DNA of 64,000 nt from Pseudomonadota bacterium. Its GTDB lineage: Bacteria; Desulfobacterota; Desulfobacteria; Desulfobacterales; RPRI01. The notes under the pieces were generated by a model. That model was given only the letters and a program-made list of their open reading frames with translations, had not been told where the DNA came from and searched no databases. Below, one piece after another: positions 1 to 64,000 of the stretch. How positions within the stretch are numbered: the first letter of the stretch is position 1; every line of letters begins with the position of its first letter. The stretch lies in contig JBDRRF010000109.1 of assembly GCA_043825875.1 (NCBI GenBank), positions 39,662-103,661 of the forward strand. The letters run 5' to 3'. The translations under genes were made by a program, and so were the position numbers.

Positions 1-226
1 CATCTTCTCGGTAGTACCAGGCAGTACCATTGACCTTCTTCAGTTTCGTGAGCATTTGATCGAGTTCGGAGAGCGTTGTTTCTTTACCGTTTGTCAGGAT
101 TCTCCCAGACTTCAGAACGCTGATTTTCAAGCTTGGAGATGAGTCCAAAGCCTTATCAGTTGAATCTGATTGTTTTGAACAGGCGATGACTGATAGCATT
201 ATCATGAGAAATATTATCTTTTTCAT
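1..226 (-). CDS. Cassette-encoded putative lipoprotein (runs off the window start)
   Basis: Manual translation MKKIIFLMIMLSVIACSKQSDS... with a lipobox-like VIAC; ATG lies 7 nt after the attC R' box; absent from the ORF track because it is truncated. Confidence 0.7.
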   Translation of the reverse strand, partial: MKKIIFLMIMLSVIACSKQSDSTDKALDSSPSLKISVLKSGRILTNGKETTLSELDQMLTKLKKVNGTAWYYRED

Positions 227-233
227 TCTTTAT

Positions 234-293
234 CCCCAACGAAGAGCTGGTAGGGGCAGCGTGGTCTTCGCCGCCCCTACCACCTTGTTATGC
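234..293 (-). repeat. attC site (60 bp)
   Basis: Minus strand GCATAAC...GTTGGGG with inner inverted arms GGTAGGGGC/GCCCCTACC. Confidence 0.8.
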
Positions 294-397
294 ATTTTAG
301 ATTAATAAGAAATTGCAATCAATAGCATCCGTTTCAGCATCGCCGAGTTGGTCCAAACGGCAATTTGCGCCTGTTTGATTATACTTTGCTTTCCTGC

Positions 398-1462
398 TTA
401 TAAAGCGCCACTCGGTAACGGCATAGTACTTCTGCCCCATTCCTTATATGTCCGCATGTTCTTTATCTGAACACAACGACCATCAGGAAACATGAATCGG
501 CCGTTGGTATGCAAGATGTATGTGTAACGCAAGGTAGTTCCTCCAGCAGTATTGACGCAATATATTCCTCTTGCTCCGGCGGTAAAGTCTATGTCCAAAA
601 CTCCTGCTGCCGAACTCATAGAGGCATGCCATCGGATGGGAACGCGCATGCCCGTCATGCTGTGATCGACAAACCATTCAAGCTCATTCAAAGAGATGTC
701 AGCTTGTGTAAAGGTAATCTCCTTATCTTCTATGAAGACACGGCAAAATCTCATTCCAATACCAGGGTGGTCCCACAAGTAAATTTGGAGATCATCGTTC
801 ATGCCCCATAGATAGCTGTAGGGCACAGCCATGTTCTTCTGGTGGTCCCATTGTTCTCCAAAGACAATTCGATCATGAATGCCATAGCCGTTCTCCAGAA
901 CGTATTCTTTTCCTTCGACAGTTATCGAACCTTCTACCCAACAATGCTGCTCGAACCCTCCCGACATCTTTTTGGGTAAATCATCCCATGCTCCATAGAT
1001 TCTGGTGGCATTTCCGAGTCCACCTAACGTGAGGTTGCACTCAACCCCCATGTGCTCGCCCTTGTACTCCCAGTAAGGAGGGCGATTGATGAACTCGCGG
1101 TTTCCCACTTTCCAGGTAACCTTATCGGTTTCCTCTATTAAATGAAAGTCAGTGCCTTCCCATTCTCTGGGGTCCTGGCGGTTGCCGATGCACACGGTTT
1201 CCTCCAGCTTGCCCCATTTGTCATGTGGCTGCATCATAAAACTGGTCTGGAGAATCGGTGCTTCATCAACCATCCATTTGCCCTTCTTCCCCCCACCAAC
1301 ACGCCAAACTATGAGCACCAGGCAAAGTTCGTTGCCTTGGGATTCACCCATGACCATCATGCCGGTGAAATCAAAGTAGTCCGAACCCTTAGGCAGTTGG
1401 TCTATTTTGGGCATCTCTTCGGACAGTTGCACATCGCTTACTGCTTTTCTATTCTTGTTCAC
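398..1462 (-). CDS. Hypothetical beta-rich protein, possibly AttH/tocopherol-cyclase/lipocalin-like
   Basis: ORF 398..1534; more likely start is GTG at 1462 after an AGAGGAGG RBS; motifs 'VEGSITVEGKEYVLENGYGIHD' and 'RVPIRWH' resemble AttH/CrtC-type barrels. Confidence 0.45.
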   Translation of the reverse strand: MNKNRKAVSDVQLSEEMPKIDQLPKGSDYFDFTGMMVMGESQGNELCLVLIVWRVGGGKKGKWMVDEAPILQTSFMMQPHDKWGKLEETVCIGNRQDPREWEGTDFHLIEETDKVTWKVGNREFINRPPYWEYKGEHMGVECNLTLGGLGNATRIYGAWDDLPKKMSGGFEQHCWVEGSITVEGKEYVLENGYGIHDRIVFGEQWDHQKNMAVPYSYLWGMNDDLQIYLWDHPGIGMRFCRVFIEDKEITFTQADISLNELEWFVDHSMTGMRVPIRWHASMSSAAGVLDIDFTAGARGIYCVNTAGGTTLRYTYILHTNGRFMFPDGRCVQIKNMRTYKEWGRSTMPLPSGAL

Positions 1463-1750
1463 GGTTATCCCTCCTCTTAATTTAGGACCCTTGGGTCGGT
1501 AATTTGGACATTGACACAATGAGACCAAACACATTTATGCGATGACTATCGGCGCTTCGATCTATTTTAAAAAATTCCGCTCAGGTGCGACTTCCCTAAT
1601 TTAATATTCAGCTACTGGTGAGCATGTCTACGGTTGCTGCTTCATACCTACAACCGAGATTTACCTCCAATGAAAACAAATTTGTTAATCAGATTATTCG
1701 AATTGGATAGCAAGTTTTCGCCTAAATTTTCCCGGCCAGTTTCTGGCAAG

Positions 1751-1881
1751 AAATAACGATTAAATTGAGGGGGCAGGAAACTCACACCGAAGAAAGTATA
1801 TGAAGCCATTATATTAAGCTGCCAGATGCCTTTGAAAAAAGTCGCAGCCTTTCCCGTTCCCTCTCAAATGATTTGTTAGCA
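1751..1881 (-). repeat. attC site (131 bp)
   Basis: Plus strand AAATAAC-GATTAAATTGAGGGG...CCCTCTCAAATGATTT-GTTAGCA, just downstream of the 1903 ORF stop. Confidence 0.75.
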
Positions 1882-1902
1882 TTAAAATATCAATTCTATT
1901 CG

Positions 1903-2445
1903 TTACTGATTATTCACTTTTATTTCTTTTAGTTCAACCCATTTGGTGTTTTTGTACCTAATTTTCAGAGCTTGGTTATTTTGTGGCACCTCGAAAATAT
2001 AGATAGGGAAACGATACGAACCTCCTGTTGTAGTCTTTCGTGATTCGACCTCTTTCACGACATTTTTTTCTTTTTTATAGTCCTTTGCCTTTATTATAAA
2101 GGGATGAACACTGAGTCCAGCAGCTATAAATGATAGTTTTTTGTTTCCGTTAATTAGCTGAATGTCCCCTAATTTGAAGGGCTGTTTTGTATCTGTTATA
2201 TTATCGATAACAATTTTTAACTTAACTAAAATATTTCCTTCTTTCGCTTTTATATCTACTGTTTTCTTGTCCAGGAATGGTGGATTATGATCTGGATATG
2301 CAGGAAATGAAGCATTGATTTCCATTGAATCCACATAAACCTTGAAAATATCATTCCCTAAGTTTGTTGCATCTCCTGCAAATGCAGGCAGAATAAAAAT
2401 GGATATTACAGCTGCAAACATGAAAGAACCCAATGATTTTTTCAC
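1903..2445 (-). CDS. Cassette: secreted hypothetical protein (DUF4352-like Ig fold possible)
   Basis: Signal peptide ending AFA; AGGAGG RBS; starts after GTTAACA (2463-2469), near-complement of its R'' TGCTAAC. Confidence 0.65.
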   Translation of the reverse strand: MKKSLGSFMFAAVISIFILPAFAGDATNLGNDIFKVYVDSMEINASFPAYPDHNPPFLDKKTVDIKAKEGNILVKLKIVIDNITDTKQPFKLGDIQLINGNKKLSFIAAGLSVHPFIIKAKDYKKEKNVVKEVESRKTTTGGSYRFPIYIFEVPQNNQALKIRYKNTKWVELKEIKVNNQ

Positions 2446-2548
2446 GAAATACCTCCTTTAAATGTTAACATGCAGTTTGGGAAGCTATCCTGCTCAAATT
2501 TCCACTTTCCGTGTGTTGAAAGAGTCAAGAGCAGACCAGATCCTCTGT

Positions 2549-3112
2549 TTACTTTATGCCCAACAAAGCTCTGGTTGTTTTAGTAAAAGTATCTATATCA
2601 ATCTCGGAAATGACAGAAAAAAATTCTTTCCTGCTCATGATCTCTTCCCCCGCCGTACCAACACTGAAACGGAAACTATCTCCATAAATTTCCACGTCAC
2701 GGTTTTTATACGATCCATTGTTATATTCTCGCAATGCAGCTTTACGCCCAAGAAGATTGATAACGATATAGCCGATTTTCTTATCCCCGACAGACGTAGT
2801 TCCAAAATCGGATGAACGGTTGTTATAGTGAGAGGCAACTGAAATATCGATCTTCACGTTTGCCCCTTGATACCTGGACATGCAGTACACGCTTGCGCGG
2901 GAACCTTGGATCGTAACGTCCATCCCCGTACCATTATTTAATGGCTGGTGACAGGTTGTGAGAAAACTTTTGTTGGGGAAAGTTTCTCGAAAAACCTTTT
3001 CAATTGCTTCTTGCTTGGATGATCCGTCTTGTGCGAATGTGTCTAAATCTGCGAATGAAAAGAATACAACGATGATTAGGAACAAAAATCTCACTCCTCG
3101 AATTATTCTCAT
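2549..3112 (-). CDS. Secreted hypothetical protein
   Basis: ORF 2549..3160; ATG at 3112 follows AGGAGG; N-terminal signal peptide. Confidence 0.65.
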   Translation of the reverse strand: MRIIRGVRFLFLIIVVFFSFADLDTFAQDGSSKQEAIEKVFRETFPNKSFLTTCHQPLNNGTGMDVTIQGSRASVYCMSRYQGANVKIDISVASHYNNRSSDFGTTSVGDKKIGYIVINLLGRKAALREYNNGSYKNRDVEIYGDSFRFSVGTAGEEIMSRKEFFSVISEIDIDTFTKTTRALLGIK

Positions 3113-3280
3113 CTTTCCTCCTGTGTTGGTGAGTCTAAAGTTTTCTAAAACCGATAGCAATCAGAGTGAAAACCCGTTTTTACCGTCATTCCAACCCCTA
3201 AGACAGTTCGTATACAGCTTCTACTTTCTGTTCAATATTATCCGGCTACCCGATTCTATTTCTTCTTAATGGGTAACGCA

Positions 3281-3727
3281 TTATTTTTCAGAGAGCGTCC
3301 ATGGCTTTGTGAAGTAGGTTTTACGCACCTCAGATGCTTTTGAAGAAGCCCAATTTTCAAGCCCCATTTTATTAATTAAACACAGATTGAAAACTTTCAT
3401 GTTATGGGGAAGTTCGGTTGATTTGTCAGCATAGGGATGCAAATGATCACAAGGGAACTGATCACAATCCCCGCAAAAATTCAAGTTTTTGCTTTTGGAG
3501 CATTCATATGCTGCACAACGGTGTTCTTCACCGAAAGCCATTTTTTGTAATGGTATCCTGCCATTGTGATTGCGGCATCCATTACATAGCATTATTTCAA
3601 CAGGCATGTTGTGTTCTTTGGCTATTTGTTCAACTGTAATTTTTGCTTCTTGATTTTCATTAGCTAAATAGAAGTGACAGTTGAAGCAGTCTAATCCACA
3701 TGGTGCTGTCATTTGAAAGTAATCCAT
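3281..3727 (-). CDS. Cassette: DUF3795-like Cys-rich protein
   Basis: APCGLDCFNC...CNGCR...CAAYEC...FCGDCDQFPC pattern; start MDYF at 3727. Confidence 0.75.
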   Translation of the reverse strand: MDYFQMTAPCGLDCFNCHFYLANENQEAKITVEQIAKEHNMPVEIMLCNGCRNHNGRIPLQKMAFGEEHRCAAYECSKSKNLNFCGDCDQFPCDHLHPYADKSTELPHNMKVFNLCLINKMGLENWASSKASEVRKTYFTKPWTLSEK

Positions 3728-3765
3728 AGATAAACCCCCTTTAATTTTAAAATCAACCTCTTGAA

Positions 3766-3882
3766 ACATAACACCAAACTGAGCAGCGTTAGTACAGACT
3801 TTGTTTCTCGAGGATAGTACCAGTTTGATAAACTTACCCCCACCGAGGGCGATATGCCGCCTGCTATAGTTGCTTGTAGGGC
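3766..3882 (-). repeat. Degenerate attC site
   Basis: ACATAAC-ACCAAACTGAGCAGCG...CGCCTGCTATAGTTGCTT-GTAGGGC; R'' box mutated. Confidence 0.55.
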
Positions 3883-3929
3883 AGTCGTTTATTTATTCTG
3901 TACTATTTCAAAAACCTGTCATTCGTTTT

Positions 3930-4307
3930 TTAAAGCATGCTTTTTAACCATTTTCTCGCACTTTCAATGTCAGTAAACCATTTTATTTTCCAGCCCGAAT
4001 TTGCAGCCGTAGTCTCAAAAAATGACTTATAATCCTGATTCTCAGGTACATCAACAACGGCGGAAGGCATTATTCTGACATCCGAAGGGAGGCTCCTGAC
4101 ACGATAATATGCATCGACAATTTTGTGAGGTCCAGTTGAGGCGCGAACATCTGTTAATACACCTTTGGCATTACTCTCTCGTATGATTTCGATTACTTTA
4201 GAACGGAGTTTATCGACATCATCTGCGGATAGCTCACCTGTAACGACTATATCAACGATTCCTTCGTTCACTGAACTTAAGAGTTGATAATTTTCCTTTT
4301 TTACCAT
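3930..4307 (-). CDS. Cassette: STAS/SpoIIAA-like hypothetical protein
   Basis: 125 aa; C-terminal 'IKWFTDIESARKWL' is typical of this family. Confidence 0.6.
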   Translation of the reverse strand: MVKKENYQLLSSVNEGIVDIVVTGELSADDVDKLRSKVIEIIRESNAKGVLTDVRASTGPHKIVDAYYRVRSLPSDVRIMPSAVVDVPENQDYKSFFETTAANSGWKIKWFTDIESARKWLKSML

Positions 4308-4324
4308 GATGCTCTCTATTTACT

Positions 4325-4411
4325 GCTCAAAGCGGAAATAACCTGCGCTGCCGCCGTTAAAGGGTTTAGAGTTTTACTTACTCGGCGTCAGGTTAATTTA
4401 TTTTGTTATCA
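4325..4411 (-). repeat. attC site with damaged R' box
   Basis: Homologous to the attC at 18960-19046 (AATAACC..CGCCGTTA..TTACTCGGCGT..GGTTAATT..TTTGTT); R' reads GCTCAAA instead of ..AAC. Confidence 0.65.
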
Positions 4412-4415
4412 GATT

Positions 4416-4652
4416 TTAATATTGTTCATAACCGATTTTAATGTCTTTGATCTTGCTCTCTGCCTTAAATATTCTGACTTTTTCGTGATGTTTAATAATG
4501 ATGTTGCTATTATCTTTCCAGCTTGCTTCTACTTTTGGGTTACCGCCAGGTCCTGAAGGTGCTATACCATAAATAAATAATCCTCCAAGAACAAGCACTA
4601 AGCATAACAGTCCACACACAATATATAGGCTAATTTTTTTCCATGTTTTCAT
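4416..4652 (-). CDS. Cassette: small membrane-anchored hypothetical protein (78 aa, possibly truncated)
   Basis: N-terminal TM helix; bounded by GTTAGCA and TGATAAC boxes. Confidence 0.5.
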   Translation of the reverse strand: MKTWKKISLYIVCGLLCLVLVLGGLFIYGIAPSGPGGNPKVEASWKDNSNIIIKHHEKVRIFKAESKIKDIKIGYEQY

Positions 4653-4663
4653 CAGTTATTCGC

Positions 4664-4713
4664 TGCTAACGTGTGGCTGAGGAGCGGCGGATATGCCGTC
4701 AACTCCAGCCGGT
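4664..4713 (-). repeat. attC site interrupted at its R'' end by an intron remnant
   Basis: TGCTAAC-GTGTGGCTGAGGAG-CGGCGGATATGCCGTC-AACTCCAGCC; R'' replaced by intron sequence. Confidence 0.7.
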
Positions 4714-4930
4714 GTATGCCCTGCATGGGCGTGAACTTATGGGGTGAAAGTCCCCTGTGTGTAAATCCTGTTAATTGTTAATTTCATTAGCATAAACATT
4801 AGCTGAAGGCAAGGGCGGAATCGTGAGGTTTTGTCTGAACGCGGAGCGAACCGGAAGGTGAACCGAAGGCGAAAGCGACTGAACGGAGCGGCCAACCCTA
4901 AGTGCAAAGCTATGAGCCGACGAACAGAAA
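4714..4930 (+). mobile_element. 5' fragment (domain I) of a class IIC group II intron
   Basis: GTATGCCCTGCATGGGCG...GGGTGAAAGTCCC...TTAGCTGAAGGCAAGGG...TCTGAA...GACGAACAGAAAC follows the IIC domain I pattern; no RT ORF or domain V follows. Confidence 0.7.
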
Positions 4931-5144
4931 CAAGGTAAAATGGTGTCAAGTTTATATTTGACCTTTAATTACTTTTTCTTTTAAAGTTTGAATCTCTTTT
5001 CTTAAATTATTGTCTGTTTTTGTCATACATGCAATCTTTTGGACAATGCTGCTTACTGTGCTATATGTGTTGATAAAAAATACTTCTTTTATAATGTTTA
5101 GATCATCTCCACGTATTTGACGCAATTAATTAATTGCAACATAT

Positions 5145-5262
5145 TTAGCTTGTAATATAATAGAAATAGATATCGGATTATTTGTTCCAGAAAATTCCAT
5201 AATGAATAATAATGCTTAAATTCCGCTAACACTTTACATTGATTAAATCAACTTATTTTTTA
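5145..5262. repeat. Non-coding element duplicated at 27993-28118
   Basis: Shared blocks TTTGTTCCAGAAAAT, CATAATGAA, TGCTTAAATT, GCTAACACTTT, CATTGATTAAATCAAC. Confidence 0.8.
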
Positions 5263-5342
5263 AGTTTAAATGACTGGTTTTGTGTGTAAGTAATTGTCGG
5301 GTATTATTTTAATTTCTTCTTCATGAATGGGGGTGGAGTAGG

Positions 5343-5368
5343 GTGGCCCTCTCCCACGAGAGGAGAGG
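5343..5368. repeat. REP-like hairpin (second copy at 28268-28302)
   Basis: GGCCCTCTCCCACGAG(A/T)GGAGAGG in both copies. Confidence 0.6.
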
Positions 5369-5602
5369 AGAAAAGGAAAAACGGTTGTATATGATTGACG
5401 AATATGGTTTTTAAGTCTGATTTGAAATTACGGCAGTTCTTTCCGGATTCGCTCGCTATTTCGTGTGGGTAACTCTCTCCCTTGGATGCAGTTCGATAAA
5501 CATAGGGCAACATCAAAGTCCATCCTGTTAATTCTGTCTAAAAACCTTGGTTAATATATGTGTTGCGTCAACTGTTTACCCACACAAAACAGCGAAAAGC
5601 CA

Positions 5603-7246
5603 TCAGTCTTTAAAAGGTGATTCAATCATTTCAAACGGGTCATAATGATGACCACGGCCTACTCTTAATGAACCCCATATTTCGCCTATAGTTGCATATT
5701 CTTTACAGGCTTCTATCATGGTTGGAGTAAGATTGACATTTCCCTGCTTGTCTTCTTCTGCCAGTTTTTTCATTAATTCTTTTACAGCATTATTATTTCT
5801 CTTCTTTTTTATATCTCTTACTCTCTGAACCTGTTCGGCAGTCGAAGCTTTAGATACCACATGAATAGGAATTTTATGGTCTTGTTCAGGTGGAACCACC
5901 AAATCATTAATTCCTATAAGTTTCATGGTTCCACTTTCTATATCTGTCTGACGCTTTAATGCCGCTTCATCTATCATTGCCCTTATCCATCCGTCTTTAA
6001 CTCCTTCTTCCAGACCTCCCTTGTCAAGTATCTTCTGAAGAAGTTCCCATGACCTCTTTTCTACCTCGTTTGTAAGCCACTCAACATAGTAAGATCCGGC
6101 AAGAGGATCAACTACATTGGCAATTCCGGTTTCATAAGCAAGGATATTTTGCGTACACATTGCAATCCTGGTTGCAATTTCCGTAGGAAGACATAAAGGC
6201 TCATCGTACATTACAGGATCAATGGCATTACAGCCGCCAAGGGCAGCAGACATAAGCTGTACTGCAATTCGCCCTATGTTGTTAAGAGGCTGCTGGGCTA
6301 TAGCTGTAAGTCCGGATACCCGTGCTGCGATATAAAGCTTTTGTGCTCTCGGATTCTTGGAACCGTATCTTTCTCTTGCTATTTTTGCCCATATTCTTCT
6401 GGATGCCCTGAATTTCGCAATTTCTTCAAAAAAATCCATCCATATTGTAAAAGTAAAAGGAACCCTGTTTGCAAATTCGTCAAAATTTAATCCGCGCTCT
6501 ACAAGCCGGTCGGCAAATGCTATTGTGGAAGCAAACCCCAGTGCTGTTTCCATAACAGCTGGCGTCCCTTCTTCTGAAACATTGTGTGCGCTTGTATGAA
6601 ATGTTGCAAATCTTAATTTATTTTTCGAACAGTATTCGACTACATCAACAGCAAGTTTGGACCATAAATCCAGAGGCTGAGGGGTAACAAAGCCGCTGTA
6701 GTACTGGCAATATAAATTAAGAGCCGCACCGCCGTTTAAGGCAGAATAAGGAACGCCCTGCTTTTGGGCCATAGCAAAAAACATACAGGGCAATACCGGG
6801 CCGCTTGCCCCTGATGATTCGAAAGTGATTGTTGTTTTGTCAATAGGAAAGCCTTCTAAAATGGTTTCAACATCATCTAATGAGGATACCGGTATGCCAA
6901 CCAAACCGGCTTCATCCACTGCCATAGGATGGTCAGCATCAATTCCGACCTGAGTGGGGTAATCATTTACAACCTCAACTCCTTCCGATCCTATGCTGGC
7001 CAGATACTTCAGTCTTTCCATGGAATCTTTTGCCGAACCGAATCCTGAAAGAAATCTCCTTGTCCAAATCTTGTTTCTAAACATTCCCTTATATAAACCT
7101 CTTGTATAAGGGTATTCCCCGGCTTCACCGAGATCCCTGTCATAATCAAAATCTTTTAAGTCTTCGGGCTTATACATCTCTTTTAATGGTATACCTGAAG
7201 CCGACTCGAACTTCCTGTTTGCGTCTTCCTGAATCGTTGTTTTCAT
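5603..7246 (-). CDS. Coenzyme B12-dependent acyl-CoA mutase, large (substrate-binding) subunit; specificity atypical
   Basis: 'GEYPYTRG', 'FFEEIAKFRASRRIWA', 'DPLAGSYYVEWLT', 'ATIGEI' motifs of the MCM/ICM family. Confidence 0.92.
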   Translation of the reverse strand: MKTTIQEDANRKFESASGIPLKEMYKPEDLKDFDYDRDLGEAGEYPYTRGLYKGMFRNKIWTRRFLSGFGSAKDSMERLKYLASIGSEGVEVVNDYPTQVGIDADHPMAVDEAGLVGIPVSSLDDVETILEGFPIDKTTITFESSGASGPVLPCMFFAMAQKQGVPYSALNGGAALNLYCQYYSGFVTPQPLDLWSKLAVDVVEYCSKNKLRFATFHTSAHNVSEEGTPAVMETALGFASTIAFADRLVERGLNFDEFANRVPFTFTIWMDFFEEIAKFRASRRIWAKIARERYGSKNPRAQKLYIAARVSGLTAIAQQPLNNIGRIAVQLMSAALGGCNAIDPVMYDEPLCLPTEIATRIAMCTQNILAYETGIANVVDPLAGSYYVEWLTNEVEKRSWELLQKILDKGGLEEGVKDGWIRAMIDEAALKRQTDIESGTMKLIGINDLVVPPEQDHKIPIHVVSKASTAEQVQRVRDIKKKRNNNAVKELMKKLAEEDKQGNVNLTPTMIEACKEYATIGEIWGSLRVGRGHHYDPFEMIESPFKD

Positions 7247-7677
7247 ATTTGCTTCTCCCTGACAGGATTTAAATCCCTTTTGCTTTTCTTTTCAACAAGG
7301 GATGTAATTGTTTCTACTATTACATTAGACATTGCTCCGGGCCCGATAACTGCGTCAACACCCAGTGCCTTTAGTTCATCAGGAAAAGGATCCGGAATGG
7401 TTCCGCCTACAATTACTACAACATTGTCCATTCCCTCTTTTTTCAACATATCAATTAACTTGGGAACTAGTCTGGTATGATTTGATGACTGACAGCTTAT
7501 ACCAACAACATCTGCATCTTCTTCTACAACGGCCTTAAAAATTGATTCGGGACTTTGAAATCTTCCAAGATATACCACTTCCATACCGGCATCACGCAAC
7601 ATTGCGCTTACAATTTTGGCTCCTACATCGTGCCCGTCAAGACCAATTTTTGAAATTACTGCTTTTATCTGCTTCAT
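7243..7677 (-). CDS. B12-binding small subunit of the acyl-CoA mutase
   Basis: DxHxxG motif 'GLDGHDVGAK'; 'VGGTIP'; overlaps the large-subunit start by 4 nt. Confidence 0.95.
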   Translation of the reverse strand: MKQIKAVISKIGLDGHDVGAKIVSAMLRDAGMEVVYLGRFQSPESIFKAVVEEDADVVGISCQSSNHTRLVPKLIDMLKKEGMDNVVVIVGGTIPDPFPDELKALGVDAVIGPGAMSNVIVETITSLVEKKSKRDLNPVREKQI

Positions 7678-7715
7678 GAGATACTTCCTCTTTGCATTAG
7701 ATTATAGGCAATATT

Positions 7716-7744
7716 GAAGCTCCCCGAGGCCAAGCATCGGGGAG
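7716..7744. repeat. Short GC-rich palindrome, possibly an IS200/IS605-type end remnant
   Basis: GAAGCTCCCCGAGGCCAAGCATCGGGGAG. Confidence 0.35.
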
Positions 7745-7786
7745 TGCGCTCGTTGTTGCTGTTCAACTCACCTGCCGTTTACTTTT

Positions 7787-8980
7787 TTATTTAGGTTCCG
7801 TTCCAAAAATATTAACCAATGCAACGGCTCCGGTTCCCCCAAGGTTATGCGTAAGGCCTATTTTCGGATCCTTGACCTGGCGTTTACCGGCTTCACCACG
7901 TAATTGCCAGAATATCTCGCATGCCTGGGCTACTCCTGTGGCTCCTATGGGATGACCCTTTGATTTTAATCCTCCGCTTACATTGCAGGGTATTTCACCG
8001 TCTATCATAGGCCCGCCGTTTTCTATCCATTGACCACCCTTACCACGCTCACAAAATCCAAGGTCTTCGTAATCTATTAATTCCGTGCAGGTAAAACAGT
8101 CATGTATTTCGGCTACATCTATGTCTTTGGGCGAAATATCGGCTATCTCGTATGCGGTTTTACTGGCTACTGTTGTTGTATCCCATTGGTGATAATGCCG
8201 TTTCTGGTGCCCGTAAAAATCATCGCAGGCAAGGGCACTGCTCCAAAGATATATCGGCTTGTCGGTATATTCCTTGGCTATATCTTCTCTGGTCAATATA
8301 ATTGCTGCTGCACCATCAGTTGTCGGGCAACAATCAAACAGCCCTAAGGGCCAGCTTATCATCGGAGCATTCATTACCTGTTCCATGGTTACTTCAAACT
8401 GAAAATGGGCATACGGATCAAGAGTTCCGTTGTGATGATTCTTTACCGCAATCATTGCAAAATGTTCTTTCTTTGTTCCGTATTTTGCCATATGGGCTAC
8501 ACCGAATTGCCCGTACATCGCAGGCCCTGTCAGTCCTCTGGGATGCCACCACTGATGATATGAGGTATTGGCTTGGCCTATCATGGATTCGCGACCGGGA
8601 ATGTCTCTCATCTTCTCGGCGCCTACTACAAGTACTACATCATATACTCCGGCTTTAATGGCAAAAGCTGCCTGACGTATAGCATCACTGCCGGTACAAC
8701 AGGCGTTTTCCACCCTGCTTACAGGTTTATCATAAAATGTGAGTGCATTGGAAAGGGTGGCTCCGCTTACTATTTCTTTTCTCAAGCTTGTTCCGGGTAA
8801 ACAACATCCGAACCATGCAGCTTCAATCGCATCTTCTTTTATTCCCTTGTCAACGCTTTTTAAGCAATTCTCATATGATTCAAATATCATGTCTTCTAAG
8901 CTCTTTTCAAAAAGCTCTCCGAAACGAATCATGCCAGCGCCTACCACTGCTACATTTAAAGGAATCTTTTTACGCGCCAT
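7787..8980 (-). CDS. SCP2-type thiolase
   Basis: 'ENACCTG' nucleophile, 'EIHDCF', 'GHPIGATG', 'HNLGG'. Confidence 0.9.
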   Translation of the reverse strand: MARKKIPLNVAVVGAGMIRFGELFEKSLEDMIFESYENCLKSVDKGIKEDAIEAAWFGCCLPGTSLRKEIVSGATLSNALTFYDKPVSRVENACCTGSDAIRQAAFAIKAGVYDVVLVVGAEKMRDIPGRESMIGQANTSYHQWWHPRGLTGPAMYGQFGVAHMAKYGTKKEHFAMIAVKNHHNGTLDPYAHFQFEVTMEQVMNAPMISWPLGLFDCCPTTDGAAAIILTREDIAKEYTDKPIYLWSSALACDDFYGHQKRHYHQWDTTTVASKTAYEIADISPKDIDVAEIHDCFTCTELIDYEDLGFCERGKGGQWIENGGPMIDGEIPCNVSGGLKSKGHPIGATGVAQACEIFWQLRGEAGKRQVKDPKIGLTHNLGGTGAVALVNIFGTEPK

Positions 8981-8984
8981 ATCA

Positions 8985-10469
8985 TCACCCCCCTGCTTTT
9001 TCGTCTATAAGCCTGAACTTATATCCGTATTTTACGATATCGTTTTCCATGCCATGCCGCCTTAAAACAAGTTCGACCTTTGCCCCTACTTTTACTTTCT
9101 CCATAGGGCTATCTACCATCATGGCGGATATTTTGCCGCCGTATTCTCCCTGTTTTCCGGCTACCCTTGCTATGCACATTGGAAATGGCGCTTGTTCAGG
9201 ATCCAGATAAACTATAAACTGATGAAAAAACGTTTCGATTACTCCCTTGCGGGGTAACGGAACTTTCTCAAACTCACGGCTCCTGCAATCTTTCTCAACG
9301 CATATGTTTCGCTTTGGAAAATTTATGGACCCGCACTTGGTGCATTTTAAAGCCTTCAGACCAAACACAAAATCTTTATCACGCCAAAATAAAGGAGAAG
9401 AATCAACAGAAGACATTGGTTCCGGAAGGGCCAGGCCTTTTAGTCTCCCCTTAATTTTTTCGTACTGAATATATTCTATGTATTGCTTATAATCCTCCTT
9501 AAAATAATTCTGCACAGGCGATATATGCCCTCTTTTTTCATCTATCCCCTTTGTTGCAGTAACAAGAAAAGCATCGCTTCCTGCACCCGATCCGTAAGAA
9601 GCCACAAGTATCTTCTCATCAGGCTTGGCATTATCCAGGCCAGCTGCAAGAGCTATTAAGGATGAAGCTGAACCGGTGTCTCCTGTCATCGGGGAAAGAG
9701 CAGTAACACTTAGTGCTTCAGGTTTAAACTTCATAGACTTTGCCACATCTGCCGGGCTCTTTCCATCCGGCTGGGAAACTGCCAGATATGAAATATCTTC
9801 AGGCTTAAGTTTTGTTTCGGTTAAACATTTAACTATTGCCTGTCTTATGTGAGCAAAATAACCCGCAGTTCTGTGAAAACGGGCATCATCATAGAAATTG
9901 GTATAATCTTTTTTTGCCATACGCCAGGTTGTATTTAAAGATGTTGATTGGGCTACGCCGCTTCCAAGTTCTGCAATTACATCACTTGCACCTAAAATAA
10001 AAACCGCCGCCCCTGCGCCATATGCCGTTTCCAGCTGGGTTCCCATTTCTGCTACCTGGCAATCTGCTCCAATAGCCATGCCATACTTAGTCTTTCCTGA
10101 ATCAACAAGGCCGGCACACCCCAACAATGCCGCCGTACCGGCCCGAACCGATCCGCCAAAATCTGCTATTATAACATCATCGGAACCACCCAAAGCCTCG
10201 GCAATCAGAATCGCTGAAGACTTATCAATATAAGCACCCGATACGGTGCCCAAATATAATGCCCCGATATCTGATGCATCCAGCCCGGCATGTTTTAAGG
10301 CATTAAAAGAAGCTTCCACAGCCAATGTCACAATATCTTCATCTTCGCCTGCTACGCTTTTTTCTTTAACTCCGCCCGCAATTCCTCCAAACGGCCAGGC
10401 TTTAGCTATAGACTTTGTAACAATCCTCTTTCTTGGGATTGAAACCCCATATCCAATTATACCCGCCAT
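8985..10469 (-). CDS. HMG-CoA-synthase-like (no catalytic Cys) fused to a DUF35 Zn-ribbon/OB-fold domain
   Basis: 'DEDIVTLAVEA', 'GAGAA', 'SYGSGAGSDA'; 'GGSVRAGT' at the Cys position; C-terminal CTKC...CVEKDC and 'KYGYKF'. Confidence 0.85.
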   Translation of the reverse strand: MAGIIGYGVSIPRKRIVTKSIAKAWPFGGIAGGVKEKSVAGEDEDIVTLAVEASFNALKHAGLDASDIGALYLGTVSGAYIDKSSAILIAEALGGSDDVIIADFGGSVRAGTAALLGCAGLVDSGKTKYGMAIGADCQVAEMGTQLETAYGAGAAVFILGASDVIAELGSGVAQSTSLNTTWRMAKKDYTNFYDDARFHRTAGYFAHIRQAIVKCLTETKLKPEDISYLAVSQPDGKSPADVAKSMKFKPEALSVTALSPMTGDTGSASSLIALAAGLDNAKPDEKILVASYGSGAGSDAFLVTATKGIDEKRGHISPVQNYFKEDYKQYIEYIQYEKIKGRLKGLALPEPMSSVDSSPLFWRDKDFVFGLKALKCTKCGSINFPKRNICVEKDCRSREFEKVPLPRKGVIETFFHQFIVYLDPEQAPFPMCIARVAGKQGEYGGKISAMMVDSPMEKVKVGAKVELVLRRHGMENDIVKYGYKFRLIDEKAGG

Positions 10470-10484
10470 AATTATACCCTCGCT

Positions 10485-11642
10485 TTAGATAGTTTTTATT
10501 TTTTTGGCAAGCTCAGCTGCTATAACCAAACGCTGTATTTCATTTGTGCCTTCGTATATCTGAAATATTTTAGCATCCCTGTAAAGTTTTTCAACCGGAT
10601 ATTCCTTGGAATAGCCATATCCTCCAAAGATCTGGACGGCCTGAATGGCTGCCCTTACAGCTGCATCACCGGCCATGGCTTTAGCCTGGGATGACTCCAA
10701 TATAGGAAGCTTTCCCTGATCAACCAGCCATGCCGCTCTCCAGGTAAGCAGACGCGCTGCATCAATTTCCATGGACATTTCAGCTAATTTCAGTTGAATA
10801 AGCTGCTGGGCGATCAAAGGCTTGCCGAACTGAACCCTCTCGGATGCATACTTTAAAGATTCATCCAGTGCCCTTTGGCCAAGGCCCAATGCGGTAGCAG
10901 CCGCCAAAGCCCTTGACCGGTCAAGTGCTTCCATAGCCACAACAAAACCCTGACCTTCCTTGCCCAACAAATTCTCTTCAGGTATTCTTACATCTTCCAA
11001 GATCAACTCGACCGTATGAGATGCCCGGATACCCATTTTATCTTCTTTTTTTCCTACTTTTATTCCTGCTTCTTTGGGAACTATAAAGGCGCTCAATCCC
11101 TTGTGAGCTTTAGATGGGTCTGTTTTTGCTATAACAACATATACTGATGCCAGATCTCCGTTTGTGATAAAGGTTTTTCGACCATTTAGCACATATTCAA
11201 AACCTTTCTTCTCAGCCCTGGTTGAAACGGCAGATACATCCGAACCGGCTCCGGGCTCGGTTACAGCAAAAGCTACAAACTTAATCTCTTCAGATTCGCA
11301 GATTAACTTTAAATACTTTTCTTTTTGTTCCGGGGTTCCGAAAAACATTATCGGGATTACTGCTATACTGTTTAACAGCAAAGAAGTGGCAATGCCGGCG
11401 CACCCATAAGTCAAACCTTCGGCAATCAAACATGTTTCCATCATCCCCATGCCGGCCCCGCCATATTCTTCCGGAACACCCGCATTAATCAATCCCAGTT
11501 CATGTGCCTTCTGGGCAACATCCATTGGAAGTGTCCCCAGTTTGTCATATTCGGCAGCAATAGGTATGATTTCATTTTTTACAAATTTATCAACCATATC
11601 CTTTAAGGCAACCTGTTCTTCGCTCAATTCAAAACTAATCAT
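10485..11642 (-). CDS. Acyl-CoA dehydrogenase
   Basis: 'FAVTEPGAGSD', 'GRKTFITNG', 'RVQFGKP', 'QIFGGYGY', 'IYEGTNEIQR'. Confidence 0.95.
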   Translation of the reverse strand: MISFELSEEQVALKDMVDKFVKNEIIPIAAEYDKLGTLPMDVAQKAHELGLINAGVPEEYGGAGMGMMETCLIAEGLTYGCAGIATSLLLNSIAVIPIMFFGTPEQKEKYLKLICESEEIKFVAFAVTEPGAGSDVSAVSTRAEKKGFEYVLNGRKTFITNGDLASVYVVIAKTDPSKAHKGLSAFIVPKEAGIKVGKKEDKMGIRASHTVELILEDVRIPEENLLGKEGQGFVVAMEALDRSRALAAATALGLGQRALDESLKYASERVQFGKPLIAQQLIQLKLAEMSMEIDAARLLTWRAAWLVDQGKLPILESSQAKAMAGDAAVRAAIQAVQIFGGYGYSKEYPVEKLYRDAKIFQIYEGTNEIQRLVIAAELAKKIKTI

Positions 11643-11701
11643 AATTCACTCCGTTTTTGCAGATGTTGTTTTGTAATCATCGGTATGAACCTATACTAAT
11701 A

Positions 11702-11718
11702 AGCATAAAGCGGGCCAA
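11702..11718 (-). promoter_or_regulatory. Sigma54 (-24/-12) promoter of the catabolic operon
   Basis: Minus strand TTGGCCCGCTTTATGCT (GG-N10-GC), about 60 nt upstream of the ACAD ATG and next to an enhancer-binding protein gene. Confidence 0.8.
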
Positions 11719-11735
11719 TAAATATAATAAAAATA

Positions 11736-11748
11736 TATCAATAAGTTA
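11736..11748 (+). promoter_or_regulatory. IHF site
   Basis: TATCAATAAGTTA matches WATCAANNNNTTR and lies between the promoter and the UAS. Confidence 0.6.
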
Positions 11749-11769
11749 TATATGAGCACTTGTAAATAA

Positions 11770-11837
11770 TTCCAATATGTTGTAATGTGCTTTCAATATA
11801 TTGGAATATGTTATAAATACAATCCAATATACCGGAA
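11770..11837. promoter_or_regulatory. Probable upstream activator sites (3 palindromes)
   Basis: TTCCAATATGTTGTAA (11770), TTTCAATATATTGGAA (11791), ATCCAATATACCGGAA (11822). Confidence 0.6.
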
Positions 11838-11878
11838 ATTATTTAATTTGTATATCAGGAAATGAAAGAGTGATTGAA

Positions 11879-13429
11879 ATGAATATCAATGAGAAAGATT
11901 TTTTCCATCAGGCTACAATAAGGATTTGCGGAAATCTTGAGATAGAACAGGCGATGTTGCATACTTTTGAGTACCTGAAAGATTTTATACCACTGGATGA
12001 AATGTGGCTGATTTTGGTAGATAGAAATATAGGTACAATAAAAACCATTGCGGGTGCAAATCATGCCGGTGCAAGAATAATGGACAGGCTTATACATGTC
12101 CCGGCGAATATAAGAAAGGAGCTTAACGAGTACGATTTTACACCCAAAAAAATAACAATTATTAACAGGGCGGAACTTAATCCGCTTGCCTTTAATTTAT
12201 TAAATGTTTTGGGTTATCCTGATTCATCTTCATTGGTTTTTTCACTGTCAACCAATACTGACAGAATAAGTGTTTTTGTTATAAGAGCCACAGGAAAAGA
12301 CCGGTTTTCGGATTCACATGCACGTCTGCTTGCCATGCTTCACGACCCAATTGCAATTGCCATGTCTAATGCCTTAAAGCATGAAGAATTACTTAAACTC
12401 AAAGAAGATGACAACAGGTATCTTGCCCAGGAGCTGCGTCAATTAACCGGAGAAGAAATCATAGGTGCAGAGTCCGGATTGAAAAATGTTATGGATATGG
12501 TTCAGCAAGTGGCAATGAGAGATAATCCTGTATTGCTTTTAGGTGAAACCGGTGTTGGTAAAGAAGTAATAGCCGATGCTATTCATTATACTTCAAACCG
12601 TAAAGACGGCCCTTTTATCAAAGTCAACAGTGGTGCTATTCCCGAACACCTTATAGACAGTGAGCTTTTTGGACATGAGAAAGGAGCATTTACCGGAGCG
12701 GTGAATCAAAAAAGAGGGCGTTTTGAAAGGGCGAATGGAGGAACAATTTTTCTTGATGAGATAGGAGACTTGCCCATTCAGGCACAAAGCCGGTTATTAC
12801 GCGTTCTTCAGCAAAAAGAAATTGAGCGAGTAGGTGGTACCAAAACTATTCTTGTTGATACCAGAATTATTGCCGCCACTCACCGTAATTTAGAACAATT
12901 GGTTTTTAATAAAAAATTCCGTGAGGATCTTTGGTACAGGCTAAGTGTTTTTCCTATCCTGATTCCACCATTAAGACAAAGAAAATCAGATATTCCTGCG
13001 CTGGTTAAGTATTTTTTGAAACGAAAATCCAAAGAAATGAATTTTCGTACTTTACCAACGGTTAAGCCCGGGGCAATTGAAAAAATGATTGAATATCCAT
13101 GGAGCGGAAATGTTCGTGAACTTGAAAATGTAGTAGAAAGGGCGCTTATCCAATATAGAGGAGGGCAATTAACTTTTGAGCATTTACATTTTCATCCTGT
13201 TGAGGAAACATTGCTTCCTTCTTCTACAGATGGAAGGGTATTAACCCTAAACGAAATCGATGCCCGCCATATCCGTTTGGTGCTTGAAACAACAAATGGA
13301 AGAATTAATGGTAAAGGAGGAGCAGCAGAACTTTTATCTATACATCCAAATACTCTTAGGTTCAGGATGGATAAACTTGGGATCAGTTATGGGAAAAAGA
13401 ATAAGCAAAATTTAAGCCATGCCAAATGA
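11879..13429 (+). CDS. Sigma54-dependent enhancer-binding regulator (GAF-AAA+-Fis HTH)
   Basis: 'GETGVGKE', '[13 protein letters not shown]', 'FLDEIG', 'WSGNVREL', C-terminal HTH; likely start MNINEK. Confidence 0.95.
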
Positions 13430-13571
13430 GCCAACACGTTGGCATTGGACTCCCAAATTCCGTTGTCGTTGGGGGCAAACATACTATAAGTTATTCCAGT
13501 ATTGACAGCTTCGGAACTTCTTGATATTAATGTAAAATATTTATTATTTTGTTATTGCAGGAGATTATCAA

Positions 13572-14735
13572 ATGCATGGGAAACCATTGAGACGCAGCTT
13601 TTGTGTGTCCCGAATCGGGAAGTACTGCAACCTTAATATTCTACTCTGCTTTTTCTTGTTTTTTCTCTATTGCCTTTCGCCACATTGGGTTGAAGCGAAC
13701 CCGGTCGTAAACACACCAGGTAATTTGCAGCCCAAAAAGCTTGTTATCGGCACCAAACAATCGCCACCCTTTGCGTTTAAGGACCAGACGGGTCAATGGA
13801 AAGGTATCAGTATCGAACTGTGGGAGGCCATTGCAAAAAACCTTAAGTATGATTACGTTTTTAAGGAATATGATCTGCAAGGCTTACTTAATGCTGTTGA
13901 AAACAAATCCATTGATGCCGCTGTTGCCGCACTTACCATTACTTCCGAGCGTGAAAAACGGTTTGATTTCACCCACCCTTTTCATACCAGCGGTCTTGGC
14001 ATAGCAGTTTTGCAAGGCAAAGAGAATTCCTGGCTGGTTGTGTTTAACCGGTTCTTATCCCCGGCTTTTCTGGAAGTTGTTTTGGCGCTTGTCCTGTTAC
14101 TGTTTGTTGTGGGACTTCTTGTCTGGTTTTTTGAAAGGAAGAAAAACCGGGAACAATTCGGCGGAAGCTTTCTGGCAGGTATTGGTTCAGGCTTCTGGTG
14201 GTCGGCGGTTACCATGACAACGGTTGGATATGGTGACAAGGCCCCGCGAACCCTCGGAGGCCGACTGGTCGGCCTCGTGTGGATGTTTATAGCCATAATT
14301 ATTATTTCCAGCTTCACAGCGGCGATCACCTCAACGCTCACGGTAAATCAGATTCAGCAACATGTCAGGGGGCCTGAAGATCTTAATCGGGTGAAAGTCG
14401 GGTCAATAAAACATTCCACCAGCGCTTCATATCTTAACACGCAACGGATTTCTTTTCAGGATTACTCCTCCGTCATGGATGCTTTGCAAGGGCTGGAGGC
14501 CGGAGAAGTTGATGCGGTTGTTTATGATGCGCCTATATTAAGGTATCTGGTAAACCGGAAAATGCAAAACAAGATTCAAGTTTTGAACACCATTTTTGAA
14601 AAGCAACAGTACGGGATTGGCCTTCCGACAGCAAGTCCGCTAAGGGAAAAGATTAACCGGCTGGTGCCTGCGATAATAAGCGATAGAAAATGGCAGGATA
14701 TTTTATTCCGCTATCTGGGAGAACCGGCTTCTTGA
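13572..14735 (+). CDS. GluR0-like ligand-gated K+ channel (SBP family 3 plus pore)
   Basis: 'TMTTVGYGD' selectivity filter between split substrate-binding domains ('SPPF', 'TITSERE', 'VVYDAPIL'). Confidence 0.88.
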   Translation: MHGKPLRRSFCVSRIGKYCNLNILLCFFLFFLYCLSPHWVEANPVVNTPGNLQPKKLVIGTKQSPPFAFKDQTGQWKGISIELWEAIAKNLKYDYVFKEYDLQGLLNAVENKSIDAAVAALTITSEREKRFDFTHPFHTSGLGIAVLQGKENSWLVVFNRFLSPAFLEVVLALVLLLFVVGLLVWFFERKKNREQFGGSFLAGIGSGFWWSAVTMTTVGYGDKAPRTLGGRLVGLVWMFIAIIIISSFTAAITSTLTVNQIQQHVRGPEDLNRVKVGSIKHSTSASYLNTQRISFQDYSSVMDALQGLEAGEVDAVVYDAPILRYLVNRKMQNKIQVLNTIFEKQQYGIGLPTASPLREKINRLVPAIISDRKWQDILFRYLGEPAS

Positions 14736-15100
14736 TAAAGAAATAATAGGGCCTGCATGAAAATCCTTAAGGAGTTCTACTTCTAAATCATTTGGGGTTA
14801 GAGAGTTACACCTGATTCTTCCCTTATTTGGAAAGCATATTATCAGAAAGTTCCTTTTGCCTGGATTCATAAACGGCCTTGCTTATGATACCTTGATCCT
14901 GATGGGTGACTGGAGCGGATCGGATCAAACCGACTCTAACCATAACAAAGAAATGTCGTATGCGGGGCGGGAGCCAAAACGGTGTCCGAGTGAGTGCAGA
15001 CTGACACGTCATTTAAAAAAGAAACCATCTTTTTTAATACGGGGGGTGTTTTTTCTCTTGACGAACCCTTTAATGGGTGACCCCATTTCTTTATTTGAAA

Positions 15101-15139
15101 GGCGCGATAGGAGCGTCCTACTCAACGCCCTTGTTGGCC
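15101..15139 (-). repeat. Half attC of the TA cassette
   Basis: ...CTACTCAACGCCCTT-GTTGGCC overlaps the vapC stop; the R' arm is missing. Confidence 0.5.
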
Positions 15140-15516
15140 TATGCATGTTTTGGAAAATATTTTACTCCTGGTAGATCCTTAAAATGGGTGTCCAGTGTCC
15201 ATATATCACATTGATATAATTTTGCAGTGGCAAAAATTATGCTATCTGCCATCGGCAATTTATGTATTAGACTCAGCTTGGCAGCACTTAAAGATAGGCT
15301 TATGCTAAGTTCGATTACTTTTCCTTTTTGCATTGCAGCTACTGATTGCAACGCCTCATTCTCTCCGGCTTCACGTAACACGACTTTAAATACTTCATAT
15401 ATGGTAATGATAGGGACAATTAGGGATGAAGCGTCTTCTAAAGGCATAGAAAATTGTGTTGAATTAGGCCCACCAGAAAAGTATTCCAGCCAACCAGACG
15501 AATCGACAATGTTCAT
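15139..15516 (-). CDS. vapC: VapC PIN-domain toxin
   Basis: 'NIVDSSGWLEY', 'IYEVFK', 'LPMADSII', 'WTLDTHF'. Confidence 0.92.
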   Translation of the reverse strand: MNIVDSSGWLEYFSGGPNSTQFSMPLEDASSLIVPIITIYEVFKVVLREAGENEALQSVAAMQKGKVIELSISLSLSAAKLSLIHKLPMADSIIFATAKLYQCDIWTLDTHFKDLPGVKYFPKHA

Positions 15517-15719
15517 AAGCGGTCACTTTCACGCTCGAATTCTGTATCAATTCCTTTTATAAACCCACGGAGATCTGAAATATCTCTGTCAGGAATTAAT
15601 TCGATTCTTCCTTCATACTCGATGACTGTTAATTTTTGTCCAGGGCGTAATCGCATAGTTTCACGGATTAACTTAGGAATAACCACCTGAAATTTTGGAG
15701 AAACTGTTACTGTTTGCAT
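15513..15719 (-). CDS. AbrB/MazE-type antitoxin
   Basis: 'MQTVTVSPKFQVVIPKLIRE...LRPGQKL'; 4-nt overlap with vapC. Confidence 0.9.
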   Translation of the reverse strand: MQTVTVSPKFQVVIPKLIRETMRLRPGQKLTVIEYEGRIELIPDRDISDLRGFIKGIDTEFERESDRL

Positions 15720-15753
15720 GATTGCACCTCGATCGATTTGGTTTTTGTAATAC

Positions 15754-15781
15754 ATTATCATGATCGATAGGGTCTTGTCAA
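15754..15781 (-). promoter_or_regulatory. Sigma70 promoter of the TA cassette
   Basis: TTGACA-16 nt-GATAAT inside the cassette, overlapping the palindrome ATCATGAT. Confidence 0.6.
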
Positions 15782-15789
15782 TTTCAAGA

Positions 15790-15838
15790 GGCCAACAAGG
15801 CAGTTGAGCAGCTCGCCTGCTCAACTGCCTTGTTGGAT
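15790..15838 (-). repeat. Short, perfectly palindromic attC-like site
   Basis: GGCCAAC-AAGGCAGTTGAGCAG-CTCGC-CTGCTCAACTGCCTT-GTTGGAT; its R' GTTGGCC matches the TA cassette R''. Confidence 0.7.
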
Positions 15839-15909
15839 GATATGGTTTCAAAAATGGGGCAGTAAATTACCGTCTATTTGAGAAACGTATAAAAGCATAG
15901 ACGTTACTA

Positions 15910-16155
15910 CCCAGGCTTTTCTGGATATTGTTCTGGCGTTTGTCCTGTTACTGTTTGTTGTGGGACTTATGGTCTGGTTTTTTGAAAAAAAGAAAAACCA
16001 GGAACAATTCGGCGGCAGCTTTCTGGCAGGGTATTTTGTTCCGCTATCTGGGAGAACCGGCTTCCTGATAAAGGAATAATAGGGCCTGCATGAAAATCCT
16101 TAAGCGAGATCTACTTCTAAATTATTTGGAGTTAAAGAGTTACACCTGATTCTTC
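15910..16155 (+). pseudogene. Internally deleted duplicate of the GluR0-like gene 3' region
   Basis: Matches about 14060-14179 joined to 14691-14821 at TGGCAGG. Confidence 0.85.
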
Positions 16156-16172
16156 GATTCTGCATATTTTAA

Positions 16173-16712
16173 TTAGGAAATTATCTTCAACAGAGTAGAA
16201 TTTTCAGGTACATCACCCACATTTTTCCCATAGTAGGCATAGCGGATGATTCTATCGGTATCCACCAGAAAAACCGCGGGCAACTGTTTCTCCCGACCTT
16301 CGTATTTACCATGCCCATATCCCAGTTTATTAGAAGCCAGCCCTTTTCTAATAACATTTGGCGTTAAATAACGAAAAATAGACCCAACCTTGACACCGTA
16401 TTGTTCAAAAATCTCCGCTTTAGGATCACAGACGACGGTTAATGGCATTTCTTTCTGCTCTTTCTGATCTCTCATTACTTCCGGTGCGCTCTGCAAAACA
16501 GCTACAGGCCTTACTCCGTGTGCTTCAAACTGATCCAAATCCCGGATCAGCTCATCGATTTTCATCCGGCATAGTGGACAGCCGATATATCTTAGAAACA
16601 ATAAAAAAACTTTGCTCTGTTCAAGCATATTGTAAAAACTATTATTTTCATTCCAAGGGGTCTCAAAAGAAAAATCCGGGGCTGTATCTCCGATCGAAAA
16701 CAGGCCGTTCAT
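16173..16712 (-). CDS. Peroxiredoxin-like AhpC/TSA (redoxin) protein
   Basis: 'GDTAPDF', 'FLRYIGCPLC', 'QLPAVFLVD'. Confidence 0.85.
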   Translation of the reverse strand: MNGLFSIGDTAPDFSFETPWNENNSFYNMLEQSKVFLLFLRYIGCPLCRMKIDELIRDLDQFEAHGVRPVAVLQSAPEVMRDQKEQKEMPLTVVCDPKAEIFEQYGVKVGSIFRYLTPNVIRKGLASNKLGYGHGKYEGREKQLPAVFLVDTDRIIRYAYYGKNVGDVPENSTLLKIIS

Positions 16713-16976
16713 AGCGTTCTCCCTATATAGTTGAAAAAGTATTGATAAAAACTTAGGCAATATTAATCTGCTATCAATGTAACCATATCAGACATCTGGA
16801 AATTATATCCTTAGCGTTCCAGATATATTTTCATCTTACATCTTAACTTAAAAAATGGAGAAGAACCGTCTTTGCCCTTTTTTATATTTAAAATTACCTT
16901 CTGTAATCTCCTGAATATATTTAACACCGGAAATAGTATTTAAAGAAATGTTTCTTTGACCCCAATTGTTCTCTCA

Positions 16977-17852
16977 TTATCGCGGCATCCAAAGTGGAGT
17001 TGTAAAGAAGATTATCAATTGAAATGGCGATGTAGCTGCATCAACAATGATTGCTAATGGAGTTCCAAATATTCTAGCAGGGAGTGAATGTTTAAAACTT
17101 CTTCTCCATTCAGATTCCAAGCGATAAATAATGATAGTGATAGGCATTTTTTCCTGTGGTAATATTGGTGACCATTCTGAAAAATTATATTCCTCTAAAA
17201 TACTTCCTTCTGGCTTATAGCAACATATGGAATAATAATATGGGGATTTATCGGGAATACTTTCGGGAAGATTAGAATGAAGTTTCGCATATGGGCTTAT
17301 TTTCACGAATGGCGGAATTTCATTTAAATGCTTATACGCTATTGTCATTTGCCGGATTACTGCATCTGAATAGAATTGATTTGCTTTTTTTCGTAGCTTA
17401 AATGAGACGTTTAACTCCCATAAATCATTATTATCATAATTGACTGCATAAAGAAACATCGGGTCCATTGCCAGCTCTAAATATTTTATGGTCTCATTTA
17501 ATATATTTGTTCCGGCAGTTTTTCCTTTATAGTAGCTATTATCTTTTATAACAAGAAAGCCACTTGAAATCCCGATGAAGTTTTTTTTGGCCTTTTTTAT
17601 ATCGCTTTTTTGAAGATGAAATGGAATACATATCTTCTTATAAGCCTTCCATTTGCCTTCATCGTATATGCTATCGAAAGTCATGTAAATTTGTTCAGCT
17701 TCTCCTGCAATCGCTTCAATGGCGCGATAATCAGTAGAACTTTTACCATCCCATAATGCCATTGTAGCGCATCCATTTAGAAAGAGACTTATTAAAATGA
17801 TCAAAATGGTGCTGGCTTTCTTTTTCAAGTATATATTTATAATGCCTCGCAT
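16977..17852 (-). CDS. Hypothetical lipoprotein (probable cassette gene)
   Basis: Lipobox LNGC; a GTTGAAC box at 17884-17890 precedes it; start uncertain. Confidence 0.6.
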   Translation of the reverse strand: MRGIINIYLKKKASTILIILISLFLNGCATMALWDGKSSTDYRAIEAIAGEAEQIYMTFDSIYDEGKWKAYKKICIPFHLQKSDIKKAKKNFIGISSGFLVIKDNSYYKGKTAGTNILNETIKYLELAMDPMFLYAVNYDNNDLWELNVSFKLRKKANQFYSDAVIRQMTIAYKHLNEIPPFVKISPYAKLHSNLPESIPDKSPYYYSICCYKPEGSILEEYNFSEWSPILPQEKMPITIIIYRLESEWRRSFKHSLPARIFGTPLAIIVDAATSPFQLIIFFTTPLWMPR

Positions 17853-18264
17853 TATTGTCCTTATAGGAGGTAATATTATGAAGTTCAACGAGATAGCAGA
17901 AAAAACCTCAATCCAATTCCAGCAACATCAATATTTATAGAAACTCAATAGCTTGCGATACCCGATATGATTTATTCCTTCTATCTTTTCTCTTTTCTTT
18001 AATTTCCTCCATAGTAGTTTGCCCAGAAAGGCATCTGATAGAAACTGTATAACTAAAGAATGTCCCCGAAATCCCCCCCAGACTAAAACCAAGCCTGATG
18101 ACCGAGAAAGCTTTCAACGAAGAAAACCACCCTAAAGGCCGATGCCTTTATTCATAAATCAAATGTTCAAAAAGCAAAAGAGCAAAAAATAAGCTCCAAG
18201 TGACGGAGAATAAAGACAGCAAAAAAGTTGGTACAGTACCAATTAAACCCTGATGTTGATACTT

Positions 18265-18324
18265 TTGTAACGCTGCTATTCAGCCACGCGGCTTTTTGCG
18301 TCGGCTGAAATAGCCTTGTTAGCT
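18265..18324 (-). repeat. attC site (60 bp)
   Basis: TTGTAAC-GCTGCTATTCAGCC...GGCTGAAATAGCCTT-GTTAGCT; nearly identical to 25379-25436. Confidence 0.9.
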
Positions 18325-18328
18325 GTCC

Positions 18329-18943
18329 TTAAAGATTCTTTCTACGTGCATAGTCAAGTTTTGCATGCTGTGCATCAGTGAGTTCATTTTCAAAAGGCTC
18401 AAGCAATTGCACGACCAGTTTATAATTACGCATGGAAAATGCTGCATATGCTTCAGAAATTGTCTGTTCAAAATTTCTCAGTTTTTTTCTTTCCATGTGA
18501 ATTTCAAATAGCTTAGATTTAAATTGTTTATTTCGATTTAAGGCTTTTTCATAAGCCTCCTGGAATTCTTGAGAGTCATCGGTAAAAACTTGGTTGGTAG
18601 AACTGTTTTTTTTGGCTTTATCGTTAAGAACACTCGGATGATATAAGCGCTGAGCATCTCGTGTTCTATAACCAAATTTTCGACCTGCCTCAGGGTTTTC
18701 TGTATCGACAATTGTGCCTTGATGCCAATTAATAGACGAAATTGATTGGTCAACAACGATGGTCGACACGGGTCCTTTCCTTACCTCAAGAACAGTGAAC
18801 CAGAAATCATGATGAGTTTCGAATAAACAAAACTTATCTCCCGCCTTCAAAGAGCCAGACACCAATTGAATGTCAAACTCTGGATGGTGATCAAAGTCCT
18901 TAATTATTTTTGGACGAGAAAAAAGTATTTTAAATATTGCCAT
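18329..18943 (-). CDS. Cassette: hypothetical protein
   Basis: Bounded by GTTAGCTGT and ACAGCTAAC (9-bp match). Confidence 0.75.
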   Translation of the reverse strand: MAIFKILFSRPKIIKDFDHHPEFDIQLVSGSLKAGDKFCLFETHHDFWFTVLEVRKGPVSTIVVDQSISSINWHQGTIVDTENPEAGRKFGYRTRDAQRLYHPSVLNDKAKKNSSTNQVFTDDSQEFQEAYEKALNRNKQFKSKLFEIHMERKKLRNFEQTISEAYAAFSMRNYKLVVQLLEPFENELTDAQHAKLDYARRKNL

Positions 18944-18959
18944 GGATTATTTCTTATAC

Positions 18960-19046
18960 AGCTAACGGCGAAAATAACCCACGCCGCCGCCGTTATGTGG
19001 ACTAAGCCCGTATTTACTCGGCGTTGGGTTAATTGATTTGTTGTGC
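18960..19046 (-). repeat. attC site (87 bp)
   Basis: AGCTAAC...ATAACCCACGCCG...CGGCGTTGGGTTAAT...GTTGTGC. Confidence 0.88.
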
Positions 19047-19111
19047 TGTTTATCAAAACTAAAAAACGAACTAATACTTACCTCTATTAAACATTTCATC
19101 AGAGCCAACTA

Positions 19112-19756
19112 TCACTTCTTTCTATTATCCAATAACTTCAATATTTCTTCTCTCGCAGCATGAGCATCTGGACTATTAATAACTGATAAAATGGTGTCAG
19201 CTTCTTTTTTCAAGCCGTTTTTGGAAGCTTTTTGTAGATATGCCTTTGCCAGCTCCGTATTCTTTTCAGTGCCATACCCAAGAAAAAGCATTGTTCCATA
19301 TTTTAATTGAGACTGTTTCATACCTTGATCTGCAGATAATTTATACCAATTAGCTGATACTTTCAAATCATGCTTGGGAAAATCTTTCCTCATATAAAGT
19401 CCACCTAAACCAAAGCAACCGGCACTCCGTGCTGTTTGATTAGATTGATCATTAACAGCTTCCGTATAAAGTTTTTCAGCCAAGTCAAAATCCTGCTGAA
19501 CATACAAACCATCTTCATACAATGACGCAAGCATTGCTTTTGCGTAAATATTTCCTTTACTTGCAAGTTCAGAACAAGTTCTATATGCCTTTTCATACTC
19601 TTTAGATTCATAATATGAAATACAGGGAAGGCAATCTTTGGCATCATTAGGCTTAACTATTGATTTATATAGTTTAAATCCAGAAAGCATCGCCAATAAA
19701 ACCATGCAAATTATTGTTATTTTACTTTTATGAGGCTGATTTTTATCTGTTACCAT
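19112..19756 (-). CDS. Cassette: Sel1-repeat membrane-anchored protein
   Basis: 'AMLASLYEDGLYVQQD', 'WYKLSADQG', 'GYGTEKN' Sel1 motifs. Confidence 0.8.
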   Translation of the reverse strand: MVTDKNQPHKSKITIICMVLLAMLSGFKLYKSIVKPNDAKDCLPCISYYESKEYEKAYRTCSELASKGNIYAKAMLASLYEDGLYVQQDFDLAEKLYTEAVNDQSNQTARSAGCFGLGGLYMRKDFPKHDLKVSANWYKLSADQGMKQSQLKYGTMLFLGYGTEKNTELAKAYLQKASKNGLKKEADTILSVINSPDAHAAREEILKLLDNRKK

Positions 19757-19821
19757 CTCGTTTCCTTGTTTGGTTTTTTATCAGATTAATCTGTTTGTAA
19801 ACTTTTATTTATATCTTTTAG

Positions 19822-19953
19822 GCATAACGCTCCGCTTCAGCAGCTGGCGGAATTTTAGTAATAAAGTTGAAAAACAAGACCATTTTCAGAAAGGCACCTA
19901 AACTTAACAGAACCTCCGCGATAAGCCAGTCTGACTGAAAGCGGTTGTTCTAC
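19822..19953 (-). repeat. attC site (132 bp)
   Basis: GCATAAC-GCTCCGCTTCAGCAGCTGGC...GCCAGTCTGACTGAAAGCGGTT-GTTCTAC. Confidence 0.85.
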
Positions 19954-19961
19954 TTTCACCT

Positions 19962-20285
19962 TTAGGTACCACATGCCGCACATAATTTTGCCTTAGGAGT
20001 CCGTAACGGTTTTCCACATTTACTACAAGGCGGGCCATAAAGTGAAAGTCTATGATGATACAAAGCTAAATGATCTGTTTCTTTGTAGCCGGTAATTTCA
20101 AAATATTTTCTACATGCTTCATTCCCTACCGCATTCTGTGCTTCTTTAAGGGAACAATTATTGTTTTTTCTATAATCCTTAATTTGTTGAATCATATTTG
20201 TTAAAAGAGGAGAGACAAGATTCCATTCATCCTCATCGAGCATCGGAATTATTTCTTTGCATCGCCAACAGTATAAATTTTCCAT
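19962..20285 (-). CDS. Cassette: small Cys-rich (Zn-ribbon) protein
   Basis: CWRC, CSKC and CAAC motifs; bounded by GTTCTAC and GTAGAAC. Confidence 0.75.
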   Translation of the reverse strand: MENLYCWRCKEIIPMLDEDEWNLVSPLLTNMIQQIKDYRKNNNCSLKEAQNAVGNEACRKYFEITGYKETDHLALYHHRLSLYGPPCSKCGKPLRTPKAKLCAACGT

Positions 20286-20301
20286 CGTATTAGCTCATGA
20301 A

Positions 20302-20427
20302 GTAGAACGCTGCGGTCAGGGGCAGCAAGGGCTTCCACTGACCTTTGTAAATGTGAAACAGAGTACCATCGCACTGATTTTGGAAGCGGCCCGGCCCTTG
20401 CTGTCCCTCTGAACTGCAAGGTTATAA
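20302..20427 (-). repeat. attC site (126 bp)
   Basis: GTAGAAC-GCTGCGGTCAGGGGCAGCAAGGGC...GCCCTTGCTGTCCCTCTGAACTGCAAG-GTTATAA. Confidence 0.88.
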
Positions 20428-20430
20428 TCG

Positions 20431-20772
20431 TTATCTGAATTTTCCATATTGATTTTTCCATATATCGGCCACTTCCAAAAAGCTGCTGTAGCCCCTTTCC
20501 CTGATAAACAGAGTGGCTTCTTGATATTTCTTATATTTATAGCTCTTTTTACCGTAAAATCCTTGAATTGTATCGCATGTGGAATAAGCGGCACAATCTG
20601 CACATGTGTTTAGCCCTTTCTTAATGCAACAAACTTTCATCTTGCACTTGGCTTTTTCTATTTCTCTTTTACCATTCTCATAGCCAATCTTGCACCCTTG
20701 GCACCTCGAATTCCTGAACTCAGGGCATGTTTTACAATATGCTCCACAACATCCAATCTCTAAAATCGACAT
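20431..20772 (-). CDS. Cassette: DUF3795-like Cys-rich protein
   Basis: GCCGAYCKTC...CQGCK...CKMKVCC...TCADC pattern. Confidence 0.78.
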   Translation of the reverse strand: MSILEIGCCGAYCKTCPEFRNSRCQGCKIGYENGKREIEKAKCKMKVCCIKKGLNTCADCAAYSTCDTIQGFYGKKSYKYKKYQEATLFIRERGYSSFLEVADIWKNQYGKFR

Positions 20773-20806
20773 TCTTTACTTCTCACGTTGGTTTTAATCT
20801 ACACGA

Positions 20807-20864
20807 CTATAACGACGAAATCAGCGGGGAGCGTAGCGAGTCCGCTGTATTGATTTTGTTAGCC
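20807..20864 (-). repeat. attC site (58 bp)
   Basis: CTATAAC-GACGAAATCAGCGG...CCGCTGTATTGATTTT-GTTAGCC. Confidence 0.88.
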
Positions 20865-21947
20865 GTTGTATTCATTCTTACCTTTAGCGATTGTCCTAAA
20901 ACGCGAAGGTACTTCACCAGCACGGCCAATTGCCATAATCATTGCACCCAATAGAATAAATACTGTCATTTCTTCTTCGAGTTGGTTTTGAGAGCGTCCT
21001 TTTTCAAATGATTTGGGTATTAAAATGTAATTCTTATTAAAGACAGTCGGTCTCACATTGGATAAAGCTGCTTCAATTGTCATCGCATTTGGATCCACGA
21101 CTAATGCAATAGGGCTGTATTGGGTAGCAGTTTCATTTAATGAAAGAATAGCGTTGTTATAGACAGGATGCCAAAATTGACTACCCTTGCGCAGTGCAAC
21201 TTCAGCCGCAGAGCCAAGTGCACTGTGAACAGAAAAAAGAGACTGTATGGCGTTGATAAACTTTGGGATATCGTTGTCATCACGATATATCAGCTTATGA
21301 TCTGCAATCTTTTTCAGAACATCGTCAAAAACAACTTCAGGACGGCTAAAACAAAGTGAAATGAATGCCGCGAATAAAAAATTATCGAAAGCAGTTTTGC
21401 CTAATATTTCTTTCGCCTTATGAAAGGCATGATAATATTCCTTTGGCGGCAAATCTTGTGAAAGAAACTTTTCATATCCTGCTATATCAAGGTCAATATA
21501 GTGAGTTTTATGCTCATATAGATAAGCTGCAGATTCGACAATGTCACGAACAGTGACGCCTGAAGACCCCGGCCGATCCAGCACGGATATATGATTGATT
21601 ATATCGTCAGTAACTCCAGAAGGATTTTTTAGGAAAGCCTTAATTTTTTCGTCGGTTAAGGGATAACCAGCTTCCTGTTTGATATATTTCCTCATCAGAT
21701 CGAAATATTGACATGCAAAGCTGTATAAAAAGCCTGAAGTACAAATTTGCAAAAAATGAAACGTCTCATGTGTCAATGTTGCCATGATTGATCGAGTAGC
21801 AAACGACCGCGTGCCCGCCGGATGGTTGTTAATAAATTCCCAATCCTCAAAACTACAGTTCACGCGAAGAATACCGCTACCCCATTCGAGATAGCCTGCT
21901 ACTTCTGGTGGAACCTCGAAATATTGTGATAATTTTATTGTTTCCAT
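20859..21947 (-). CDS. Cassette: hypothetical protein with an HExxH motif
   Basis: 'TLTHETFHFLQ' plus downstream 'IVESAA'; stop lies within the R'' box. Confidence 0.7.
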   Translation of the reverse strand: METIKLSQYFEVPPEVAGYLEWGSGILRVNCSFEDWEFINNHPAGTRSFATRSIMATLTHETFHFLQICTSGFLYSFACQYFDLMRKYIKQEAGYPLTDEKIKAFLKNPSGVTDDIINHISVLDRPGSSGVTVRDIVESAAYLYEHKTHYIDLDIAGYEKFLSQDLPPKEYYHAFHKAKEILGKTAFDNFLFAAFISLCFSRPEVVFDDVLKKIADHKLIYRDDNDIPKFINAIQSLFSVHSALGSAAEVALRKGSQFWHPVYNNAILSLNETATQYSPIALVVDPNAMTIEAALSNVRPTVFNKNYILIPKSFEKGRSQNQLEEEMTVFILLGAMIMAIGRAGEVPSRFRTIAKGKNEYNG

Positions 21948-21960
21948 ATTCTTTTCATAA

Positions 21961-22182
21961 GGCTAACGAGTCTGTAGAATAACTCCAAAATAAAATTTTT
22001 ATGCAATTTTCAGGGGTCTTTTTACCCCTCCCCATCGCGTGATCATCGATTGTAGGGCATTCTCCAAGGTTGTTTTTTCATACATCCTACGCTGAATGCC
22101 GCTTCCAGACTTATTCTACAGGCTCAACGGCTGCTTCACGCGCGGCGGCTTTTTGCCGCCGCTGTGAAAGCAAATGTTAGGC
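21961..22182 (-). repeat. attC site split by a MITE
   Basis: GGCTAAC [MITE] AAC-GGCTGCTTCAC...GTGAAAGCAAAT-GTTAGGC. Confidence 0.85.
21968..22125. mobile_element. 158-bp MITE (non-autonomous IS derivative)
   Basis: 15-bp TIRs GAGTCTGTAGAATAA / TTATTCTACAGGCTC (1 mismatch), flanked by a direct AAC duplication. Confidence 0.8.
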
Positions 22183-22190
22183 CTGCTTCT

Positions 22191-23096
22191 TTATTTGCAC
22201 GGCAATGCTGCTGGTTCAAGCATTGCGGGTGCATTGAGATCACGCCAAAACTCCATCGCAGTGGCGGTTCTAAATTTGACATGGCGTCTCAATGATTTTT
22301 CCAACGCGAAGTTATATGGCGCAGGCAATTTAAGTGCCATCTCTCTCGGCTTCCCTTCAAGGGTTTCCTGATTGCTAAATTGTAATCGCTTAGAGTACGC
22401 CAGCTGTAAAAACAAAACACCCAGATGGTATATGTCTATCCGAGTATCAGTAGGGCCAAATTCGCCAGGATTTACAACTTCAGGTGGCAGCATCCACTGC
22501 GCTCTTGTGTTGGACAAATCTATCTCATGCAGCAATTTAGAAACACCCAAATCGCCCAACTTAAATTGAATTACTTTTTCTTTTGAAGGCACCATTTCAT
22601 CTCTGATAAAGGTAGCGAACACATTCCCCTCATGGATGTCCTGATGCACGAAATTATTTAAATGCAAATAGTTGACTGCTTGAAGAAGTTGCCTGGCCAT
22701 TGGCATAAGCCACGACATTCCATTCAAATTTTCTAAATCGAAGATCGCCGAAACTGGACTAAAGCACTTTTCTGCAATAATATAGAAGGTATCTCGATAC
22801 TCGAATGCATCGTAAACAAAAGTGATAAATGGGTGCCTTAGTTGCATAAGGCGTTTAAATTCACCTTCAGCATTTTCTTTAACTTTTTCATAAGTGCCAA
22901 TTGGTTTCAGTACCTTTGCTGCGAGTTCATTGTTCCAAACATCATGGCAAGAATACACAATTCCGAAATTACCCTCACCAATTCTTTGACCTATCGTATA
23001 GGTGTTCCCGGTCATCAGGCTTGTAATTGACTCGCCTTCAGATGGCTGAATAGCTTGTTTCGGAAGCTCTTGAGGAAGTTGCTCAGATTCTGTCAT
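22191..23096 (-). CDS. Cassette: Hanks-type Ser/Thr protein kinase
   Basis: 'IGEGNFGIVY', 'AAKVL', 'HQDIHEGNV', 'KLGDLG', 'PPE', 'DIYHLG'. Confidence 0.88.
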   Translation of the reverse strand: MTESEQLPQELPKQAIQPSEGESITSLMTGNTYTIGQRIGEGNFGIVYSCHDVWNNELAAKVLKPIGTYEKVKENAEGEFKRLMQLRHPFITFVYDAFEYRDTFYIIAEKCFSPVSAIFDLENLNGMSWLMPMARQLLQAVNYLHLNNFVHQDIHEGNVFATFIRDEMVPSKEKVIQFKLGDLGVSKLLHEIDLSNTRAQWMLPPEVVNPGEFGPTDTRIDIYHLGVLFLQLAYSKRLQFSNQETLEGKPREMALKLPAPYNFALEKSLRRHVKFRTATAMEFWRDLNAPAMLEPAALPCK

Positions 23097-23114
23097 AGTT
23101 TGTTTCCCAAAGGC

Positions 23115-25378
23115 ACCGGGTAGGTCAGGGGTGTCACCACCCCTTTCCCCCCTAAGAACCGTACGTGATAGTTTCCCATCATACGGCTCAAGCCTCTCAA
23201 AAGGCAGCCCTTGGGGGGCGGCCCGGTTGTTTTACCTCCTAAGCGGCTTTCATGGCCCTGAATTCATGGGCCGACATTGCCGCTAACAATTTGCTGTCCT
23301 TTATATTCCGTCTGTACCAGAAATATTCTGCGTACTCCGGCATATAAGGGTTTGCATCGGCCTTTATCTTTATATATCTTCTTATACCAATGGCATGTAA
23401 TTTTACAACCTCATAAATCTTGCTTTTCCCTGAGGCTGTTTTTGCACGGACAGCAAATCGATGTTTTCTACCGGAAGCTGACCAGTAATGTTTTATCAGC
23501 CATCCTTTCGATTTGTTTTGGTGACGCCGTCTGACTATACGCCATAGTTGTTCAAAGACATAAGTATCGATTAGACCGAAGGCTTCCGATGCTACCACAT
23601 GGCGGTGGTAATTTGCCCAGCCTCGAAGCATTTCATTCAACTTCTTGATCAAGACCGGCATCGGAGCGCTGACGTGTTTTCGGGTTAACGCTCCCACTTT
23701 CCGTACAAGGGCGAGAACTCCCTCTTTTTCCGGTGTTATGTGCAGCACACGACCGTGCTTTCGGAAAGTTTGTCCGAGGAACGTAAATCCGTTTTTAATA
23801 TAGGTGATCGTGGTCTTTTCCTGTGACAGTTCAAGACCACGCTTCGCAAGAAATACTTCTACCGCCGGTTTAACCTGATTTTCCAACAGGCGTTTTGATT
23901 TGCCTGTGATAATAAAATCATCGGCGTAGCGGACGAAGTTGACACGGGATCTTCTGGGAACTGCACTATGAACGGCTTCTTCCAGACCATCCAGCGTCAT
24001 ATTTGATAATGTGGGACTAATAATCCCACCTTGCGGAGTACCCTTTCGAGTAGGATATGTAATGCCGTTTTCTACATACCCTGCTTTCAGCCACTTTCCA
24101 AGAACGACTTTGTCCATCACAATATTGCGAAGCATCCATTCATGCGAGATATTGTCAAAACAGCCTTTAATATCTCCCTCCAGCACCCATGTCGCCGAGT
24201 TTGGCTTTGACAGGGCGTTAAAGGCCGCCTGGATGGCATCGGCACATGACCGGCCTTCACGAAAGCCGTATGAGTTCCTGTCGGCGGTCGTTTCCGCAAC
24301 CGGAGCCAGCACTAATTTGTACAATGCCTGCATCGCCCGGTCATACATTGTCGGGATTGATAATGGCCGTTTCTTACCGTTCTTCTTGGGTATATAAATT
24401 CTTCTAAGTGGTTGAGGTTTGTAGCCACGTCTGCGAAAGCTGTAAACAGCCCGCCATTTGGCTCGGGTGCCTTGCCACAGAACACCGTCAATGCCAGGAG
24501 TCTTTTCCCCCTTGTTGGAGGTCACTCGTTTCACAGCCAGTAACTTGGCGTAGAGAGAGCGGGTTAACAGATATTGTAACGCTTTAACTTTATTCCACCT
24601 GTTTTCCTTAACAGCCTTTGCGATACGCACCTGCAGCCTTCTAACCTGATGCCGGATATGGTTCCAGTTTATGGATTTCCATTTCAAGGCAAGGTCGATG
24701 AGTGCACCGGCTCTAATGGCTGTCTTTTGCTTTCTCATCTCCAAAGGTTCTCCAGGTTCTCTCGCAACGAGACACCAGCCGGAAGTCTGCACGCTGTTCA
24801 CCGGAACGGATGCTCACGGTTTTTGCGTTGAGTCATATTTCATACTCTATCCATCGGGTTATCCGATAGCATTTGCTTTCTCCGACATCTCTTTCCTGCT
24901 GCTCCAACAGCACGCCTTACGGTAATGCCTGCCCTACATTGCATAGGGCGAAGAAGCAGGCTTAACACGTTGAACATAATTGATCCAATGAATGACTTAG
25001 GTGCGCCCTGGACACCGGCGGTACTACAGTTCCGTGCAAGCACGTTAGAGACTTGCAACCTTACCGCTTACGACTCACACAGGGGAGACGTCTTCGACCT
25101 GTTAATCCTCAGTAGGTCTATCCATGCTTGACGATGCGTGCGGGCATTCAATTAACTTCACCATATCATTCGTCCCTTGCCCTTAACCGGGGAGGTTCCC
25201 GGAGGGGTCGGCCTGTCACCATTTCGACCCGATTCGGTACTTTGTCAGTGGGGCTTCGCACCCTGTCATCAGCGCAACAGTAGCACGCCCACGTAGGGAC
25301 CGGCAGGAACATGCCGGGTATTCTCCAGATGAAATAACCATCTGTTAATACACTCAATTATGCGACTTCGTGTCGCAA
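23115..25378 (-). mobile_element. Complete group II intron (IIB/chloroplast-like RT) inserted in an attC R' box
   Basis: 5' TTGCGACACG; domain V GAGCCGTATGATGGGAAACTATCACGTACGGTTC; domain VI ending CTACCCGGT; removal restores GTTAG|GCCT. Confidence 0.9.
23239..24801 (-). CDS. ltrA: Group II intron reverse transcriptase/maturase without an HNH endonuclease domain
   Basis: RT0 'WKSINW...VRRLQVRIAKA', 'TPGIDG', 'RPLSIPT', 'GTPQGG', 'RYADDF', X domain 'LRGWANY'; no C-terminal HNH. Confidence 0.95.
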   Translation of the reverse strand: MNSVQTSGWCLVAREPGEPLEMRKQKTAIRAGALIDLALKWKSINWNHIRHQVRRLQVRIAKAVKENRWNKVKALQYLLTRSLYAKLLAVKRVTSNKGEKTPGIDGVLWQGTRAKWRAVYSFRRRGYKPQPLRRIYIPKKNGKKRPLSIPTMYDRAMQALYKLVLAPVAETTADRNSYGFREGRSCADAIQAAFNALSKPNSATWVLEGDIKGCFDNISHEWMLRNIVMDKVVLGKWLKAGYVENGITYPTRKGTPQGGIISPTLSNMTLDGLEEAVHSAVPRRSRVNFVRYADDFIITGKSKRLLENQVKPAVEVFLAKRGLELSQEKTTITYIKNGFTFLGQTFRKHGRVLHITPEKEGVLALVRKVGALTRKHVSAPMPVLIKKLNEMLRGWANYHRHVVASEAFGLIDTYVFEQLWRIVRRRHQNKSKGWLIKHYWSASGRKHRFAVRAKTASGKSKIYEVVKLHAIGIRRYIKIKADANPYMPEYAEYFWYRRNIKDSKLLAAMSAHEFRAMKAA

Positions 25379-25436
25379 CTAACGCTGCTATTCAGCCGCG
25401 CGGCTTTTTGCGTCGGCTGAAATAGCCTTGTTAGCC
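25379..25436 (-). repeat. attC site (R' interrupted by the intron)
   Basis: Minus strand GGCTAAC...GCAGC-GTTAG|intron. Confidence 0.9.
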
Positions 25437-25446
25437 CCTTTAGAAT

Positions 25447-26022
25447 TTAATTAGACAACTCTTGGTTACGGGGTTTGTAGTCACCAGATTCAAGAGTTTG
25501 TTTGATCGTGAAGTAAACATTGTATAAAAAATCATATTCATTGTCCTCGATTCTCTTCATTACTGTTGAGAATGGAAATGCCATTACCTCGGAGATCTTG
25601 CTGCGGACAGCGTAATCAGTCCCATATTCATCAGTTACGGTGACCCATTCCATATTGAGGTCAGCAATGCATTTATTCCCAAGGTATCCACCAAGAATTT
25701 CAACAACTTTTTCGTTTGAATGATTCGGTGATTTACTGATTTGCCATGCACGGAATGCAAGATCACATGTCTTTAAATTTATAACATTATCGTTGGGTAA
25801 ATAAGTAGCTACAAACCTTGGGCATAACTCCACAAGCGATTTTAGATGATTTAATTCATCACCTGTTATAACGGAAATCTCCTGAGGAACAGGGTCGATG
25901 GTTTCTTTATGAGCGATTACATTGCCTTCAGGCGTTTTAATATTGATTGGTTCAGGTTCTTTTGACATATCAGAGCATCCCATAGTAATGAGCAAAAAAA
26001 ATAAACACCAAAAACTTCGCAT
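25447..26022 (-). CDS. Cassette: lipoprotein, DUF3806-like
   Basis: TMGC lipobox; 'LGGYLG...WVTVTDEYGTDYAV...FPFSTVMKRIE'; start moved to MRSF, downstream of the attC. Confidence 0.7.
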   Translation of the reverse strand: MRSFWCLFFLLITMGCSDMSKEPEPINIKTPEGNVIAHKETIDPVPQEISVITGDELNHLKSLVELCPRFVATYLPNDNVINLKTCDLAFRAWQISKSPNHSNEKVVEILGGYLGNKCIADLNMEWVTVTDEYGTDYAVRSKISEVMAFPFSTVMKRIEDNEYDFLYNVYFTIKQTLESGDYKPRNQELSN

Positions 26023-26034
26023 AGTTTGTTCCTG

Positions 26035-26101
26035 GGCTAACTTGGAGCTCAATGGACCAGACCGCGTAGCGGTATGGGTCCATTGAAGCGATCCGTTAGG
26101 C
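26035..26101 (-). repeat. attC site (67 bp)
   Basis: GGCTAAC-TTGGAGCTCAATGGACC...GGTCCATTGAAGCGATCC-GTTAGGC. Confidence 0.88.
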
Positions 26102-26178
26102 TCAAATATATTGTTTTACAGTGGTTTACAGCGCGATTTAACATTGTGACAAGTGGTACGCATTCATTGGAATGATTA

Positions 26179-26880
26179 TTACCTACTTTTCGCGAGGATC
26201 ACTTTGTGAACCCTCAGCTCTTCGCGTGGACCACCTATGTCTTTGACGGTCATGAAGTGAGTTCCCATAGGAGTGCCTGGTTTCATACGCTCAAGTTTTG
26301 AGAGGACAAAGTGGGCTTCGCGATCGGAAAAGTTGGCATATTCTGGTAGCCCAGTGTCACGTGCGGTTTTTGCCAATTTAGCGGCCGACAAAGGCTCCCG
26401 AGGCTCGACGAACGCGATCTCGTTCGGATCTCTGGAGTCGAGACCCAAAAAGAAGTGCACCGAACGGCGAATTCGCTTTCGAGGCTTTGCACCTTTCGGA
26501 GCCGGCAGAAGGAGTTCGCCATCCTTCGCATAACAGTTTGCTTTTTCGTTTTGGCGAGAAACTAGAAAGAGCGAATACGCCTTTTCAGGTTCCCGGACTT
26601 GGAAGGAAGACGGAACTCTCCAGGGATTATCGGACAGCTTGCAATCCCAATTTTCCTCTAGAACGATGTCCTGATCCGTGACGACGTTGAAGGTGACCTC
26701 ACAATCACAATGACCACCGTTTGCCTCTAGTACATCTAAAAGATCATCCTTGTTTATGTGATGATTGCTAGCCCATTCCATCGCGAACCTGAGGGTATGA
26801 TTGCAGCCGGACTGCTCAAGCCGACTCTCAAGTTCGTTCACCAAGCTTTGCAGTTGCTCTGCTTTGATTCGTATTGCCAT
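26179..26880 (-). CDS. Cassette: DUF2695-like domain protein
   Basis: 'GCNHTLRFA...GGHCDCEV' motif. Confidence 0.7.
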   Translation of the reverse strand: MAIRIKAEQLQSLVNELESRLEQSGCNHTLRFAMEWASNHHINKDDLLDVLEANGGHCDCEVTFNVVTDQDIVLEENWDCKLSDNPWRVPSSFQVREPEKAYSLFLVSRQNEKANCYAKDGELLLPAPKGAKPRKRIRRSVHFFLGLDSRDPNEIAFVEPREPLSAAKLAKTARDTGLPEYANFSDREAHFVLSKLERMKPGTPMGTHFMTVKDIGGPREELRVHKVILAKSR

Positions 26881-26896
26881 GGGTAATTGATCTCCG

Positions 26897-26958
26897 GCCT
26901 AACATCCAGCATAAGGCGCGGCGGTTTTTTGCCGTCGCACTTAATGCCGTGGTTCGAC
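26897..26958 (-). repeat. attC site (62 bp) overlapping the methyltransferase stop
   Basis: GCCTAAC-ATCCAGCATAAG...CTTAATGCCGTG-GTTCGAC. Confidence 0.85.
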
Positions 26959-27636
26959 CTTCTTGATTTGCAGCATTAAATTTCCGCCACGTTGAAATTC
27001 GTAAGGCACCCGGACTTGTTCCACCTCATATCCTTCAGCTCTGAAGTGATCACTTAACGGTTCGACGTGCGATGAGGTCACAGCTCCTAATTGCAACAAT
27101 GGGAAAATTCTCACCTCTCCACACACACGGCAAAGTTCAGTGATAGTGTCGAGGTGGAATTTTAGATCCAAATGATCACTGTAAAGAAAAAGAAAATGGG
27201 AAACAACTGCAAGACCAAAGCCGTCATCAGGGAAACTTAAAATGGGAGCTGACTTATCCACATACCGTTTTTCGAGCTTGCCCTGTGGGTAATCCGAAAG
27301 GAACTCATGCATCGCATTCATTCGGGTTTTTGCCAATTCGTCAATGGAACGAATGTTTTGCCACACGAATTCGTTCATGTTCATTCTTGTTTCTTGAATT
27401 ACTATATCAAAGGTTTCATCAATACGTTTGCTGATCTCATCCACGTCATATGTGTACAGAGGATCAACAGAAACAATTGTTCCTCCCCGCTTGGTCAATT
27501 CAGCGTTGAAGCTGGCGGGACCATCACCACAACCGAGAATAGGCTTGGCAAGATCCTCATCCGACAACGTAAACATCGCCACATACTCTGAAAAGGATCT
27601 ACCCCAAGGAACTATGTCTTTCAATTGGAATGCCAT
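26941..27636 (-). CDS. Cassette: class I SAM-dependent methyltransferase
   Basis: 'ILGCGDGPASF', 'SVDPLY', 'SHFLFLY', 'EVRIFPL'; cassette starts at GTTCGAC (27652-27658), matching its R''. Confidence 0.8.
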   Translation of the reverse strand: MAFQLKDIVPWGRSFSEYVAMFTLSDEDLAKPILGCGDGPASFNAELTKRGGTIVSVDPLYTYDVDEISKRIDETFDIVIQETRMNMNEFVWQNIRSIDELAKTRMNAMHEFLSDYPQGKLEKRYVDKSAPILSFPDDGFGLAVVSHFLFLYSDHLDLKFHLDTITELCRVCGEVRIFPLLQLGAVTSSHVEPLSDHFRAEGYEVEQVRVPYEFQRGGNLMLQIKKVEPRH

Positions 27637-27918
27637 AATACTAACTTTTCAGTCGAACAAGTAATTATACAGTTTTGGATAGCTTCACAATTGTAAGAAA
27701 CTATAGAAAGATTAATAAATAAATTATTCTAAAACCAAAAGTTAGTTACACAAAACTTGTAATTTGTTTATTTTATTATATTCAACAATTATATAGCTTA
27801 ATAACAGATTTTTTATGGTAATATTTTTCTATCTTTATGTATATCATTCTGTTTTTTGGCTCATAAAGAAAGAGGATTCTTTTACATTAAATCCTTAAAA
27901 TTCCGCATAGCCTGCCCT

Positions 27919-27964
27919 AAAAAAACAAAAGCCCCATGCTTCAATTATCTGAAGATTGGGGCTT
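27919..27964 (-). terminator. Rho-independent terminator
   Basis: Minus strand AAGCCCCAATCTTCA...TGAAGCATGGGGCTT followed by a T tract. Confidence 0.55.
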
Positions 27965-27992
27965 GATTGTATCCGGTCATATTGAATCCTTT

Positions 27993-28118
27993 AGAGCGTG
28001 CAATAAAATAACATTAGATACTGGATTGTTTGTTCCAGAAAATATCAAAAATTTCATAATGAACATTAGTGCTTAAATTTTGCTAACACTTTGCATTGAT
28101 TAAATCAACAGATTTTTA
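27993..28118. repeat. Non-coding element duplicated at 5145-5262
   Basis: Same blocks as the 5145 copy, with a small insertion. Confidence 0.8.
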
Positions 28119-28329
28119 TTATTTCTAAATGCGATTCCCCTGTTTATCTCCAATCCCAAAATTTACAAAAAATGCATAATATGTTAATAGCAAAACTGCA
28201 TATGATTTTGTTTCGATTTACAACTTTTAAGCTCTTTTGGAGGAAACGGATTGGTTCTGAATTTGCCCCCTCACCCTGGCCCTCTCCCACGAGTGGAGAG
28301 GGAAAATACTATAATTTGATGGAGCTAAA

Positions 28330-29406
28330 ATGAGTGATTTTTCAAAAACAATGAATGATATTTTAAACTATGGCGCTTTGAATCTTGCCATGGGGATTGG
28401 TTATAAAAACGAAATTTTTGATATCCTTGAGGATCTTGGCAAACCTGTTACTATTGCACAAATTGCATCTGCTTCGAATCTTAACGAACGCTATCTTAAG
28501 GAATGGCTTGGTATAATGGTAACCGGCAAAATTATTATATTATCCCATACCACTGATGGTGAGGATCAATATTATCTTCCGCCGGAACATGCATCATTTT
28601 TAACCCGAAAGTCAGGAAGTAATAATTTAGGAGTTTATACCCAGGAAATACCTTTGCTCACATCTTGCGCTATGGACTCTGTTAACAAAGGCTTTAAAAC
28701 AGGAGATGGAATACCCTTTTCGCAGTATCCTGATTTCCAGCAATTTATGACAGAACTTTCCAATGCAAAACATAACGAAGTGCTTATACAACATTTTCTG
28801 CCTTCTGTTGACAAAGGCAACCTGGTTAAACGTCTTAAAAGCGGAATAAGTGTTTGTGATCTTGGCTGCGGTCAGGGTGTAGCTTTACATCTTATGGCTA
28901 AAGCATTTCCCGAAAGTACTTTCACCGGTATAGATAATCATAGTGAAGCAATCAATACTGCCGGGACAAGGGCTAAGCAGATGGGGCTTTCCAACGTCAT
29001 TTGCGTGGAGCTTGATGCGGCAGCAATTTGTGAGAAAGAAGATTTTATGCAAAAATTTGATTATGTTTGCGCTTTTGATTCCATACATGATCAAAGCCAC
29101 CCGCTAAAAACGCTTAAAGGCGTTCGGTATATGCTTGCTCCGGGTGGTATGTTTTCAATGATAGATATAAAAGCATCTTCGAATCTGGCAGACAATATGG
29201 CTCATCCTATGGGAGCGTTTTTATATACGGTAAGCCTGATGCATTGTATGCCGGTGGGTTTGAATGATAACGGGACCGGCCTTGGTATGATGTGGGGCAG
29301 GGAAAAAGCGGAAAAGCTGCTGGCGGAAGCCGGATTTGAATATATTGAAGTTTGTGAAATGGAGCATGATGGTTTCAATCTTCATTATCTTTGCAAAGTT
29401 GCCTAA
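28330..29406 (+). CDS. SAM-dependent methyltransferase with N-terminal winged helix (Rv2258c-like)
   Basis: 'LNERYLKEWL', 'CDLGCGQG', 'FDSIHD', 'SLMHCMPV...GLGMMWG'. Confidence 0.85.
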   Translation: MSDFSKTMNDILNYGALNLAMGIGYKNEIFDILEDLGKPVTIAQIASASNLNERYLKEWLGIMVTGKIIILSHTTDGEDQYYLPPEHASFLTRKSGSNNLGVYTQEIPLLTSCAMDSVNKGFKTGDGIPFSQYPDFQQFMTELSNAKHNEVLIQHFLPSVDKGNLVKRLKSGISVCDLGCGQGVALHLMAKAFPESTFTGIDNHSEAINTAGTRAKQMGLSNVICVELDAAAICEKEDFMQKFDYVCAFDSIHDQSHPLKTLKGVRYMLAPGGMFSMIDIKASSNLADNMAHPMGAFLYTVSLMHCMPVGLNDNGTGLGMMWGREKAEKLLAEAGFEYIEVCEMEHDGFNLHYLCKVA

Positions 29407-29533
29407 TAAAAATCAATGCCTGTGAAATCAAAGCTTGTTTTTAGCTATATGATGCTTAATGTTTTGGTTATAAGAGACCCATTACGATTATGTTTTGCCG
29501 CAGTTATGTGAAATTTCAAGAAAGGTGTTTTAA

Positions 29534-30478
29534 ATGAAAAAATGGTTAATAGATAAGCTGATATGCCCGGAATGCTTAAATGAAGAAATTTCTCTGGGCA
29601 TAGATATTAAAGAAGAGCAAAAAGAAGATGTAATAGAAGGCGAACTTTTGTGCCCTTCCTGCAAAAGATCTTATGTAATACATGACGGTATTGCGGTAAT
29701 TTTACCTGAACTAACAATGCAGGTTATATCCGATGCTTCGGGATATAATTCAAAAAGCATGTTGTCTTCGTATCTGTGGAGTCATTTTTCCGATATGTTC
29801 AATGACCCCGGTGCAACCGACGCTTATAAGGTGTGGTCTTCATTTTTCAGGGAATCAGGCGGTTTTGCCCTTGATATCGGATGTTCGGTTGGGAGATTGT
29901 CGTTTGAATTAAGCAGATATCATTCTAATGTAATAGGTATTGATACTTCCATATCTTTTATTAAAAAAGCACGGGAATTGTTGTTTAAAAAAAGCCTGAA
30001 TTTCGATTTGACCATAGAAGGTTTGCTAACCGAAGAACGTTCATGTGATTTTGACAGCACCTGGAATTATGACAGGATTGATTTTATTGTAGCAGATGCA
30101 TTAAGGCTTCCGTTTACCAAAAATACTTTTTCTACGGTAACTTCTATAAACGTACTGGAAAAGGTTTCTCGCCCGATACAGCATTTGGCGGATATAAACA
30201 GGGTTTTAAATAATGAAAAATCAATGCTTGTTTTTTCCGATCCGTTTTCCTGGGATGAGTCGGTATCTGACCCTAAGCATTGGTTGGGCGGTGTGGAAAA
30301 CGGAAACGGGAACAAGCGTGGTATAGATAATATAAAAAGCCTTTTACTGGGAGAAAAAAATATATTTGATCCGCCCCTTAAAATAACGGACAAAGGCAAT
30401 GTTTCCTGGAAAATAAGAAAAACGGAAAATCTGTGGGAGTATATCAATTCGCAATTTATTGTTGGTACGCGTATATAA
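29534..30478 (+). CDS. Trm112-like domain plus SAM methyltransferase resembling the OvoA C-terminal domain
   Basis: N-terminal CPEC...CPSC..Y.IHDGI; 'ALDIGCSVGRLSFEL', 'DPFSW...WLGG'. Confidence 0.7.
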   Translation: MKKWLIDKLICPECLNEEISLGIDIKEEQKEDVIEGELLCPSCKRSYVIHDGIAVILPELTMQVISDASGYNSKSMLSSYLWSHFSDMFNDPGATDAYKVWSSFFRESGGFALDIGCSVGRLSFELSRYHSNVIGIDTSISFIKKARELLFKKSLNFDLTIEGLLTEERSCDFDSTWNYDRIDFIVADALRLPFTKNTFSTVTSINVLEKVSRPIQHLADINRVLNNEKSMLVFSDPFSWDESVSDPKHWLGGVENGNGNKRGIDNIKSLLLGEKNIFDPPLKITDKGNVSWKIRKTENLWEYINSQFIVGTRI

Positions 30479-30502
30479 AACAATTTTCATGGAGTAGTAA
30501 TA

Positions 30503-32710
30503 TTGGACAAAAAATACGGAATTTGCGGTTTATGTTTTCATAGCCCTGGCTGTGGCGCTATTATACATTTTGATATAGAAGGTAAAATAGACTGGCTGGA
30601 ACCTGACCCGGAAGCTCCTTCAGGTAATACTCTGTGTCCCATTGCAGGCAGCGCAAAACAAATCGTATATTCTGATAAAAGGCTAAAGCATCCTTTAAAA
30701 AGAACAGGCCCGAAGGGGACATATGAGTTTGAAGAAATCTCCTGGGACGAGGCTTTTGATACTATTACAGATAAATTAAACGAACTGAAGAAGAACTTCG
30801 GTCCGGAAACTGTAGGTATTTATGCCGGCACAGGTTCCTATGAAAGATCTTTCAAGGATATATTCCAGTTAAAGGGATCGGAAATTTATCTGGCATCAAG
30901 TGTATTATTTCCGTTCGGTTCTCCAAACACATTTGGTGTAGGCGCACCATGTTATACATCTTTGGGAGTTCTTGCCCCAAAGCTAACAATGGGATGTTTG
31001 CACATCGATATGTTTTCCGATGTTGATAATTCCGATCTTATACTGGTATGGGGTACTGATCCGTCTACTTCCACGCCACCAGAGATGTTTAAACGCTTAA
31101 AAACAGCCTCTGAAGAAGGCGCAGAGATTATAGTAATAGATCCCAGAAAAACAAAAGCAACAGAGCTTGAAGGCAGTGAATGGCTTCCTATCAGGCCTGG
31201 GTCGGATGGTGCATTGGCTTTGGGCTTGTCTCATATTATTATAAGGGATAATCTTTTCGATACACAATTCGTTAAGGATTGGACACTTGGATTTGATGAA
31301 TTCCGTGAGTATGTAAAAGATTTTACTCCTGATTATGTATCAAAAATTACAGGAATAGATAAAAACAGAATTGAAAGTCTGGCCAAAAGCATTGCAGATG
31401 CCGAAGGCGCATCCTATATAATGTATACGGGTCTGGAATATACAAAAAGCGGGGTTCAGAATATACGTGCGGTAATGGTATTGTGGGCGCTTGCCGGACA
31501 GCTTGATGTAGAAGGTGGAAGATGCTTTGCAAGAAGAGAAAATCGTATTCCAATATGCAAAAGCAAACAGATTGAAACTCCCGGTTTTGAAAAATCAATC
31601 GGCAAAGGCAAGTTTCCGGTTTATTCTTATTATTGCGGCGGAGAGCCCCATGCCAGTCTTTTACCCAAATCAATTATAGATGCAGATCCGTATAAGATCA
31701 GGGCAATGATTATTTACGGGGCATCGCTTATAACATCCTGGCCTAATCCGGGTCTTTGGCGAAAAGCTTTGCAGGAGCTGGATTTTCTGGTTACCATGGA
31801 TTTGCAGTTTACAGCAGATGCCGCTTATGCTGACATAGTACTTCCTGCAACAACGGCATTTGAACAGTCATCTTATTGCTATTACGGGTCTTCATTAAGA
31901 TTAAGAGAAAAGATAATAGAACCGCTTTATGAGGCAAGATCCGGTTATGATTTTTTTACGGAGCTTGCCAAACGTTTAGGATACGGGCATCTCTATCCGC
32001 AGAATCAGAAAGAACTTCTCGAATACATATTGAGTGAATCAGGCTTTACGGTAGAAGACTTAATGAATGCCGACAGGAATGTTATCAAAATTGCCGGGAC
32101 ACATACAGAATACAGAAAATGGGAAAAAGGTCTTTTGCGAAGCGACGGCAAACCCGGATTTGACACGCCTTCAGGTAAATTTGAAATAAAATCCACAATT
32201 CTTGAAAAATACGGATACAGCGGTATTCCCAAATATGAAGAAACTCTTGAAACATATACAGTTAATCCCAAGTTGTCAGAAAAATATCCTCTTATTTTAG
32301 GAACGGGTCCTTTAAAACCCGATATGAAATCCTGCCTGCGCGCCATACCGGCATTTATAGAGATATATCCTTCTCCTATCGTTCAAATGAATAAAACAGA
32401 TGCCAAAGAACGCGGTATAGAAACGGGAAACAAGGTAAGTATTAAAACAGCCCGCGGTTCGGTGCTGATGAGAGCACTTGTAACGGAAAAAATAATGAAA
32501 GGTTTTGCATATGCCCAGGTTGGCGGTGGCGGGCCATTGGGACCTGATGAATGGAAAGAGGCCAATGTCAATGATTTAACGGATATGGAGCAGCTTGATG
32601 AAATATCCGGATTTCCGGTTTACAAAACACTTTTGTGCCAGATAAAAAAAAAGAAACGGGAACGCAGGAAGATAGCCGTTCAGGACCCGGGTTTGGGTTG
32701 TGTGGGATAA
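30503..32710 (+). CDS. Mo/W-bisPGD oxidoreductase (DMSO reductase family, Cys-ligated, acetylene-hydratase-like)
   Basis: N-terminal CGLC..SPGC..LC Fe-S motif, 'RLKHPLKR', 'ISWDEA', 'IVIDPR', 'ADIVLPA', 'TPSGKFE'; candidate metal ligand in 'GAPCY'. Confidence 0.88.
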   Translation: MDKKYGICGLCFHSPGCGAIIHFDIEGKIDWLEPDPEAPSGNTLCPIAGSAKQIVYSDKRLKHPLKRTGPKGTYEFEEISWDEAFDTITDKLNELKKNFGPETVGIYAGTGSYERSFKDIFQLKGSEIYLASSVLFPFGSPNTFGVGAPCYTSLGVLAPKLTMGCLHIDMFSDVDNSDLILVWGTDPSTSTPPEMFKRLKTASEEGAEIIVIDPRKTKATELEGSEWLPIRPGSDGALALGLSHIIIRDNLFDTQFVKDWTLGFDEFREYVKDFTPDYVSKITGIDKNRIESLAKSIADAEGASYIMYTGLEYTKSGVQNIRAVMVLWALAGQLDVEGGRCFARRENRIPICKSKQIETPGFEKSIGKGKFPVYSYYCGGEPHASLLPKSIIDADPYKIRAMIIYGASLITSWPNPGLWRKALQELDFLVTMDLQFTADAAYADIVLPATTAFEQSSYCYYGSSLRLREKIIEPLYEARSGYDFFTELAKRLGYGHLYPQNQKELLEYILSESGFTVEDLMNADRNVIKIAGTHTEYRKWEKGLLRSDGKPGFDTPSGKFEIKSTILEKYGYSGIPKYEETLETYTVNPKLSEKYPLILGTGPLKPDMKSCLRAIPAFIEIYPSPIVQMNKTDAKERGIETGNKVSIKTARGSVLMRALVTEKIMKGFAYAQVGGGGPLGPDEWKEANVNDLTDMEQLDEISGFPVYKTLLCQIKKKKRERRKIAVQDPGLGCVG

Positions 32711-32714
32711 CTTT

Positions 32715-35345
32715 TTAGTCTGATTCTATTGCCAGATTTTTCAGGCTTTGATAATCCGTTTTTCCGCTTCCCAGAACAGGGATCTTATCAAGCTTTACTA
32801 TCTTTCTTACATTGTGCAAACCGGATAAGCCGCTTTGGCGAATAAGATTATTTACTTCTTCCCGTTCAATATCTCTTGTGGTATAAAGTATCATCTCAGG
32901 ATGATATTCTGAAGATGTAGCTCCTACAGCAAGCACAGGCCCTTCTTCATTTTCATCCGACAAAGCGTTTAAAAGAACATTCTCTATAGCGGGAAGTGAA
33001 ACCATTTCTCCGCCTAGTTTTATAAAACGTTTTAATCTGCCACAAAATGTTAATATTTTGTACATATCTTCTTTTACAAGATCTCCGGTGTCAAAGAAAT
33101 TTTTGCCTTCAAATTCAACAAAAGGTGATTTAACGTCACTTTGCAAATAACCTGCAAAAACATTCGGCCCTTTCACCAGAAGCAATCCCTGTTCATCTGC
33201 AAAAACTTTAGTTTTCTTTTCAGGATGAATTATGGCATATTCCATAGAAGGAAGTATTTTGCCGATTGTTCCAGGAGCAGGATTTTTATCGGAATTTACA
33301 CTAACAACAGGAGAACATTCCGTAATACCATAGCCTTCACACATTACTGCTTTGGGACATGTTTTGTTGAAAAGATCATAAACATGATCAGGGCATTTTT
33401 CCGCACCGGTAAAAACAAGTCTTATACTTGAAAGATCCTGCGCCTTGGCTGCATTTATAATTCCATTGATAAAAGTCGGGGTTCCCAAAAGTAAAGAAAC
33501 TTTATATGCACCTATCAGGCCTGCAATTGAAACAGCTTCAGTGGGATTTGGGTGATACACGGTTTTAAGCCCTGCACATAACGGCAGGATAATAGTGCCG
33601 GCAAGACCCAGTGAATGAAAAGGAGGAAGCATTCCAAGTAAGCGATCATTTGAGAAAAAGTGTAAAACCGCGGAAAAATCTTTCAAATTACTTATAAAAT
33701 TATTATGTGAAAGCGGAACCGCCTTGGGTTTAGCTTCCGAGCCGCTTGTAAACAAAATAGCTGCCGTATCCGAAATATTTACCTTTGAAAGAGACTTTAA
33801 GGAAATACTGCTTTTTATAAAAGCCGATGCTTTTTGAAACACTGATATATTTTTTGCTATGTTTTCAAGTTCTACCCAGTTAACATCTATTGAAGAATAA
33901 TCCAAGCCCTGATTTTTTAATTTTTCAAGCAAAGCTTTAGCAGTAATAATATTTTTTACAGATGCTGTATTTAAACAATGCTGCATAAAACCAGTTCCAA
34001 CCGTCCAGTTTATCATAACAGGAATTTTACCGCTAAACATTACAGCAAGATAAACAATAGCAGCGCTCACGGACGCAGGAAGCATTATTCCGATAACATT
34101 TCCGGGCATTTTATCCATTTCAAACTTTAATAACGTAATTGCAATTACAAGTTCACGATATGTTTTTGCACCACTTATCTGATCGGATAAAATAATTTTT
34201 CCCGGATTTAAGCGGGCCTGTGACAGAAAAAGATCTGCTATGGATTCTCCGGCAGGAAGGGTAAGGGGCGCTTGTGCTTTGTCTTTAAACCATCCGGATG
34301 GCACATGTTTTAATGTTCCCAACTTTTTTCCGATTATTTGACCACATGCGGCAAGATAACAATCTCCAACGGTTTTAAGAGCACCAACATCATCAATTGT
34401 AAAACCGAATTCGTTTTCTATCCATCCCATAAGCTCAACTATTTTCAGACTGTCTAGTCCCAGATCGTTAGAAAGCCTGTCGTTGTCGTTTATCGATGAG
34501 ATTCCTGTGATATCACTCAAATACTTTGTAACAATTTTTTTTGTTTCAGATGGAACCAGTGAAGGGTCACCGATAATCTTATTAACTTCAGGTTCGGGTA
34601 GCAGCTTTTGTTCTGTTTTTTCCCACCAGAAATATGGGACATAGGTATTATGCAAAGGATCAGCATTATAGTAATTTTCCAGATATTGATTGATTGTCAA
34701 CCTGTCGGCAAGCCTTGGGATATCATCCGGTTCTTTAAATTCAACAGTAACTTTTCTTTTGGGAATAAAAAATATCCCATTTGCAAAAATGCTAAAAATA
34801 TATTTACTGATATAACCAAAAATAGCTGGGGCTTTTCCTCCTGCATAACTGAAACTGCTGCCCCATAATCCTTTTGTTCTGACAAGTACTATTTTTATAT
34901 CGGGAATTTCTTTTAAAATGTGTTCAACAATTGCGTTTCCTCCCACATCTTCCAGATAGCTGCGGTAAATATGTCCTGAAGGATATATAAGCACATTATC
35001 GCCATCCTTAAGGGCAATAACAATCTCTTTCATACCCAAACGTATCTGCTCGCTTTGGCCTCGGTCGCTTTTTTCCATATCGGGAATTATAACAGGTCTT
35101 AGATGTTTCATGATTTGGCGGACTACAGGTTTACTGGTCTGGGCTTCATCACCAAGCGGCCTTGGTTTAAATGATTTATGCAGTAATGACATAATAATTA
35201 CGGGATCTATTAAGGCCGGATGGTTCGGCAAAAAAAGTATCCCTTTGCCGTTTGGATTATTTATCGCATCAAGACCTGTAACCTGTAGTGAATAACGCAG
35301 TTTTAGTAATTGTATTAAGATAAATCTTATAATTTTTTCAAACAT
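32715..35345 (-). CDS. aas: Aas-like acyltransferase-ACP-acyl-AMP ligase fusion
   Basis: 'NHPALID' (HxxxxD) and 'YPSG'; ACP 'LGLDSL'; 'FTSGSEAKPKAV', 'EGYGITE', 'FDTGD'. Confidence 0.8.
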   Translation of the reverse strand: MFEKIIRFILIQLLKLRYSLQVTGLDAINNPNGKGILFLPNHPALIDPVIIMSLLHKSFKPRPLGDEAQTSKPVVRQIMKHLRPVIIPDMEKSDRGQSEQIRLGMKEIVIALKDGDNVLIYPSGHIYRSYLEDVGGNAIVEHILKEIPDIKIVLVRTKGLWGSSFSYAGGKAPAIFGYISKYIFSIFANGIFFIPKRKVTVEFKEPDDIPRLADRLTINQYLENYYNADPLHNTYVPYFWWEKTEQKLLPEPEVNKIIGDPSLVPSETKKIVTKYLSDITGISSINDNDRLSNDLGLDSLKIVELMGWIENEFGFTIDDVGALKTVGDCYLAACGQIIGKKLGTLKHVPSGWFKDKAQAPLTLPAGESIADLFLSQARLNPGKIILSDQISGAKTYRELVIAITLLKFEMDKMPGNVIGIMLPASVSAAIVYLAVMFSGKIPVMINWTVGTGFMQHCLNTASVKNIITAKALLEKLKNQGLDYSSIDVNWVELENIAKNISVFQKASAFIKSSISLKSLSKVNISDTAAILFTSGSEAKPKAVPLSHNNFISNLKDFSAVLHFFSNDRLLGMLPPFHSLGLAGTIILPLCAGLKTVYHPNPTEAVSIAGLIGAYKVSLLLGTPTFINGIINAAKAQDLSSIRLVFTGAEKCPDHVYDLFNKTCPKAVMCEGYGITECSPVVSVNSDKNPAPGTIGKILPSMEYAIIHPEKKTKVFADEQGLLLVKGPNVFAGYLQSDVKSPFVEFEGKNFFDTGDLVKEDMYKILTFCGRLKRFIKLGGEMVSLPAIENVLLNALSDENEEGPVLAVGATSSEYHPEMILYTTRDIEREEVNNLIRQSGLSGLHNVRKIVKLDKIPVLGSGKTDYQSLKNLAIESD

Positions 35346-36603
35346 GATTTATTCCCTTACGTTTACGTATCGCTAAAAAACAAAACGAAGCAATTACTGA
35401 AAAAATACCCAAAACCCCGATATTTGCTGATGGACTGAATAAATGATCCATAAATATAAACACCTGTCCTGCTATAAGCATTGCAGAAAAAGAGCAAAAA
35501 TTCGATACTGAAATTATTCTTCCCTTTGCATCCGGAGCCGGGCGAATCTGGATAAAACTTGTTACCGGAATAAGAAAAACTCCCCCGCAGGCACCGGTTA
35601 TAAAAAGGAAAAGAAAAAGAAATATCTGTCTGATACTTTCCGGCATCATGGGCGTAGCAAATGTTAATATTAAACCTATGCCCAAACCAAGAGAAGATGG
35701 GAACAATACACTTGACCATGGTTTTTTGGCAACTATTCTTGCAGCCAAGAAAGATCCGGCACAAATACCTATCATCAGAGAAACGGTAAGAAGACTTGTC
35801 ATGGTTCGTGTAATACCAAGCTGATTAAGGCCGAATGTATTTATATGCAGTACTGCCAGAAGACTTAAAAAATAAAAAAAAGCATCGCTAAGAATAGCTA
35901 AGAATAGTTCCGGATCTTTGCGTATCGCAAAAAATTCCAATAATGAGTCAAAAGGCCCTGTAAAAGGAAAAGATACCGAGGTTCCCACAGGTTCCCGCTT
36001 ATTTACTCCAAAGCTTACCAAAACTCCCAATAAGGCTACTGTTAATATTACAGCAGCAACAAGTACCTGGCCTAAATCGGCACCCATAAAAATCCCTTTT
36101 TTATCAAGCACTATACCGGCTAATGATATCCCTGCCAAAATGGCTGCTGTGCTGACAAATTTTACAACTGCATTGGCATGCCCGACATAGATTTCAGGAT
36201 AAAGCTCAGGGATGGAACCGTTTAATGCAGGCCCGAAAATTGCCGACTGAAGCCCCATAATAAATATCATTGCAAGTATACAGTTCCAGTTTACGCTTAT
36301 AATACCGTAAGCTCCGATTAACATTGCTATCAGTTCAAGAAGTTTTGCGCCTATAATTACTTTGCGTTTAGAAAAACGGTCAGCCATCCATCCTGAATAT
36401 GCCGAGAACAATATAAAAGGAAGAGAAAAAAGGATTGTCGCTTTTCCCTGCAATGCACTTTTTCCGGCAACAACAGCCATCAACATGGCTGCCTGCTTAA
36501 AAAAATTATCATTGAAAGCGCCTAAGAAATAGGCGGATGCCATAGCAATAAATTTTGATCTTCCCTGTTTTATCCGTGATATTACTTCTGGTTCATAATT
36601 CAT
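35338..36603 (-). CDS. LplT-like MFS lysophospholipid transporter
   Basis: 'GAFNDNFFKQ', 'GWMADRFSK', 'QSAIFGPA'; overlaps the Aas-like gene start. Confidence 0.8.
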   Translation of the reverse strand: MNYEPEVISRIKQGRSKFIAMASAYFLGAFNDNFFKQAAMLMAVVAGKSALQGKATILFSLPFILFSAYSGWMADRFSKRKVIIGAKLLELIAMLIGAYGIISVNWNCILAMIFIMGLQSAIFGPALNGSIPELYPEIYVGHANAVVKFVSTAAILAGISLAGIVLDKKGIFMGADLGQVLVAAVILTVALLGVLVSFGVNKREPVGTSVSFPFTGPFDSLLEFFAIRKDPELFLAILSDAFFYFLSLLAVLHINTFGLNQLGITRTMTSLLTVSLMIGICAGSFLAARIVAKKPWSSVLFPSSLGLGIGLILTFATPMMPESIRQIFLFLFLFITGACGGVFLIPVTSFIQIRPAPDAKGRIISVSNFCSFSAMLIAGQVFIFMDHLFSPSANIGVLGIFSVIASFCFLAIRKRKGINHV

Positions 36604-36813
36604 TCTATCTATCCGGCTTAAGAGTAAGATTAATATTATTTGTAAAATTTATAAAAATATATCTTTATATCACAAATATCCATCTGAATATATAAGTTTA
36701 TTTCTTTATAGTTGACAGGTTTTTATTGAATTGGTAAAAATATATCCGTGTAAAAAAGAAAGGTTTGATAATTTGTCGTAGTCAAATAAAGTTGAAAGGA
36801 AGGTTAGCAGAAT

Positions 36814-37266
36814 ATGAAAATAAAGCCATTAGTGTTAGTGATATCTATTGTGGGAATCGCAGCCCTGTTTCTTTCAGGATCTATATTTGCCGGTGCAACA
36901 ATTCCGGATATATTAACCCTTGAAACAAAGGGTTGTGAGATGAAAAAGGCACCTGTTCATTTTTCACATAAGAAACATACTGAAGAATATAAAGCCACTT
37001 GTGGTGATTGCCACCATGACGAAAAAGGCAAACCTTTAGCCGATCTTAAGGCAGCAGATAAGGTGCAAAGCTGTATAGAATGTCATAAGAAACCGGGAGA
37101 AAAACCAAAAGGCAAAGATGCGCCAAAGCTTTCAGAAAAAGAAAAACTTGAATATAATGCCGAAGCGTTTCATCAGAATTGCAAAGGTTGTCATAAAGAA
37201 TATAACAAGAAAAACAAGACAAAAGCAGCACCTACTACTTGTACCAAGTGCCATCCAAAGAAGTAG
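36814..37266 (+). CDS. Tetraheme cytochrome c3
   Basis: Signal peptide; 'FSHKKH'; four CxxCH motifs (CGDCHH, CIECH, CKGCH, CTKCH). Confidence 0.93.
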   Translation: MKIKPLVLVISIVGIAALFLSGSIFAGATIPDILTLETKGCEMKKAPVHFSHKKHTEEYKATCGDCHHDEKGKPLADLKAADKVQSCIECHKKPGEKPKGKDAPKLSEKEKLEYNAEAFHQNCKGCHKEYNKKNKTKAAPTTCTKCHPKK

Positions 37267-37334
37267 AAGAAAGTAAATCTGTTTTTATTACAATTTTACA
37301 AGAAGTTGTTTTGTAAATATTAAATAAGTTTTAC

Positions 37335-37371
37335 AGGGCCGGTTTCTTAATAAGAAAATCGGCCCTTTTTT
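37335..37371 (+). terminator. Rho-independent terminator
   Basis: AGGGCCGGTTT...AAATCGGCCCT followed by a T tract. Confidence 0.8.
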
Positions 37372-37398
37372 GTTTCAAATTACATCTCACTGTTTCAG

Positions 37399-37540
37399 GA
37401 GCCAGTTCCAAAACGCCCCATTTTGGCCGATCTCTGCGTTGGACTCAAATTTCAATCCTCGAAATACTCAATGTATTACTGTGGTTGAAATTTTCTCCCG
37501 CCTTGAGCTTGACCAAACTGAAACGTTTTGAAAGTGGCTC
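37399..37540 (+). mobile_element. 142-bp MITE-like repeat
   Basis: TIRs GAGCCAGTTCCAAAACG / CGTTTTGAAAGTGGCTC; inverted copy at 63860-64000. Confidence 0.8.
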
Positions 37541-37718
37541 TAAGGGCTAATTTTTTCTTTAAATTAAAATATTCATTATTTCAGGTAGTAACCTAATTTT
37601 TATTGCAAATTTAGTGATAATGAAAAATAGTTGACATTTTAAGGTGTGTAAGCTTAGGTATATCAAGAAAGATATTATGCTTATATTTTAAAGATGATAT
37701 GCCACAATAGAGGTTATA

Positions 37719-38606
37719 ATGGAAAAACCACTGTCGACCGAACAAATAAAGAAAGCAATGAAAGAAGATTCTTATATTTGCGATGACCAGCTTGCTTTTG
37801 TTATATATCTCTCTCTTGCCATGGAAAAACCTTTGCTACTTGAGGGTGAACCTGGTGTCGGCAAAACAGAAGTCGCTAAAGTTCTTTCCAATATTCTTGG
37901 TCGAAAACTGATCAGATTGCAGTGTTACGAAGGTCTTGATGCCACAAGCGCCATTAGTGAGTGGAATTATGCAAAACAGCTTTTGAAAATAAAGACCACT
38001 GATGTATGCGGGGTTTCATATCAGCTTGACGATATTTTTACAGAAGAATTTCTGATACCACGCCCATTGCTTATGGCGATCAGAAGCAAAGAAAAAGTGG
38101 TTCTTTTAATCGATGAAATCGACCGTGCCGATGAAGAATTTGAAGCATTTTTACTTGAGATCCTTTCTGATTTTCAAATCACAATACCCGAGATGGGAAC
38201 TATAAAATCTGTAAGTAAACCAGTGGTTATAATAACATCAAACCAGGTACGTGAACTTCATGATGCCTTAAAACGTAGATGCCTGTATCATTATATTGAC
38301 TATCCGACTCCTGACAGGGAAATTGAAATTATCAAAGCAAAAAATCCTGCTATAAACGATCATCTTGCCAGAAAAATATCCGCTATTATGGCTAAATTGA
38401 GGGATCAGGATTTCTATAAGCGCCCGGGTGTTGCTGAAACGCTGGACTGGTCTCAGGCACTTACCATTCTCGAAAAAGACGATATTGATGAAGAGATTAT
38501 GGATCTTACCTGCGGATGTTTATTTAAATTCAAAGAAGACGTCAGACGTTTTAAGGATATGAAAAGCGAGGTATTGATCGGGTCTGACGCCGGTCTTGAG
38601 GGATGA
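37719..38606 (+). CDS. coxD: MoxR AAA+ ATPase (CoxD-like)
   Basis: 'GEPGVGKT', 'RLQCYEGLD', 'LLIDEIDRAD', 'HDALKRRC'. Confidence 0.85.
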   Translation: MEKPLSTEQIKKAMKEDSYICDDQLAFVIYLSLAMEKPLLLEGEPGVGKTEVAKVLSNILGRKLIRLQCYEGLDATSAISEWNYAKQLLKIKTTDVCGVSYQLDDIFTEEFLIPRPLLMAIRSKEKVVLLIDEIDRADEEFEAFLLEILSDFQITIPEMGTIKSVSKPVVIITSNQVRELHDALKRRCLYHYIDYPTPDREIEIIKAKNPAINDHLARKISAIMAKLRDQDFYKRPGVAETLDWSQALTILEKDDIDEEIMDLTCGCLFKFKEDVRRFKDMKSEVLIGSDAGLEG

Positions 38607-38609
38607 AAA

Positions 38610-39851
38610 TTGGCTCAACCTCCTATAGCATCTGTAAAAAAGGTCAAAAGGGAGTTTAGCGAGAAGGACTATAAACAACGCTCCCAGAACCTGGTAAAAA
38701 GTATTCTTTCGTTTGCCAATCTTTTACGTAATAATCGGGTTCCGGTTCATATGACAAAACAACTGGATTCAATGGCTGCCCTTAAATATGTCAATATCGA
38801 AAGCCGCTTTGAATTTTATATGGCTCTCAAATCTACAATGATAGTAAGCCATAAATATTTCCCCATTTTTGATCAGCTTTTTGATAGTTTCTGGAAAACA
38901 GAAGATAATTTTCCCGATATGGGCTGCAATGATCCTGAAAATGATATTCACGGTGAATCTTTTGAAAATAAAAATACTGCAAAAAATGCCGATGATGAGA
39001 ACGGAGAAGAAGAAGTTGCAGGAAAAATAACAAAAGAAACAACGGAAGAAGATAATAACCTACCGTCTGAAGAAGAAGCGCTGCCCAGTTATTCTTTATC
39101 AACACCGTTTAAGGAGAAGGACTTTGAAGATGTTAAGCCTGAAGAGCTTTATCTTTACGACGAATTATTTAAATCTCTACGGATTAATATAAAGGAAAAA
39201 AAGGGGCGAAGATACAAATCCAGCAATAAAGGTAAAATCATAGATCTTCAGAAATCTATACGCCAGTCAAGACAAAAAGGCGGGGAAATAATTAATATTT
39301 TTAAAAAAGAAAAAAAGCCTAAACGTTCAAAACTGGTGCTTTTAGCTGATGTAAGCGGTTCGATGGATGTTTACAGTACTTTTTTAATTAAATTTATCTA
39401 TGAATTGCAAAAGCACCTTAGGAATACGGAAACCTTTGTTTTTGGCGCACAACTAAAAAGGATAACCGATCTTATCAATTACCGGTCTATAAAGGTTGCT
39501 CTTTCCATGCTTTCAAATAATGTTCTGTTCTGGTCAGGCGGGACTAATTTGGGTGGAAGTTTTGAGGAGTTCAATGATAGATATGGCGGAAAGCTTCGTA
39601 AGAAAAGCAGAATTCTGGTGATATTGAGCGACGGATGGGATAAGGGTGATATTGATCTCTTGAAAAAACAGATGTCGATTTTGAAAAAAGGTTTTAAAAA
39701 AATTATCTGGTTAAACCCCAACTTAAAATACGATAATTATGAACCGCTTTGCATGGGTATGTCTGCGGCTATGCCCTATGTTGATTATTTTCTTCCATGC
39801 CATAATTTAAAAACTCTGGAAGCTTTTATAGAACTAATCAAAAAAATATAA
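38610..39851 (+). CDS. coxE: VWA-domain protein (CoxE-like)
   Basis: MIDAS 'DVSGSM', 'WSGGT', 'SDGWD', 'WLNP'. Confidence 0.85.
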   Translation: MAQPPIASVKKVKREFSEKDYKQRSQNLVKSILSFANLLRNNRVPVHMTKQLDSMAALKYVNIESRFEFYMALKSTMIVSHKYFPIFDQLFDSFWKTEDNFPDMGCNDPENDIHGESFENKNTAKNADDENGEEEVAGKITKETTEEDNNLPSEEEALPSYSLSTPFKEKDFEDVKPEELYLYDELFKSLRINIKEKKGRRYKSSNKGKIIDLQKSIRQSRQKGGEIINIFKKEKKPKRSKLVLLADVSGSMDVYSTFLIKFIYELQKHLRNTETFVFGAQLKRITDLINYRSIKVALSMLSNNVLFWSGGTNLGGSFEEFNDRYGGKLRKKSRILVILSDGWDKGDIDLLKKQMSILKKGFKKIIWLNPNLKYDNYEPLCMGMSAAMPYVDYFLPCHNLKTLEAFIELIKKI

Positions 39852-39872
39852 TAATTATTTTTAGGAATATCA

Positions 39873-40319
39873 ATGGATGATGATTGCGGAAAAGGCTGTG
39901 TGATGCACAGGGAATTTAATGAAAACCCTGAAGAAAAAGTATTTGCCAATGCTGCTGAGCTTATAAAAGATCATGCTGAAAACCCGCGCAATTTCGGTGA
40001 TATGTGTGAAGGGCTTGCTGATGTTTATGTTTCGGCAACTGATCCGGAGTGTGGTGATATGGCTGAGCTGTGGATAATAGTTGAAGAAGGAAAAATTTTT
40101 GCTATGCGTTTTCAATCAAATGGTTGTAAAAGCACAGTTGCGGAATTGAGTATGATGACTACTCTTGCAACAGACAAGACAGTTGAAGAAGCAAAGCAAC
40201 TTACTGAAGATGATATTCTTGCGCCATTTGAAGGATTGCTTGGAAAAGAACAGGGCTGTCCTCTTTCCAGCATTAAAATTCTTCGGTCGGCGCTTGAGGA
40301 ATACGAAAAGAATTATTAA
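39873..40319 (+). CDS. IscU/NifU-N-like scaffold protein
   Basis: 'DHAENPRNFG', 'PECGD', 'NGC', 'QGC'; start could be 39903. Confidence 0.75.
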   Translation: MDDDCGKGCVMHREFNENPEEKVFANAAELIKDHAENPRNFGDMCEGLADVYVSATDPECGDMAELWIIVEEGKIFAMRFQSNGCKSTVAELSMMTTLATDKTVEEAKQLTEDDILAPFEGLLGKEQGCPLSSIKILRSALEEYEKNY

Positions 40320-40342
40320 TTTTAATACTTTTGGAGATTGTT

Positions 40343-41122
40343 ATGGATATTTTTGAAGAAATTGTAGCAGCCAAACAATCCAATATGCCGGTTGTTCTGG
40401 CTACAGTTATAGAATCCCTTGGTTCGGCGCCACGCGAAGAGGGAGCCCGAATGCTCATTAAATCCGATGGATCAATAGTTGGAACAATCGGTGGCGGAGC
40501 CATAGAAAAGAAAATTATTGATGAAGCTATGGCACTAATGGGTACAAGAGCTTCCAAGTTTGTTCGCTATGAATTGAAAGATATCGGTATGATCTGCGGC
40601 GGGGGAATGAGCGTTTTTGTTGAATCTATAGTACAGCAGCCTAAATTTTATGTTTTTGGTGCAGGGCACATAGGAAATGTTTTGAGCCAGATTGTGAAAA
40701 TGCTTGATTTTGAGGTAACAGTTATTGACAACAGACCTGATTTTGCAAACAAGGAAAGACTGCCCTGGACGGATAATGTTATTGCAGAAGATTATTTGCC
40801 GGCAATTGAAAAACTATCTTTTTCGGAAAACACTTATATGGTTATACTTACACACAGGCATGCTCATGATTATGAGGTTTTAGAAAAGCTTATAGAAAAG
40901 CCATACAAGTATATCGGAATGATAGGAAGCCGTACAAAGGTGGCTCAAGCTTTTCAGCAATTGCGCGAAAAAGGAGTAAGTGATGATATTATAAAAAGCA
41001 TACATTCACCTGTCGGCATTCGTATTGGCGCAAATACTCCGGCTGAAATTGCCATTTCCATTGCAGCCCAAATTGTTGCTGTTAGAAACAGTTCAGATAA
41101 CATATTAAGCAAAAAGCTGTAA
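40343..41122 (+). CDS. xdhC: XdhC/CoxF family Moco insertion chaperone
   Basis: 'GSAPREEGA', 'GTIGGG', 'ICGG', 'GAGHIG', 'SPVGI...TPAEIAISI'. Confidence 0.85.
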   Translation: MDIFEEIVAAKQSNMPVVLATVIESLGSAPREEGARMLIKSDGSIVGTIGGGAIEKKIIDEAMALMGTRASKFVRYELKDIGMICGGGMSVFVESIVQQPKFYVFGAGHIGNVLSQIVKMLDFEVTVIDNRPDFANKERLPWTDNVIAEDYLPAIEKLSFSENTYMVILTHRHAHDYEVLEKLIEKPYKYIGMIGSRTKVAQAFQQLREKGVSDDIIKSIHSPVGIRIGANTPAEIAISIAAQIVAVRNSSDNILSKKL

Positions 41123-41143
41123 CCTCTAAAAGTGCTGGAATCC

Positions 41144-41911
41144 ATGAATATAATTTTACAAATAAACGATCTTATTGCCAAAGCGGAAGTATTTTGTCTT
41201 GCAACTGTAATTACTTCTTCTGGTGGTCACATTGCTCCTGGTGTAAAGACTATTATCTATAAAGACGGGACAATGGAAGGGGGAACCGGGGAACAAGAAA
41301 CCGATGGACTAATCCTTGATATTGCCTTAAAAGCATATACACAGCAAGAAAAGAAGTTGTTAGAGATTAAAGACGGGCTGGTCGTCTTTTTTGATTTCAT
41401 ATCTACCCGTGCCAAACTTATTATCTGCGGCGCTGGTCATATAGCAATTCCTCTTGCACAGTTTGCGCAAGAAGTCGGTTTCGCAGTTACAGTGATTGAC
41501 GACCGTCCTGATTTTGCAAACCAGGCACGTTTCCCCGGATGCGAAGTAATTGCCGATGATTTTATAACTTCTCTGCGTAGTATTTTAATAAACAGTTCTT
41601 CCTTTGTTGTTATCATTACAAGAGGTCATGAACATGATGCAGAATGCCTTGCAGAAATTGTATTGCAACAAACAGCTTATATCGGCCTCATCGGAAGCCG
41701 CAGAAGAGTCGGTTTTGTTCTGGAAATGCTGGTGAAAAATGGAATACCAAAAGAGCGGCTGGCAGATGTCTGCACTCCGATAGGGATTCCAATAGGAGCC
41801 GAATCTCCGGAAGAAATTGCTCTTTCAATAACAGCTGAGCTGGTTTGTGTGCGCCGCAAGGGTGTAGGTCAGGCTAAGGATTTAAGCGATGCCGTAAGAG
41901 GTATAAAATGA
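41144..41911 (+). CDS. xdhC: XdhC family protein
   Basis: 'GAGHIA', 'TRGHEHD', 'GLIGSRRR', 'SPEEIALSI'. Confidence 0.82.
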   Translation: MNIILQINDLIAKAEVFCLATVITSSGGHIAPGVKTIIYKDGTMEGGTGEQETDGLILDIALKAYTQQEKKLLEIKDGLVVFFDFISTRAKLIICGAGHIAIPLAQFAQEVGFAVTVIDDRPDFANQARFPGCEVIADDFITSLRSILINSSSFVVIITRGHEHDAECLAEIVLQQTAYIGLIGSRRRVGFVLEMLVKNGIPKERLADVCTPIGIPIGAESPEEIALSITAELVCVRRKGVGQAKDLSDAVRGIK

Positions 41912-42228
41912 CCAATAAGGAAATATTTGAACAATTGGCACAATTTCAAAAACAAAATATACCGGTATGCCTTGCAACTATTGTTAAGGCAGCGGGATCA
42001 ACGCCGCGCGAGGTTGGTGCAAAAATGCTCATCTGCGTGGATGGCAAAACTTATGGGTCAATCGGTGGCGGATGTGGAGAGAATCAGGTACGAAGTGCAT
42101 CTCTTCGTTGTCTTCTTACCGAAAAGAAACCGGCGCTTATAGAAGCAGATCTCACCGATGATCTGGGCACAAAAGGCGGAGATGTATGCGGCGGCAAAAT
42201 GCTGATTTTTGTTGAACCTTTTTTATAA
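41908..42228 (+). CDS. Stand-alone XdhC/CoxI N-terminal domain protein
   Basis: 'GSTPREVGAKM', 'GSIGGGC', 'VCGG'. Confidence 0.8.
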   Translation: MTNKEIFEQLAQFQKQNIPVCLATIVKAAGSTPREVGAKMLICVDGKTYGSIGGGCGENQVRSASLRCLLTEKKPALIEADLTDDLGTKGGDVCGGKMLIFVEPFL

Positions 42229-42239
42229 TAATGTAGCTG

Positions 42240-43001
42240 ATGGATATCCTTGAAGCGTTTGATATAGGTTTAAATGTAAGAGAACTTATCTGCTTTGTGG
42301 GAGGTGGCGGAAAAACTACCACAATGTTTGCCATTGCCCAGGCACTCAAATCCTTTAATGAAAAGGTGCTTGTTACCACTTCTACACATATATTCTATCC
42401 CGATCCGATCAAAGAAAAATATGATAAAATAATAATAAATAATTCAGAGGAAATCGGTAGTTTTAATGGTATTGATAAAAGTACCGTCACCGTTTTTGGC
42501 TCTGACGTTGTAAACATTGTCAATGGGAGAAAACTTTCAGGACCAAATAAAGATTTTATAGGAAATCTTTATGAAAAATTAATTTTTGATTACATACTGG
42601 TAGAATGTGATGGTTCTAAAAGAAAACCCATTAAAGCCCCTGCCGATTACGAGCCAGTAGTGCCTGACAATGCCACCAAGACAATAGGTGTTATAGGCCT
42701 TGATGCAATAGGTAATCCAATAAATGAAGAACATGTGCATCGGCATGAGCTTTTATGTAATATAGTAAAACGATCTCCGGGAGAAATACTTGACGAAGAA
42801 GCGGTAGTCAATTTGATATTATCTCCTGCCGGACTTTTCAAAGGAGTGCCGGATGGAAGCGAAAGGTATGTTTTGTTAAATAAAGCAGATGATGTTCAAA
42901 GAAGAAAATATGCAAAAAGCATTTCAGCCAGGTTGAAAGAAAAGAAGTTTCTTCCTAAATGCATTATCGCGGCAATAGCTGATAACAGATTGTATTCATA
43001 A
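42240..43001 (+). CDS. yqeC: Selenium-dependent Mo-hydroxylase accessory protein YqeC
   Basis: 'VGGGGKTT', 'VTTSTHI', 'VECDGSKRKPIKAPADYEPVVP'. Confidence 0.85.
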   Translation: MDILEAFDIGLNVRELICFVGGGGKTTTMFAIAQALKSFNEKVLVTTSTHIFYPDPIKEKYDKIIINNSEEIGSFNGIDKSTVTVFGSDVVNIVNGRKLSGPNKDFIGNLYEKLIFDYILVECDGSKRKPIKAPADYEPVVPDNATKTIGVIGLDAIGNPINEEHVHRHELLCNIVKRSPGEILDEEAVVNLILSPAGLFKGVPDGSERYVLLNKADDVQRRKYAKSISARLKEKKFLPKCIIAAIADNRLYS

Positions 43002-43015
43002 GCTGGAGATTGGAA

Positions 43016-43588
43016 ATGGTTTCAGGCATTATTCTGGCATCAGGATTTTCAAAGCGGATGAAAAAGGAAAAACTGCTGTTGCCTTTATCAGGTATTCCTA
43101 TGGTAGAATATGTAATAAGAGCCGCGAAAGCATCCAATCTTGATGAAGTAATACTTATCTATAGAAATACGGGCATAAAAGATATCGGAATTAAATATCT
43201 GGATAAAATTGTATATAATGATCATGCTGACCAAGGGCAAAGCGCAGCCGTAAAACTTGGGGTCACTGCATCGCATAAAAAAACTGATGCATATATGTTT
43301 TTTGTCGGTGATCAGCCATTTTTGAGCAAAACAATAATTAATGTGCTGATAGATATCTTTAAAGATAACCCGGATAACATCATAGTTCCAGTTTATAACG
43401 GCAAAAAAGGAAGTCCGGTTATATTTCCGTCAAAATATAAACATGAACTTCTTTCTTTGTCGGGAGATACCGGTGGAAGAATTATAATTGAAGAGCACAA
43501 AAAAAAACTTAATCTGGTTGAAATCGAAAACACTGAAGCCGGAATTGATATTGATACCCAAAACGAATATGAAAAAATAATCAGATAA
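43016..43588 (+). CDS. mocA: Molybdenum cofactor cytidylyltransferase
   Basis: 'ILASGFSKRM..EKLLL', 'GDQPF', 'GDTGGR', 'DIDT'. Confidence 0.85.
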   Translation: MVSGIILASGFSKRMKKEKLLLPLSGIPMVEYVIRAAKASNLDEVILIYRNTGIKDIGIKYLDKIVYNDHADQGQSAAVKLGVTASHKKTDAYMFFVGDQPFLSKTIINVLIDIFKDNPDNIIVPVYNGKKGSPVIFPSKYKHELLSLSGDTGGRIIIEEHKKKLNLVEIENTEAGIDIDTQNEYEKIIR

Positions 43589-43632
43589 GATATTGCAGCA
43601 TATAATATATAAATAACAGAAGGAGGTAAAAT

Positions 43633-44442
43633 ATGGAACAGATTGTCGGTACATTACAGGAATGGGCAGTTCTGTATGGCCTGAAAGTAATTTTAGCGAT
43701 TGTTATTCTGGTCTTGGGTCGCATCATTGCCGGTTCAATAAGGTCTATGCTGAAAAAACTTCTGCGTAAAAATAAAGTGGAAGAAACTGTTGTTTCATTT
43801 GTTTCCAGTCTGGCTTATGTTTCATTGCTGACCTTTGTTGTTGTGGCAGCCCTTGGCAAGCTTGGCATCCAGACAACTTCTTTTATCGCCATTCTTGGTG
43901 CAGCCGGTTTAGCCATTGCGCTGTCTCTTCAAGGTTCATTGTCCAATTTTGCAGCTGGAATTCTTATGGTCATTTTTAAACCATTCAAAGTAGGAGATTA
44001 CATCGAAGCTGGCGGAGCTTCAGGCACAGTAGAAGTTATAGGGATTTTTACAACCGAACTCAAGTCTCCGGATAATAAAAAGATCATAGTGCCAAACTCA
44101 AAGGCGATAGGCGATAATATCATAAACCACACTGCAAAGGCACAGCGTCGTGTCGATATAGTAGTAGGTGTGAGCTATAGTGATGATTTGGATAAAGTTA
44201 GAAAGGTGCTGCAACAAATTATCGAAGAAGACAATAGATTTCTTAAAGACCCTGCACCGGCTATTGTTGTGTTGGCACTTGCCGACAGCAGTATTAATAT
44301 TGGAGTCAGAGCTTGGGTGAATACAGCAGATTACTGGAATGCTTTTTTCGCTACACAGGAGAAAATCAAGAAACGTTTTGATACCGAAGGAATTACTATT
44401 CCATTCCAGCAGCAAGATGTTCATATCCACAAAACTGAATAG
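43633..44442 (+). CDS. mscS: Small-conductance mechanosensitive channel
   Basis: 'GAAGLAIALSLQGSLSNFAAG', 'PFKVGD', 'IVPNS'. Confidence 0.93.
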   Translation: MEQIVGTLQEWAVLYGLKVILAIVILVLGRIIAGSIRSMLKKLLRKNKVEETVVSFVSSLAYVSLLTFVVVAALGKLGIQTTSFIAILGAAGLAIALSLQGSLSNFAAGILMVIFKPFKVGDYIEAGGASGTVEVIGIFTTELKSPDNKKIIVPNSKAIGDNIINHTAKAQRRVDIVVGVSYSDDLDKVRKVLQQIIEEDNRFLKDPAPAIVVLALADSSINIGVRAWVNTADYWNAFFATQEKIKKRFDTEGITIPFQQQDVHIHKTE

Positions 44443-44517
44443 TATTTCACAAGCCGTCAATAATTATGCTATATTTATTAAACAAGAAATATTATATTTT
44501 TAAGGCGTAGGCATACA

Positions 44518-46134
44518 ATGATAAACTCAGAATTTATAGTACTTCTAATAGAAGACAGCCCTGAAGATATTTACTCCATTCAAACAATGCTTTCAGGTTT
44601 GAAGAAAACCAGTATAGTCGTTAAAGTTGCCAAAACATTATCAGAAGGTTTAGACTATATGTTAAAAGGAGAAATAGATCTTATTTTATTAGATCTGTCA
44701 TTGCCTGACAGTAATGGCATAGAATGTCTTAAAAAAATACGTTCAGAATCTATTGATTTGCCTATTATAGTTTTGACCGAATTTGATGATGAGGAAACCG
44801 CTGTTTTGGCTATAAGCGAAGGAGCGCAGGATTATTTGTGTAAAAATACTATAGAAAGCCATTCACTTTGGCGCTCCATTCGCCATGCTACTGAACGGGA
44901 GAAAATGGTAAAAGAATTAAACAATGCCAACCGGAAGATTCTCAAACAGCAAAAATCGGTCATTGAAGAGGAAAGGCTTAAGGTTTTGCTGCAACTTTCG
45001 GGCGCAACGGCCCATGAGCTTAATCAACCGCTGATGGCGCTGTTGGGAAATATTGAATTAATGAGGTTTAGTAATAACAATCCGGATAAGGCTTTCCAGT
45101 ACCTTGATAAAATAGAAGAGGCAGGCAAGCGAATAGCTGACATTGTTCAAAAAATCCAGACTATTCGCCATGATAAAACAACACCTTATACGGGGGACTC
45201 TTCTATTATCAATATAGATCAAAAGATTAAAATTCTGTCGGTGGAAGACACTGACAATGATTTTAAAAACCTAAGTACCTTTTTAAAAGACAACATAAAT
45301 ATCGATTTAAAGCGTGTAAAAAGACTTGATCAAGCTATAAAACTATTAAAGATGGAAGCTATTGATCTGATTCTGTTAGATTATCTTCTCCCGGATGGTA
45401 ATGGTTTTGATATGTTGAACAATATGAAAAAAGAGGCTCTTGATGTGCCCGTAATAGTCATTACCGGCCAGGGTGATGAAATAGTAGCCTCAAAAACTAT
45501 TCAGGCCGGTGCCTTTGATTACCTGCCCAAGGATAAGATTAACGGCAAATCACTTTACAGAACTATTATAAATACTTTGGATAAAGCACGGCTTAAACGG
45601 CAGGTAAAAGAAGCCCATGAACGCATTGCGAATTTGTCCGTTCGCGATGAACTGACCGGTCTTTATAACCGGCGGTTTTTTATGGAATCTCTAGAGAAAG
45701 AAATTATGCGGGCAAATAGATATCAATCCGAATTGACATTGTGCATTTTAGATCTTGACCATTTTAAAAATATCAATGATGCCCATGGTCATCCTGCAGG
45801 AGATATTGTCCTTTCCGAAATCGGTAAAATGCTTAGCGGATCGATCCGGGAAACTGATATAGCGTGTCGTCATGGTGGCGAGGAATTTGCGGTTATTTTA
45901 CCTTATACAAACATTGAAGATGCCAAAACGATGATAGAAAGATTCAGAGAAACGGTGGCTGAACATCAATTTGAATATAAATCGACACAAATACAACTAA
46001 CTGCAAGTGCGGGCATAGCCCAAAGTATAAATGTCAAGGAGCAAACTCTTACCCGGTTAGTCGAAATGGCTGATAAGGCACTCTATCAGGCAAAAAAAGA
46101 GGGTCGGAATAGAACGGTTGCTTTAACGCAATAA
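44518..46134 (+). CDS. Diguanylate cyclase, REC-HisKA-REC-GGDEF
   Basis: Two REC domains (DLSLPD, DYLLPD), H-box 'AHELNQPL', 'RETDIACRHGGEEF'. Confidence 0.88.
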   Translation: MINSEFIVLLIEDSPEDIYSIQTMLSGLKKTSIVVKVAKTLSEGLDYMLKGEIDLILLDLSLPDSNGIECLKKIRSESIDLPIIVLTEFDDEETAVLAISEGAQDYLCKNTIESHSLWRSIRHATEREKMVKELNNANRKILKQQKSVIEEERLKVLLQLSGATAHELNQPLMALLGNIELMRFSNNNPDKAFQYLDKIEEAGKRIADIVQKIQTIRHDKTTPYTGDSSIINIDQKIKILSVEDTDNDFKNLSTFLKDNINIDLKRVKRLDQAIKLLKMEAIDLILLDYLLPDGNGFDMLNNMKKEALDVPVIVITGQGDEIVASKTIQAGAFDYLPKDKINGKSLYRTIINTLDKARLKRQVKEAHERIANLSVRDELTGLYNRRFFMESLEKEIMRANRYQSELTLCILDLDHFKNINDAHGHPAGDIVLSEIGKMLSGSIRETDIACRHGGEEFAVILPYTNIEDAKTMIERFRETVAEHQFEYKSTQIQLTASAGIAQSINVKEQTLTRLVEMADKALYQAKKEGRNRTVALTQ

Positions 46135-46180
46135 TATTATCAACAGGTAGTATTTTCTGGCAAGTTACTCATTCCTAATA

Positions 46181-46831
46181 TTAATATCTGTTTATGAATC
46201 TATAAACAAAGCGCAAGCCACCATACACCGGAATATTAATCGCTACAATATTTATAGCAAGAATACAAATCAGATACTGCCATGAAGGCAGGTTTGCCAG
46301 ACCGGCAAATACTGTTTTTTCAAGTCCGGGCCATAATGCATGGGCGCAATTCACATTAGCGGCAGGAGGGAGAAAGTAGTAACTGATTAATATAAGGATA
46401 CCAAAAAGCACCCCCGATCCTATCCATGAATTCTTTGAAATTCCACCTTTTTTGTAGGCCACAAAAAGCAAAACGGGAACCGCATAGAAATGATTGGCAA
46501 CCTGAAGCCATAACCAGATATCGGCATTTTGAAGATAGTAGGTTGTGCCGAAAGGAAATTTGCCAGCAATCAGCCAGACCAAGGTTTCAAAAACCCAAAA
46601 CAAATGATGAATAAATAGGCTGATAAGAGAGACTGAAATCAGCATCCGGCTATTTTTCAGAATGCCAATACCGCCTATGAGCGAAGCAACATGAGAAATC
46701 CAGAATAATTCTTCGGGTGATTTTTTTATAATACAATAAACGATACTGTAGATAAAATGACCAACAAGCGACCATCCCAATAAAGAATATAGCCACGGAC
46801 TGGTTTTATGTTTAAAATTACTTACAACCAT
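46181..46831 (-). CDS. Multi-pass membrane protein, last gene of the lipid/polyketide cluster
   Basis: About 6 TM segments; start overlaps the stop of the Tes-like gene. Confidence 0.7.
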   Translation of the reverse strand: MVVSNFKHKTSPWLYSLLGWSLVGHFIYSIVYCIIKKSPEELFWISHVASLIGGIGILKNSRMLISVSLISLFIHHLFWVFETLVWLIAGKFPFGTTYYLQNADIWLWLQVANHFYAVPVLLFVAYKKGGISKNSWIGSGVLFGILILISYYFLPPAANVNCAHALWPGLEKTVFAGLANLPSWQYLICILAINIVAINIPVYGGLRFVYRFINRY

Positions 46832-48222
46832 CAGCGATTTCTGCTAAGCACATTATGTACACATACCGGAATAACGGTTCCGTCTTTCTGGGGGTAGCCA
46901 TTACAGCAACGCCTTGCTCTTGAAAGATCAAATGTGTCTACATCCTGAAAAGAATGAATGAATATGGATTTTATTTTTCTTTCACTGACTTTAAATACTT
47001 TTTGCGGATTAAAACCTGATTCCGGAATACTGCTGATGTGACGCAACAATTCCCGGATCGCATTTAATGCTTTTTTGGATTCGGGATTACTTGCCGCAGG
47101 CCCTGACCAGAGTTCATAAATACTTTTTTTTATCTGTTCATGAGAATCTTCATCAAGACCGAAAATGCCCTGGTTGGCAATAATATCCAGCCAGGCAGGG
47201 ACATCCATCAGGTGGTTAATCGATACATACCCACCTTCGTCAAGCATAAGATAAAAGGCAAGTGAAAAACAGGCCGGATGGGAACAGGGCAAAGGCGTAA
47301 AATCACGAACCTTTACCTGGCCGGTATTTCCCAACAACTGAATTATCTCAGGCAGTGTAAGCCGCTTTTTGGGAACCGCAAGATCTCTTGCGCGTCCTTC
47401 ATATACCATGGGCTGGATCATCAGGCTGATAATATTGTCGGTTGAAAACAACAAGTTTATCATATCGTACAATGCGTGTTCATTTAAATCCCGCATAGCG
47501 GTCATAGTAAGGCTTGTTGAAATATCAGCAGATATGAGGCGATCAAGAATCATTTGTTTCTCTTTGACTAGTGGCAGGCCTCTAAGCTTTTGGTAAATAG
47601 CATCACCAAACCCGTCGAATTGAAGAGAAATAACCACATCACGAGCCTTTAGTTGTGAAAGAAGATCCGGCTTTTTAAGAAGATGCAATCCGTTTGTTGA
47701 AATACTTACACGAACTATTTCCGGTCGGTTTAAAGCATTATCAAGAATGGCCAAAAGGTCAGGATGAATGAGCGGTTCACCTCCGGATAAATTCAAGACG
47801 TCAATCTGTTTTTCCGCTGCAATAAGATGATCTATCATGTTAGAAAATTCTTCGACAGACAGTTGCTCATTACTGCCCGCATCCACCAGGCATATAGGAC
47901 AATTCAGATTGCATTTTTGCGTGATTTCAATAATCGGCAGGCAGAGATGTTGTTCATGACGGTCGCAAAACCCGCATCCTTTTGGGCATGGCATTTCTGC
48001 GTTTCCATAGCTTTTTACAGGTTGAGAAGCTGGCTTGACATAATGAAGTGTTTTTATATAGTCATTAACATCGGCTCTTACAAATACCTTGTTTATGCCA
48101 TGAACCGGACAGAGCTTTTCAAAATAAAGGTCATTGTTTATATTAAGAAGTTTTGCAGGGACCAATTCCCTGCAAACCGGACAGGTGGATTGAGTAATAC
48201 CAAGTAGTTTATGAGCTGACAT
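46831..48222 (-). CDS. Tes/GDGT-MAS (MJ0619)-like radical SAM enzyme, copy A
   Basis: Rubredoxin-like CPVC...CPVHG; auxiliary CPKGCGFCDRH; CNLNCPIC; C-terminal 'FQDVDTFDLSRARRCC..Y...DGTVIPVC'; start MSAHK. Confidence 0.85.
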   Translation of the reverse strand: MSAHKLLGITQSTCPVCRELVPAKLLNINNDLYFEKLCPVHGINKVFVRADVNDYIKTLHYVKPASQPVKSYGNAEMPCPKGCGFCDRHEQHLCLPIIEITQKCNLNCPICLVDAGSNEQLSVEEFSNMIDHLIAAEKQIDVLNLSGGEPLIHPDLLAILDNALNRPEIVRVSISTNGLHLLKKPDLLSQLKARDVVISLQFDGFGDAIYQKLRGLPLVKEKQMILDRLISADISTSLTMTAMRDLNEHALYDMINLLFSTDNIISLMIQPMVYEGRARDLAVPKKRLTLPEIIQLLGNTGQVKVRDFTPLPCSHPACFSLAFYLMLDEGGYVSINHLMDVPAWLDIIANQGIFGLDEDSHEQIKKSIYELWSGPAASNPESKKALNAIRELLRHISSIPESGFNPQKVFKVSERKIKSIFIHSFQDVDTFDLSRARRCCNGYPQKDGTVIPVCVHNVLSRNR

Positions 48223-49633
48223 AAAAGTTTTCATCCTGTTGGCGGTAAAAAAGATTATAAGTACAGGCTGGAATAAGTTTTGTGTCTTCACATGGAACCT
48301 GATCCGGACATAAAACTGTTCTGGAACAGTCAAATGTGTCTTCATCCATATGCGAATGTATACAAATTATACGTACGGCTGATTCCGTCTTTATCCTGCG
48401 TTCGGAAAGGCTCAATGGTTTGCCTGGCGGAAAAATATCTTTCACGAATTGCTTAAATACTGGCAGTATATCCGTCCGGTTCTGGGCATATAGACGGTTT
48501 ACTATATCTGTAAAAAAGTCCTGATCATCATTAACCCGCAGCAAATATGAATCTTTTAGCATGTCATGTTGTTCGGCAGTACTTAATACATTTGAAAACG
48601 GTAAAAATAATGTATCTAATTTAAACAGATAACACAGAGAATAGCATAATGGATGGGCGGAAGGTCTGGAAATAAAATCTTCGGGTTTTATTTCACCTCC
48701 AATCCCATCACATAAAATCTTTGTTGCAACATCAACAGGGATATGTCTTGAGCGCTTATAGTTGCCGCCACCTTGTCCCGTATAAGTCATGGTTTGAATG
48801 GTAAGGCTTAATATGTGATCATTGTTTCGTATCAGATCAATTAGTTTGGGCAGTTGGTCTTCGTTTTCATCCTGAATAAGGACATTCAATAAAGTCATCC
48901 TTACGCCGGCTTTTTTTAAATTATCAATTGCTTTAAGTTTGGTTTCAACAAGGTCTGTTCCATGAATCCGGATGCTTGATTCGGAAGAAAAAGTATTAAA
49001 TGACAAAATAACATATACACCAAGCTCAGCCAGCCGGTCACAGAAAGATTGATCATTTGCTAAAGTAATACCATTGCTGTTAAGAGTTACACGACCGATT
49101 TCCGGCCGTTTGCATATCCTGATTATATCGAAAATATCAGGATGAAGCGTTGGCTCTCCGCCGGTAATATTAAACAGATCACATTCGCCGCTTTGTTCAA
49201 TCACATTGTCTACACGACGCTTCATTTCTTCAAGGGAAATATTATAAATTTTATCCGAGCGATTATAAGTAAAACATATAGGGCAGCGAAGATTACAGGC
49301 ATTGGTTACTGATATCACCGGCAGTTGGCAAGGTGTTGCATGCCAGCTGCATGGGCCGCAGTCATGAGGACATCCCTTTCTGCTGCTTTTTTCATTACCG
49401 GAAGAGATTAACGGTGAATGATCTATCCTTGGTTCGCTTATTCTTTCAAGGTACCAGTTTACATCACCTGCTATCAACGCAGAATCATCTGTGCCGCATG
49501 TATGACAAAGCCGTTGTTGCCAGACTTTATTGTCTTTAAACACAATACGGGCCGGAATAATTTTTTTGCATTGACGGCACATGCCGCGAACGGTTGAAAA
49601 ATAAGTATAATTGCGATCAAAAAGTCTGGACAC
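48209..49633 (-). CDS. Tes/GDGT-MAS-like radical SAM enzyme, copy B
   Basis: CRQC...CHTCG; GCPHDCGPCSWH; CNLRCPIC; 'HMDEDTFDCSRTVLC...LIPACTYN'. Confidence 0.85.
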   Translation of the reverse strand: MSRLFDRNYTYFSTVRGMCRQCKKIIPARIVFKDNKVWQQRLCHTCGTDDSALIAGDVNWYLERISEPRIDHSPLISSGNEKSSRKGCPHDCGPCSWHATPCQLPVISVTNACNLRCPICFTYNRSDKIYNISLEEMKRRVDNVIEQSGECDLFNITGGEPTLHPDIFDIIRICKRPEIGRVTLNSNGITLANDQSFCDRLAELGVYVILSFNTFSSESSIRIHGTDLVETKLKAIDNLKKAGVRMTLLNVLIQDENEDQLPKLIDLIRNNDHILSLTIQTMTYTGQGGGNYKRSRHIPVDVATKILCDGIGGEIKPEDFISRPSAHPLCYSLCYLFKLDTLFLPFSNVLSTAEQHDMLKDSYLLRVNDDQDFFTDIVNRLYAQNRTDILPVFKQFVKDIFPPGKPLSLSERRIKTESAVRIICIHSHMDEDTFDCSRTVLCPDQVPCEDTKLIPACTYNLFYRQQDENFYVSS

Positions 49634-50066
49634 AAATCTCCTCTAACATCATCATGTAAATTTTTGGGTCATAAAACATCTCTAATTGAACAGGTTCTAA
49701 TGTAAAAGCACCTTCGGAAATAATTTGTTTACCGGTTTTAATAAGATACTTGTAACTGCTGTTACTGCCATTGGAGTCGGGCATTGTATTTATCTTACAT
49801 TCAAGTATATCGCCCGGAGCTGTTTGTGCTTTATATTTGACATAGTCAATTGTTTTAAGCAGGCCAATATATTTAAATTGACTTGATACCGCCATAAGAA
49901 AAGCAGCAGATTCCACTGCAAGCTGTAAAATCAGCAATTCAGGGAATTCTCCTTTTCTGCCCCAGCGCTTTAGAAGAGAGAACTCCTCAAATGAAATTGC
50001 CTTTCGGGTGTTAATGGATGTATTTTCGCAATATCGGATAATACTGTCAACCAAACGGAATTTCAT
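49617..50066 (-). CDS. FabZ-like hotdog protein lacking the catalytic His
   Basis: 'FRLVDSI', 'PGDIL'; no HFP motif. Confidence 0.65.
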   Translation of the reverse strand: MKFRLVDSIIRYCENTSINTRKAISFEEFSLLKRWGRKGEFPELLILQLAVESAAFLMAVSSQFKYIGLLKTIDYVKYKAQTAPGDILECKINTMPDSNGSNSSYKYLIKTGKQIISEGAFTLEPVQLEMFYDPKIYMMMLEEICVQTF

Positions 50067-50080
50067 TTACTTTCCTTTTA

Positions 50081-50794
50081 CTATAATCCGCCATCTACAA
50101 TAATTTCCTGAGCATTTATATAGCTTGCATCTTCGCTTGATAAAAAATAGATAACAGAAGCGACTTCGCTCATTTTACCAGGCCTTCCTGCAGTACAATG
50201 TTTTAAATATTCCTCTTTTCTTTTTTCCGGTACCATACTACTGACACCGGATTCCAGCATGCCAGGTGTTACCATATTTACGCGAATTTGATAACGAGCA
50301 AGTTCTTTTGCCAGTGAAACTGTAAAACCGAATACTGCTGCTTTTGTTGTCGCATAATGCACCGGAACTTCAAGGAGGCGTTTCCCGGCAATAGATCCGA
50401 TATTAATAATCACACCTTTTTTGGCGGCTATCATGCCTCTTGCGACTGCCTTGGTTGTCAGAAACATGGATTTCAGATTAGCATTAATAATATAATCCCA
50501 GTCTTCTTCTTCAATCAGAGCAAACGGCATAACCTGAGTTGCACCGGCATTGTTTATCAGAATATCTATAGCAGGGACTTGTTTTTCAATTTGCTCTATC
50601 ATCTGTGCTACCTGGTCCGGCTTGGTTAAATCCGCCTGAATAGGCGTAGCCCCTGTCTTTTCGGCAATTTTTCCGGCGTTTTTACTATTTTGATGAAATG
50701 TAAAAAAAACCCGATCATTTGCCTCGGTATAACGTGCTACCAGCACCTGGCCCAATTCACCGCTTCCGCCTGTGATCAAAACAGTTCTATTCAT
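50081..50794 (-). CDS. fabG: 3-oxoacyl-ACP reductase (SDR)
   Basis: 'TGGSGELG', 'NNAG', 'YATTK', 'VDGG'; likely start MNRTV. Confidence 0.85.
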   Translation of the reverse strand: MNRTVLITGGSGELGQVLVARYTEANDRVFFTFHQNSKNAGKIAEKTGATPIQADLTKPDQVAQMIEQIEKQVPAIDILINNAGATQVMPFALIEEEDWDYIINANLKSMFLTTKAVARGMIAAKKGVIINIGSIAGKRLLEVPVHYATTKAAVFGFTVSLAKELARYQIRVNMVTPGMLESGVSSMVPEKRKEEYLKHCTAGRPGKMSEVASVIYFLSSEDASYINAQEIIVDGGL

Positions 50795-51185
50795 TTTTAT
50801 TCTCCAATGTACTTTCAACCAGATTTATCATGGTTGAAACCCTGAATCTTTTCGGAAATTCCTGAATGGTAAGGCCATCACAGAGTTCTTTTTCCGGGAT
50901 TTCTGTCATGTGTTTGCGGATTAAGGTCATAGCTTCTTTCGTATATACGCCTTCTACTTCAAGCGGAATATCTCCCAGTTCTTTTTGAATCTGTTTTTCG
51001 AATTTACGGGCAGAAAGCTTTATCTTGAAGCGTTGTTCAAGCTGAAAAATCAAGTCCAGTAAATCCAACGAATCCGCACCAAGATCATCAATCAATTTGG
51101 ATGTTTCATGTATGTCAGCACGATTGATATCTACTACTTCAACCAGGCAATCCTTTATGCCGTTAAATATATCTTCTCTTGTCAT
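50787..51185 (-). CDS. Acyl carrier protein with a long insertion (132 aa)
   Basis: 'DLGADSLDLLDL' phosphopantetheine motif; about 45 extra residues before the final helix. Confidence 0.85.
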   Translation of the reverse strand: MTREDIFNGIKDCLVEVVDINRADIHETSKLIDDLGADSLDLLDLIFQLEQRFKIKLSARKFEKQIQKELGDIPLEVEGVYTKEAMTLIRKHMTEIPEKELCDGLTIQEFPKRFRVSTMINLVESTLENKNE

Positions 51186-51192
51186 TATCTGC

Positions 51193-51792
51193 CTAATCTA
51201 TAATTGTTAGTATATGTTTAATATCATTTCGGCCCGGTGGCAACGGGTTTTCATCAGGGTACCCCAGTGCTATAAGACACACCAGTTCTCTTTTATCCGA
51301 AATGTTTAAAATCTGTTTGACTTCATTTTCAGCCGCAAGAAATCCGGAATATACACATGTGCCCAATCCTTTATCATGTGATGCCAAAAGAAGATTTTGC
51401 ACAGCCATACAAGCGGATGCGTAGCTTCCTGTAATTTTAGCTGCGTTTTCACCATATCGTTTAATTAAAAACCGCGGTGGCTTTTTAATATCTGCCATGA
51501 TTAAAACAGGCGCGCTTACAAAAGAAATAAATTTACCTGCATATGTCTTTATAGGATCGTCAATTCCGGATTCTCCATCACATGACTGTGACCATTTCTT
51601 TTCTACTACAGAAGAAATTTGTTTTTTTACTTTATGAGACCGGATTAAGGTAAATCGCCAATCCTGACGGTTCATGGCATTGGGCGCCATAACGGCATAT
51701 TCAATGAGTTCAAACAACAATTCATTCGGCGGCATTTTTTCTAAAAAGCGGTGTACACTTCTTCGGTCTTTTATGGCCTTTAACAAGTCCAT
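51193..51792 (-). CDS. Nitroreductase-family flavoprotein
   Basis: 'RRSVHRF', 'APNAMNRQDW', 'AVQNLLLA...GLGT', 'LGYP'. Confidence 0.88.
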   Translation of the reverse strand: MDLLKAIKDRRSVHRFLEKMPPNELLFELIEYAVMAPNAMNRQDWRFTLIRSHKVKKQISSVVEKKWSQSCDGESGIDDPIKTYAGKFISFVSAPVLIMADIKKPPRFLIKRYGENAAKITGSYASACMAVQNLLLASHDKGLGTCVYSGFLAAENEVKQILNISDKRELVCLIALGYPDENPLPPGRNDIKHILTIID

Positions 51793-52538
51793 TATAAGCT
51801 ATATCCTCCGTCAATCCGCATAACCTGGCCTGTAATATAAGAACAGGCATCGGAACACAAAAAACACACCAGTTCGGCAACCTCAACCGGCAACCCGAAA
51901 CGGCGAAGAGCAATTTTTTTAAGAATTTCTTCTCCGTATTCATTGCGTACCCGTTGTGTCATTTTAGTTTCAATACAGCCTGGAGCAATACAATTAACAA
52001 GAACTCCCTTACGACCCAGTTCAAGAGCCAATACACGTGTAATTGATTCAAGTCCTGATTTTGAAGCAGCATAATTAATCTGGCCGCGACCTCCTCTTGT
52101 AGCAGATAAAGAAGAAATGTTTACAATTCTTCCATAGCGATTTGTTATCATATATTTTGCAACACTGCGGCATAAATAAAAAGCTCCGTTTAAATTAACA
52201 TCAACCACATCTTTCCATTCATTATTATTCATACCCAGAGCAGGTTGTTCTATATTAACTGATGCGCAGTTTATCATTATATCCAGGCGCTTTTCTTTTT
52301 CAAAAATCAATTCACACAACTGATTTATCCGGTCAGAATTTTTTATATCCAGAGAATGCAAGCTGCATGATGAAAGTGTTTTTAAAAACTCTTCGGCACG
52401 CGACATATTTTGATGCGCTGTAAGATAAAGTTTTATATTCTGATGTGATAATTTTTCAACTACAGCTTGACCTATATCACTGCTTACCCCCACAACAAGT
52501 GCAACTTTTGGATTATTTTGGGCCTTATTAATTGCCAT
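51792..52538 (-). CDS. fabG: 3-oxoacyl-ACP reductase (SDR)
   Basis: 'VGVSSDIG', 'GQINYAASK', 'YITGQ..RIDGG'; start about 52538-52547. Confidence 0.85.
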   Translation of the reverse strand: MAINKAQNNPKVALVVGVSSDIGQAVVEKLSHQNIKLYLTAHQNMSRAEEFLKTLSSCSLHSLDIKNSDRINQLCELIFEKEKRLDIMINCASVNIEQPALGMNNNEWKDVVDVNLNGAFYLCRSVAKYMITNRYGRIVNISSLSATRGGRGQINYAASKSGLESITRVLALELGRKGVLVNCIAPGCIETKMTQRVRNEYGEEILKKIALRRFGLPVEVAELVCFLCSDACSYITGQVMRIDGGYSL

Positions 52539-53775
52539 GTTTCGCATTACCTAAAATTATTGCGGCATTTTGTCCGCCAAAACCAAAAGAATTTTTTAAA
52601 ATATTAGTGCCGTTAAATTCTCTTGGGCAGTCCACAATATGATCCAGTTCACATCCATCTCCGGTTTTTTGTAATGATCCATTGGGATGTAGTATATGTT
52701 GAACAAAACCCTGAATACATGCGGCTGTTTCAATTGCCCCGGCGGCACCGATAAGATGCCCGACAAGAGATTTGGTAGATATAACAGGAATGCTTTTCCA
52801 TTTATCTCCAAAAATTCTGCGTAACATAGTGGCTTCCACCTTATCGTTTTGATAAGTCCCTGTACCATGAGCGCTAACAGCATCAATTTTATTTGCTTTA
52901 ATATTTGCATCATTTAAAGCATTTCGAACAGCTTGCTCTCCGCCGGCACCTTCCGGATCAGGAGCGCTTAAATTATATGCATCTAAAGATGTGCCATATC
53001 CTTTAATTTCCGCATAAATGGATTTATTCATTTTTATAGCCTGATCCAAAGGTTCCAGCACAAACATGGCTGCACCTTCTCCTATAACGGTTCCGCTTCT
53101 GGCGGCATCAAAAGGTCTGCACGCGCGCTCACCAAGAACATTATTTGTATTTAAAGCGCCTAATAATTGGAATCCTCCGATGCCCAGTGGATTGATCATG
53201 GAGTCAAATCCGCCACATAGAGCCATATCATAAGAACCGTCCCGGATACGCCGAAACGCATGACCGATTGCCTGAGTGGATGCTGCACAAGCGCTTACGT
53301 TTGAGATTTTTAATCCGGGAGAACCATATACTGTTTCAATCAGTTCACATGCTGTATCTAATGGCATCTGGAGCGGACGTGCCCCATTTTTTAAACTTCT
53401 TTTTACAATATCTTTTAGCTGTGTGCTTTTGTTTTGAATAATCTTTTGAAGGTCGATTGTTTCAAGTGATGTCCCTATATGTAAAAGTGCTTTGGGGTTA
53501 AGATTTTTTATGCCTGCATCTTTCATGGCCTGATCGGCGGCATTTAATGCAAAAGATATTTTAACATCTTCTTTAAATATTTTATCATATTCACTGAAGC
53601 CTGGTATTTGATGTTTAATTTCGCCTGCAAGGTGTACTTCAAATTTACTACTGTCAAAACGCGATATTTTTGATATGCCGGATACACCCTTAGAAATACA
53701 AGACCAGAAAATATCTATTCCAACGCCAAAAGGCGAAACGCATCCGATACCTGTAATAACAACCCTTCTTTTCAT
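52528..53775 (-). CDS. fabF: Beta-ketoacyl-ACP synthase (FabF-like, intact C-H-H triad)
   Basis: 'SACAAS', 'HGTGT', 'GHLIGAAG', 'NSFGFGGQN'. Confidence 0.9.
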   Translation of the reverse strand: MKRRVVITGIGCVSPFGVGIDIFWSCISKGVSGISKISRFDSSKFEVHLAGEIKHQIPGFSEYDKIFKEDVKISFALNAADQAMKDAGIKNLNPKALLHIGTSLETIDLQKIIQNKSTQLKDIVKRSLKNGARPLQMPLDTACELIETVYGSPGLKISNVSACAASTQAIGHAFRRIRDGSYDMALCGGFDSMINPLGIGGFQLLGALNTNNVLGERACRPFDAARSGTVIGEGAAMFVLEPLDQAIKMNKSIYAEIKGYGTSLDAYNLSAPDPEGAGGEQAVRNALNDANIKANKIDAVSAHGTGTYQNDKVEATMLRRIFGDKWKSIPVISTKSLVGHLIGAAGAIETAACIQGFVQHILHPNGSLQKTGDGCELDHIVDCPREFNGTNILKNSFGFGGQNAAIILGNAKHGN

Positions 53776-54719
53776 TTATTTATCTCAAGCGAAAATTCAA
53801 ATCGGGTCCCGCGCGTACCGATCATCTGCCGATTATTAGTAATACCCATCGCGGCCCCTGCAAGAAAAAGAGCAGGCGCTGCAGCAAATGTTCTGCCGAT
53901 AATCGCTGAAAGTGGATCATATACTTTTTCAGCAGAACAGATTACTTCAATATTTTTTATAATGCCATAGATTTTTCTATGGTGATTTATAGCGATTTCA
54001 TCAGATTCAAGTACAAGATATGCCCCCGCAGATGAAGGATAGCTATTTTCTCCCAAAATATTTTGTTGTTTTAAATAAGCAACAGTTGGTGGTAAAGACG
54101 GAGTATCTGCGGCACCGACCAGCACGCAATCGGCTTCCCCTTCTTTGACTGCTTTATAACCTTCAAGTATCGCGCAGGCAGCCTGATCCTCCCATGGATT
54201 AAATATCATGTTTGGACCGGTTACGCCTAGTATTAACGACAGAATGCAAGGTGGCATATTAGGAAGTATTTTAAATGAGTTTAACGGATTAAGAGACGGC
54301 AATCCCTTTTCTCCGAACAAAATATCTGAAAAATTGCCATCTTTATCCATACAGGCCTCAAGCATTTCCCTGCTTTCGCTGATATTTGCAGCAGTAAGTC
54401 CGGTTGCCGAAAAAATTCCTATGCGATGTGGCGCAAACCGTTCTGTGATACAAGCCTCATCGGCAGCTTCTTTACCGGCAAGACAGCCGATAAGAGTGGC
54501 TGTGGACATAAATTTGATGTGTTTACGGTTAAACTGTTTTGATGCCTTTTCAAGTTCGCCAACAGACCCAACGCCAAAATTTTCTAATTGTGTGCCGTGA
54601 AATTCAGATAAGGGTTTAGGATTAACGGATTTCTTTTTTTGGATCGAAGAACAAAAAATATTTTTCCCTATTCCAAAAGGTGAAACAATGCCAATTCCTG
54701 TAATTGCAACTTCAGACAT
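53772..54719 (-). CDS. Truncated KS-like partner (chain-length-factor-like, no catalytic Cys)
   Basis: KS N-terminal 'VAITGIGIVSPFG' and 'LPNM'; 'PWEDQAA' at the Cys position; C-terminal His motifs absent. Confidence 0.75.
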   Translation of the reverse strand: MSEVAITGIGIVSPFGIGKNIFCSSIQKKKSVNPKPLSEFHGTQLENFGVGSVGELEKASKQFNRKHIKFMSTATLIGCLAGKEAADEACITERFAPHRIGIFSATGLTAANISESREMLEACMDKDGNFSDILFGEKGLPSLNPLNSFKILPNMPPCILSLILGVTGPNMIFNPWEDQAACAILEGYKAVKEGEADCVLVGAADTPSLPPTVAYLKQQNILGENSYPSSAGAYLVLESDEIAINHHRKIYGIIKNIEVICSAEKVYDPLSAIIGRTFAAAPALFLAGAAMGITNNRQMIGTRGTRFEFSLEINK

Positions 54720-55173
54720 TATTTTTACCCAGAAGAAAAGCAAGCATATCACTTCGCCTTTTATCAAGATGTGGGTTTTCAATCTCTCGAAAAGAAAAAA
54801 CCAGTCGGGTATCGCCGATTTGTTTACCGCTTCTTGTGATCCGGCCTTTTATTTTTCCACCCATTTCATTGATGGATTCAATATCGGCTTCATATACAAG
54901 GCAATCTCCCGGTTTAACAAAATCGCGGAATTTGGTTTTTTCAATTAAGGATAAAAGTGCTTTTACATTACGCCCCTCATTATTTTTAACCGTTTCTTCA
55001 AGCAGCAACCCGGCTACCTCAGCGAGCCCCTCTAAAATAAGAACACCCGGCATGACAGGTTTTAAAGGGAAATGGTCATCAAAGAAATCTTCGCTTAAAC
55101 TTATATTTTTTGTTGCTTTTGCATACTTGCCGGGTTTCCAGTCTGTAATCCGGTCAATGAGTATAAATCGCAT
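54712..55173 (-). CDS. fabZ: 3-hydroxyacyl-ACP dehydratase
   Basis: 'FILIDRI', 'FFDDHFPLKPVMPGVLILE', 'VKPGD'. Confidence 0.88.
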   Translation of the reverse strand: MRFILIDRITDWKPGKYAKATKNISLSEDFFDDHFPLKPVMPGVLILEGLAEVAGLLLEETVKNNEGRNVKALLSLIEKTKFRDFVKPGDCLVYEADIESINEMGGKIKGRITRSGKQIGDTRLVFSFREIENPHLDKRRSDMLAFLLGKNNV

Positions 55174-55188
55174 TTTTCTCCCGTAAGA

Positions 55189-56463
55189 TTATTTGCCTGG
55201 TTTTTGAAAAAAAGATCGTCTGAAAGTCCACAGCACGAACAATATACTTAGTATAAAACAAAATTCGGTTATTTCTTCCCAGAAATCCATCCAAAATAAT
55301 GAATCATCATAACAATGAAACAAAACAAACCGAAACATAGCAAAAGACATTGTGCCTATTGCTGCGGCAAAAATAAGTTTTGCAGTATGTACGGCATTTT
55401 TATTTTTCCATAATATAAAGGTAGCAGCCAACATTAAAATAGATGCCACAAAAGGTAAATACTGCATTTCAAACAACTGATAAATGACCGGATGGCTGTA
55501 ATTGTAAGCAATATCCACAATAATCGTGTTATAAGAAACCATTTTTAATTTGGCGCAAACAGGCATAAGAGCAATGCCGGAAAAGGCAATTCCTGTAAAT
55601 ATTAATACTCTTTGCAAACCGCAGGTAACATCGTCATATTTTATGCATTGGCGGCATAATCCGGCCAGTGAGCAGGGTTTTTTTTGATCGGAATAATGGA
55701 GCAGATATTTATCTATGCCTTCAAAAAGACCATATAGAAAAAAACCAAAGGCAAGAAGCATACCGACAATATGCAGGTATTCAAACAAATAGGAATCATG
55801 ATTAAAAAAAATATAATTAGCGGCACAACTGTTTTCTCCATTAAAGAAAAAAAACATGGAGTATTTGATTGCGCGCATTTCGGGTTCGGTTTTATTCCAA
55901 AGGATAACAAAAATTATAAATGATAAAAGCGTATATAAAGGTTTGACAACAATGCCGTTAAACACGGCAACCCATTGTAAAACAATTGGTGTGGCCTTAA
56001 ACGGTATAGGTACCTGTTTTTCTGAAGCACTTATAAAATCGCAGTCTGATTTTTGACAAATACTTCCTGCAGCAGCAATCCATGCCTGTATTCCGCCCTT
56101 TATATTAAATGCTTCTATATCAAGTTTTCTTAATTTTCGAGTAATATCAATACTGGCAAGGCCGTTCTCACAAATTACATACACCTTTTTTGATTTCAGA
56201 TTTGTTATCTGCTCGTTTGAAAGATCTTTTTGTAAAAAAGCCTCATATGGCATATTTTGAGCCGAAGGTATATGGGCGTTGTCAAAATCAATACTATCTC
56301 TTACATCAAGAACAGAAATGCTTTTCGGATCTGATTGCAGCTTTTTTATAACTTCTTGTGCGGATATGGTTGGAACATTGGAAAAAATATAATATAATGC
56401 CGGTGGAATAATTAAGGCGATTGAGACAAACAGGATAAAAACAGTTTTTGCAAATCGGGTCAT
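55189..56463 (-). CDS. Rhodanese domain fused to a multi-pass membrane domain
   Basis: 'LDVRD..DF..AHIPSA', active-site loop 'VICENGLAS', 'GGIQAW'; then about 7 TM segments with a Cys-rich loop. Confidence 0.75.
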   Translation of the reverse strand: MTRFAKTVFILFVSIALIIPPALYYIFSNVPTISAQEVIKKLQSDPKSISVLDVRDSIDFDNAHIPSAQNMPYEAFLQKDLSNEQITNLKSKKVYVICENGLASIDITRKLRKLDIEAFNIKGGIQAWIAAAGSICQKSDCDFISASEKQVPIPFKATPIVLQWVAVFNGIVVKPLYTLLSFIIFVILWNKTEPEMRAIKYSMFFFFNGENSCAANYIFFNHDSYLFEYLHIVGMLLAFGFFLYGLFEGIDKYLLHYSDQKKPCSLAGLCRQCIKYDDVTCGLQRVLIFTGIAFSGIALMPVCAKLKMVSYNTIIVDIAYNYSHPVIYQLFEMQYLPFVASILMLAATFILWKNKNAVHTAKLIFAAAIGTMSFAMFRFVLFHCYDDSLFWMDFWEEITEFCFILSILFVLWTFRRSFFQKPGK

Positions 56464-56499
56464 GGCGTATTTACCTTATGCAAATGAGTAAATAAAAGA

Positions 56500-57525
56500 G
56501 TGAATGATATATTAAAATATTTTTATCATAAATGGTCTAACAAATCCGATAAATGGTATCCTTTTTTATCCGTCTATTATCTTACATATGCATGTGATTT
56601 TCGCTGTCCGTATTGCAGTGATGGCTCAAAGCGCCCTTACTATGCTCTGCCTGCAAAGGTTCTGCCGGGAAAATCCGTAATTTCTCTTATTGAAAAAATA
56701 CGCTCGCATTGTGATTACCTTGTTATTACCAGTGGCGAACCTCTTAACCATCCTGATTTTGAATTTATCATGCAAAGAATCGGAAAACTTCGTTTCAAAC
56801 AAATAGTACTTACAACAAATGGTTATGATTTAGATATTTATTTGTCAGTTATAACAGCAAACATTCATTCACTGGTAATCAGCCTTGATACGCTTGACCA
56901 TACTAAAGCAGATGCATGGTACGGTATTGGAAAAGGCTCATTGAAAAAAATTATATCAAACATAAATCGGGCGGCTAATCAACCCGGCCGAAAATATGAA
57001 ATGCTTATTTCCAGCGTTGTTACTCCTGAAAACATTAATGATCTATATGATGTTTATCATTTTGCAAAACAAAATAACTGTACTTTTGCTGCCTGCCCGC
57101 AACTTGTCGGCGTAAAAGCGCATAAGGCACTAAACGATAACCCCGACTACCGGCAATTTTATGACTTTCTTATAGCCGAAAAGCAAAAGGGCGGTCCGGT
57201 TTATGGCACTTTGCTTTATCTTGAATATATGAAAAATTTTAGCAAATTTACCTGTTATCCTTTTACTATGCTGGTTGTATCTCCCACTGGAGATGTATTT
57301 TATCCCTGTCTTGAAATCGGAAATCTTGCTGAAAATCTTTTGGAAAATAACCATTTACACCAAATCCGATCAAATGCCAAGAACAAGTTTGGCCCTCAGC
57401 CTGATTGCGCCAGGCAATGCCATTCGGCATGCGCTCTTGGTTTTTCACTTATACTTACTTACCCGTTTTCATTGTTTAATGAATTGTATTTTATGCTTAA
57501 ACAAAAATTAAAAACTCTGTCCTAA
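56500..57525 (+). CDS. Radical SAM protein with SPASM/twitch-like C-terminus
   Basis: CDFRCPYC; 'SGEP'; C-terminal 'TCYP...YPC...CARQCHSAC'. Confidence 0.85.
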   Translation: MNDILKYFYHKWSNKSDKWYPFLSVYYLTYACDFRCPYCSDGSKRPYYALPAKVLPGKSVISLIEKIRSHCDYLVITSGEPLNHPDFEFIMQRIGKLRFKQIVLTTNGYDLDIYLSVITANIHSLVISLDTLDHTKADAWYGIGKGSLKKIISNINRAANQPGRKYEMLISSVVTPENINDLYDVYHFAKQNNCTFAACPQLVGVKAHKALNDNPDYRQFYDFLIAEKQKGGPVYGTLLYLEYMKNFSKFTCYPFTMLVVSPTGDVFYPCLEIGNLAENLLENNHLHQIRSNAKNKFGPQPDCARQCHSACALGFSLILTYPFSLFNELYFMLKQKLKTLS

Positions 57526-58542
57526 TTTAACTTCTCTTGTCATCTGATAATAATCAAAAAGATTGGCCAGCCGCTGTTTTCCATACAAAATTGTTTCTAT
57601 AGACCCGCGGCAGCTTGTCCAGCAATTGTTGCATGTGTTCGTTTTATGCATTTTGGTAAGATTATGCAAGATGGTTGACATATTGTCCGTAAAAATATTT
57701 CCTGCAGATTCGTCCAGTCTGTCTATACAAAGTGATATACTACCTTGTGAATCAATGTTGATAAGATTCTTACCGGTAAAGCATAATGGTTTGCCATTGT
57801 TCCCGTTTCCCTTGGAAATGCCGGTCAGGTAATCTCTTAGTGCCACAAAGTGCCGATATTTGTTATGAAGCGATCCCAAATGATCACTGATTGTTTTCTC
57901 ATTTTCTACCGGTTTAAAATTACCCCTATTGTTTGAATAGTAAGAAATAAGATAAGTCACTCCGATATCCTTGCAAAGCCGAATCAATGGTTCAATATCT
58001 TCTATATTATCATCTCCTACAGTTGTAATCATATGTACGCGCTGATAAGGATGCGCCCTGTTTTTATTTAATACATAAAGTGCTTCTACAGCCCTGTCAA
58101 AGGCACCTTTTTTACCGCGCATCTTGTCATGTTTTTTTGGATCGGCATAGTCCACGGAAACGCTGATTTCATAAAGACCTGCCTTAAAAAGATCTTGTGC
58201 AATATCTTTTGTAACAAACCATCCGTTTGTAATCATTACCCCGAAATTATCTTTTGAAAGTAATCTTGCAATTTCGATAACATCAGGATGCAAAAGGGGT
58301 TCGCCTCCACCGATGGAAATCACCTGAGGGCCTATGCCCTTTAATTTTTCCGTAATTAATTTTGCCTGGGAAAGGGATAACTGAGGTTTTTGGGTATACG
58401 GTGTTTTCCAGAAATCACAAATGTTGCATTTGAAATTGCATTGATACAAAATCTGCAAATTCACATGAATTATTCTTTTTCTTATAAAAGAAAGAGCGTA
58501 TTTGATTTTTTTACTGTGTTCTTTCAATAATGTTTGGGCCAT
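57508..58542 (-). CDS. Radical SAM protein with SPASM/twitch-like C-terminus
   Basis: CNFKCNIC; 'GGGEP'; 'LCFTG...SLC...CNNCWTSC'. Confidence 0.85.
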   Translation of the reverse strand: MAQTLLKEHSKKIKYALSFIRKRIIHVNLQILYQCNFKCNICDFWKTPYTQKPQLSLSQAKLITEKLKGIGPQVISIGGGEPLLHPDVIEIARLLSKDNFGVMITNGWFVTKDIAQDLFKAGLYEISVSVDYADPKKHDKMRGKKGAFDRAVEALYVLNKNRAHPYQRVHMITTVGDDNIEDIEPLIRLCKDIGVTYLISYYSNNRGNFKPVENEKTISDHLGSLHNKYRHFVALRDYLTGISKGNGNNGKPLCFTGKNLINIDSQGSISLCIDRLDESAGNIFTDNMSTILHNLTKMHKTNTCNNCWTSCRGSIETILYGKQRLANLFDYYQMTREVKLGQSF

Positions 58543-58551
58543 AGATTTAAA

Positions 58552-59343
58552 CTAAAAGCCATATGCCGGGTTATTAATGTCAAATTCCATATCCGAAAAG
58601 CAATTGTTAATTTTAATGTCTGAATAGTAGTACATTTCCAAAAGCTCTTTGTCCCATCCATATACTTCAATTTTTATCGGCAGCATCAGTTTCTTATCTA
58701 AATAAATATATATGATATGCCCATAATAGCATTTTTTTCTGGGGAAAACTGCTTTAATTAAATATGTTTGGCGACCATCTAATATATATTTTTTCTCTAT
58801 ATCAATAGATCCTTCCTTATTTATTTTGGCTTGGTTGTAATTATTTTCAATCAGATCAATTATATGACTAAAATCTGATTCAAATATAGTGTGGCGGTTG
58901 TACTTCATATAAAACCAGCCTCCGGGATCTAATGAAAGATTAATAAATCCAAGAAATTTGCCAAGATGCACTTCTAATTTGTTATCATATTTGCCATGAA
59001 CATAGATTGCTTCAGCGCCTTCTCCTACTCCTTCTGTATACTTATAATAGTATGAAGCAGGCTTTTTGAACTTGAAAATAATGTTTTTTTCTTCAACCAG
59101 TTTATCTTTGAGCCGCTCTTTTTTGTGAAACATACAGGAAAAATCTGATACTTTGCTATAGCTTTGCCTGCACTGTTTTATGAAAAGATCCAAATCAGCA
59201 GAATAAGCCTGTGCAGCATATGATAATGAAAAAACAAATATTACTCCAACCTTGAGCGTATATTTGCATTTTCCGATAAGATTGCCGCAAGTTTTATTTA
59301 TCATCTTCTTCCTCTTTGCGTTCCCCATTATCTTACAGGACAA
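58552..59343 (-). CDS. DUF1571/LolA-like exported protein
   Basis: 'FHKKER', 'GAEAIYVHG', 'LPIKIEVYGW..LLEMYYY...F..NNPAYGF'; start uncertain. Confidence 0.65.
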   Translation of the reverse strand: MSCKIMGNAKRKKMINKTCGNLIGKCKYTLKVGVIFVFSLSYAAQAYSADLDLFIKQCRQSYSKVSDFSCMFHKKERLKDKLVEEKNIIFKFKKPASYYYKYTEGVGEGAEAIYVHGKYDNKLEVHLGKFLGFINLSLDPGGWFYMKYNRHTIFESDFSHIIDLIENNYNQAKINKEGSIDIEKKYILDGRQTYLIKAVFPRKKCYYGHIIYIYLDKKLMLPIKIEVYGWDKELLEMYYYSDIKINNCFSDMEFDINNPAYGF

Positions 59344-59417
59344 ACTTCTTTAACAATAGTTGTACCAGTAATAAACCTCAATAGATAGCTGTCTGCTAAA
59401 AGCAATTACGCCTCCAA

Positions 59418-59513
59418 CCCTACTAGCTGCTTGGCATGTTCAGCGTTTGTAAGGTCAATAGGCTCAAGTGAAACCATCTCACCACCAACTTCCCGAATTA
59501 TGCGGTCCGTTTC
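59418..59513 (-). pseudogene. Fragment of an SDR oxidoreductase gene
   Basis: Manual translation ETDRIIREVGGEMVSLEPIDLTNAEHAKQLVG resembles an SDR N-terminal segment; no start codon. Confidence 0.4.
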
Positions 59514-59514
59514 C

Positions 59515-62500
59515 TTATTGCTCTTTTGTTTCCCGTTGAATATTACGGGTAAAAAGATTATACAAAACAGGCAGCACAACTAGAGTCAACAGGCCTGAAA
59601 CAAAAATACCGCCTACTGAAGCAATGCCGATACCATAGCGAAATTCACTTCCCAATCCCCGGCCGACCGCCAGTGGCAGCATTCCCAAAATCGCAGCCGA
59701 AGTGATCATTATTATTGGCCGCAGTTCATCAAGCGCCGCTTTAATCATTGCTTCATGCCGGGGCAAGCCTTGCTCGATATATTGATTCATCTTTCCCATG
59801 ATAAGAATGGCATTGTTAACCACAATTCCAATAAGCATAACAGCTCCTAGAAGAATGAAAATATCAATAGGTTTGCCCGCTATGTAGAGTGCCCAGATAA
59901 AACCGATCAGTGCCATTGGTATGGTAAATAAAATAATAATTGGTTGTTTGAAGGATTCCAGAATAGCTGCAAGAAGCAGATAAGTGAGTACGATAGCAAT
60001 TATTCCGGCTTCCATAAACTTTTCGCCGGCTTCTTCCATATCCTCGGTTTTGCCGAAGAAGCGATAAGTATAGCCTGGAGGCAAATTGCCTTTTTGGTCA
60101 ATAGCCCGGCTCAAGTCTTTTACTACTGTGGCAAGAGGCGTATTGCCGCTTAGATGGGCATATACCAGTGAAACGCGGCTCTTGTCTTTTCGGTTAATGA
60201 GAACAGGGGAAACGGTTTCTTCTACCTTTGCGAAATTATCAAGAGTAATAGGATGTCCCGGTCCTCCAGGAAAAAGAAATGCTTTTACCTGGTTTTTACC
60301 TTCTTTTTCTGCAAATTTAACTCTAATGTCGTAAGTGCGTGCGCCTTCTTTGTAGGAACCTGCAATAATACCCTCCAGGTTACCTCTTAAGACAGTCCCT
60401 AAACCAAAGATTGGTGTATCCAAATCGGAGAGAACCGCCCTGCGTGGCTGGATGCGAAGTTCAGGCTTGCCTGATCGGGCTGATGAATCGGGATCGACAA
60501 TGCCCTTAATCTCCCGGCAAAGCTTCAGCACTCTTTCTGCTGCGCTGTCCAAAACCGAAAGATCCGGGCCTGCAATTTCCATTTGAAGGGGTATGTTTTG
60601 TCCGCCCAAAGGGTCTGTTGCGCTCGCGGTTACAATACTATCCGGGTAATTTGCCAGCCGGCCGCGGACTTTTACTAATATATCTTCCATGGTCTCGGTG
60701 CGTTTTGTCCTGTCAACAAACTTGATCAGAATCTGGCCGAGATGCACACCTTCGGAGGATGCGCCCAAAAGATTTTCCACCTTGCCGACCAGGGTGAATA
60801 GGTTGGATACGTTTGGCAGGTCCTTGAGTAAATCTTCAGCCTGCTTCACCCTCGTTATTGTTTGTTCAAGATCGTATGCTGTAGGATATTCAAGTCTTAC
60901 AACCACTTCTCCCTTGTCGACATCACCAAAAAAAGTAAGACCGACCAACGGGATAAGTTTAATTGACAAATAGGTCAAAAGAAGCACCACGCCCAGTAAT
61001 CCTGTAGCAGCCCAGCGATTGCGCGTCAAACGGCGCAGAACTGACTCATAGCTTACGGATAAACGGTTAAACATCCGGTTCCAGGCGGCTTCAATACTAC
61101 CGGATAATTTCTTGTTTGATTTTATCCGGTTTTGCTTCAATAAAAATGAGCAGAGCATTGGGGTCAGGGTAAAGGATATGAAAAGAGAAATGGCGGTTGC
61201 ACCGATCATGGTTAAGGCAAAAGGATTAAAAAACCGCCCGACCATGGTCCCCATCAGGGAAATCGGAAGAAGAACCACTGCATTGGTTCCTGCGCTTGCC
61301 AGTACGGCTGTGGCAACATCGCTTGCACCCATTTTGGACGCCTCGATCGGGTTGTTTGTCTGTGACATGCGCGTGACAATACTTTCCATTACTACAATCG
61401 AGTTTGTAACCAGGATACCCACTGAAAGACCCACAGCAAGAAGTGTTGAAGTATTTAAACTGAACTGCATGCTGTGCATAAAAAGGATAGTGATTACGAT
61501 TGTAACCGGCATGGTTATTGCCACAACCAGAGTGGGACGAAAATGGTGAAGGAAAATAAACAGAACTGCTGCTGTCAACAGTACCCCTGCTGCAATGTTA
61601 GAGGCTGCGGCGTCAGCAGAAGCCTGAATAAATGCACCATCGTCTGAAACCCAAACAAGGTCCATGCCTCCGGGCAATGTGGCCTTAATATTATCCATGG
61701 CCTCATGTACAAGGTTTACTACTTTAACGGTATTTGCATCTGCTTTTTTCACAACCCGGATGCCGATACATGTTCTGCCGTTGATAAATGAGGCCTGACG
61801 CAATTCTTCCGTTGCCATGCTTACCGAACCAATATCTTTCAGGTAACAACGCGAGCCCTTTTCATTTGAAATCTCCAGGTTTCCGATGTTGCTCACTTTT
61901 CTGTACTCAGCATCAAACTTGACGGAATATTCCGTTCCTGACTGTTTTACACGGCCTGAAGGAATAGTGCTGATGCCCTGTTTTATTGCATTAACTACGG
62001 CTATGCTAGTAAGTCCCCGGGCTGCGAGCTTGTCTCTGTCCAGCAAAATGTTGACTTCCCTCTCTGCACCGCCGAATAACTGCACATCGGCAACACCCTG
62101 AAGCACCGAAATACGATCGCGAAGGGTATTATCGGCGTAATCGTACAACTCCTCCACAGACAGTTCTCCTGTGAGGGCAAATGTAATTATAGGCCTGGCA
62201 TTTAAGTCAAATTTGAAGACTTTGGGTTTTTCGGCATCCACCGGCAGTTTCTCGATGATAAGATCTATTTTTTCCCTGACATCATTTGCTGCTTCATCGA
62301 TATTCACATCAAGTTCGAACTCAAGAAATGTCTGACTGACATTTTCCATACACGTAGAGGTGAAGTGCTTGAGTCCGTCAATGGAAACCACTGCATCCTC
62401 GATTTTCTTGGCAATATCAGTTTCTATTTCAGCAGGGCTGGCGCCAGGGTATACGGTGACAATTGTAATAAAGGGGGAGTCCATTTTGGGAAGAAACTCC

Positions 62501-62601
62501 AGTGGCATTTTTCTGTATGCGTTTAGTCCTAAAAGAATCAAGGCAATGATAAGACAAGATATCGCCACAGGCCGTTTTATTGAAATATCCGGAAGAAGCA
62601 T
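59515..62601 (-). CDS. RND efflux permease (AcrB family)
   Basis: 'IKRPV', 'YPGASP', 'GIVVNNAIL', 'RPIIMITS'; 1028 aa. Confidence 0.93.
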   Translation of the reverse strand: MLLPDISIKRPVAISCLIIALILLGLNAYRKMPLEFLPKMDSPFITIVTVYPGASPAEIETDIAKKIEDAVVSIDGLKHFTSTCMENVSQTFLEFELDVNIDEAANDVREKIDLIIEKLPVDAEKPKVFKFDLNARPIITFALTGELSVEELYDYADNTLRDRISVLQGVADVQLFGGAEREVNILLDRDKLAARGLTSIAVVNAIKQGISTIPSGRVKQSGTEYSVKFDAEYRKVSNIGNLEISNEKGSRCYLKDIGSVSMATEELRQASFINGRTCIGIRVVKKADANTVKVVNLVHEAMDNIKATLPGGMDLVWVSDDGAFIQASADAAASNIAAGVLLTAAVLFIFLHHFRPTLVVAITMPVTIVITILFMHSMQFSLNTSTLLAVGLSVGILVTNSIVVMESIVTRMSQTNNPIEASKMGASDVATAVLASAGTNAVVLLPISLMGTMVGRFFNPFALTMIGATAISLFISFTLTPMLCSFLLKQNRIKSNKKLSGSIEAAWNRMFNRLSVSYESVLRRLTRNRWAATGLLGVVLLLTYLSIKLIPLVGLTFFGDVDKGEVVVRLEYPTAYDLEQTITRVKQAEDLLKDLPNVSNLFTLVGKVENLLGASSEGVHLGQILIKFVDRTKRTETMEDILVKVRGRLANYPDSIVTASATDPLGGQNIPLQMEIAGPDLSVLDSAAERVLKLCREIKGIVDPDSSARSGKPELRIQPRRAVLSDLDTPIFGLGTVLRGNLEGIIAGSYKEGARTYDIRVKFAEKEGKNQVKAFLFPGGPGHPITLDNFAKVEETVSPVLINRKDKSRVSLVYAHLSGNTPLATVVKDLSRAIDQKGNLPPGYTYRFFGKTEDMEEAGEKFMEAGIIAIVLTYLLLAAILESFKQPIIILFTIPMALIGFIWALYIAGKPIDIFILLGAVMLIGIVVNNAILIMGKMNQYIEQGLPRHEAMIKAALDELRPIIMITSAAILGMLPLAVGRGLGSEFRYGIGIASVGGIFVSGLLTLVVLPVLYNLFTRNIQRETKEQ

Positions 62602-63815
62602 TAGAGACTTTCCTTTTGGACGGTGACACGAGTTCCTTCTTCAAGCAGAAACTGCCCCATGCTCACCACAAAGGTTTTTTCGTGAAGATTATTTCCCTTA
62701 AGCTCAATCCATCCATCACTTTCAAGGCCGGTCTCAACCTCGACCATTCGGGCCACATCTTTTTCAACCAAAAAGATTATAGTGCGACCCGCGCGTTGTT
62801 GAAGAGAAGCCTTCGGAACTCCCAGGCCCTTTCGTTGCGCGAGCAGTACTTCTATTTCGGCCATGGCCCCCGGAACAACATTTTCAGGTGGGTTCTTTAT
62901 AACGCATTTAATCTCAAAGGTACGCATTTTTTCATGTATGGTAGGGCTCTTGTAAGAAATGACCTGATCTTTCAGTTCAATGCCATAGACCCTGATACGC
63001 ATAGGTGTTTTACCCGGGAGAACTACCGGGTAGTATTCCGACGGCAAAAAAGCCGAAACCTCAATTACTGCTGGGTCCACAATTTCCAGAACCGGTTTTG
63101 TCGTAGCTCCCATCTCTCCCGGTTCCTGGAACCGGTGACTGACCTTTCCGCTGATTGGGGCATAAACAATTGCATCCTGAAGATCCTTTTCGGCCATCTC
63201 CAAAGAGGTCTCGGCCTGACGCTTTTGCTGCTCTGCCAAATCTATCAGAGTTTGTGCAAGTTTGAGTGATGCAACCGCCTGTTTGTAACGGGACTCAACC
63301 TGTTCAAAGTCGTCCTTGCTTACGATATGATCTTTGAGTAACAACATAAAACGATCGAAATCAATCTTAGCCTTGTGAAGGTCTGCTTCCACACGTTCAA
63401 AGTTTGCGTGTTTTTCGCTCAATGCACAATCGGCAATAGCAAAAGCCTGTTTTTCTATCTCTACAGCCTTGTTAAGTTTTAATGCGTCTATTTTAAAAAG
63501 CCTGGTCTTTCCGGCAAGAACAAGGTCTCCTTCATCTACAAAAATTGTCTCAATTGTGGCATTTATACGGGATGGCACCATAGCGATATTTTTTGCTTCC
63601 AGATTGCCCTGTACTACAATCCGCTCCTCGAAATTCCGTATGGAGACAGGTGTTAAAACCACAGGGATCGCACGTTTTACACTGTCTATTGCTTTTTCGG
63701 ATGAACCTGGCTTTGTGCTGGATTGACCGTTTGTTCGGAAATTAAAAACATATCCGAAAATGATCACAATAATGATACCTGCCGTAACCGTAAAAGTTTT
63801 GATTTTACGACTCAT
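62601..63815 (-). CDS. RND membrane-fusion (adaptor) protein
   Basis: N-terminal TM, 'VDEGDLV', 'YAPISG', 'PGAMA'; stop overlaps the permease start. Confidence 0.92.
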   Translation of the reverse strand: MSRKIKTFTVTAGIIIVIIFGYVFNFRTNGQSSTKPGSSEKAIDSVKRAIPVVLTPVSIRNFEERIVVQGNLEAKNIAMVPSRINATIETIFVDEGDLVLAGKTRLFKIDALKLNKAVEIEKQAFAIADCALSEKHANFERVEADLHKAKIDFDRFMLLLKDHIVSKDDFEQVESRYKQAVASLKLAQTLIDLAEQQKRQAETSLEMAEKDLQDAIVYAPISGKVSHRFQEPGEMGATTKPVLEIVDPAVIEVSAFLPSEYYPVVLPGKTPMRIRVYGIELKDQVISYKSPTIHEKMRTFEIKCVIKNPPENVVPGAMAEIEVLLAQRKGLGVPKASLQQRAGRTIIFLVEKDVARMVEVETGLESDGWIELKGNNLHEKTFVVSMGQFLLEEGTRVTVQKESL

Positions 63816-63859
63816 AGATCATTCCTTTGTTTACCGGTTTTGAATATCTTGAGCTTATT

Positions 63860-64000
63860 GAGCCACTTTCAAAACGTTTCAGTTTGGTCAAGCTCAAGGC
63901 GGGAGAAAATTTCAACCACAGGAATACATTTAGTATTTCGAGGATTGAAATTTGAGCCCAACGCTTAAGATCGGCCAAAATGGGGCGTTTTGAAACTGGC
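63860..64000 (-). mobile_element. MITE-like repeat, inverted copy of 37399-37540 (cut by the window end)
   Basis: Near-identical reverse complement. Confidence 0.8.

Follow-up and report, generated by a model that had tools for sequence, protein, structure and literature searches.

According to the cited sections of reviews, attC targeting is a property of class C group II introns, all other lineages homing to one long site (PMC4424553). In the sources as cited here, the IIC-attC introns, for example S.ma.I2, are attC specialists that lack an endonuclease and keep this habit at the level of a lineage, in which they resemble the introns reported below; they have a class C protein and a IIC RNA and insert into the bottom strand, opposite to transcription, in the R″ box at TTGT/T (PMC3001079, PMC7923331). 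UHB.I2 was described as one metagenomic case by Sonbol and Siam (2021, PMC7923331), who, in the cited parts of their paper, describe the flanking exons as poorly conserved and speculate on the role of a stem-loop. Like the intron studied here, UHB.I2 is of CL1/IIB1 type, lacks an endonuclease, encodes a protein of ~500 aa, has the ends UUGCG..GU, is co-oriented with the cassettes and directly follows an attC. Its attC, c(7295..7364), and the intron itself, c(5096..7296), overlap by 2 nt, which is the same GTT+2 register as here, and the printed sequence, compared by eye, contains an EBS1-like loop with AACG (PMC7923331). A survey of Shewanella mentions CL1 and class E introns in integrons, with CL1 in S. 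putrefaciens 200 or S. saliphila; the CL1 mention is a single sentence, from which site, strand and lineage are absent (PMC9229058).

The window analysed here is the whole 64,000-nt stretch of DNA from a Pseudomonadota bacterium (GCA_043825875.1, JBDRRF010000109.1:39662-103661), and it carries an intron of this kind. The initial annotation had mentioned rare reports of IIB introns in cassette arrays; the case in question is UHB.I2, which appears to be an intron of this kind inserted at the identical base. We consider it very probable (about 0.85) that the window intron belongs to a mobile CL1/IIB1 lineage that retrohomes into the top strand of attC sites, with the pairing of AAC in EBS1 to GTT in R′ setting the register.

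The intron and its cassette array

The features of the locus are as follows (positions counted from the first letter of the window).

23115..25378, minus strand: group II intron of CL1/IIB1 type, 2264 nt, ends UUGCG...CCCGGU (Rfam RF00029 and RF02012; boundaries common to homologues)
23239..24738, minus strand: intron-encoded protein, 499 aa, RVT_N, RT and maturase X (Pfam); ATG start conserved in the alignment
23156..23189, minus strand: domain V with AGC triad (Rfam and sequence)
23118..23152, minus strand: domain VI, bulged A at 23121, seven bases from the intron end (Rfam and sequence)
25035..25057, minus strand: EBS1 hairpin, loop holding EBS1 CUAACG at 25043-25048 (stem covariation, column scan)
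25379..25384, minus strand: IBS1 CGTTAG, final hexamer of the 5′ exon, including the GTT of R′ (6/6 pairs with EBS1)
25123..25128, minus strand: candidate EBS2 AGCAUG (weak covariation; 2/6 pairs with exon −8 to −13 in the window copy, by eye)
25010, minus strand: candidate EBS3 C, complementary to G, the first base of the 3′ exon
25377..25436, minus strand: target attC, with R″ GGCTAAC and an R′ now made of GTTAG and two bases of the intron (covariance model E=3e-7, with a near-identical site in the training set)
22191..23096, minus strand: downstream cassette gene, Ser/Thr kinase domain PF00069 (Pfam), ATG 19 nt past the intron
22122..22182, minus strand: attC of the kinase cassette, R″ complementing the restored R′
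25447..26052, minus strand: upstream cassette gene, DUF3806 (Pfam), preceded by an attC at 26035-26101

Sequence comparison confirmed that the element at 23115-25378 is a real and complete group II intron of a mobile type, for which splicing and retrohoming are predicted. Rfam matched DV/DVI at 23191-23115 and domain I at 25318-25179, both on the minus strand; the AGC triad of DV, the bulged A of DVI and the domain I fold are all present, and the RT-maturase ORF in domain IV is uninterrupted, with YADD intact. Pfam detected no HNH endonuclease in the encoded protein. The interval first annotated, 23115..25436, was correct at 23115 but took in the upstream attC (25436-25377) at its other end, the intron itself stopping at 25378. 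Contigs of the probable source run span both junctions but are not independent data. Folding domains I-III from the single sequence gave no useful information (z=−1.4), and there was no excess of promoters within the intron (2 vs 3.1 expected).

Among solved structures, the intron protein scored 526 bits against 6ME0, 154 against LtrA and 148 against GsI-IIC; 6ME0 is described in the cited text as a IIB1 intron with a CL1 protein (PMC8643678). The score of 6ME0 over GsI-IIC indicates that the intron is not IIC, as had been claimed from the start. Its class is CL1/IIB1, with CL1 preferred to CL2 on two grounds, the 6ME0 match and the likeness to UHB.I2. The Rfam domain I model matched is D1D4-7; the IIC introns of two other loci (L089 and L104) match D1D4-3/-1 instead. 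The window intron does not share the marks of IIC-attC introns, namely a IIC RNA with a class C protein and insertion at R″ of the bottom strand, opposite to the cassettes. Its ends, UUGCG...GU, also depart from the consensus GUGYG...AY.

The intron interrupts an attC in the R′ core at GTTAG|GC, 2 nt after GTT, between the DUF3806 and kinase cassettes. A covariance model of attC was built from 22 uninterrupted sites, with the structure set by hand, RNAalifold giving no consensus; 87.7% of its cells are paired, against 29-42% when the structure is slid. In the window it gave 16 matches. They comprise 13 distinct attC-like sites, every one on the minus strand and 6 of them from the training set, a palindrome hit once on each strand, and a single reverse match. 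The cassette ORFs, these 13 sites and the intron thus share the minus strand, and the co-orientation first noted is real. The array is a CALIN, a same-strand series of attC sites with single-gene cassettes on a contig without integrase; the four IntI genes of the genome that exceed the cut-off lie elsewhere, on other contigs. The bottom-strand hairpin of the target attC (25436-25377) has z=−3.5. At the array end is a PIN/MazE-type toxin-antitoxin pair, with an adjoining ligand-gated ion channel gene (window 15139-15851, 13572-14735).

The junction reads GCGTTAG|GCCT, as first proposed, with CGTTAG as the exon end and GCCT as the 3′ exon, and removal of the intron gives GTTAGGCCT, the complement of the kinase cassette R″, AGGCCTAAC, at 22176-22184. 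The cost of insertion is probably low, because the interrupted attC retains GTT and its hairpin (−17.5 kcal/mol) and the kinase start lies 19 nt downstream. Since the intron lies before that start codon, no reading frame depends on its being spliced out.

The window had also been said to offer three unoccupied targets. CGTTAG is indeed present at 4666, 18962 and 21963, but an intact attC only at 18962: at 4666 a group IIC intron remnant, on the opposite strand, has cost the attC its R″, and the GTT at 21963 follows the end of a 158-bp inverted-repeat element in R′ of the attC at 22122-22182. The remnant, at 4714-~4945 on the plus strand, is the 5′ part of a IIC intron that entered the attC at 4664-4719 on its bottom strand, at GT|T of R″. 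It was identified by alignment, with no match from Rfam, and is similar to the start of a degenerate IIC intron carried by a class 1 integron plasmid. The array therefore bears traces of both types of attC-targeting intron. The 158-bp element is non-coding, has terminal inverted repeats (GAGnCTGTAGAA), occupies 21968-22125 and has GTT on both sides. Ends resembling it occur before the intron in L013 and after the IIC intron of L089 (G000:C68 ~64703-66470, plus strand), which suggests that it may belong to an insertion-sequence family also targeting R′.

Pairing of EBS1 with the R′ core

The hairpin loop at 25043-25048 had been put forward as EBS1, and its CUAACG does form 6/6 pairs with CGTTAG. 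Since such a 6-mer is expected by chance ~0.1 times in domain I, the assignment is carried by position and comparative data. The hairpin stem covaries across 21 aligned introns, and a column scan of 67 introns found that positions 331, 332, 333, 335 and 336 best complement exon −1, −2, −3, −5 and −6. AAC is present in the EBS1 loop of 66/67 in-group introns. In 61/63 junctions the offset of AAC is the same as the spacing between GTT and the intron (permutation mean 30, maximum 44); the matching registers are 36 at +2, 23 at +3, one at +1 and one at 0. Single bases of EBS1 and exon also track each other (CGAACG/CGTTCG, GCAAAC/GTTTGC, AUAACA/TGTTAT, AACGGG/CCCGTT). On a tree that excludes the loop, the register changes at least seven times. 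Since kin are not independent, register and EBS1 were also compared over five independent pairs, of which four changed in the same way, none in the opposite way and one showed no difference (p=0.125). This covariation supports the early proposal that EBS1 pairing is the means of recognition.

Pairing of EBS1 with IBS1 exceeds 90% at −6 to −3 and falls to 67% at −1, with a mean of 5.25 of 6 (n=67). The target is accordingly CGTTNN/GTTNNN: the GTT core of the CGTTAG first proposed stands, but the strict hexamer does not. Elsewhere the pairing is loose. A scan for EBS2, with positions taken from the alignment only, gave a best-pair score of 3.98 vs 3.56 ± 0.08 after permutation, and intron positions 252/253 of the candidate EBS2 covary weakly with exon −9/−10. 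The candidate EBS2a base, again at an alignment-assigned position, is mostly unpaired with exon −14 (C against A in 36/63). The EBS3 candidate is C in 36/39 register-2 introns and G or A in 19/26 register-3 introns (6 not located); it pairs with exon +1 in 24/40, and the base shifts with the register as the R′ consensus would require. Strong pairing at the conserved R′ bases and weaker pairing elsewhere suggest an intron tuned to the conserved part of the site and tolerant of the rest, so that, with EBS2 and EBS3 loosely paired, one intron can use many different attC sites.

The intron ends vary within the lineage. Among 44 introns with both ends, 23 have U1 and penultimate G, 19 have G1 and penultimate A, and 2 are mixed, so that 42/44 swap together. 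The changes on the tree number at least nine and at least seven for the two ends, and about four of five independent pairs change in the same way, none in the opposite way (p=0.125). The first and penultimate nucleotides have been reported to interact, and a penultimate G in RmInt1 impaired the second step, according to the cited part of that work (PMC4238363). The exchange of G1/A for U1/G looks compensatory, as judged from a few independent events.

Relatives, attC association and mobility

Protein searches gave 79 genome, 79 metagenome and 34 viral loci, and a DNA search of ~800 genomes of the same class and phylum added more. A domain I profile defined 67 unique in-group 5′ junctions, the window included, for which a score of 180 or more, a located 5′ end and no fewer than 12 nt of exon were required; duplicates were left out, as were in-group hits with a 5′ end that was unlocated or at a contig end, the excluded in-group loci being L002/L144, L016, L088, L096, L097, L105/L135, L106, L111, L164 and L165. 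Because the profile was trained on 21 rows whose flanks had already been inspected, junctions were also counted by protein identity alone. GTT lies 0-4 nt before the intron at 43/45 junctions of at least 60% protein identity vs 3/45 out-group junctions, the exceptions among the former being L005, whose attC-like flank has TTT in place of GTT, and L015, where two introns abut in tandem; by the profile, GTT is present at 64/67 in-group junctions. A lineage specialised on the R′ core, as initially inferred for the window intron, is therefore what the close and distant junctions indicate.

Many of these junctions also test as attC sites. A hairpin test was passed by 41/65 junctions, against 7/650 shuffles and 12/512 other GTT sites; the covariance model matched 32/66 junctions, 31 of which end exactly at the expected R′ end, and either test was passed by 45/66. 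On the opposite strand at the junctions the model had no hit at E<=0.5, and among 49 out-group loci none below E=1. Of the 21/66 junctions that passed neither test, most keep, by eye, an L′-type motif or an R″ broken by another element. Those not attC-like by eye are L013 (after the end of an insertion element), L015 (the tandem junction), L017, L025, L069 and L173. The tests of homologue flanks favour attC at no fewer than 45 of 66 junctions, with a few copies and a subclade at 51-55% identity in non-attC flanks.

Quick trees of the protein place that 7-row subclade, together with L214, inside a well-supported 48-row clade; both have other EBS1 loops and non-attC flanks, and a sister group (L180, L183, L192 and L203) again uses CGTTAG. 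In the subclade (L194, L197, L198, L199, L210, L221 and L186), EBS1 fits other targets, several of them short tandem repeats, for example GUUCGG against CCGAAC repeats in L197; some of these flanks are near contig ends and perhaps unreliable. On these trees the attC habit is not strictly monophyletic, and the mixed targets within the clade indicate that attC targeting is a habit of the lineage that can be lost or re-gained. The hosts, according to record titles, are mostly Thermodesulfobacteriota genome bins. A search of 72,556 plasmid records found no copy of the lineage, and clinical mobile integrons have thus given no hint of it so far.

Several copies have unusual structures. ORF-less or ORF-deleted members (L093, L091, L098, L115 and L112; 809-1000 nt) keep the R′ position unchanged. 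In L006, from ~4592, the attC intron has a second group II intron, starting with UUGCG, inserted between its DV and DVI, and in L218, at 2376, one is likewise inserted just past a DV. In L015, at 725, an intron 5′ end is joined to the 3′ end of another copy, which may be a tandem, a circle junction or an assembly artefact. L104 and L167 each have a IIC intron at R″ and a CL1-lineage intron at R′ of one attC, on opposite strands, back to back. Decayed short fragments of the same intron (91-93% identical) lie outside cassette arrays, at G000:C79 154668-154981 and C84 58014-58080.

It could be argued that EBS1 homes to any CGTTNN and that harmful copies outside attC are lost, the attC pattern reflecting survival. 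This accords with the in-group copies that lack a recognisable attC (L013, L017, L025, L069 and L173) and with the retargeting of related subclades through a simple change of EBS1. L017 is a nearly identical copy, and its flank can pair with EBS1 as well as with the candidate EBS2. CGTTAG, however, occurs 468 times and CGTT[AG] 8711 times in the genome, so that EBS1 alone hardly explains the attC preference; many of these places are presumably harmless, and yet at least 45/66 copies are in attC, very recent identical copies among them. Moreover, the L′ motif tends to hold its distance from the splice site. We regard homing by EBS1 alone as improbable.

The L′ motif, T-N-A, is at G-9 in 20 and G-8 in 6 of the register-2 sites, and at G-9 in 5 and G-8 in 17 of the register-3 sites, against 11 vs 8 in uninterrupted attC sites; it is ambiguous or missing in 11/59 sites. 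Counted from the splice site, the T of the motif thus tends to fall at −16 and its A at −14 in both main registers. A naive Fisher test of this spacing gives p=4e-4, with only four independent pairs and a median p=0.5. Recognition at −14/−15 is known in other CL1 introns, as stated in the cited part of PMC8643678. Given the four independent pairs, and host-specific attC families that could yield the same pattern, contact at L′ is offered as a hypothesis.

A second alternative puts structure first: the protein would bind the folded attC hairpin, or the strand freed by the integrase, and EBS1 would only set the register. The top strand of the target attC does fold (−17 kcal/mol, z=−3.0), EBS2 is weak, the candidate EBS2a is unpaired with exon −14, and a stem-loop role is what Sonbol and Siam speculated on in the cited part of their paper (PMC7923331). 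Against this, folding of the top strand pairs GTT with R″, which would compete with EBS1, and some copies stand where R″ has been displaced by a IIC intron (L104, L167) or where the end of an insertion element precedes GTT (L013), although either insertion may have come first. This alternative seems to us unlikely, if slightly less so than homing by EBS1 alone, and retrohoming into the top strand with a register set by EBS1 is the reading that we retain.

Near-identical copies in relatives point indirectly to mobility. Four copies in one genome are identical at 2304-2305 of 2305 nt and have four different pairs of flanks, which indicates recent homing and could not result from cassette duplication; there are two further near-identical intron pairs. 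These observations bear on the possibility that one ancient insertion was spread by cassette shuffling, or that the arrangement reflects a chance insertion or an assembly artefact. The intron does lie within a mobile cassette unit, and no empty allele was seen: contigs of four runs, which cannot prove absence, held no joint skipping the intron, and the kinase cassette without intron was not found in 41 genomes or in viral contigs. However, all 44/44 3′ exons differ, no single intron-cassette unit was found in two arrays, identical introns are flanked by different cassettes on both sides, four registers are in use and contigs bridge both junctions. Passive spread or artefact can be given almost no credence, and homing into attC remains our reading.

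Crossover in attC takes place at G|TT, which assigns the intron to the cassette downstream. Of 39 junctions with enough sequence, 16 had a recognisable attC downstream, and the restored R′ matches its R″ at 46/64 variable positions (permutation mean 28, maximum 42; n=16). This match supports the junctions and a clean insertion into the cassette core site, and it upholds the claim, made from the window copy, that insertion 4 nt past G|TT makes the intron part of the downstream cassette.

In sedentary integrons the bottom strand of attC is mostly on the leading template (25/30; PMC5371416). A bias towards the lagging-strand template, where the top strand would be exposed to an En-minus intron, was considered and is not supported by GC skew in 11 copies on 7 contigs: the intron strand is G-rich (lagging template) in 2, C-rich in 6 and unclear in 3, including the window copy. 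Two of the six C-rich copies are only 3.7 kb apart and some are weak, and cassette movement or inversions could blur the skew.

Proposed route of homing and relation to known systems

Under the reading that we favour, transcription of the array would yield intron RNA, which would be spliced with the help of its own maturase. The resulting particle would pair EBS1 with the top-strand R′ core, the step to which the covariation speaks, and a contact at L′ probably assists. Reverse splicing would then take place 2 nt after GTT in the window, the place of AAC in the loop setting 0, 1, 2 or 3 nt, and reverse transcription would start from a host primer, as in other En-minus introns (cited section of PMC4424553). 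A fuller account can be put forward tentatively: a widespread CL1 lineage may be an integron specialist in which AAC of EBS1 acts as an 'anticodon' reading the R′ GTT and the protein reads the L′ T-N-A 14-16 nt from the splice site; EBS1 may have slid repeatedly to suit L′-R′ spacings, the U-G/G-A end swap may have arisen or reverted several times, and spread may have two tiers, homing and riding the downstream cassette by means of the integrase.

The lineage represents a second, independent route into integrons, through the other strand, the other box and another recognition, and it exploits the only invariant bases of a very variable family of sites. Its members may serve as natural experiments on how far EBS2, EBS2a and EBS3 can relax and on what the first-penultimate contact tolerates, and possibly as a tool for inserting sequence into cassette arrays while leaving the cassettes intact.

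No published description of the lineage was found in the literature searched, which excludes most subscription journals; it has one published matching member, UHB.I2, whose mechanism was not recognised there, and one passing mention in Shewanella. The cited parts of the UHB.I2 paper do not contain the lineage, the EBS1-GTT pairing, the sliding registers or the end swap (PMC7923331). T.el4h (Th.e.I3) and EcI5, as described in the cited parts of PMC8643678, share with this lineage the protein class and the layout of domain I, with alpha, EBS1 and coordination loops, but use EBS2 and EBS2a pairing for one long target, whereas EBS2 is weak and EBS2a unpaired here. Two-thirds of bacterial IIB1 proteins carry an endonuclease, according to the same part of that source (PMC8643678). 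Compared with T.el4h and EcI5, this lineage lacks the endonuclease and has many copies with U1/penultimate G ends. The IIC-attC introns, in the sources as cited, combine an EBS1 of 3-4 bp with an upstream hairpin, whereas the lineage described here is CL1 and uses the top strand, the R′ box and an EBS1 of 6 bp.

Follow-up and report, generated by a model that had tools for sequence, protein, structure and literature searches.

We found that a private type II acyl-chain module and two radical SAM enzymes of the Tes/MJ0619 superfamily (rSAM-A and rSAM-B), both of which retain the SAM cluster and extra metal sites, are encoded in one translationally coupled run of genes within the 64,000-nucleotide stretch of contig JBDRRF010000109.1 analysed here (hereafter, the window). 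This run is a real, widely conserved bacterial operon, and the window's copy is one of a horizontally spread operon. We consider the chances about even that it makes a specialised, modified lipid or acyl product by means of its own carrier protein and the two Tes relatives, with C–C coupling by rSAM-A/B suggested by analogy with Tes. An envelope lipid seems the probable product.

The minus strand from 46181 to 56463 is occupied by one tightly packed gene run (ORF list, Pfam, NCBIfam) encoding, in listed order, a rhodanese-membrane protein, FabZ, a short ketosynthase-like partner (KS*), a ketosynthase (KS), FabG1, a nitroreductase-family protein (NTR), a 132-aa ACP, FabG2, FabZ*, rSAM-B, rSAM-A and a membrane protein. 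Two further radical SAM genes, a DUF1571 gene and an RND pump lie upstream (Pfam, NCBIfam). Each minus-strand junction in the run is an overlap or a gap of at most 15 nt. Overlaps were seen between KS* and KS (4 nt), KS and FabG1 (20 nt), FabG1 and NTR (1 nt), ACP and FabG2 (32 nt), FabZ* and rSAM-B (17 nt) and rSAM-A and the membrane protein gene (1 nt), with gaps of 7 nt from NTR to ACP and 14 nt from FabG2 to FabZ*. All genes named in the preliminary description were recovered where it had placed them (ORFs, Pfam, NCBIfam), so that its observation was confirmed; its gene content stood, but rSAM-C proved to lie on the plus strand and the starts of rSAM-A and KS* were amended to 48222 and 54719, respectively.

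MAGs belonging to many phyla share the core gene order. Among 71 loci fetched, 66 contained a full rSAM-A, and the 44 in which the sequence upstream of this gene extended for 9 kb or more were used for counts, which are not independent because the loci were retrieved via rSAM-A and many are kin. FabZ was present in 42 of these 44 loci, KS* in 38, KS in 43, NTR in 38, ACP in 39, FabG2 in 42, FabG1 in 23, FabZ* in 36 and rSAM-B in 43. The proposed joining of a dedicated chain-building module to two Tes-superfamily enzymes was borne out, and the linkage of KS and ACP to the Tes-like genes is conserved across phyla. According to the record titles, the carriers include Planctomycetota, Verrucomicrobiota, Victivallales, Elusimicrobiota, Spirochaetes, Nitrospirae, Pseudomonadota, Riflebacteria and others. 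Our literature searches found no paper describing the operon and no characterised cluster of the same make-up, in line with what had been stated beforehand.

The chain-building genes, all on the minus strand, comprise both canonical and degenerate members. FabZ (54712..55173; FabA-like domain, E 2.5e-22) is a dehydratase with catalytic His and Glu, its motif reading DHFP...PGVLILEG in the alignment. KS (52528..53775) is a FabF-type ketosynthase (fabF model of NCBIfam, 370 bits vs a cut-off of 494) in which alignment to 1J3N showed an intact Cys-His-His triad. Its partner KS* (53772..54719) lacks the active-site Cys and was matched by Pfam only with the N-terminal KS domain. The start at 54719 gives 315 aa, in keeping with an identical called protein of that size, and all homologues are of about this length. 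The column of the KS active-site Cys reads Pro-Trp-Glu in 40/40 rows, and we infer from the sequences that KS* plays a chain-length-factor-like role. Two SDR ketoreductases, FabG1 (51792..52547; adh_short_C2, E 1e-57) and FabG2 (50081..50818; adh_short, E 3e-49), flank NTR and the dedicated ACP (50787..51185), which carries a PP-binding domain with a DSLD motif at residues 10–62 and a C-terminal extension of about 55 aa conserved across 47 rows. FabZ* (49617..50066) is a hotdog-fold FabZ relative with a weak match to FabZ (34 bits vs a cut-off of 113) and without the catalytic His: P, A, S or R, but never His, stands in the corresponding column across 47 rows, and the Glu column holds E in 44 of the 47, with Q only in the window's own copy. 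The nearest solved relatives of NTR (51193..51792; Pfam Nitroreductase, E 2e-28), a nitroreductase-fold flavoprotein, are a nitroreductase, iodotyrosine deiodinase, BluB and albonoursin synthase, and the protein may represent the missing enoyl reductase or a desaturase.

The radical SAM genes rSAM-A (46831..48222) and rSAM-B (48209..49633, 474 aa), also on the minus strand, both matched Pfam Zn_ribbon_HMPTM and Radical_SAM. The reading frame of rSAM-A is open up to 48345, but its start is most likely 48222, which yields 463 aa, homologues having about 460 aa. Both proteins aligned end-to-end with GDGT-MAS/Tes (7TOL; rSAM-A, E 7e-46, 160 bits; rSAM-B, E 2e-43, 152 bits), and the metal motifs CxxC..CxxH (A) or CxxC..CxxC (B), CPxxCGxCxxH, CxxxCxxC and the C-terminal FD..R..C..IPxC were invariant or nearly so in 28 A-type and 29 B-type rows, which upheld the Tes layout previously ascribed to the two enzymes. 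Invariant residues were C14, C17, C38, H41, C79, C83, C86, C104, C108, C111, C313, C318, C439, C440 and C454 in rSAM-A, and C19, C22, C43, C88, C92, C95, H98, C113, C117, C120, C330, M429, C442 and C457 in rSAM-B. Against the Tes model (cut-off 450) rSAM-A and rSAM-B reached 207 and 195 bits, respectively; the best NCBIfam match of rSAM-A was the TrsS model, at full length with 255 bits (cut-off 490). The genome's two TrsS proteins scored 329 and 300 bits against 7TOL and are thus much nearer to it than rSAM-A/B. Because the scores fall far below the Tes and TrsS cut-offs, rSAM-A and rSAM-B are, as judged by sequence, superfamily relatives rather than Tes, and they fall outside the Tes equivalog, an outcome of the kind that the preliminary description had named as counting against its proposal.

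With 29% identity to rSAM-A over the full length, rSAM-B is a second, anciently diverged member of the superfamily. In the tree, A and B formed two old clades with a support of 99 each and mirroring internal orders, and TrsS formed a separate clade of its own. Complex prediction for rSAM-A/rSAM-B gave an ipSAE of 0.81, and the best of three controls gave 0.00. Among 157 solved complexes 116 attain this mark, as do 2 among 215 mismatched pairs. At least 90% of contacts agreed between runs and the partner pLDDT was 86. As 7TOL and 7TOM each contain one chain, a remembered heterodimer is unlikely. The two enzymes are thus predicted to form a heterodimer, A–A or B–B dimers being also compatible with the model.

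Several neighbouring genes differ in how closely they follow the operon. rSAM-C (56500..57525, plus strand; Radical_SAM, E 2e-16; weak DUF3463 match) is convergent with rSAM-D (57508..58542, minus strand; Radical_SAM, E 6e-24; weak SPASM match), a radical SAM/SPASM-type enzyme with 108 bits against the PTO1314 family model (cut-off 306). They were found in 24/44 and 27/44 related loci, rSAM-C mostly between rSAM-B and rSAM-A. The first gene of the run (55189..56463, minus strand) encodes a rhodanese domain (residues 36–130, E 1e-12) fused to a Cys-rich polytopic membrane domain and falls in an uncharacterised family in the ESM Atlas. In this family the rhodanese part is present in 15 of 32 rows, with the active-site Cys in 15/15, and C213 and C264 of the membrane domain are invariant (32/32). 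A rhodanese domain stands beside the operon in 21/35 well-flanked loci, 7 times fused to the membrane protein and 14 times in a desulfurase-type family, both scanned members of which were cysteine desulfurase plus rhodanese; a cysteine desulfurase was counted at 14/35 loci. The last gene of the run (46181..46831, minus strand) encodes a 216-aa polytopic membrane protein with about five hydrophobic segments, which had no family match in Pfam or NCBIfam and matched only 'hypothetical protein' clusters in the ESM Atlas; with a homologue in 1/44 related loci, it lies outside the conserved operon. The DUF1571/LolA-like protein (58552..59343, minus strand; E 8e-37) is an occasional companion (10/44). 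The RND pump and membrane-fusion protein (MFP) (59515..63815, minus strand; ACR_tran, E 7e-230; HlyD) also adjoin the operon in the sister species G008, but were found in 1/44 and 0/44 related loci; they are neighbours here and not conserved with the operon, and the earlier suggestion that the product is exported, which rested on them, is weakened.

We propose that KS and KS* would act as a heterodimer, as in KS/CLF pairs, starting a chain on the dedicated ACP and elongating it there. The chain would be processed by FabG and FabZ, while the flavoprotein could provide the missing enoyl reduction or a desaturation. The rSAM-A/rSAM-B heterodimer would abstract hydrogen from unactivated carbons of the ACP-built chain and then, on the model of Tes, couple carbons of the same chain or of different chains. 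Further tailoring of the product might be carried out by rSAM-C and rSAM-D, and the rhodanese-membrane protein might supply sulfur or service iron-sulfur clusters at the membrane. The chemistry of both rSAMs may differ from that of Tes, given an identity of only about 30% and scores below the family cut-off. No acyltransferase, thioesterase or glycerolipid gene that could point to release and acceptor was found within the window.

The company of rhodanese and desulfurase fits sulfur chemistry as well as cluster supply, and an alternative that we regard as unlikely, yet worth weighing, is that the Tes-like pair inserts sulfur without joining carbons. A rhodanese persulfide would load an auxiliary iron-sulfur cluster, sulfur would capture the substrate radical, which is the first half of the mechanism proposed for Tes, and the C–S bond would be kept, giving a thiolated or thioether-bridged acyl chain or a lipoate-like lipid or cofactor. 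The conserved active-site Cys of the window's rhodanese, its fusion to a Cys-rich membrane domain and the frequency of rhodanese domains at related loci are consistent with this, as are the Met of rSAM-B aligned with the Tes FMD motif, the extra Cys of rSAM-A at that place and a substrate-to-cluster-sulfur intermediate proposed for Tes in the available part of a review (PMC13459092). However, 14/35 loci have no rhodanese inside their flanks, the desulfurase-rhodanese fusion was not found in the window's genome, a desulfurase could merely supply the iron-sulfur clusters of four rSAM enzymes, and product-retained sulfur is known for no Tes-family enzyme.

A bacterial pathway to membrane-spanning lipids of the diabolic-acid/brGDGT type appears improbable; in it, special fatty acids would come from the module and the Tes-like enzymes would, like Tes itself, join the tails of two membrane lipids. 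The homology of rSAM-A/B to Tes speaks for it, as do, in the excerpts at hand, the proposal by Zeng et al. that bacterial Tes homologues lead to brGDGTs (PMC8941075) and the report of Tes homologues in Planctomycetota and Desulfobacterota MAGs from an anoxic basin (PMC11868695). However, the Tes cut-off was missed, no glycerolipid or ether-lipid genes were seen in the operon, and a private ACP, a KS pair and three further enzymes would be needless for tail coupling. In addition, excerpts of the literature name no bacterial Tes homologue with demonstrated activity (PMC13159169, PMC8941075), describe the proven bacterial coupling enzyme Mss as a different radical SAM protein and report that known diabolic-acid producers yielded no Tes homologues (both PMC13159169), which weakens the diabolic-acid-like product envisaged in the preliminary description. 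Nothing in the analysis pointed to its membrane-spanning or ladderane products, and its interpretation is partly supported overall.

We see very little probability in a 'ladderane-type' cluster making the same or a precursor structure as the anammox clusters. The KS and inactive-KS pair, special ACP and odd FabZ do recall anammox Cluster I (sections available of preprint 10.64898/2026.05.19.726425 and PMC10139942), antiSMASH 'ladderane' calls of unknown function exist in Desulfobacterota, Verrucomicrobiota and Planctomycetota (PMC9902471), and related loci L015 and L027 bear anammox-family names in their record titles. Against this, gene content and order are unlike kuste3603-3608 and kuste3335-3352 (PMC4790861, in part), Pfam revealed no phytoene-dehydrogenase-like and no B12 radical SAM gene at the locus, and many of the phyla that carry the operon are not known to make ladderanes. 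The HZS_alpha domain, itself unspecific, was not found in the L015 and L027 genomes, and KS, with 240 bits to the solved pair 9S5H, whose identity is not established, versus 262 bits to ordinary FabF, is no closer to the former. Likewise highly improbable is an aryl-polyene/flexirubin-type pigment cluster with a lipoprotein-carrier and pump back end, which the KS/CLF-like pair, the two FabZ-like and two FabG-like genes, the lack of FabI in the window and the adjoining DUF1571 and RND genes would suit, but which is opposed by flexirubin SDR scores of 195 and 150 bits for the FabG genes (cut-off 340), by four radical SAM genes foreign to APE clusters, by the low counts of DUF1571, RND and MFP and by the absence among the genes seen of an aryl-CoA ligase, ammonia lyase, second ACP or APE-type transferases. 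Identity with Cluster I, kuste3335-3352 or an aryl-polyene cluster was rejected on gene content and order and missing defining genes, the last in agreement with the preliminary view.

Among known systems, those of the KS/CLF type (actinorhodin KS/CLF; ishigamide Iga11/12; cispentacin AmcF/AmcG with AmcB and AmcE) resemble the operon in pairing a KS with a partner that lacks the Cys and in having a discrete ACP alongside FabG- and FabZ-like enzymes for processing. The CLF partner has Gln where KS* has Glu, however, and the NCBIfam matches were weak, all cut-offs being missed (AmcF, 204 vs 325 bits; AmcE, 42 vs 140; AmcB, 30 vs 80). To our knowledge, no KS/CLF-type system with Tes-like enzymes has been described. 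Cluster I (kuste3603-3608: amxACP, amxFabZ, amxFabF2/amxFabFmut) resembles the operon in its private ACP, adjacent KS and dead KS, unusual FabZ and radical SAM enzymes, but has phytoene-dehydrogenase-like and B12 radical SAM genes and no Tes-like pair; its dead KS has full length and carries Val or Thr in place of the Cys, whereas KS* has 315 aa and an invariant Glu. Mss of Thermotoga and Thermoanaerobacter resembles the proposed role in that a radical SAM enzyme joins two fatty-acyl tails at unactivated carbons; it is set apart by its description, being only remotely related to Tes according to its authors and with no private FAS module reported in the available text (PMC13159169). TrsS (NF045646, radical SAM (seleno)protein; DVU_1553-1556 family genes) belongs to the same superfamily as rSAM-A. 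It is named in a table of PMC13188914, and no characterisation was found in the literature portions searched. The genome's two true TrsS genes (553 and 661 bits vs a cut-off of 490) lie elsewhere, flanked by a DVU_1556 methyltransferase, a DVU_1555 protein and a DVU_1553 CoA ligase, a gene set unlike the operon. In Tes/GDGT-MAS (M. jannaschii MJ0619, 7TOL/7TOM, NF045702) the domains follow the same order as in rSAM-A/B, from the zinc-ribbon/rubredoxin-like region through the N-terminal cluster motif and the radical SAM core to the C-terminal Cys motif. The first metal site of rSAM-B has Cys for the His of Tes; rSAM-A differs from Tes by further invariant Cys residues and by lacking Met at the FMD position. 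Whereas Tes acts in archaeal ether-lipid metabolism, rSAM-A/B are two diverged paralogues that are encoded together in a bacterial fatty-acid-type operon and are predicted to heterodimerise.

The operon of the window is a real feature and belongs to a widespread, undescribed operon family. Its gene content as listed in the preliminary description was matched by the ORF listing together with Pfam/NCBIfam scans, which also place a membrane-fusion protein (MFP) and an RND pump (63815-59515, -), a DUF1571 protein (59343-58552, -) and the radical SAM enzyme rSAM-D (58542-57508, -) upstream, with rSAM-C (56500-57525, +) convergent to the latter. A tightly coupled run then starts with a rhodanese-membrane protein (56463-55189, -) and proceeds through FabZ (55173-54712, -), the Cys-less ketosynthase-like partner KS* (54719-53772, -), the ketosynthase KS (53775-52528, -), FabG1 (52547-51792, -), a nitroreductase-fold flavoprotein (NTR; 51792-51193, -), an ACP of 132 aa (51185-50787, -), FabG2 (50818-50081, -), the FabZ relative FabZ* (50066-49617, -), rSAM-B (49633-48209, -) and rSAM-A (48222-46831, -) to a membrane protein of 216 aa (46831-46181, -). 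From FabZ to the last gene, every junction in the ORF listing is an overlap or a gap of at most 15 nt. The rhodanese-membrane gene and rSAM-C have divergent starts only 36 nt apart (56463-56500), which implies promoters reaching into coding sequence unless the genes have been annotated with starts too far upstream. Scans for promoter-like sites (53 vs 49.4 expected) and terminator-like sites (17 vs 16.0 expected) were uninformative, and Rfam matched nothing within 45000-64000.

The plus-strand neighbours at 37.7-46.1 kb (below 46134), comprising an AAA/VWA pair, NifU, three XdhC, YqeC, MobA, MscS and a REC-GGDEF protein, bear no relation to the operon. Among them, the run at 39873-43588 (+), with an AAA ATPase and a VWA CoxE-like gene followed by NifU-like, three XdhC/CoxI-type, YqeC and MobA-like genes, looks like a molybdoenzyme maturation set. 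The REC-HisKA-REC-GGDEF protein (44518-46134, +) is missing from the sister species G008, which otherwise shares the whole region collinearly at 94-96% identity, so that no island boundary can be drawn; within the genus, this flanking gene had only 51%-identical paralogues.

Among the candidates scored, more than 2,600 relatives of rSAM-A were found at E <=1e-20, with a typical length of about 462 aa. A one-genome-per-species scan yielded 71 related loci, whose six-frame ORFs were searched with the window proteins; 66 contained a full rSAM-A, and the 44 of these with at least 9 kb upstream formed the counting set. Since the loci were found via rSAM-A and many are kin, the following counts out of 44 are descriptive and do not represent independent trials: KS and rSAM-B occurred in 43 loci each, FabZ and FabG2 in 42, ACP in 39, KS* and NTR in 38, FabZ* in 36, rSAM-D in 27, rSAM-C in 24, FabG1 in 23 and DUF1571 in 10. 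The linkage of a KS/ACP module to Tes-like enzymes is thus conserved in other genomes, as had been anticipated. Export by the adjacent pump, which the preliminary description had included in its pathway, found no such backing (RND in 1/44 loci, MFP in 0/44); the 216-aa protein was likewise seen in a single locus of the 44. The conserved order reads FabZ-KS*-KS-(FabG1)-NTR-ACP-FabG2-FabZ*-rSAM-B-(rSAM-C-rSAM-D)-rSAM-A. Nearly all related loci stem from metagenome-assembled genomes (MAGs), and by their titles they are spread over Planctomycetota, Verrucomicrobiota, Victivallales, Elusimicrobiota, Leptospiraceae, Treponema, Nitrospirae, Riflebacteria, Muiribacteriota and delta- and other Proteobacteria. 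Within the lineage of the window, the operon is rare: rSAM-A was present in two of 60 other genomes searched, both from the same genus, and in 0/44 other families of the order. One of the two copies is 97% identical, and the region around it, with the pump, is collinear with the window; the other is 38% identical and falls into a different subclade. This patchy occurrence points to horizontal spread of the operon.

Both rSAM-A and rSAM-B carry the HMPTM zinc ribbon (PF23545, 44.7 and 35.3 bits vs a cut-off of 27) and the radical SAM core (PF04055, 74 and 100 bits), which places them in the Tes/MJ0619 superfamily. Their best solved relative by far is GDGT-MAS (7TOL; E 7e-46 for rSAM-A, 2e-43 for rSAM-B; pairwise scores of 160 and 152 bits), and the alignment is full-length, including the C-terminal FD..R..C..IPxC segment. 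The motifs from which a 'Tes layout' had been deduced proved invariant or nearly so across the aligned A-type (28) and B-type (29) sequences, and this description of both enzymes stands. According to the accessible part of a recent review, Tes has a rubredoxin-like metal site and an N-terminal cluster, each with 3Cys+His, in addition to the CxxxCxxC motif and a C-terminal cluster (PMC13459092); all four motif regions align and appear conserved in both proteins. The first metal motif reads CxxC..CxxC in rSAM-B, and CxxC..CxxH in rSAM-A and Tes. Furthermore, rSAM-B has an invariant Met in an H-M-D-E-D motif aligned with FMD of Tes, whereas rSAM-A is devoid of Met at this position and shows five invariant Cys in its C-terminal half. 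A placement within Tes itself, the enzyme that links two archaeol phytanyl chains through their terminal carbons, could not be upheld, with both enzymes scoring far under the cut-off of 450 bits of the Tes/GDGT-MAS equivalog NF045702 (rSAM-A 206.7, rSAM-B 195.3 bits). They also missed the cut-off of 490 bits of NF045646, the equivalog for TrsS, another family of the superfamily (255.5 and 186.7 bits), and their neighbourhood is FAS-like and not of the DVU_1553-1556 type that TrsS membership requires. Being 29% identical to each other and below the cut-offs for Tes and TrsS, rSAM-A and rSAM-B are, as judged by sequence, distinct and divergent lineages of the superfamily, neither of them Tes.

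The genome encodes four members of the Tes superfamily: rSAM-A, rSAM-B and two true TrsS on other contigs (L001:1039-2433 on contig C35, -; L002:1084-2496 on contig C76, -). The latter two exceeded the cut-off of NF045646 (553 and 661 bits vs 490) and, with 329 and 300 bits, were twice as close to 7TOL as rSAM-A and rSAM-B. Their neighbours are a DVU_1556-family methyltransferase, a DVU_1555 C-GCAxxG-C-C protein and a DVU_1553 AMP-dependent CoA ligase, and these loci represent a second, different Tes-superfamily system within this genome. In its combination of CoA ligase, radical SAM enzyme and SAM methyltransferase, the TrsS locus may recall kuste3344, kuste3343/3342 and kuste3347 of Kuenenia.

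A FastTree phylogeny of 47 rows (the A and B sequences of the window and of 18 loci chosen at random among those having both, two TrsS and seven other paralogues) resolved the A-type and B-type sequences as one single clade each (99 in both cases), with TrsS apart from both; with no archaeal Tes among the rows, the distance to Tes was judged from HMM and pairwise scores. The two clades exhibited matching internal groups, namely a Verrucomicrobiota set, Azonexus with Sedimenticolaceae, Muiribacteriota, and the window with Planctomycetota/Nitrospirota. A third Tes-like paralogue formed a clade of four loci beside or sister to B; it is encoded downstream of the operon in some Verrucomicrobiota/Planctomycetota loci (L036:12323.., L039:11363.., L042:12323.., L030:10683..). 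Structure prediction of an rSAM-A/rSAM-B complex using both alignments gave a score of 0.81, the best of three controls giving 0.00; 116 of 157 solved complexes attain this mark, as do 2 of 215 mismatched pairs. Contacts agreed to at least 90% between runs, partner pLDDT was 86, and the predicted interface would be pseudo-symmetric, formed by the N-terminal metal domains and residues ~433-441 of both chains. Each of the GDGT-MAS/Tes structures 7TOL and 7TOM contains one chain. The model suggests that rSAM-A and rSAM-B form a heterodimer, and it would be compatible with homodimers as well.

The chain-building module has the hallmarks of a KS/CLF-type system, in which a subunit with a Cys-His-His triad is encoded next to a Cys-less paralogue. 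The triad of KS is intact in an alignment to 1J3N. KS*, about 100 residues shorter and matching the N-terminal KS domain only, has Pro-Trp-Glu at the position of the KS cysteine in 40/40 rows, and its gene shares 4 nt with that of KS. KS and KS* may act as partners. All 30 close database relatives of KS* above threshold measure ~315 aa, and the organism names given for these 30 matches all refer to MAGs or uncultured candidate lineages, none to a cultured host. FabZ possesses both catalytic residues, His and Glu. In FabZ*, the His column is occupied by P, A, S or R across 47 rows, and the Glu column retains Glu in 44 of the 47, the single Gln being that of the window (49617-50066, -). In the ACP, the C-terminal 55 residues are conserved. 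In Pfam/NCBIfam scans, the window cluster yielded no FabI, FabD or FabH and neither a thioesterase nor an acyltransferase. Enzymes reducing or introducing C=C bonds, e.g., albonoursin synthase, are among the closest relatives of known structure for the nitroreductase-fold protein, and the C-terminal domain of F420 FbiB was matched as well (NCBIfam). This protein may be the missing enoyl reductase or a desaturase. The substrate of rSAM-A and rSAM-B would be an acyl-ACP or a lipid, and their chemistry the formation of C-C or C-S bonds.

A putative sulfur relay frequently accompanies the operon. Clustering of the unmatched ORFs of related loci gave four accessory families, counted over 35 loci with both flanks: a hexapeptide-repeat transferase directly after rSAM-B (23/35; Hexapep in both members scanned), a cysteine desulfurase-rhodanese fusion (14/35; Aminotran_5 + Rhodanese in both members scanned), a PEMT/ICMT-like membrane methyltransferase (8/35; one member scanned) and a 161-aa family devoid of annotation (8/35). 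Neither the fusion nor the hexapeptide transferase was found in this genome. The desulfurase with its C-terminal rhodanese adjoins the operon, for instance, at L062:12031-13515 (+), L055:2440-3972 (+) and in 24 further loci, and is rarely found together with the Cys-rich membrane protein (2/35). The conserved part of the rhodanese-membrane family is the Cys-rich membrane domain; the rhodanese part is present in 15 of 32 rows, all 15 with the active-site Cys. In either form, a rhodanese domain occurred in 21 of the 35 well-flanked loci, and 14 had none within reach. For the rhodanese-membrane and 216-aa proteins, ESM Atlas returned only unnamed families.

What stands firmly is the set of genes and its conservation, the placement in the superfamily and the co-evolution of A and B. 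A far-reaching and, on balance, improbable reading would be that rSAM-A and rSAM-B form an obligate heterodimer that acts on a carrier-bound chain and not on membrane lipids, with an auxiliary cluster fed by the rhodanese, and introduces a C-S or C-C bridge into a new class of cross-linked or sulfur-bridged lipids or a lipid-like cofactor. If true, the product would be made by many anaerobic bacteria, above all the PVC group, and the pair would provide the first function for bacterial Tes homologues, one other than brGDGT synthesis. As a compact, defined set of 12-13 genes, the operon lends itself to heterologous expression and might uncover unfamiliar radical reactions of unactivated carbon chains.

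Among known systems, an aryl-polyene/flexirubin cluster, whose specific SDR, aryl-CoA ligase and transferases should exceed their family cut-offs, was rejected, with FlxB at 195 and 150 bits vs a cut-off of 340 and no FlxY-type ligase in the cluster. The anammox Cluster I combines amxACP, amxFabZ and a FabF2/FabFmut pair with a phytoene-dehydrogenase-like protein and a B12 radical SAM enzyme; membership was discarded in view of a different gene order and the lack of phytoene-dehydrogenase-like (amine-oxidase/PDH) and B12-binding domains in 17 proteins scanned with Pfam. 9S5H could not be confirmed as the amxFabF heterodimer, its code being absent from the text of 10.64898/2026.05.19.726425. 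As far as the available portions of the sources tell, the proposed ladderane clusters of Kuenenia differ from the operon in content and order (PMC2649909, PMC4790861, PMC10139942, 10.64898/2026.05.19.726425), and a ladderane-like product, one option of the preliminary description, gains no support. Two related loci carry the titles Kuenenia stuttgartiensis (L015) and Brocadiaceae (L027). HZS_alpha matched in neither genome; as an anammox marker it is unspecific, since another genome gave 10 matches and the Bacteroides control was hit as well. L015 shows dense overlapping ORFs as in G+C-rich DNA. Either these genomes are incomplete or they may be mislabelled.

A membrane-spanning product, also considered initially, is unsupported. 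In the accessible part of PMC13159169, Tes homologues went undetected in known diabolic-acid producers. The 2026 review on radical SAM enzymes that modify lipids covers, in its available text, Tes, Mss, Gms, Grs and ladderane proposals and no such operon (PMC13459092). Our literature search, conducted outside subscription journals, turned up no publication on Tes-like enzymes linked to a KS/ACP module, in line with the earlier impression that no cluster of such make-up has been characterized. From what is accessible of PMC8941075 and PMC11868695, bacterial Tes homologues are known solely as counts and through the brGDGT hypothesis: hundreds have been counted as possible makers of this climate proxy, their function never having been tested, and members of clades A and B may already be included in these lists. 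The operon indicates that one large branch of these homologues occurs as two partners that co-evolve and probably form a heterodimer, tied to a chain-building module of their own, to two additional radical enzymes and, in many cases, to a sulfur relay. Such a setting argues for a product different from brGDGTs, and a Tes hit in a metagenome does not always signify tetraether potential.
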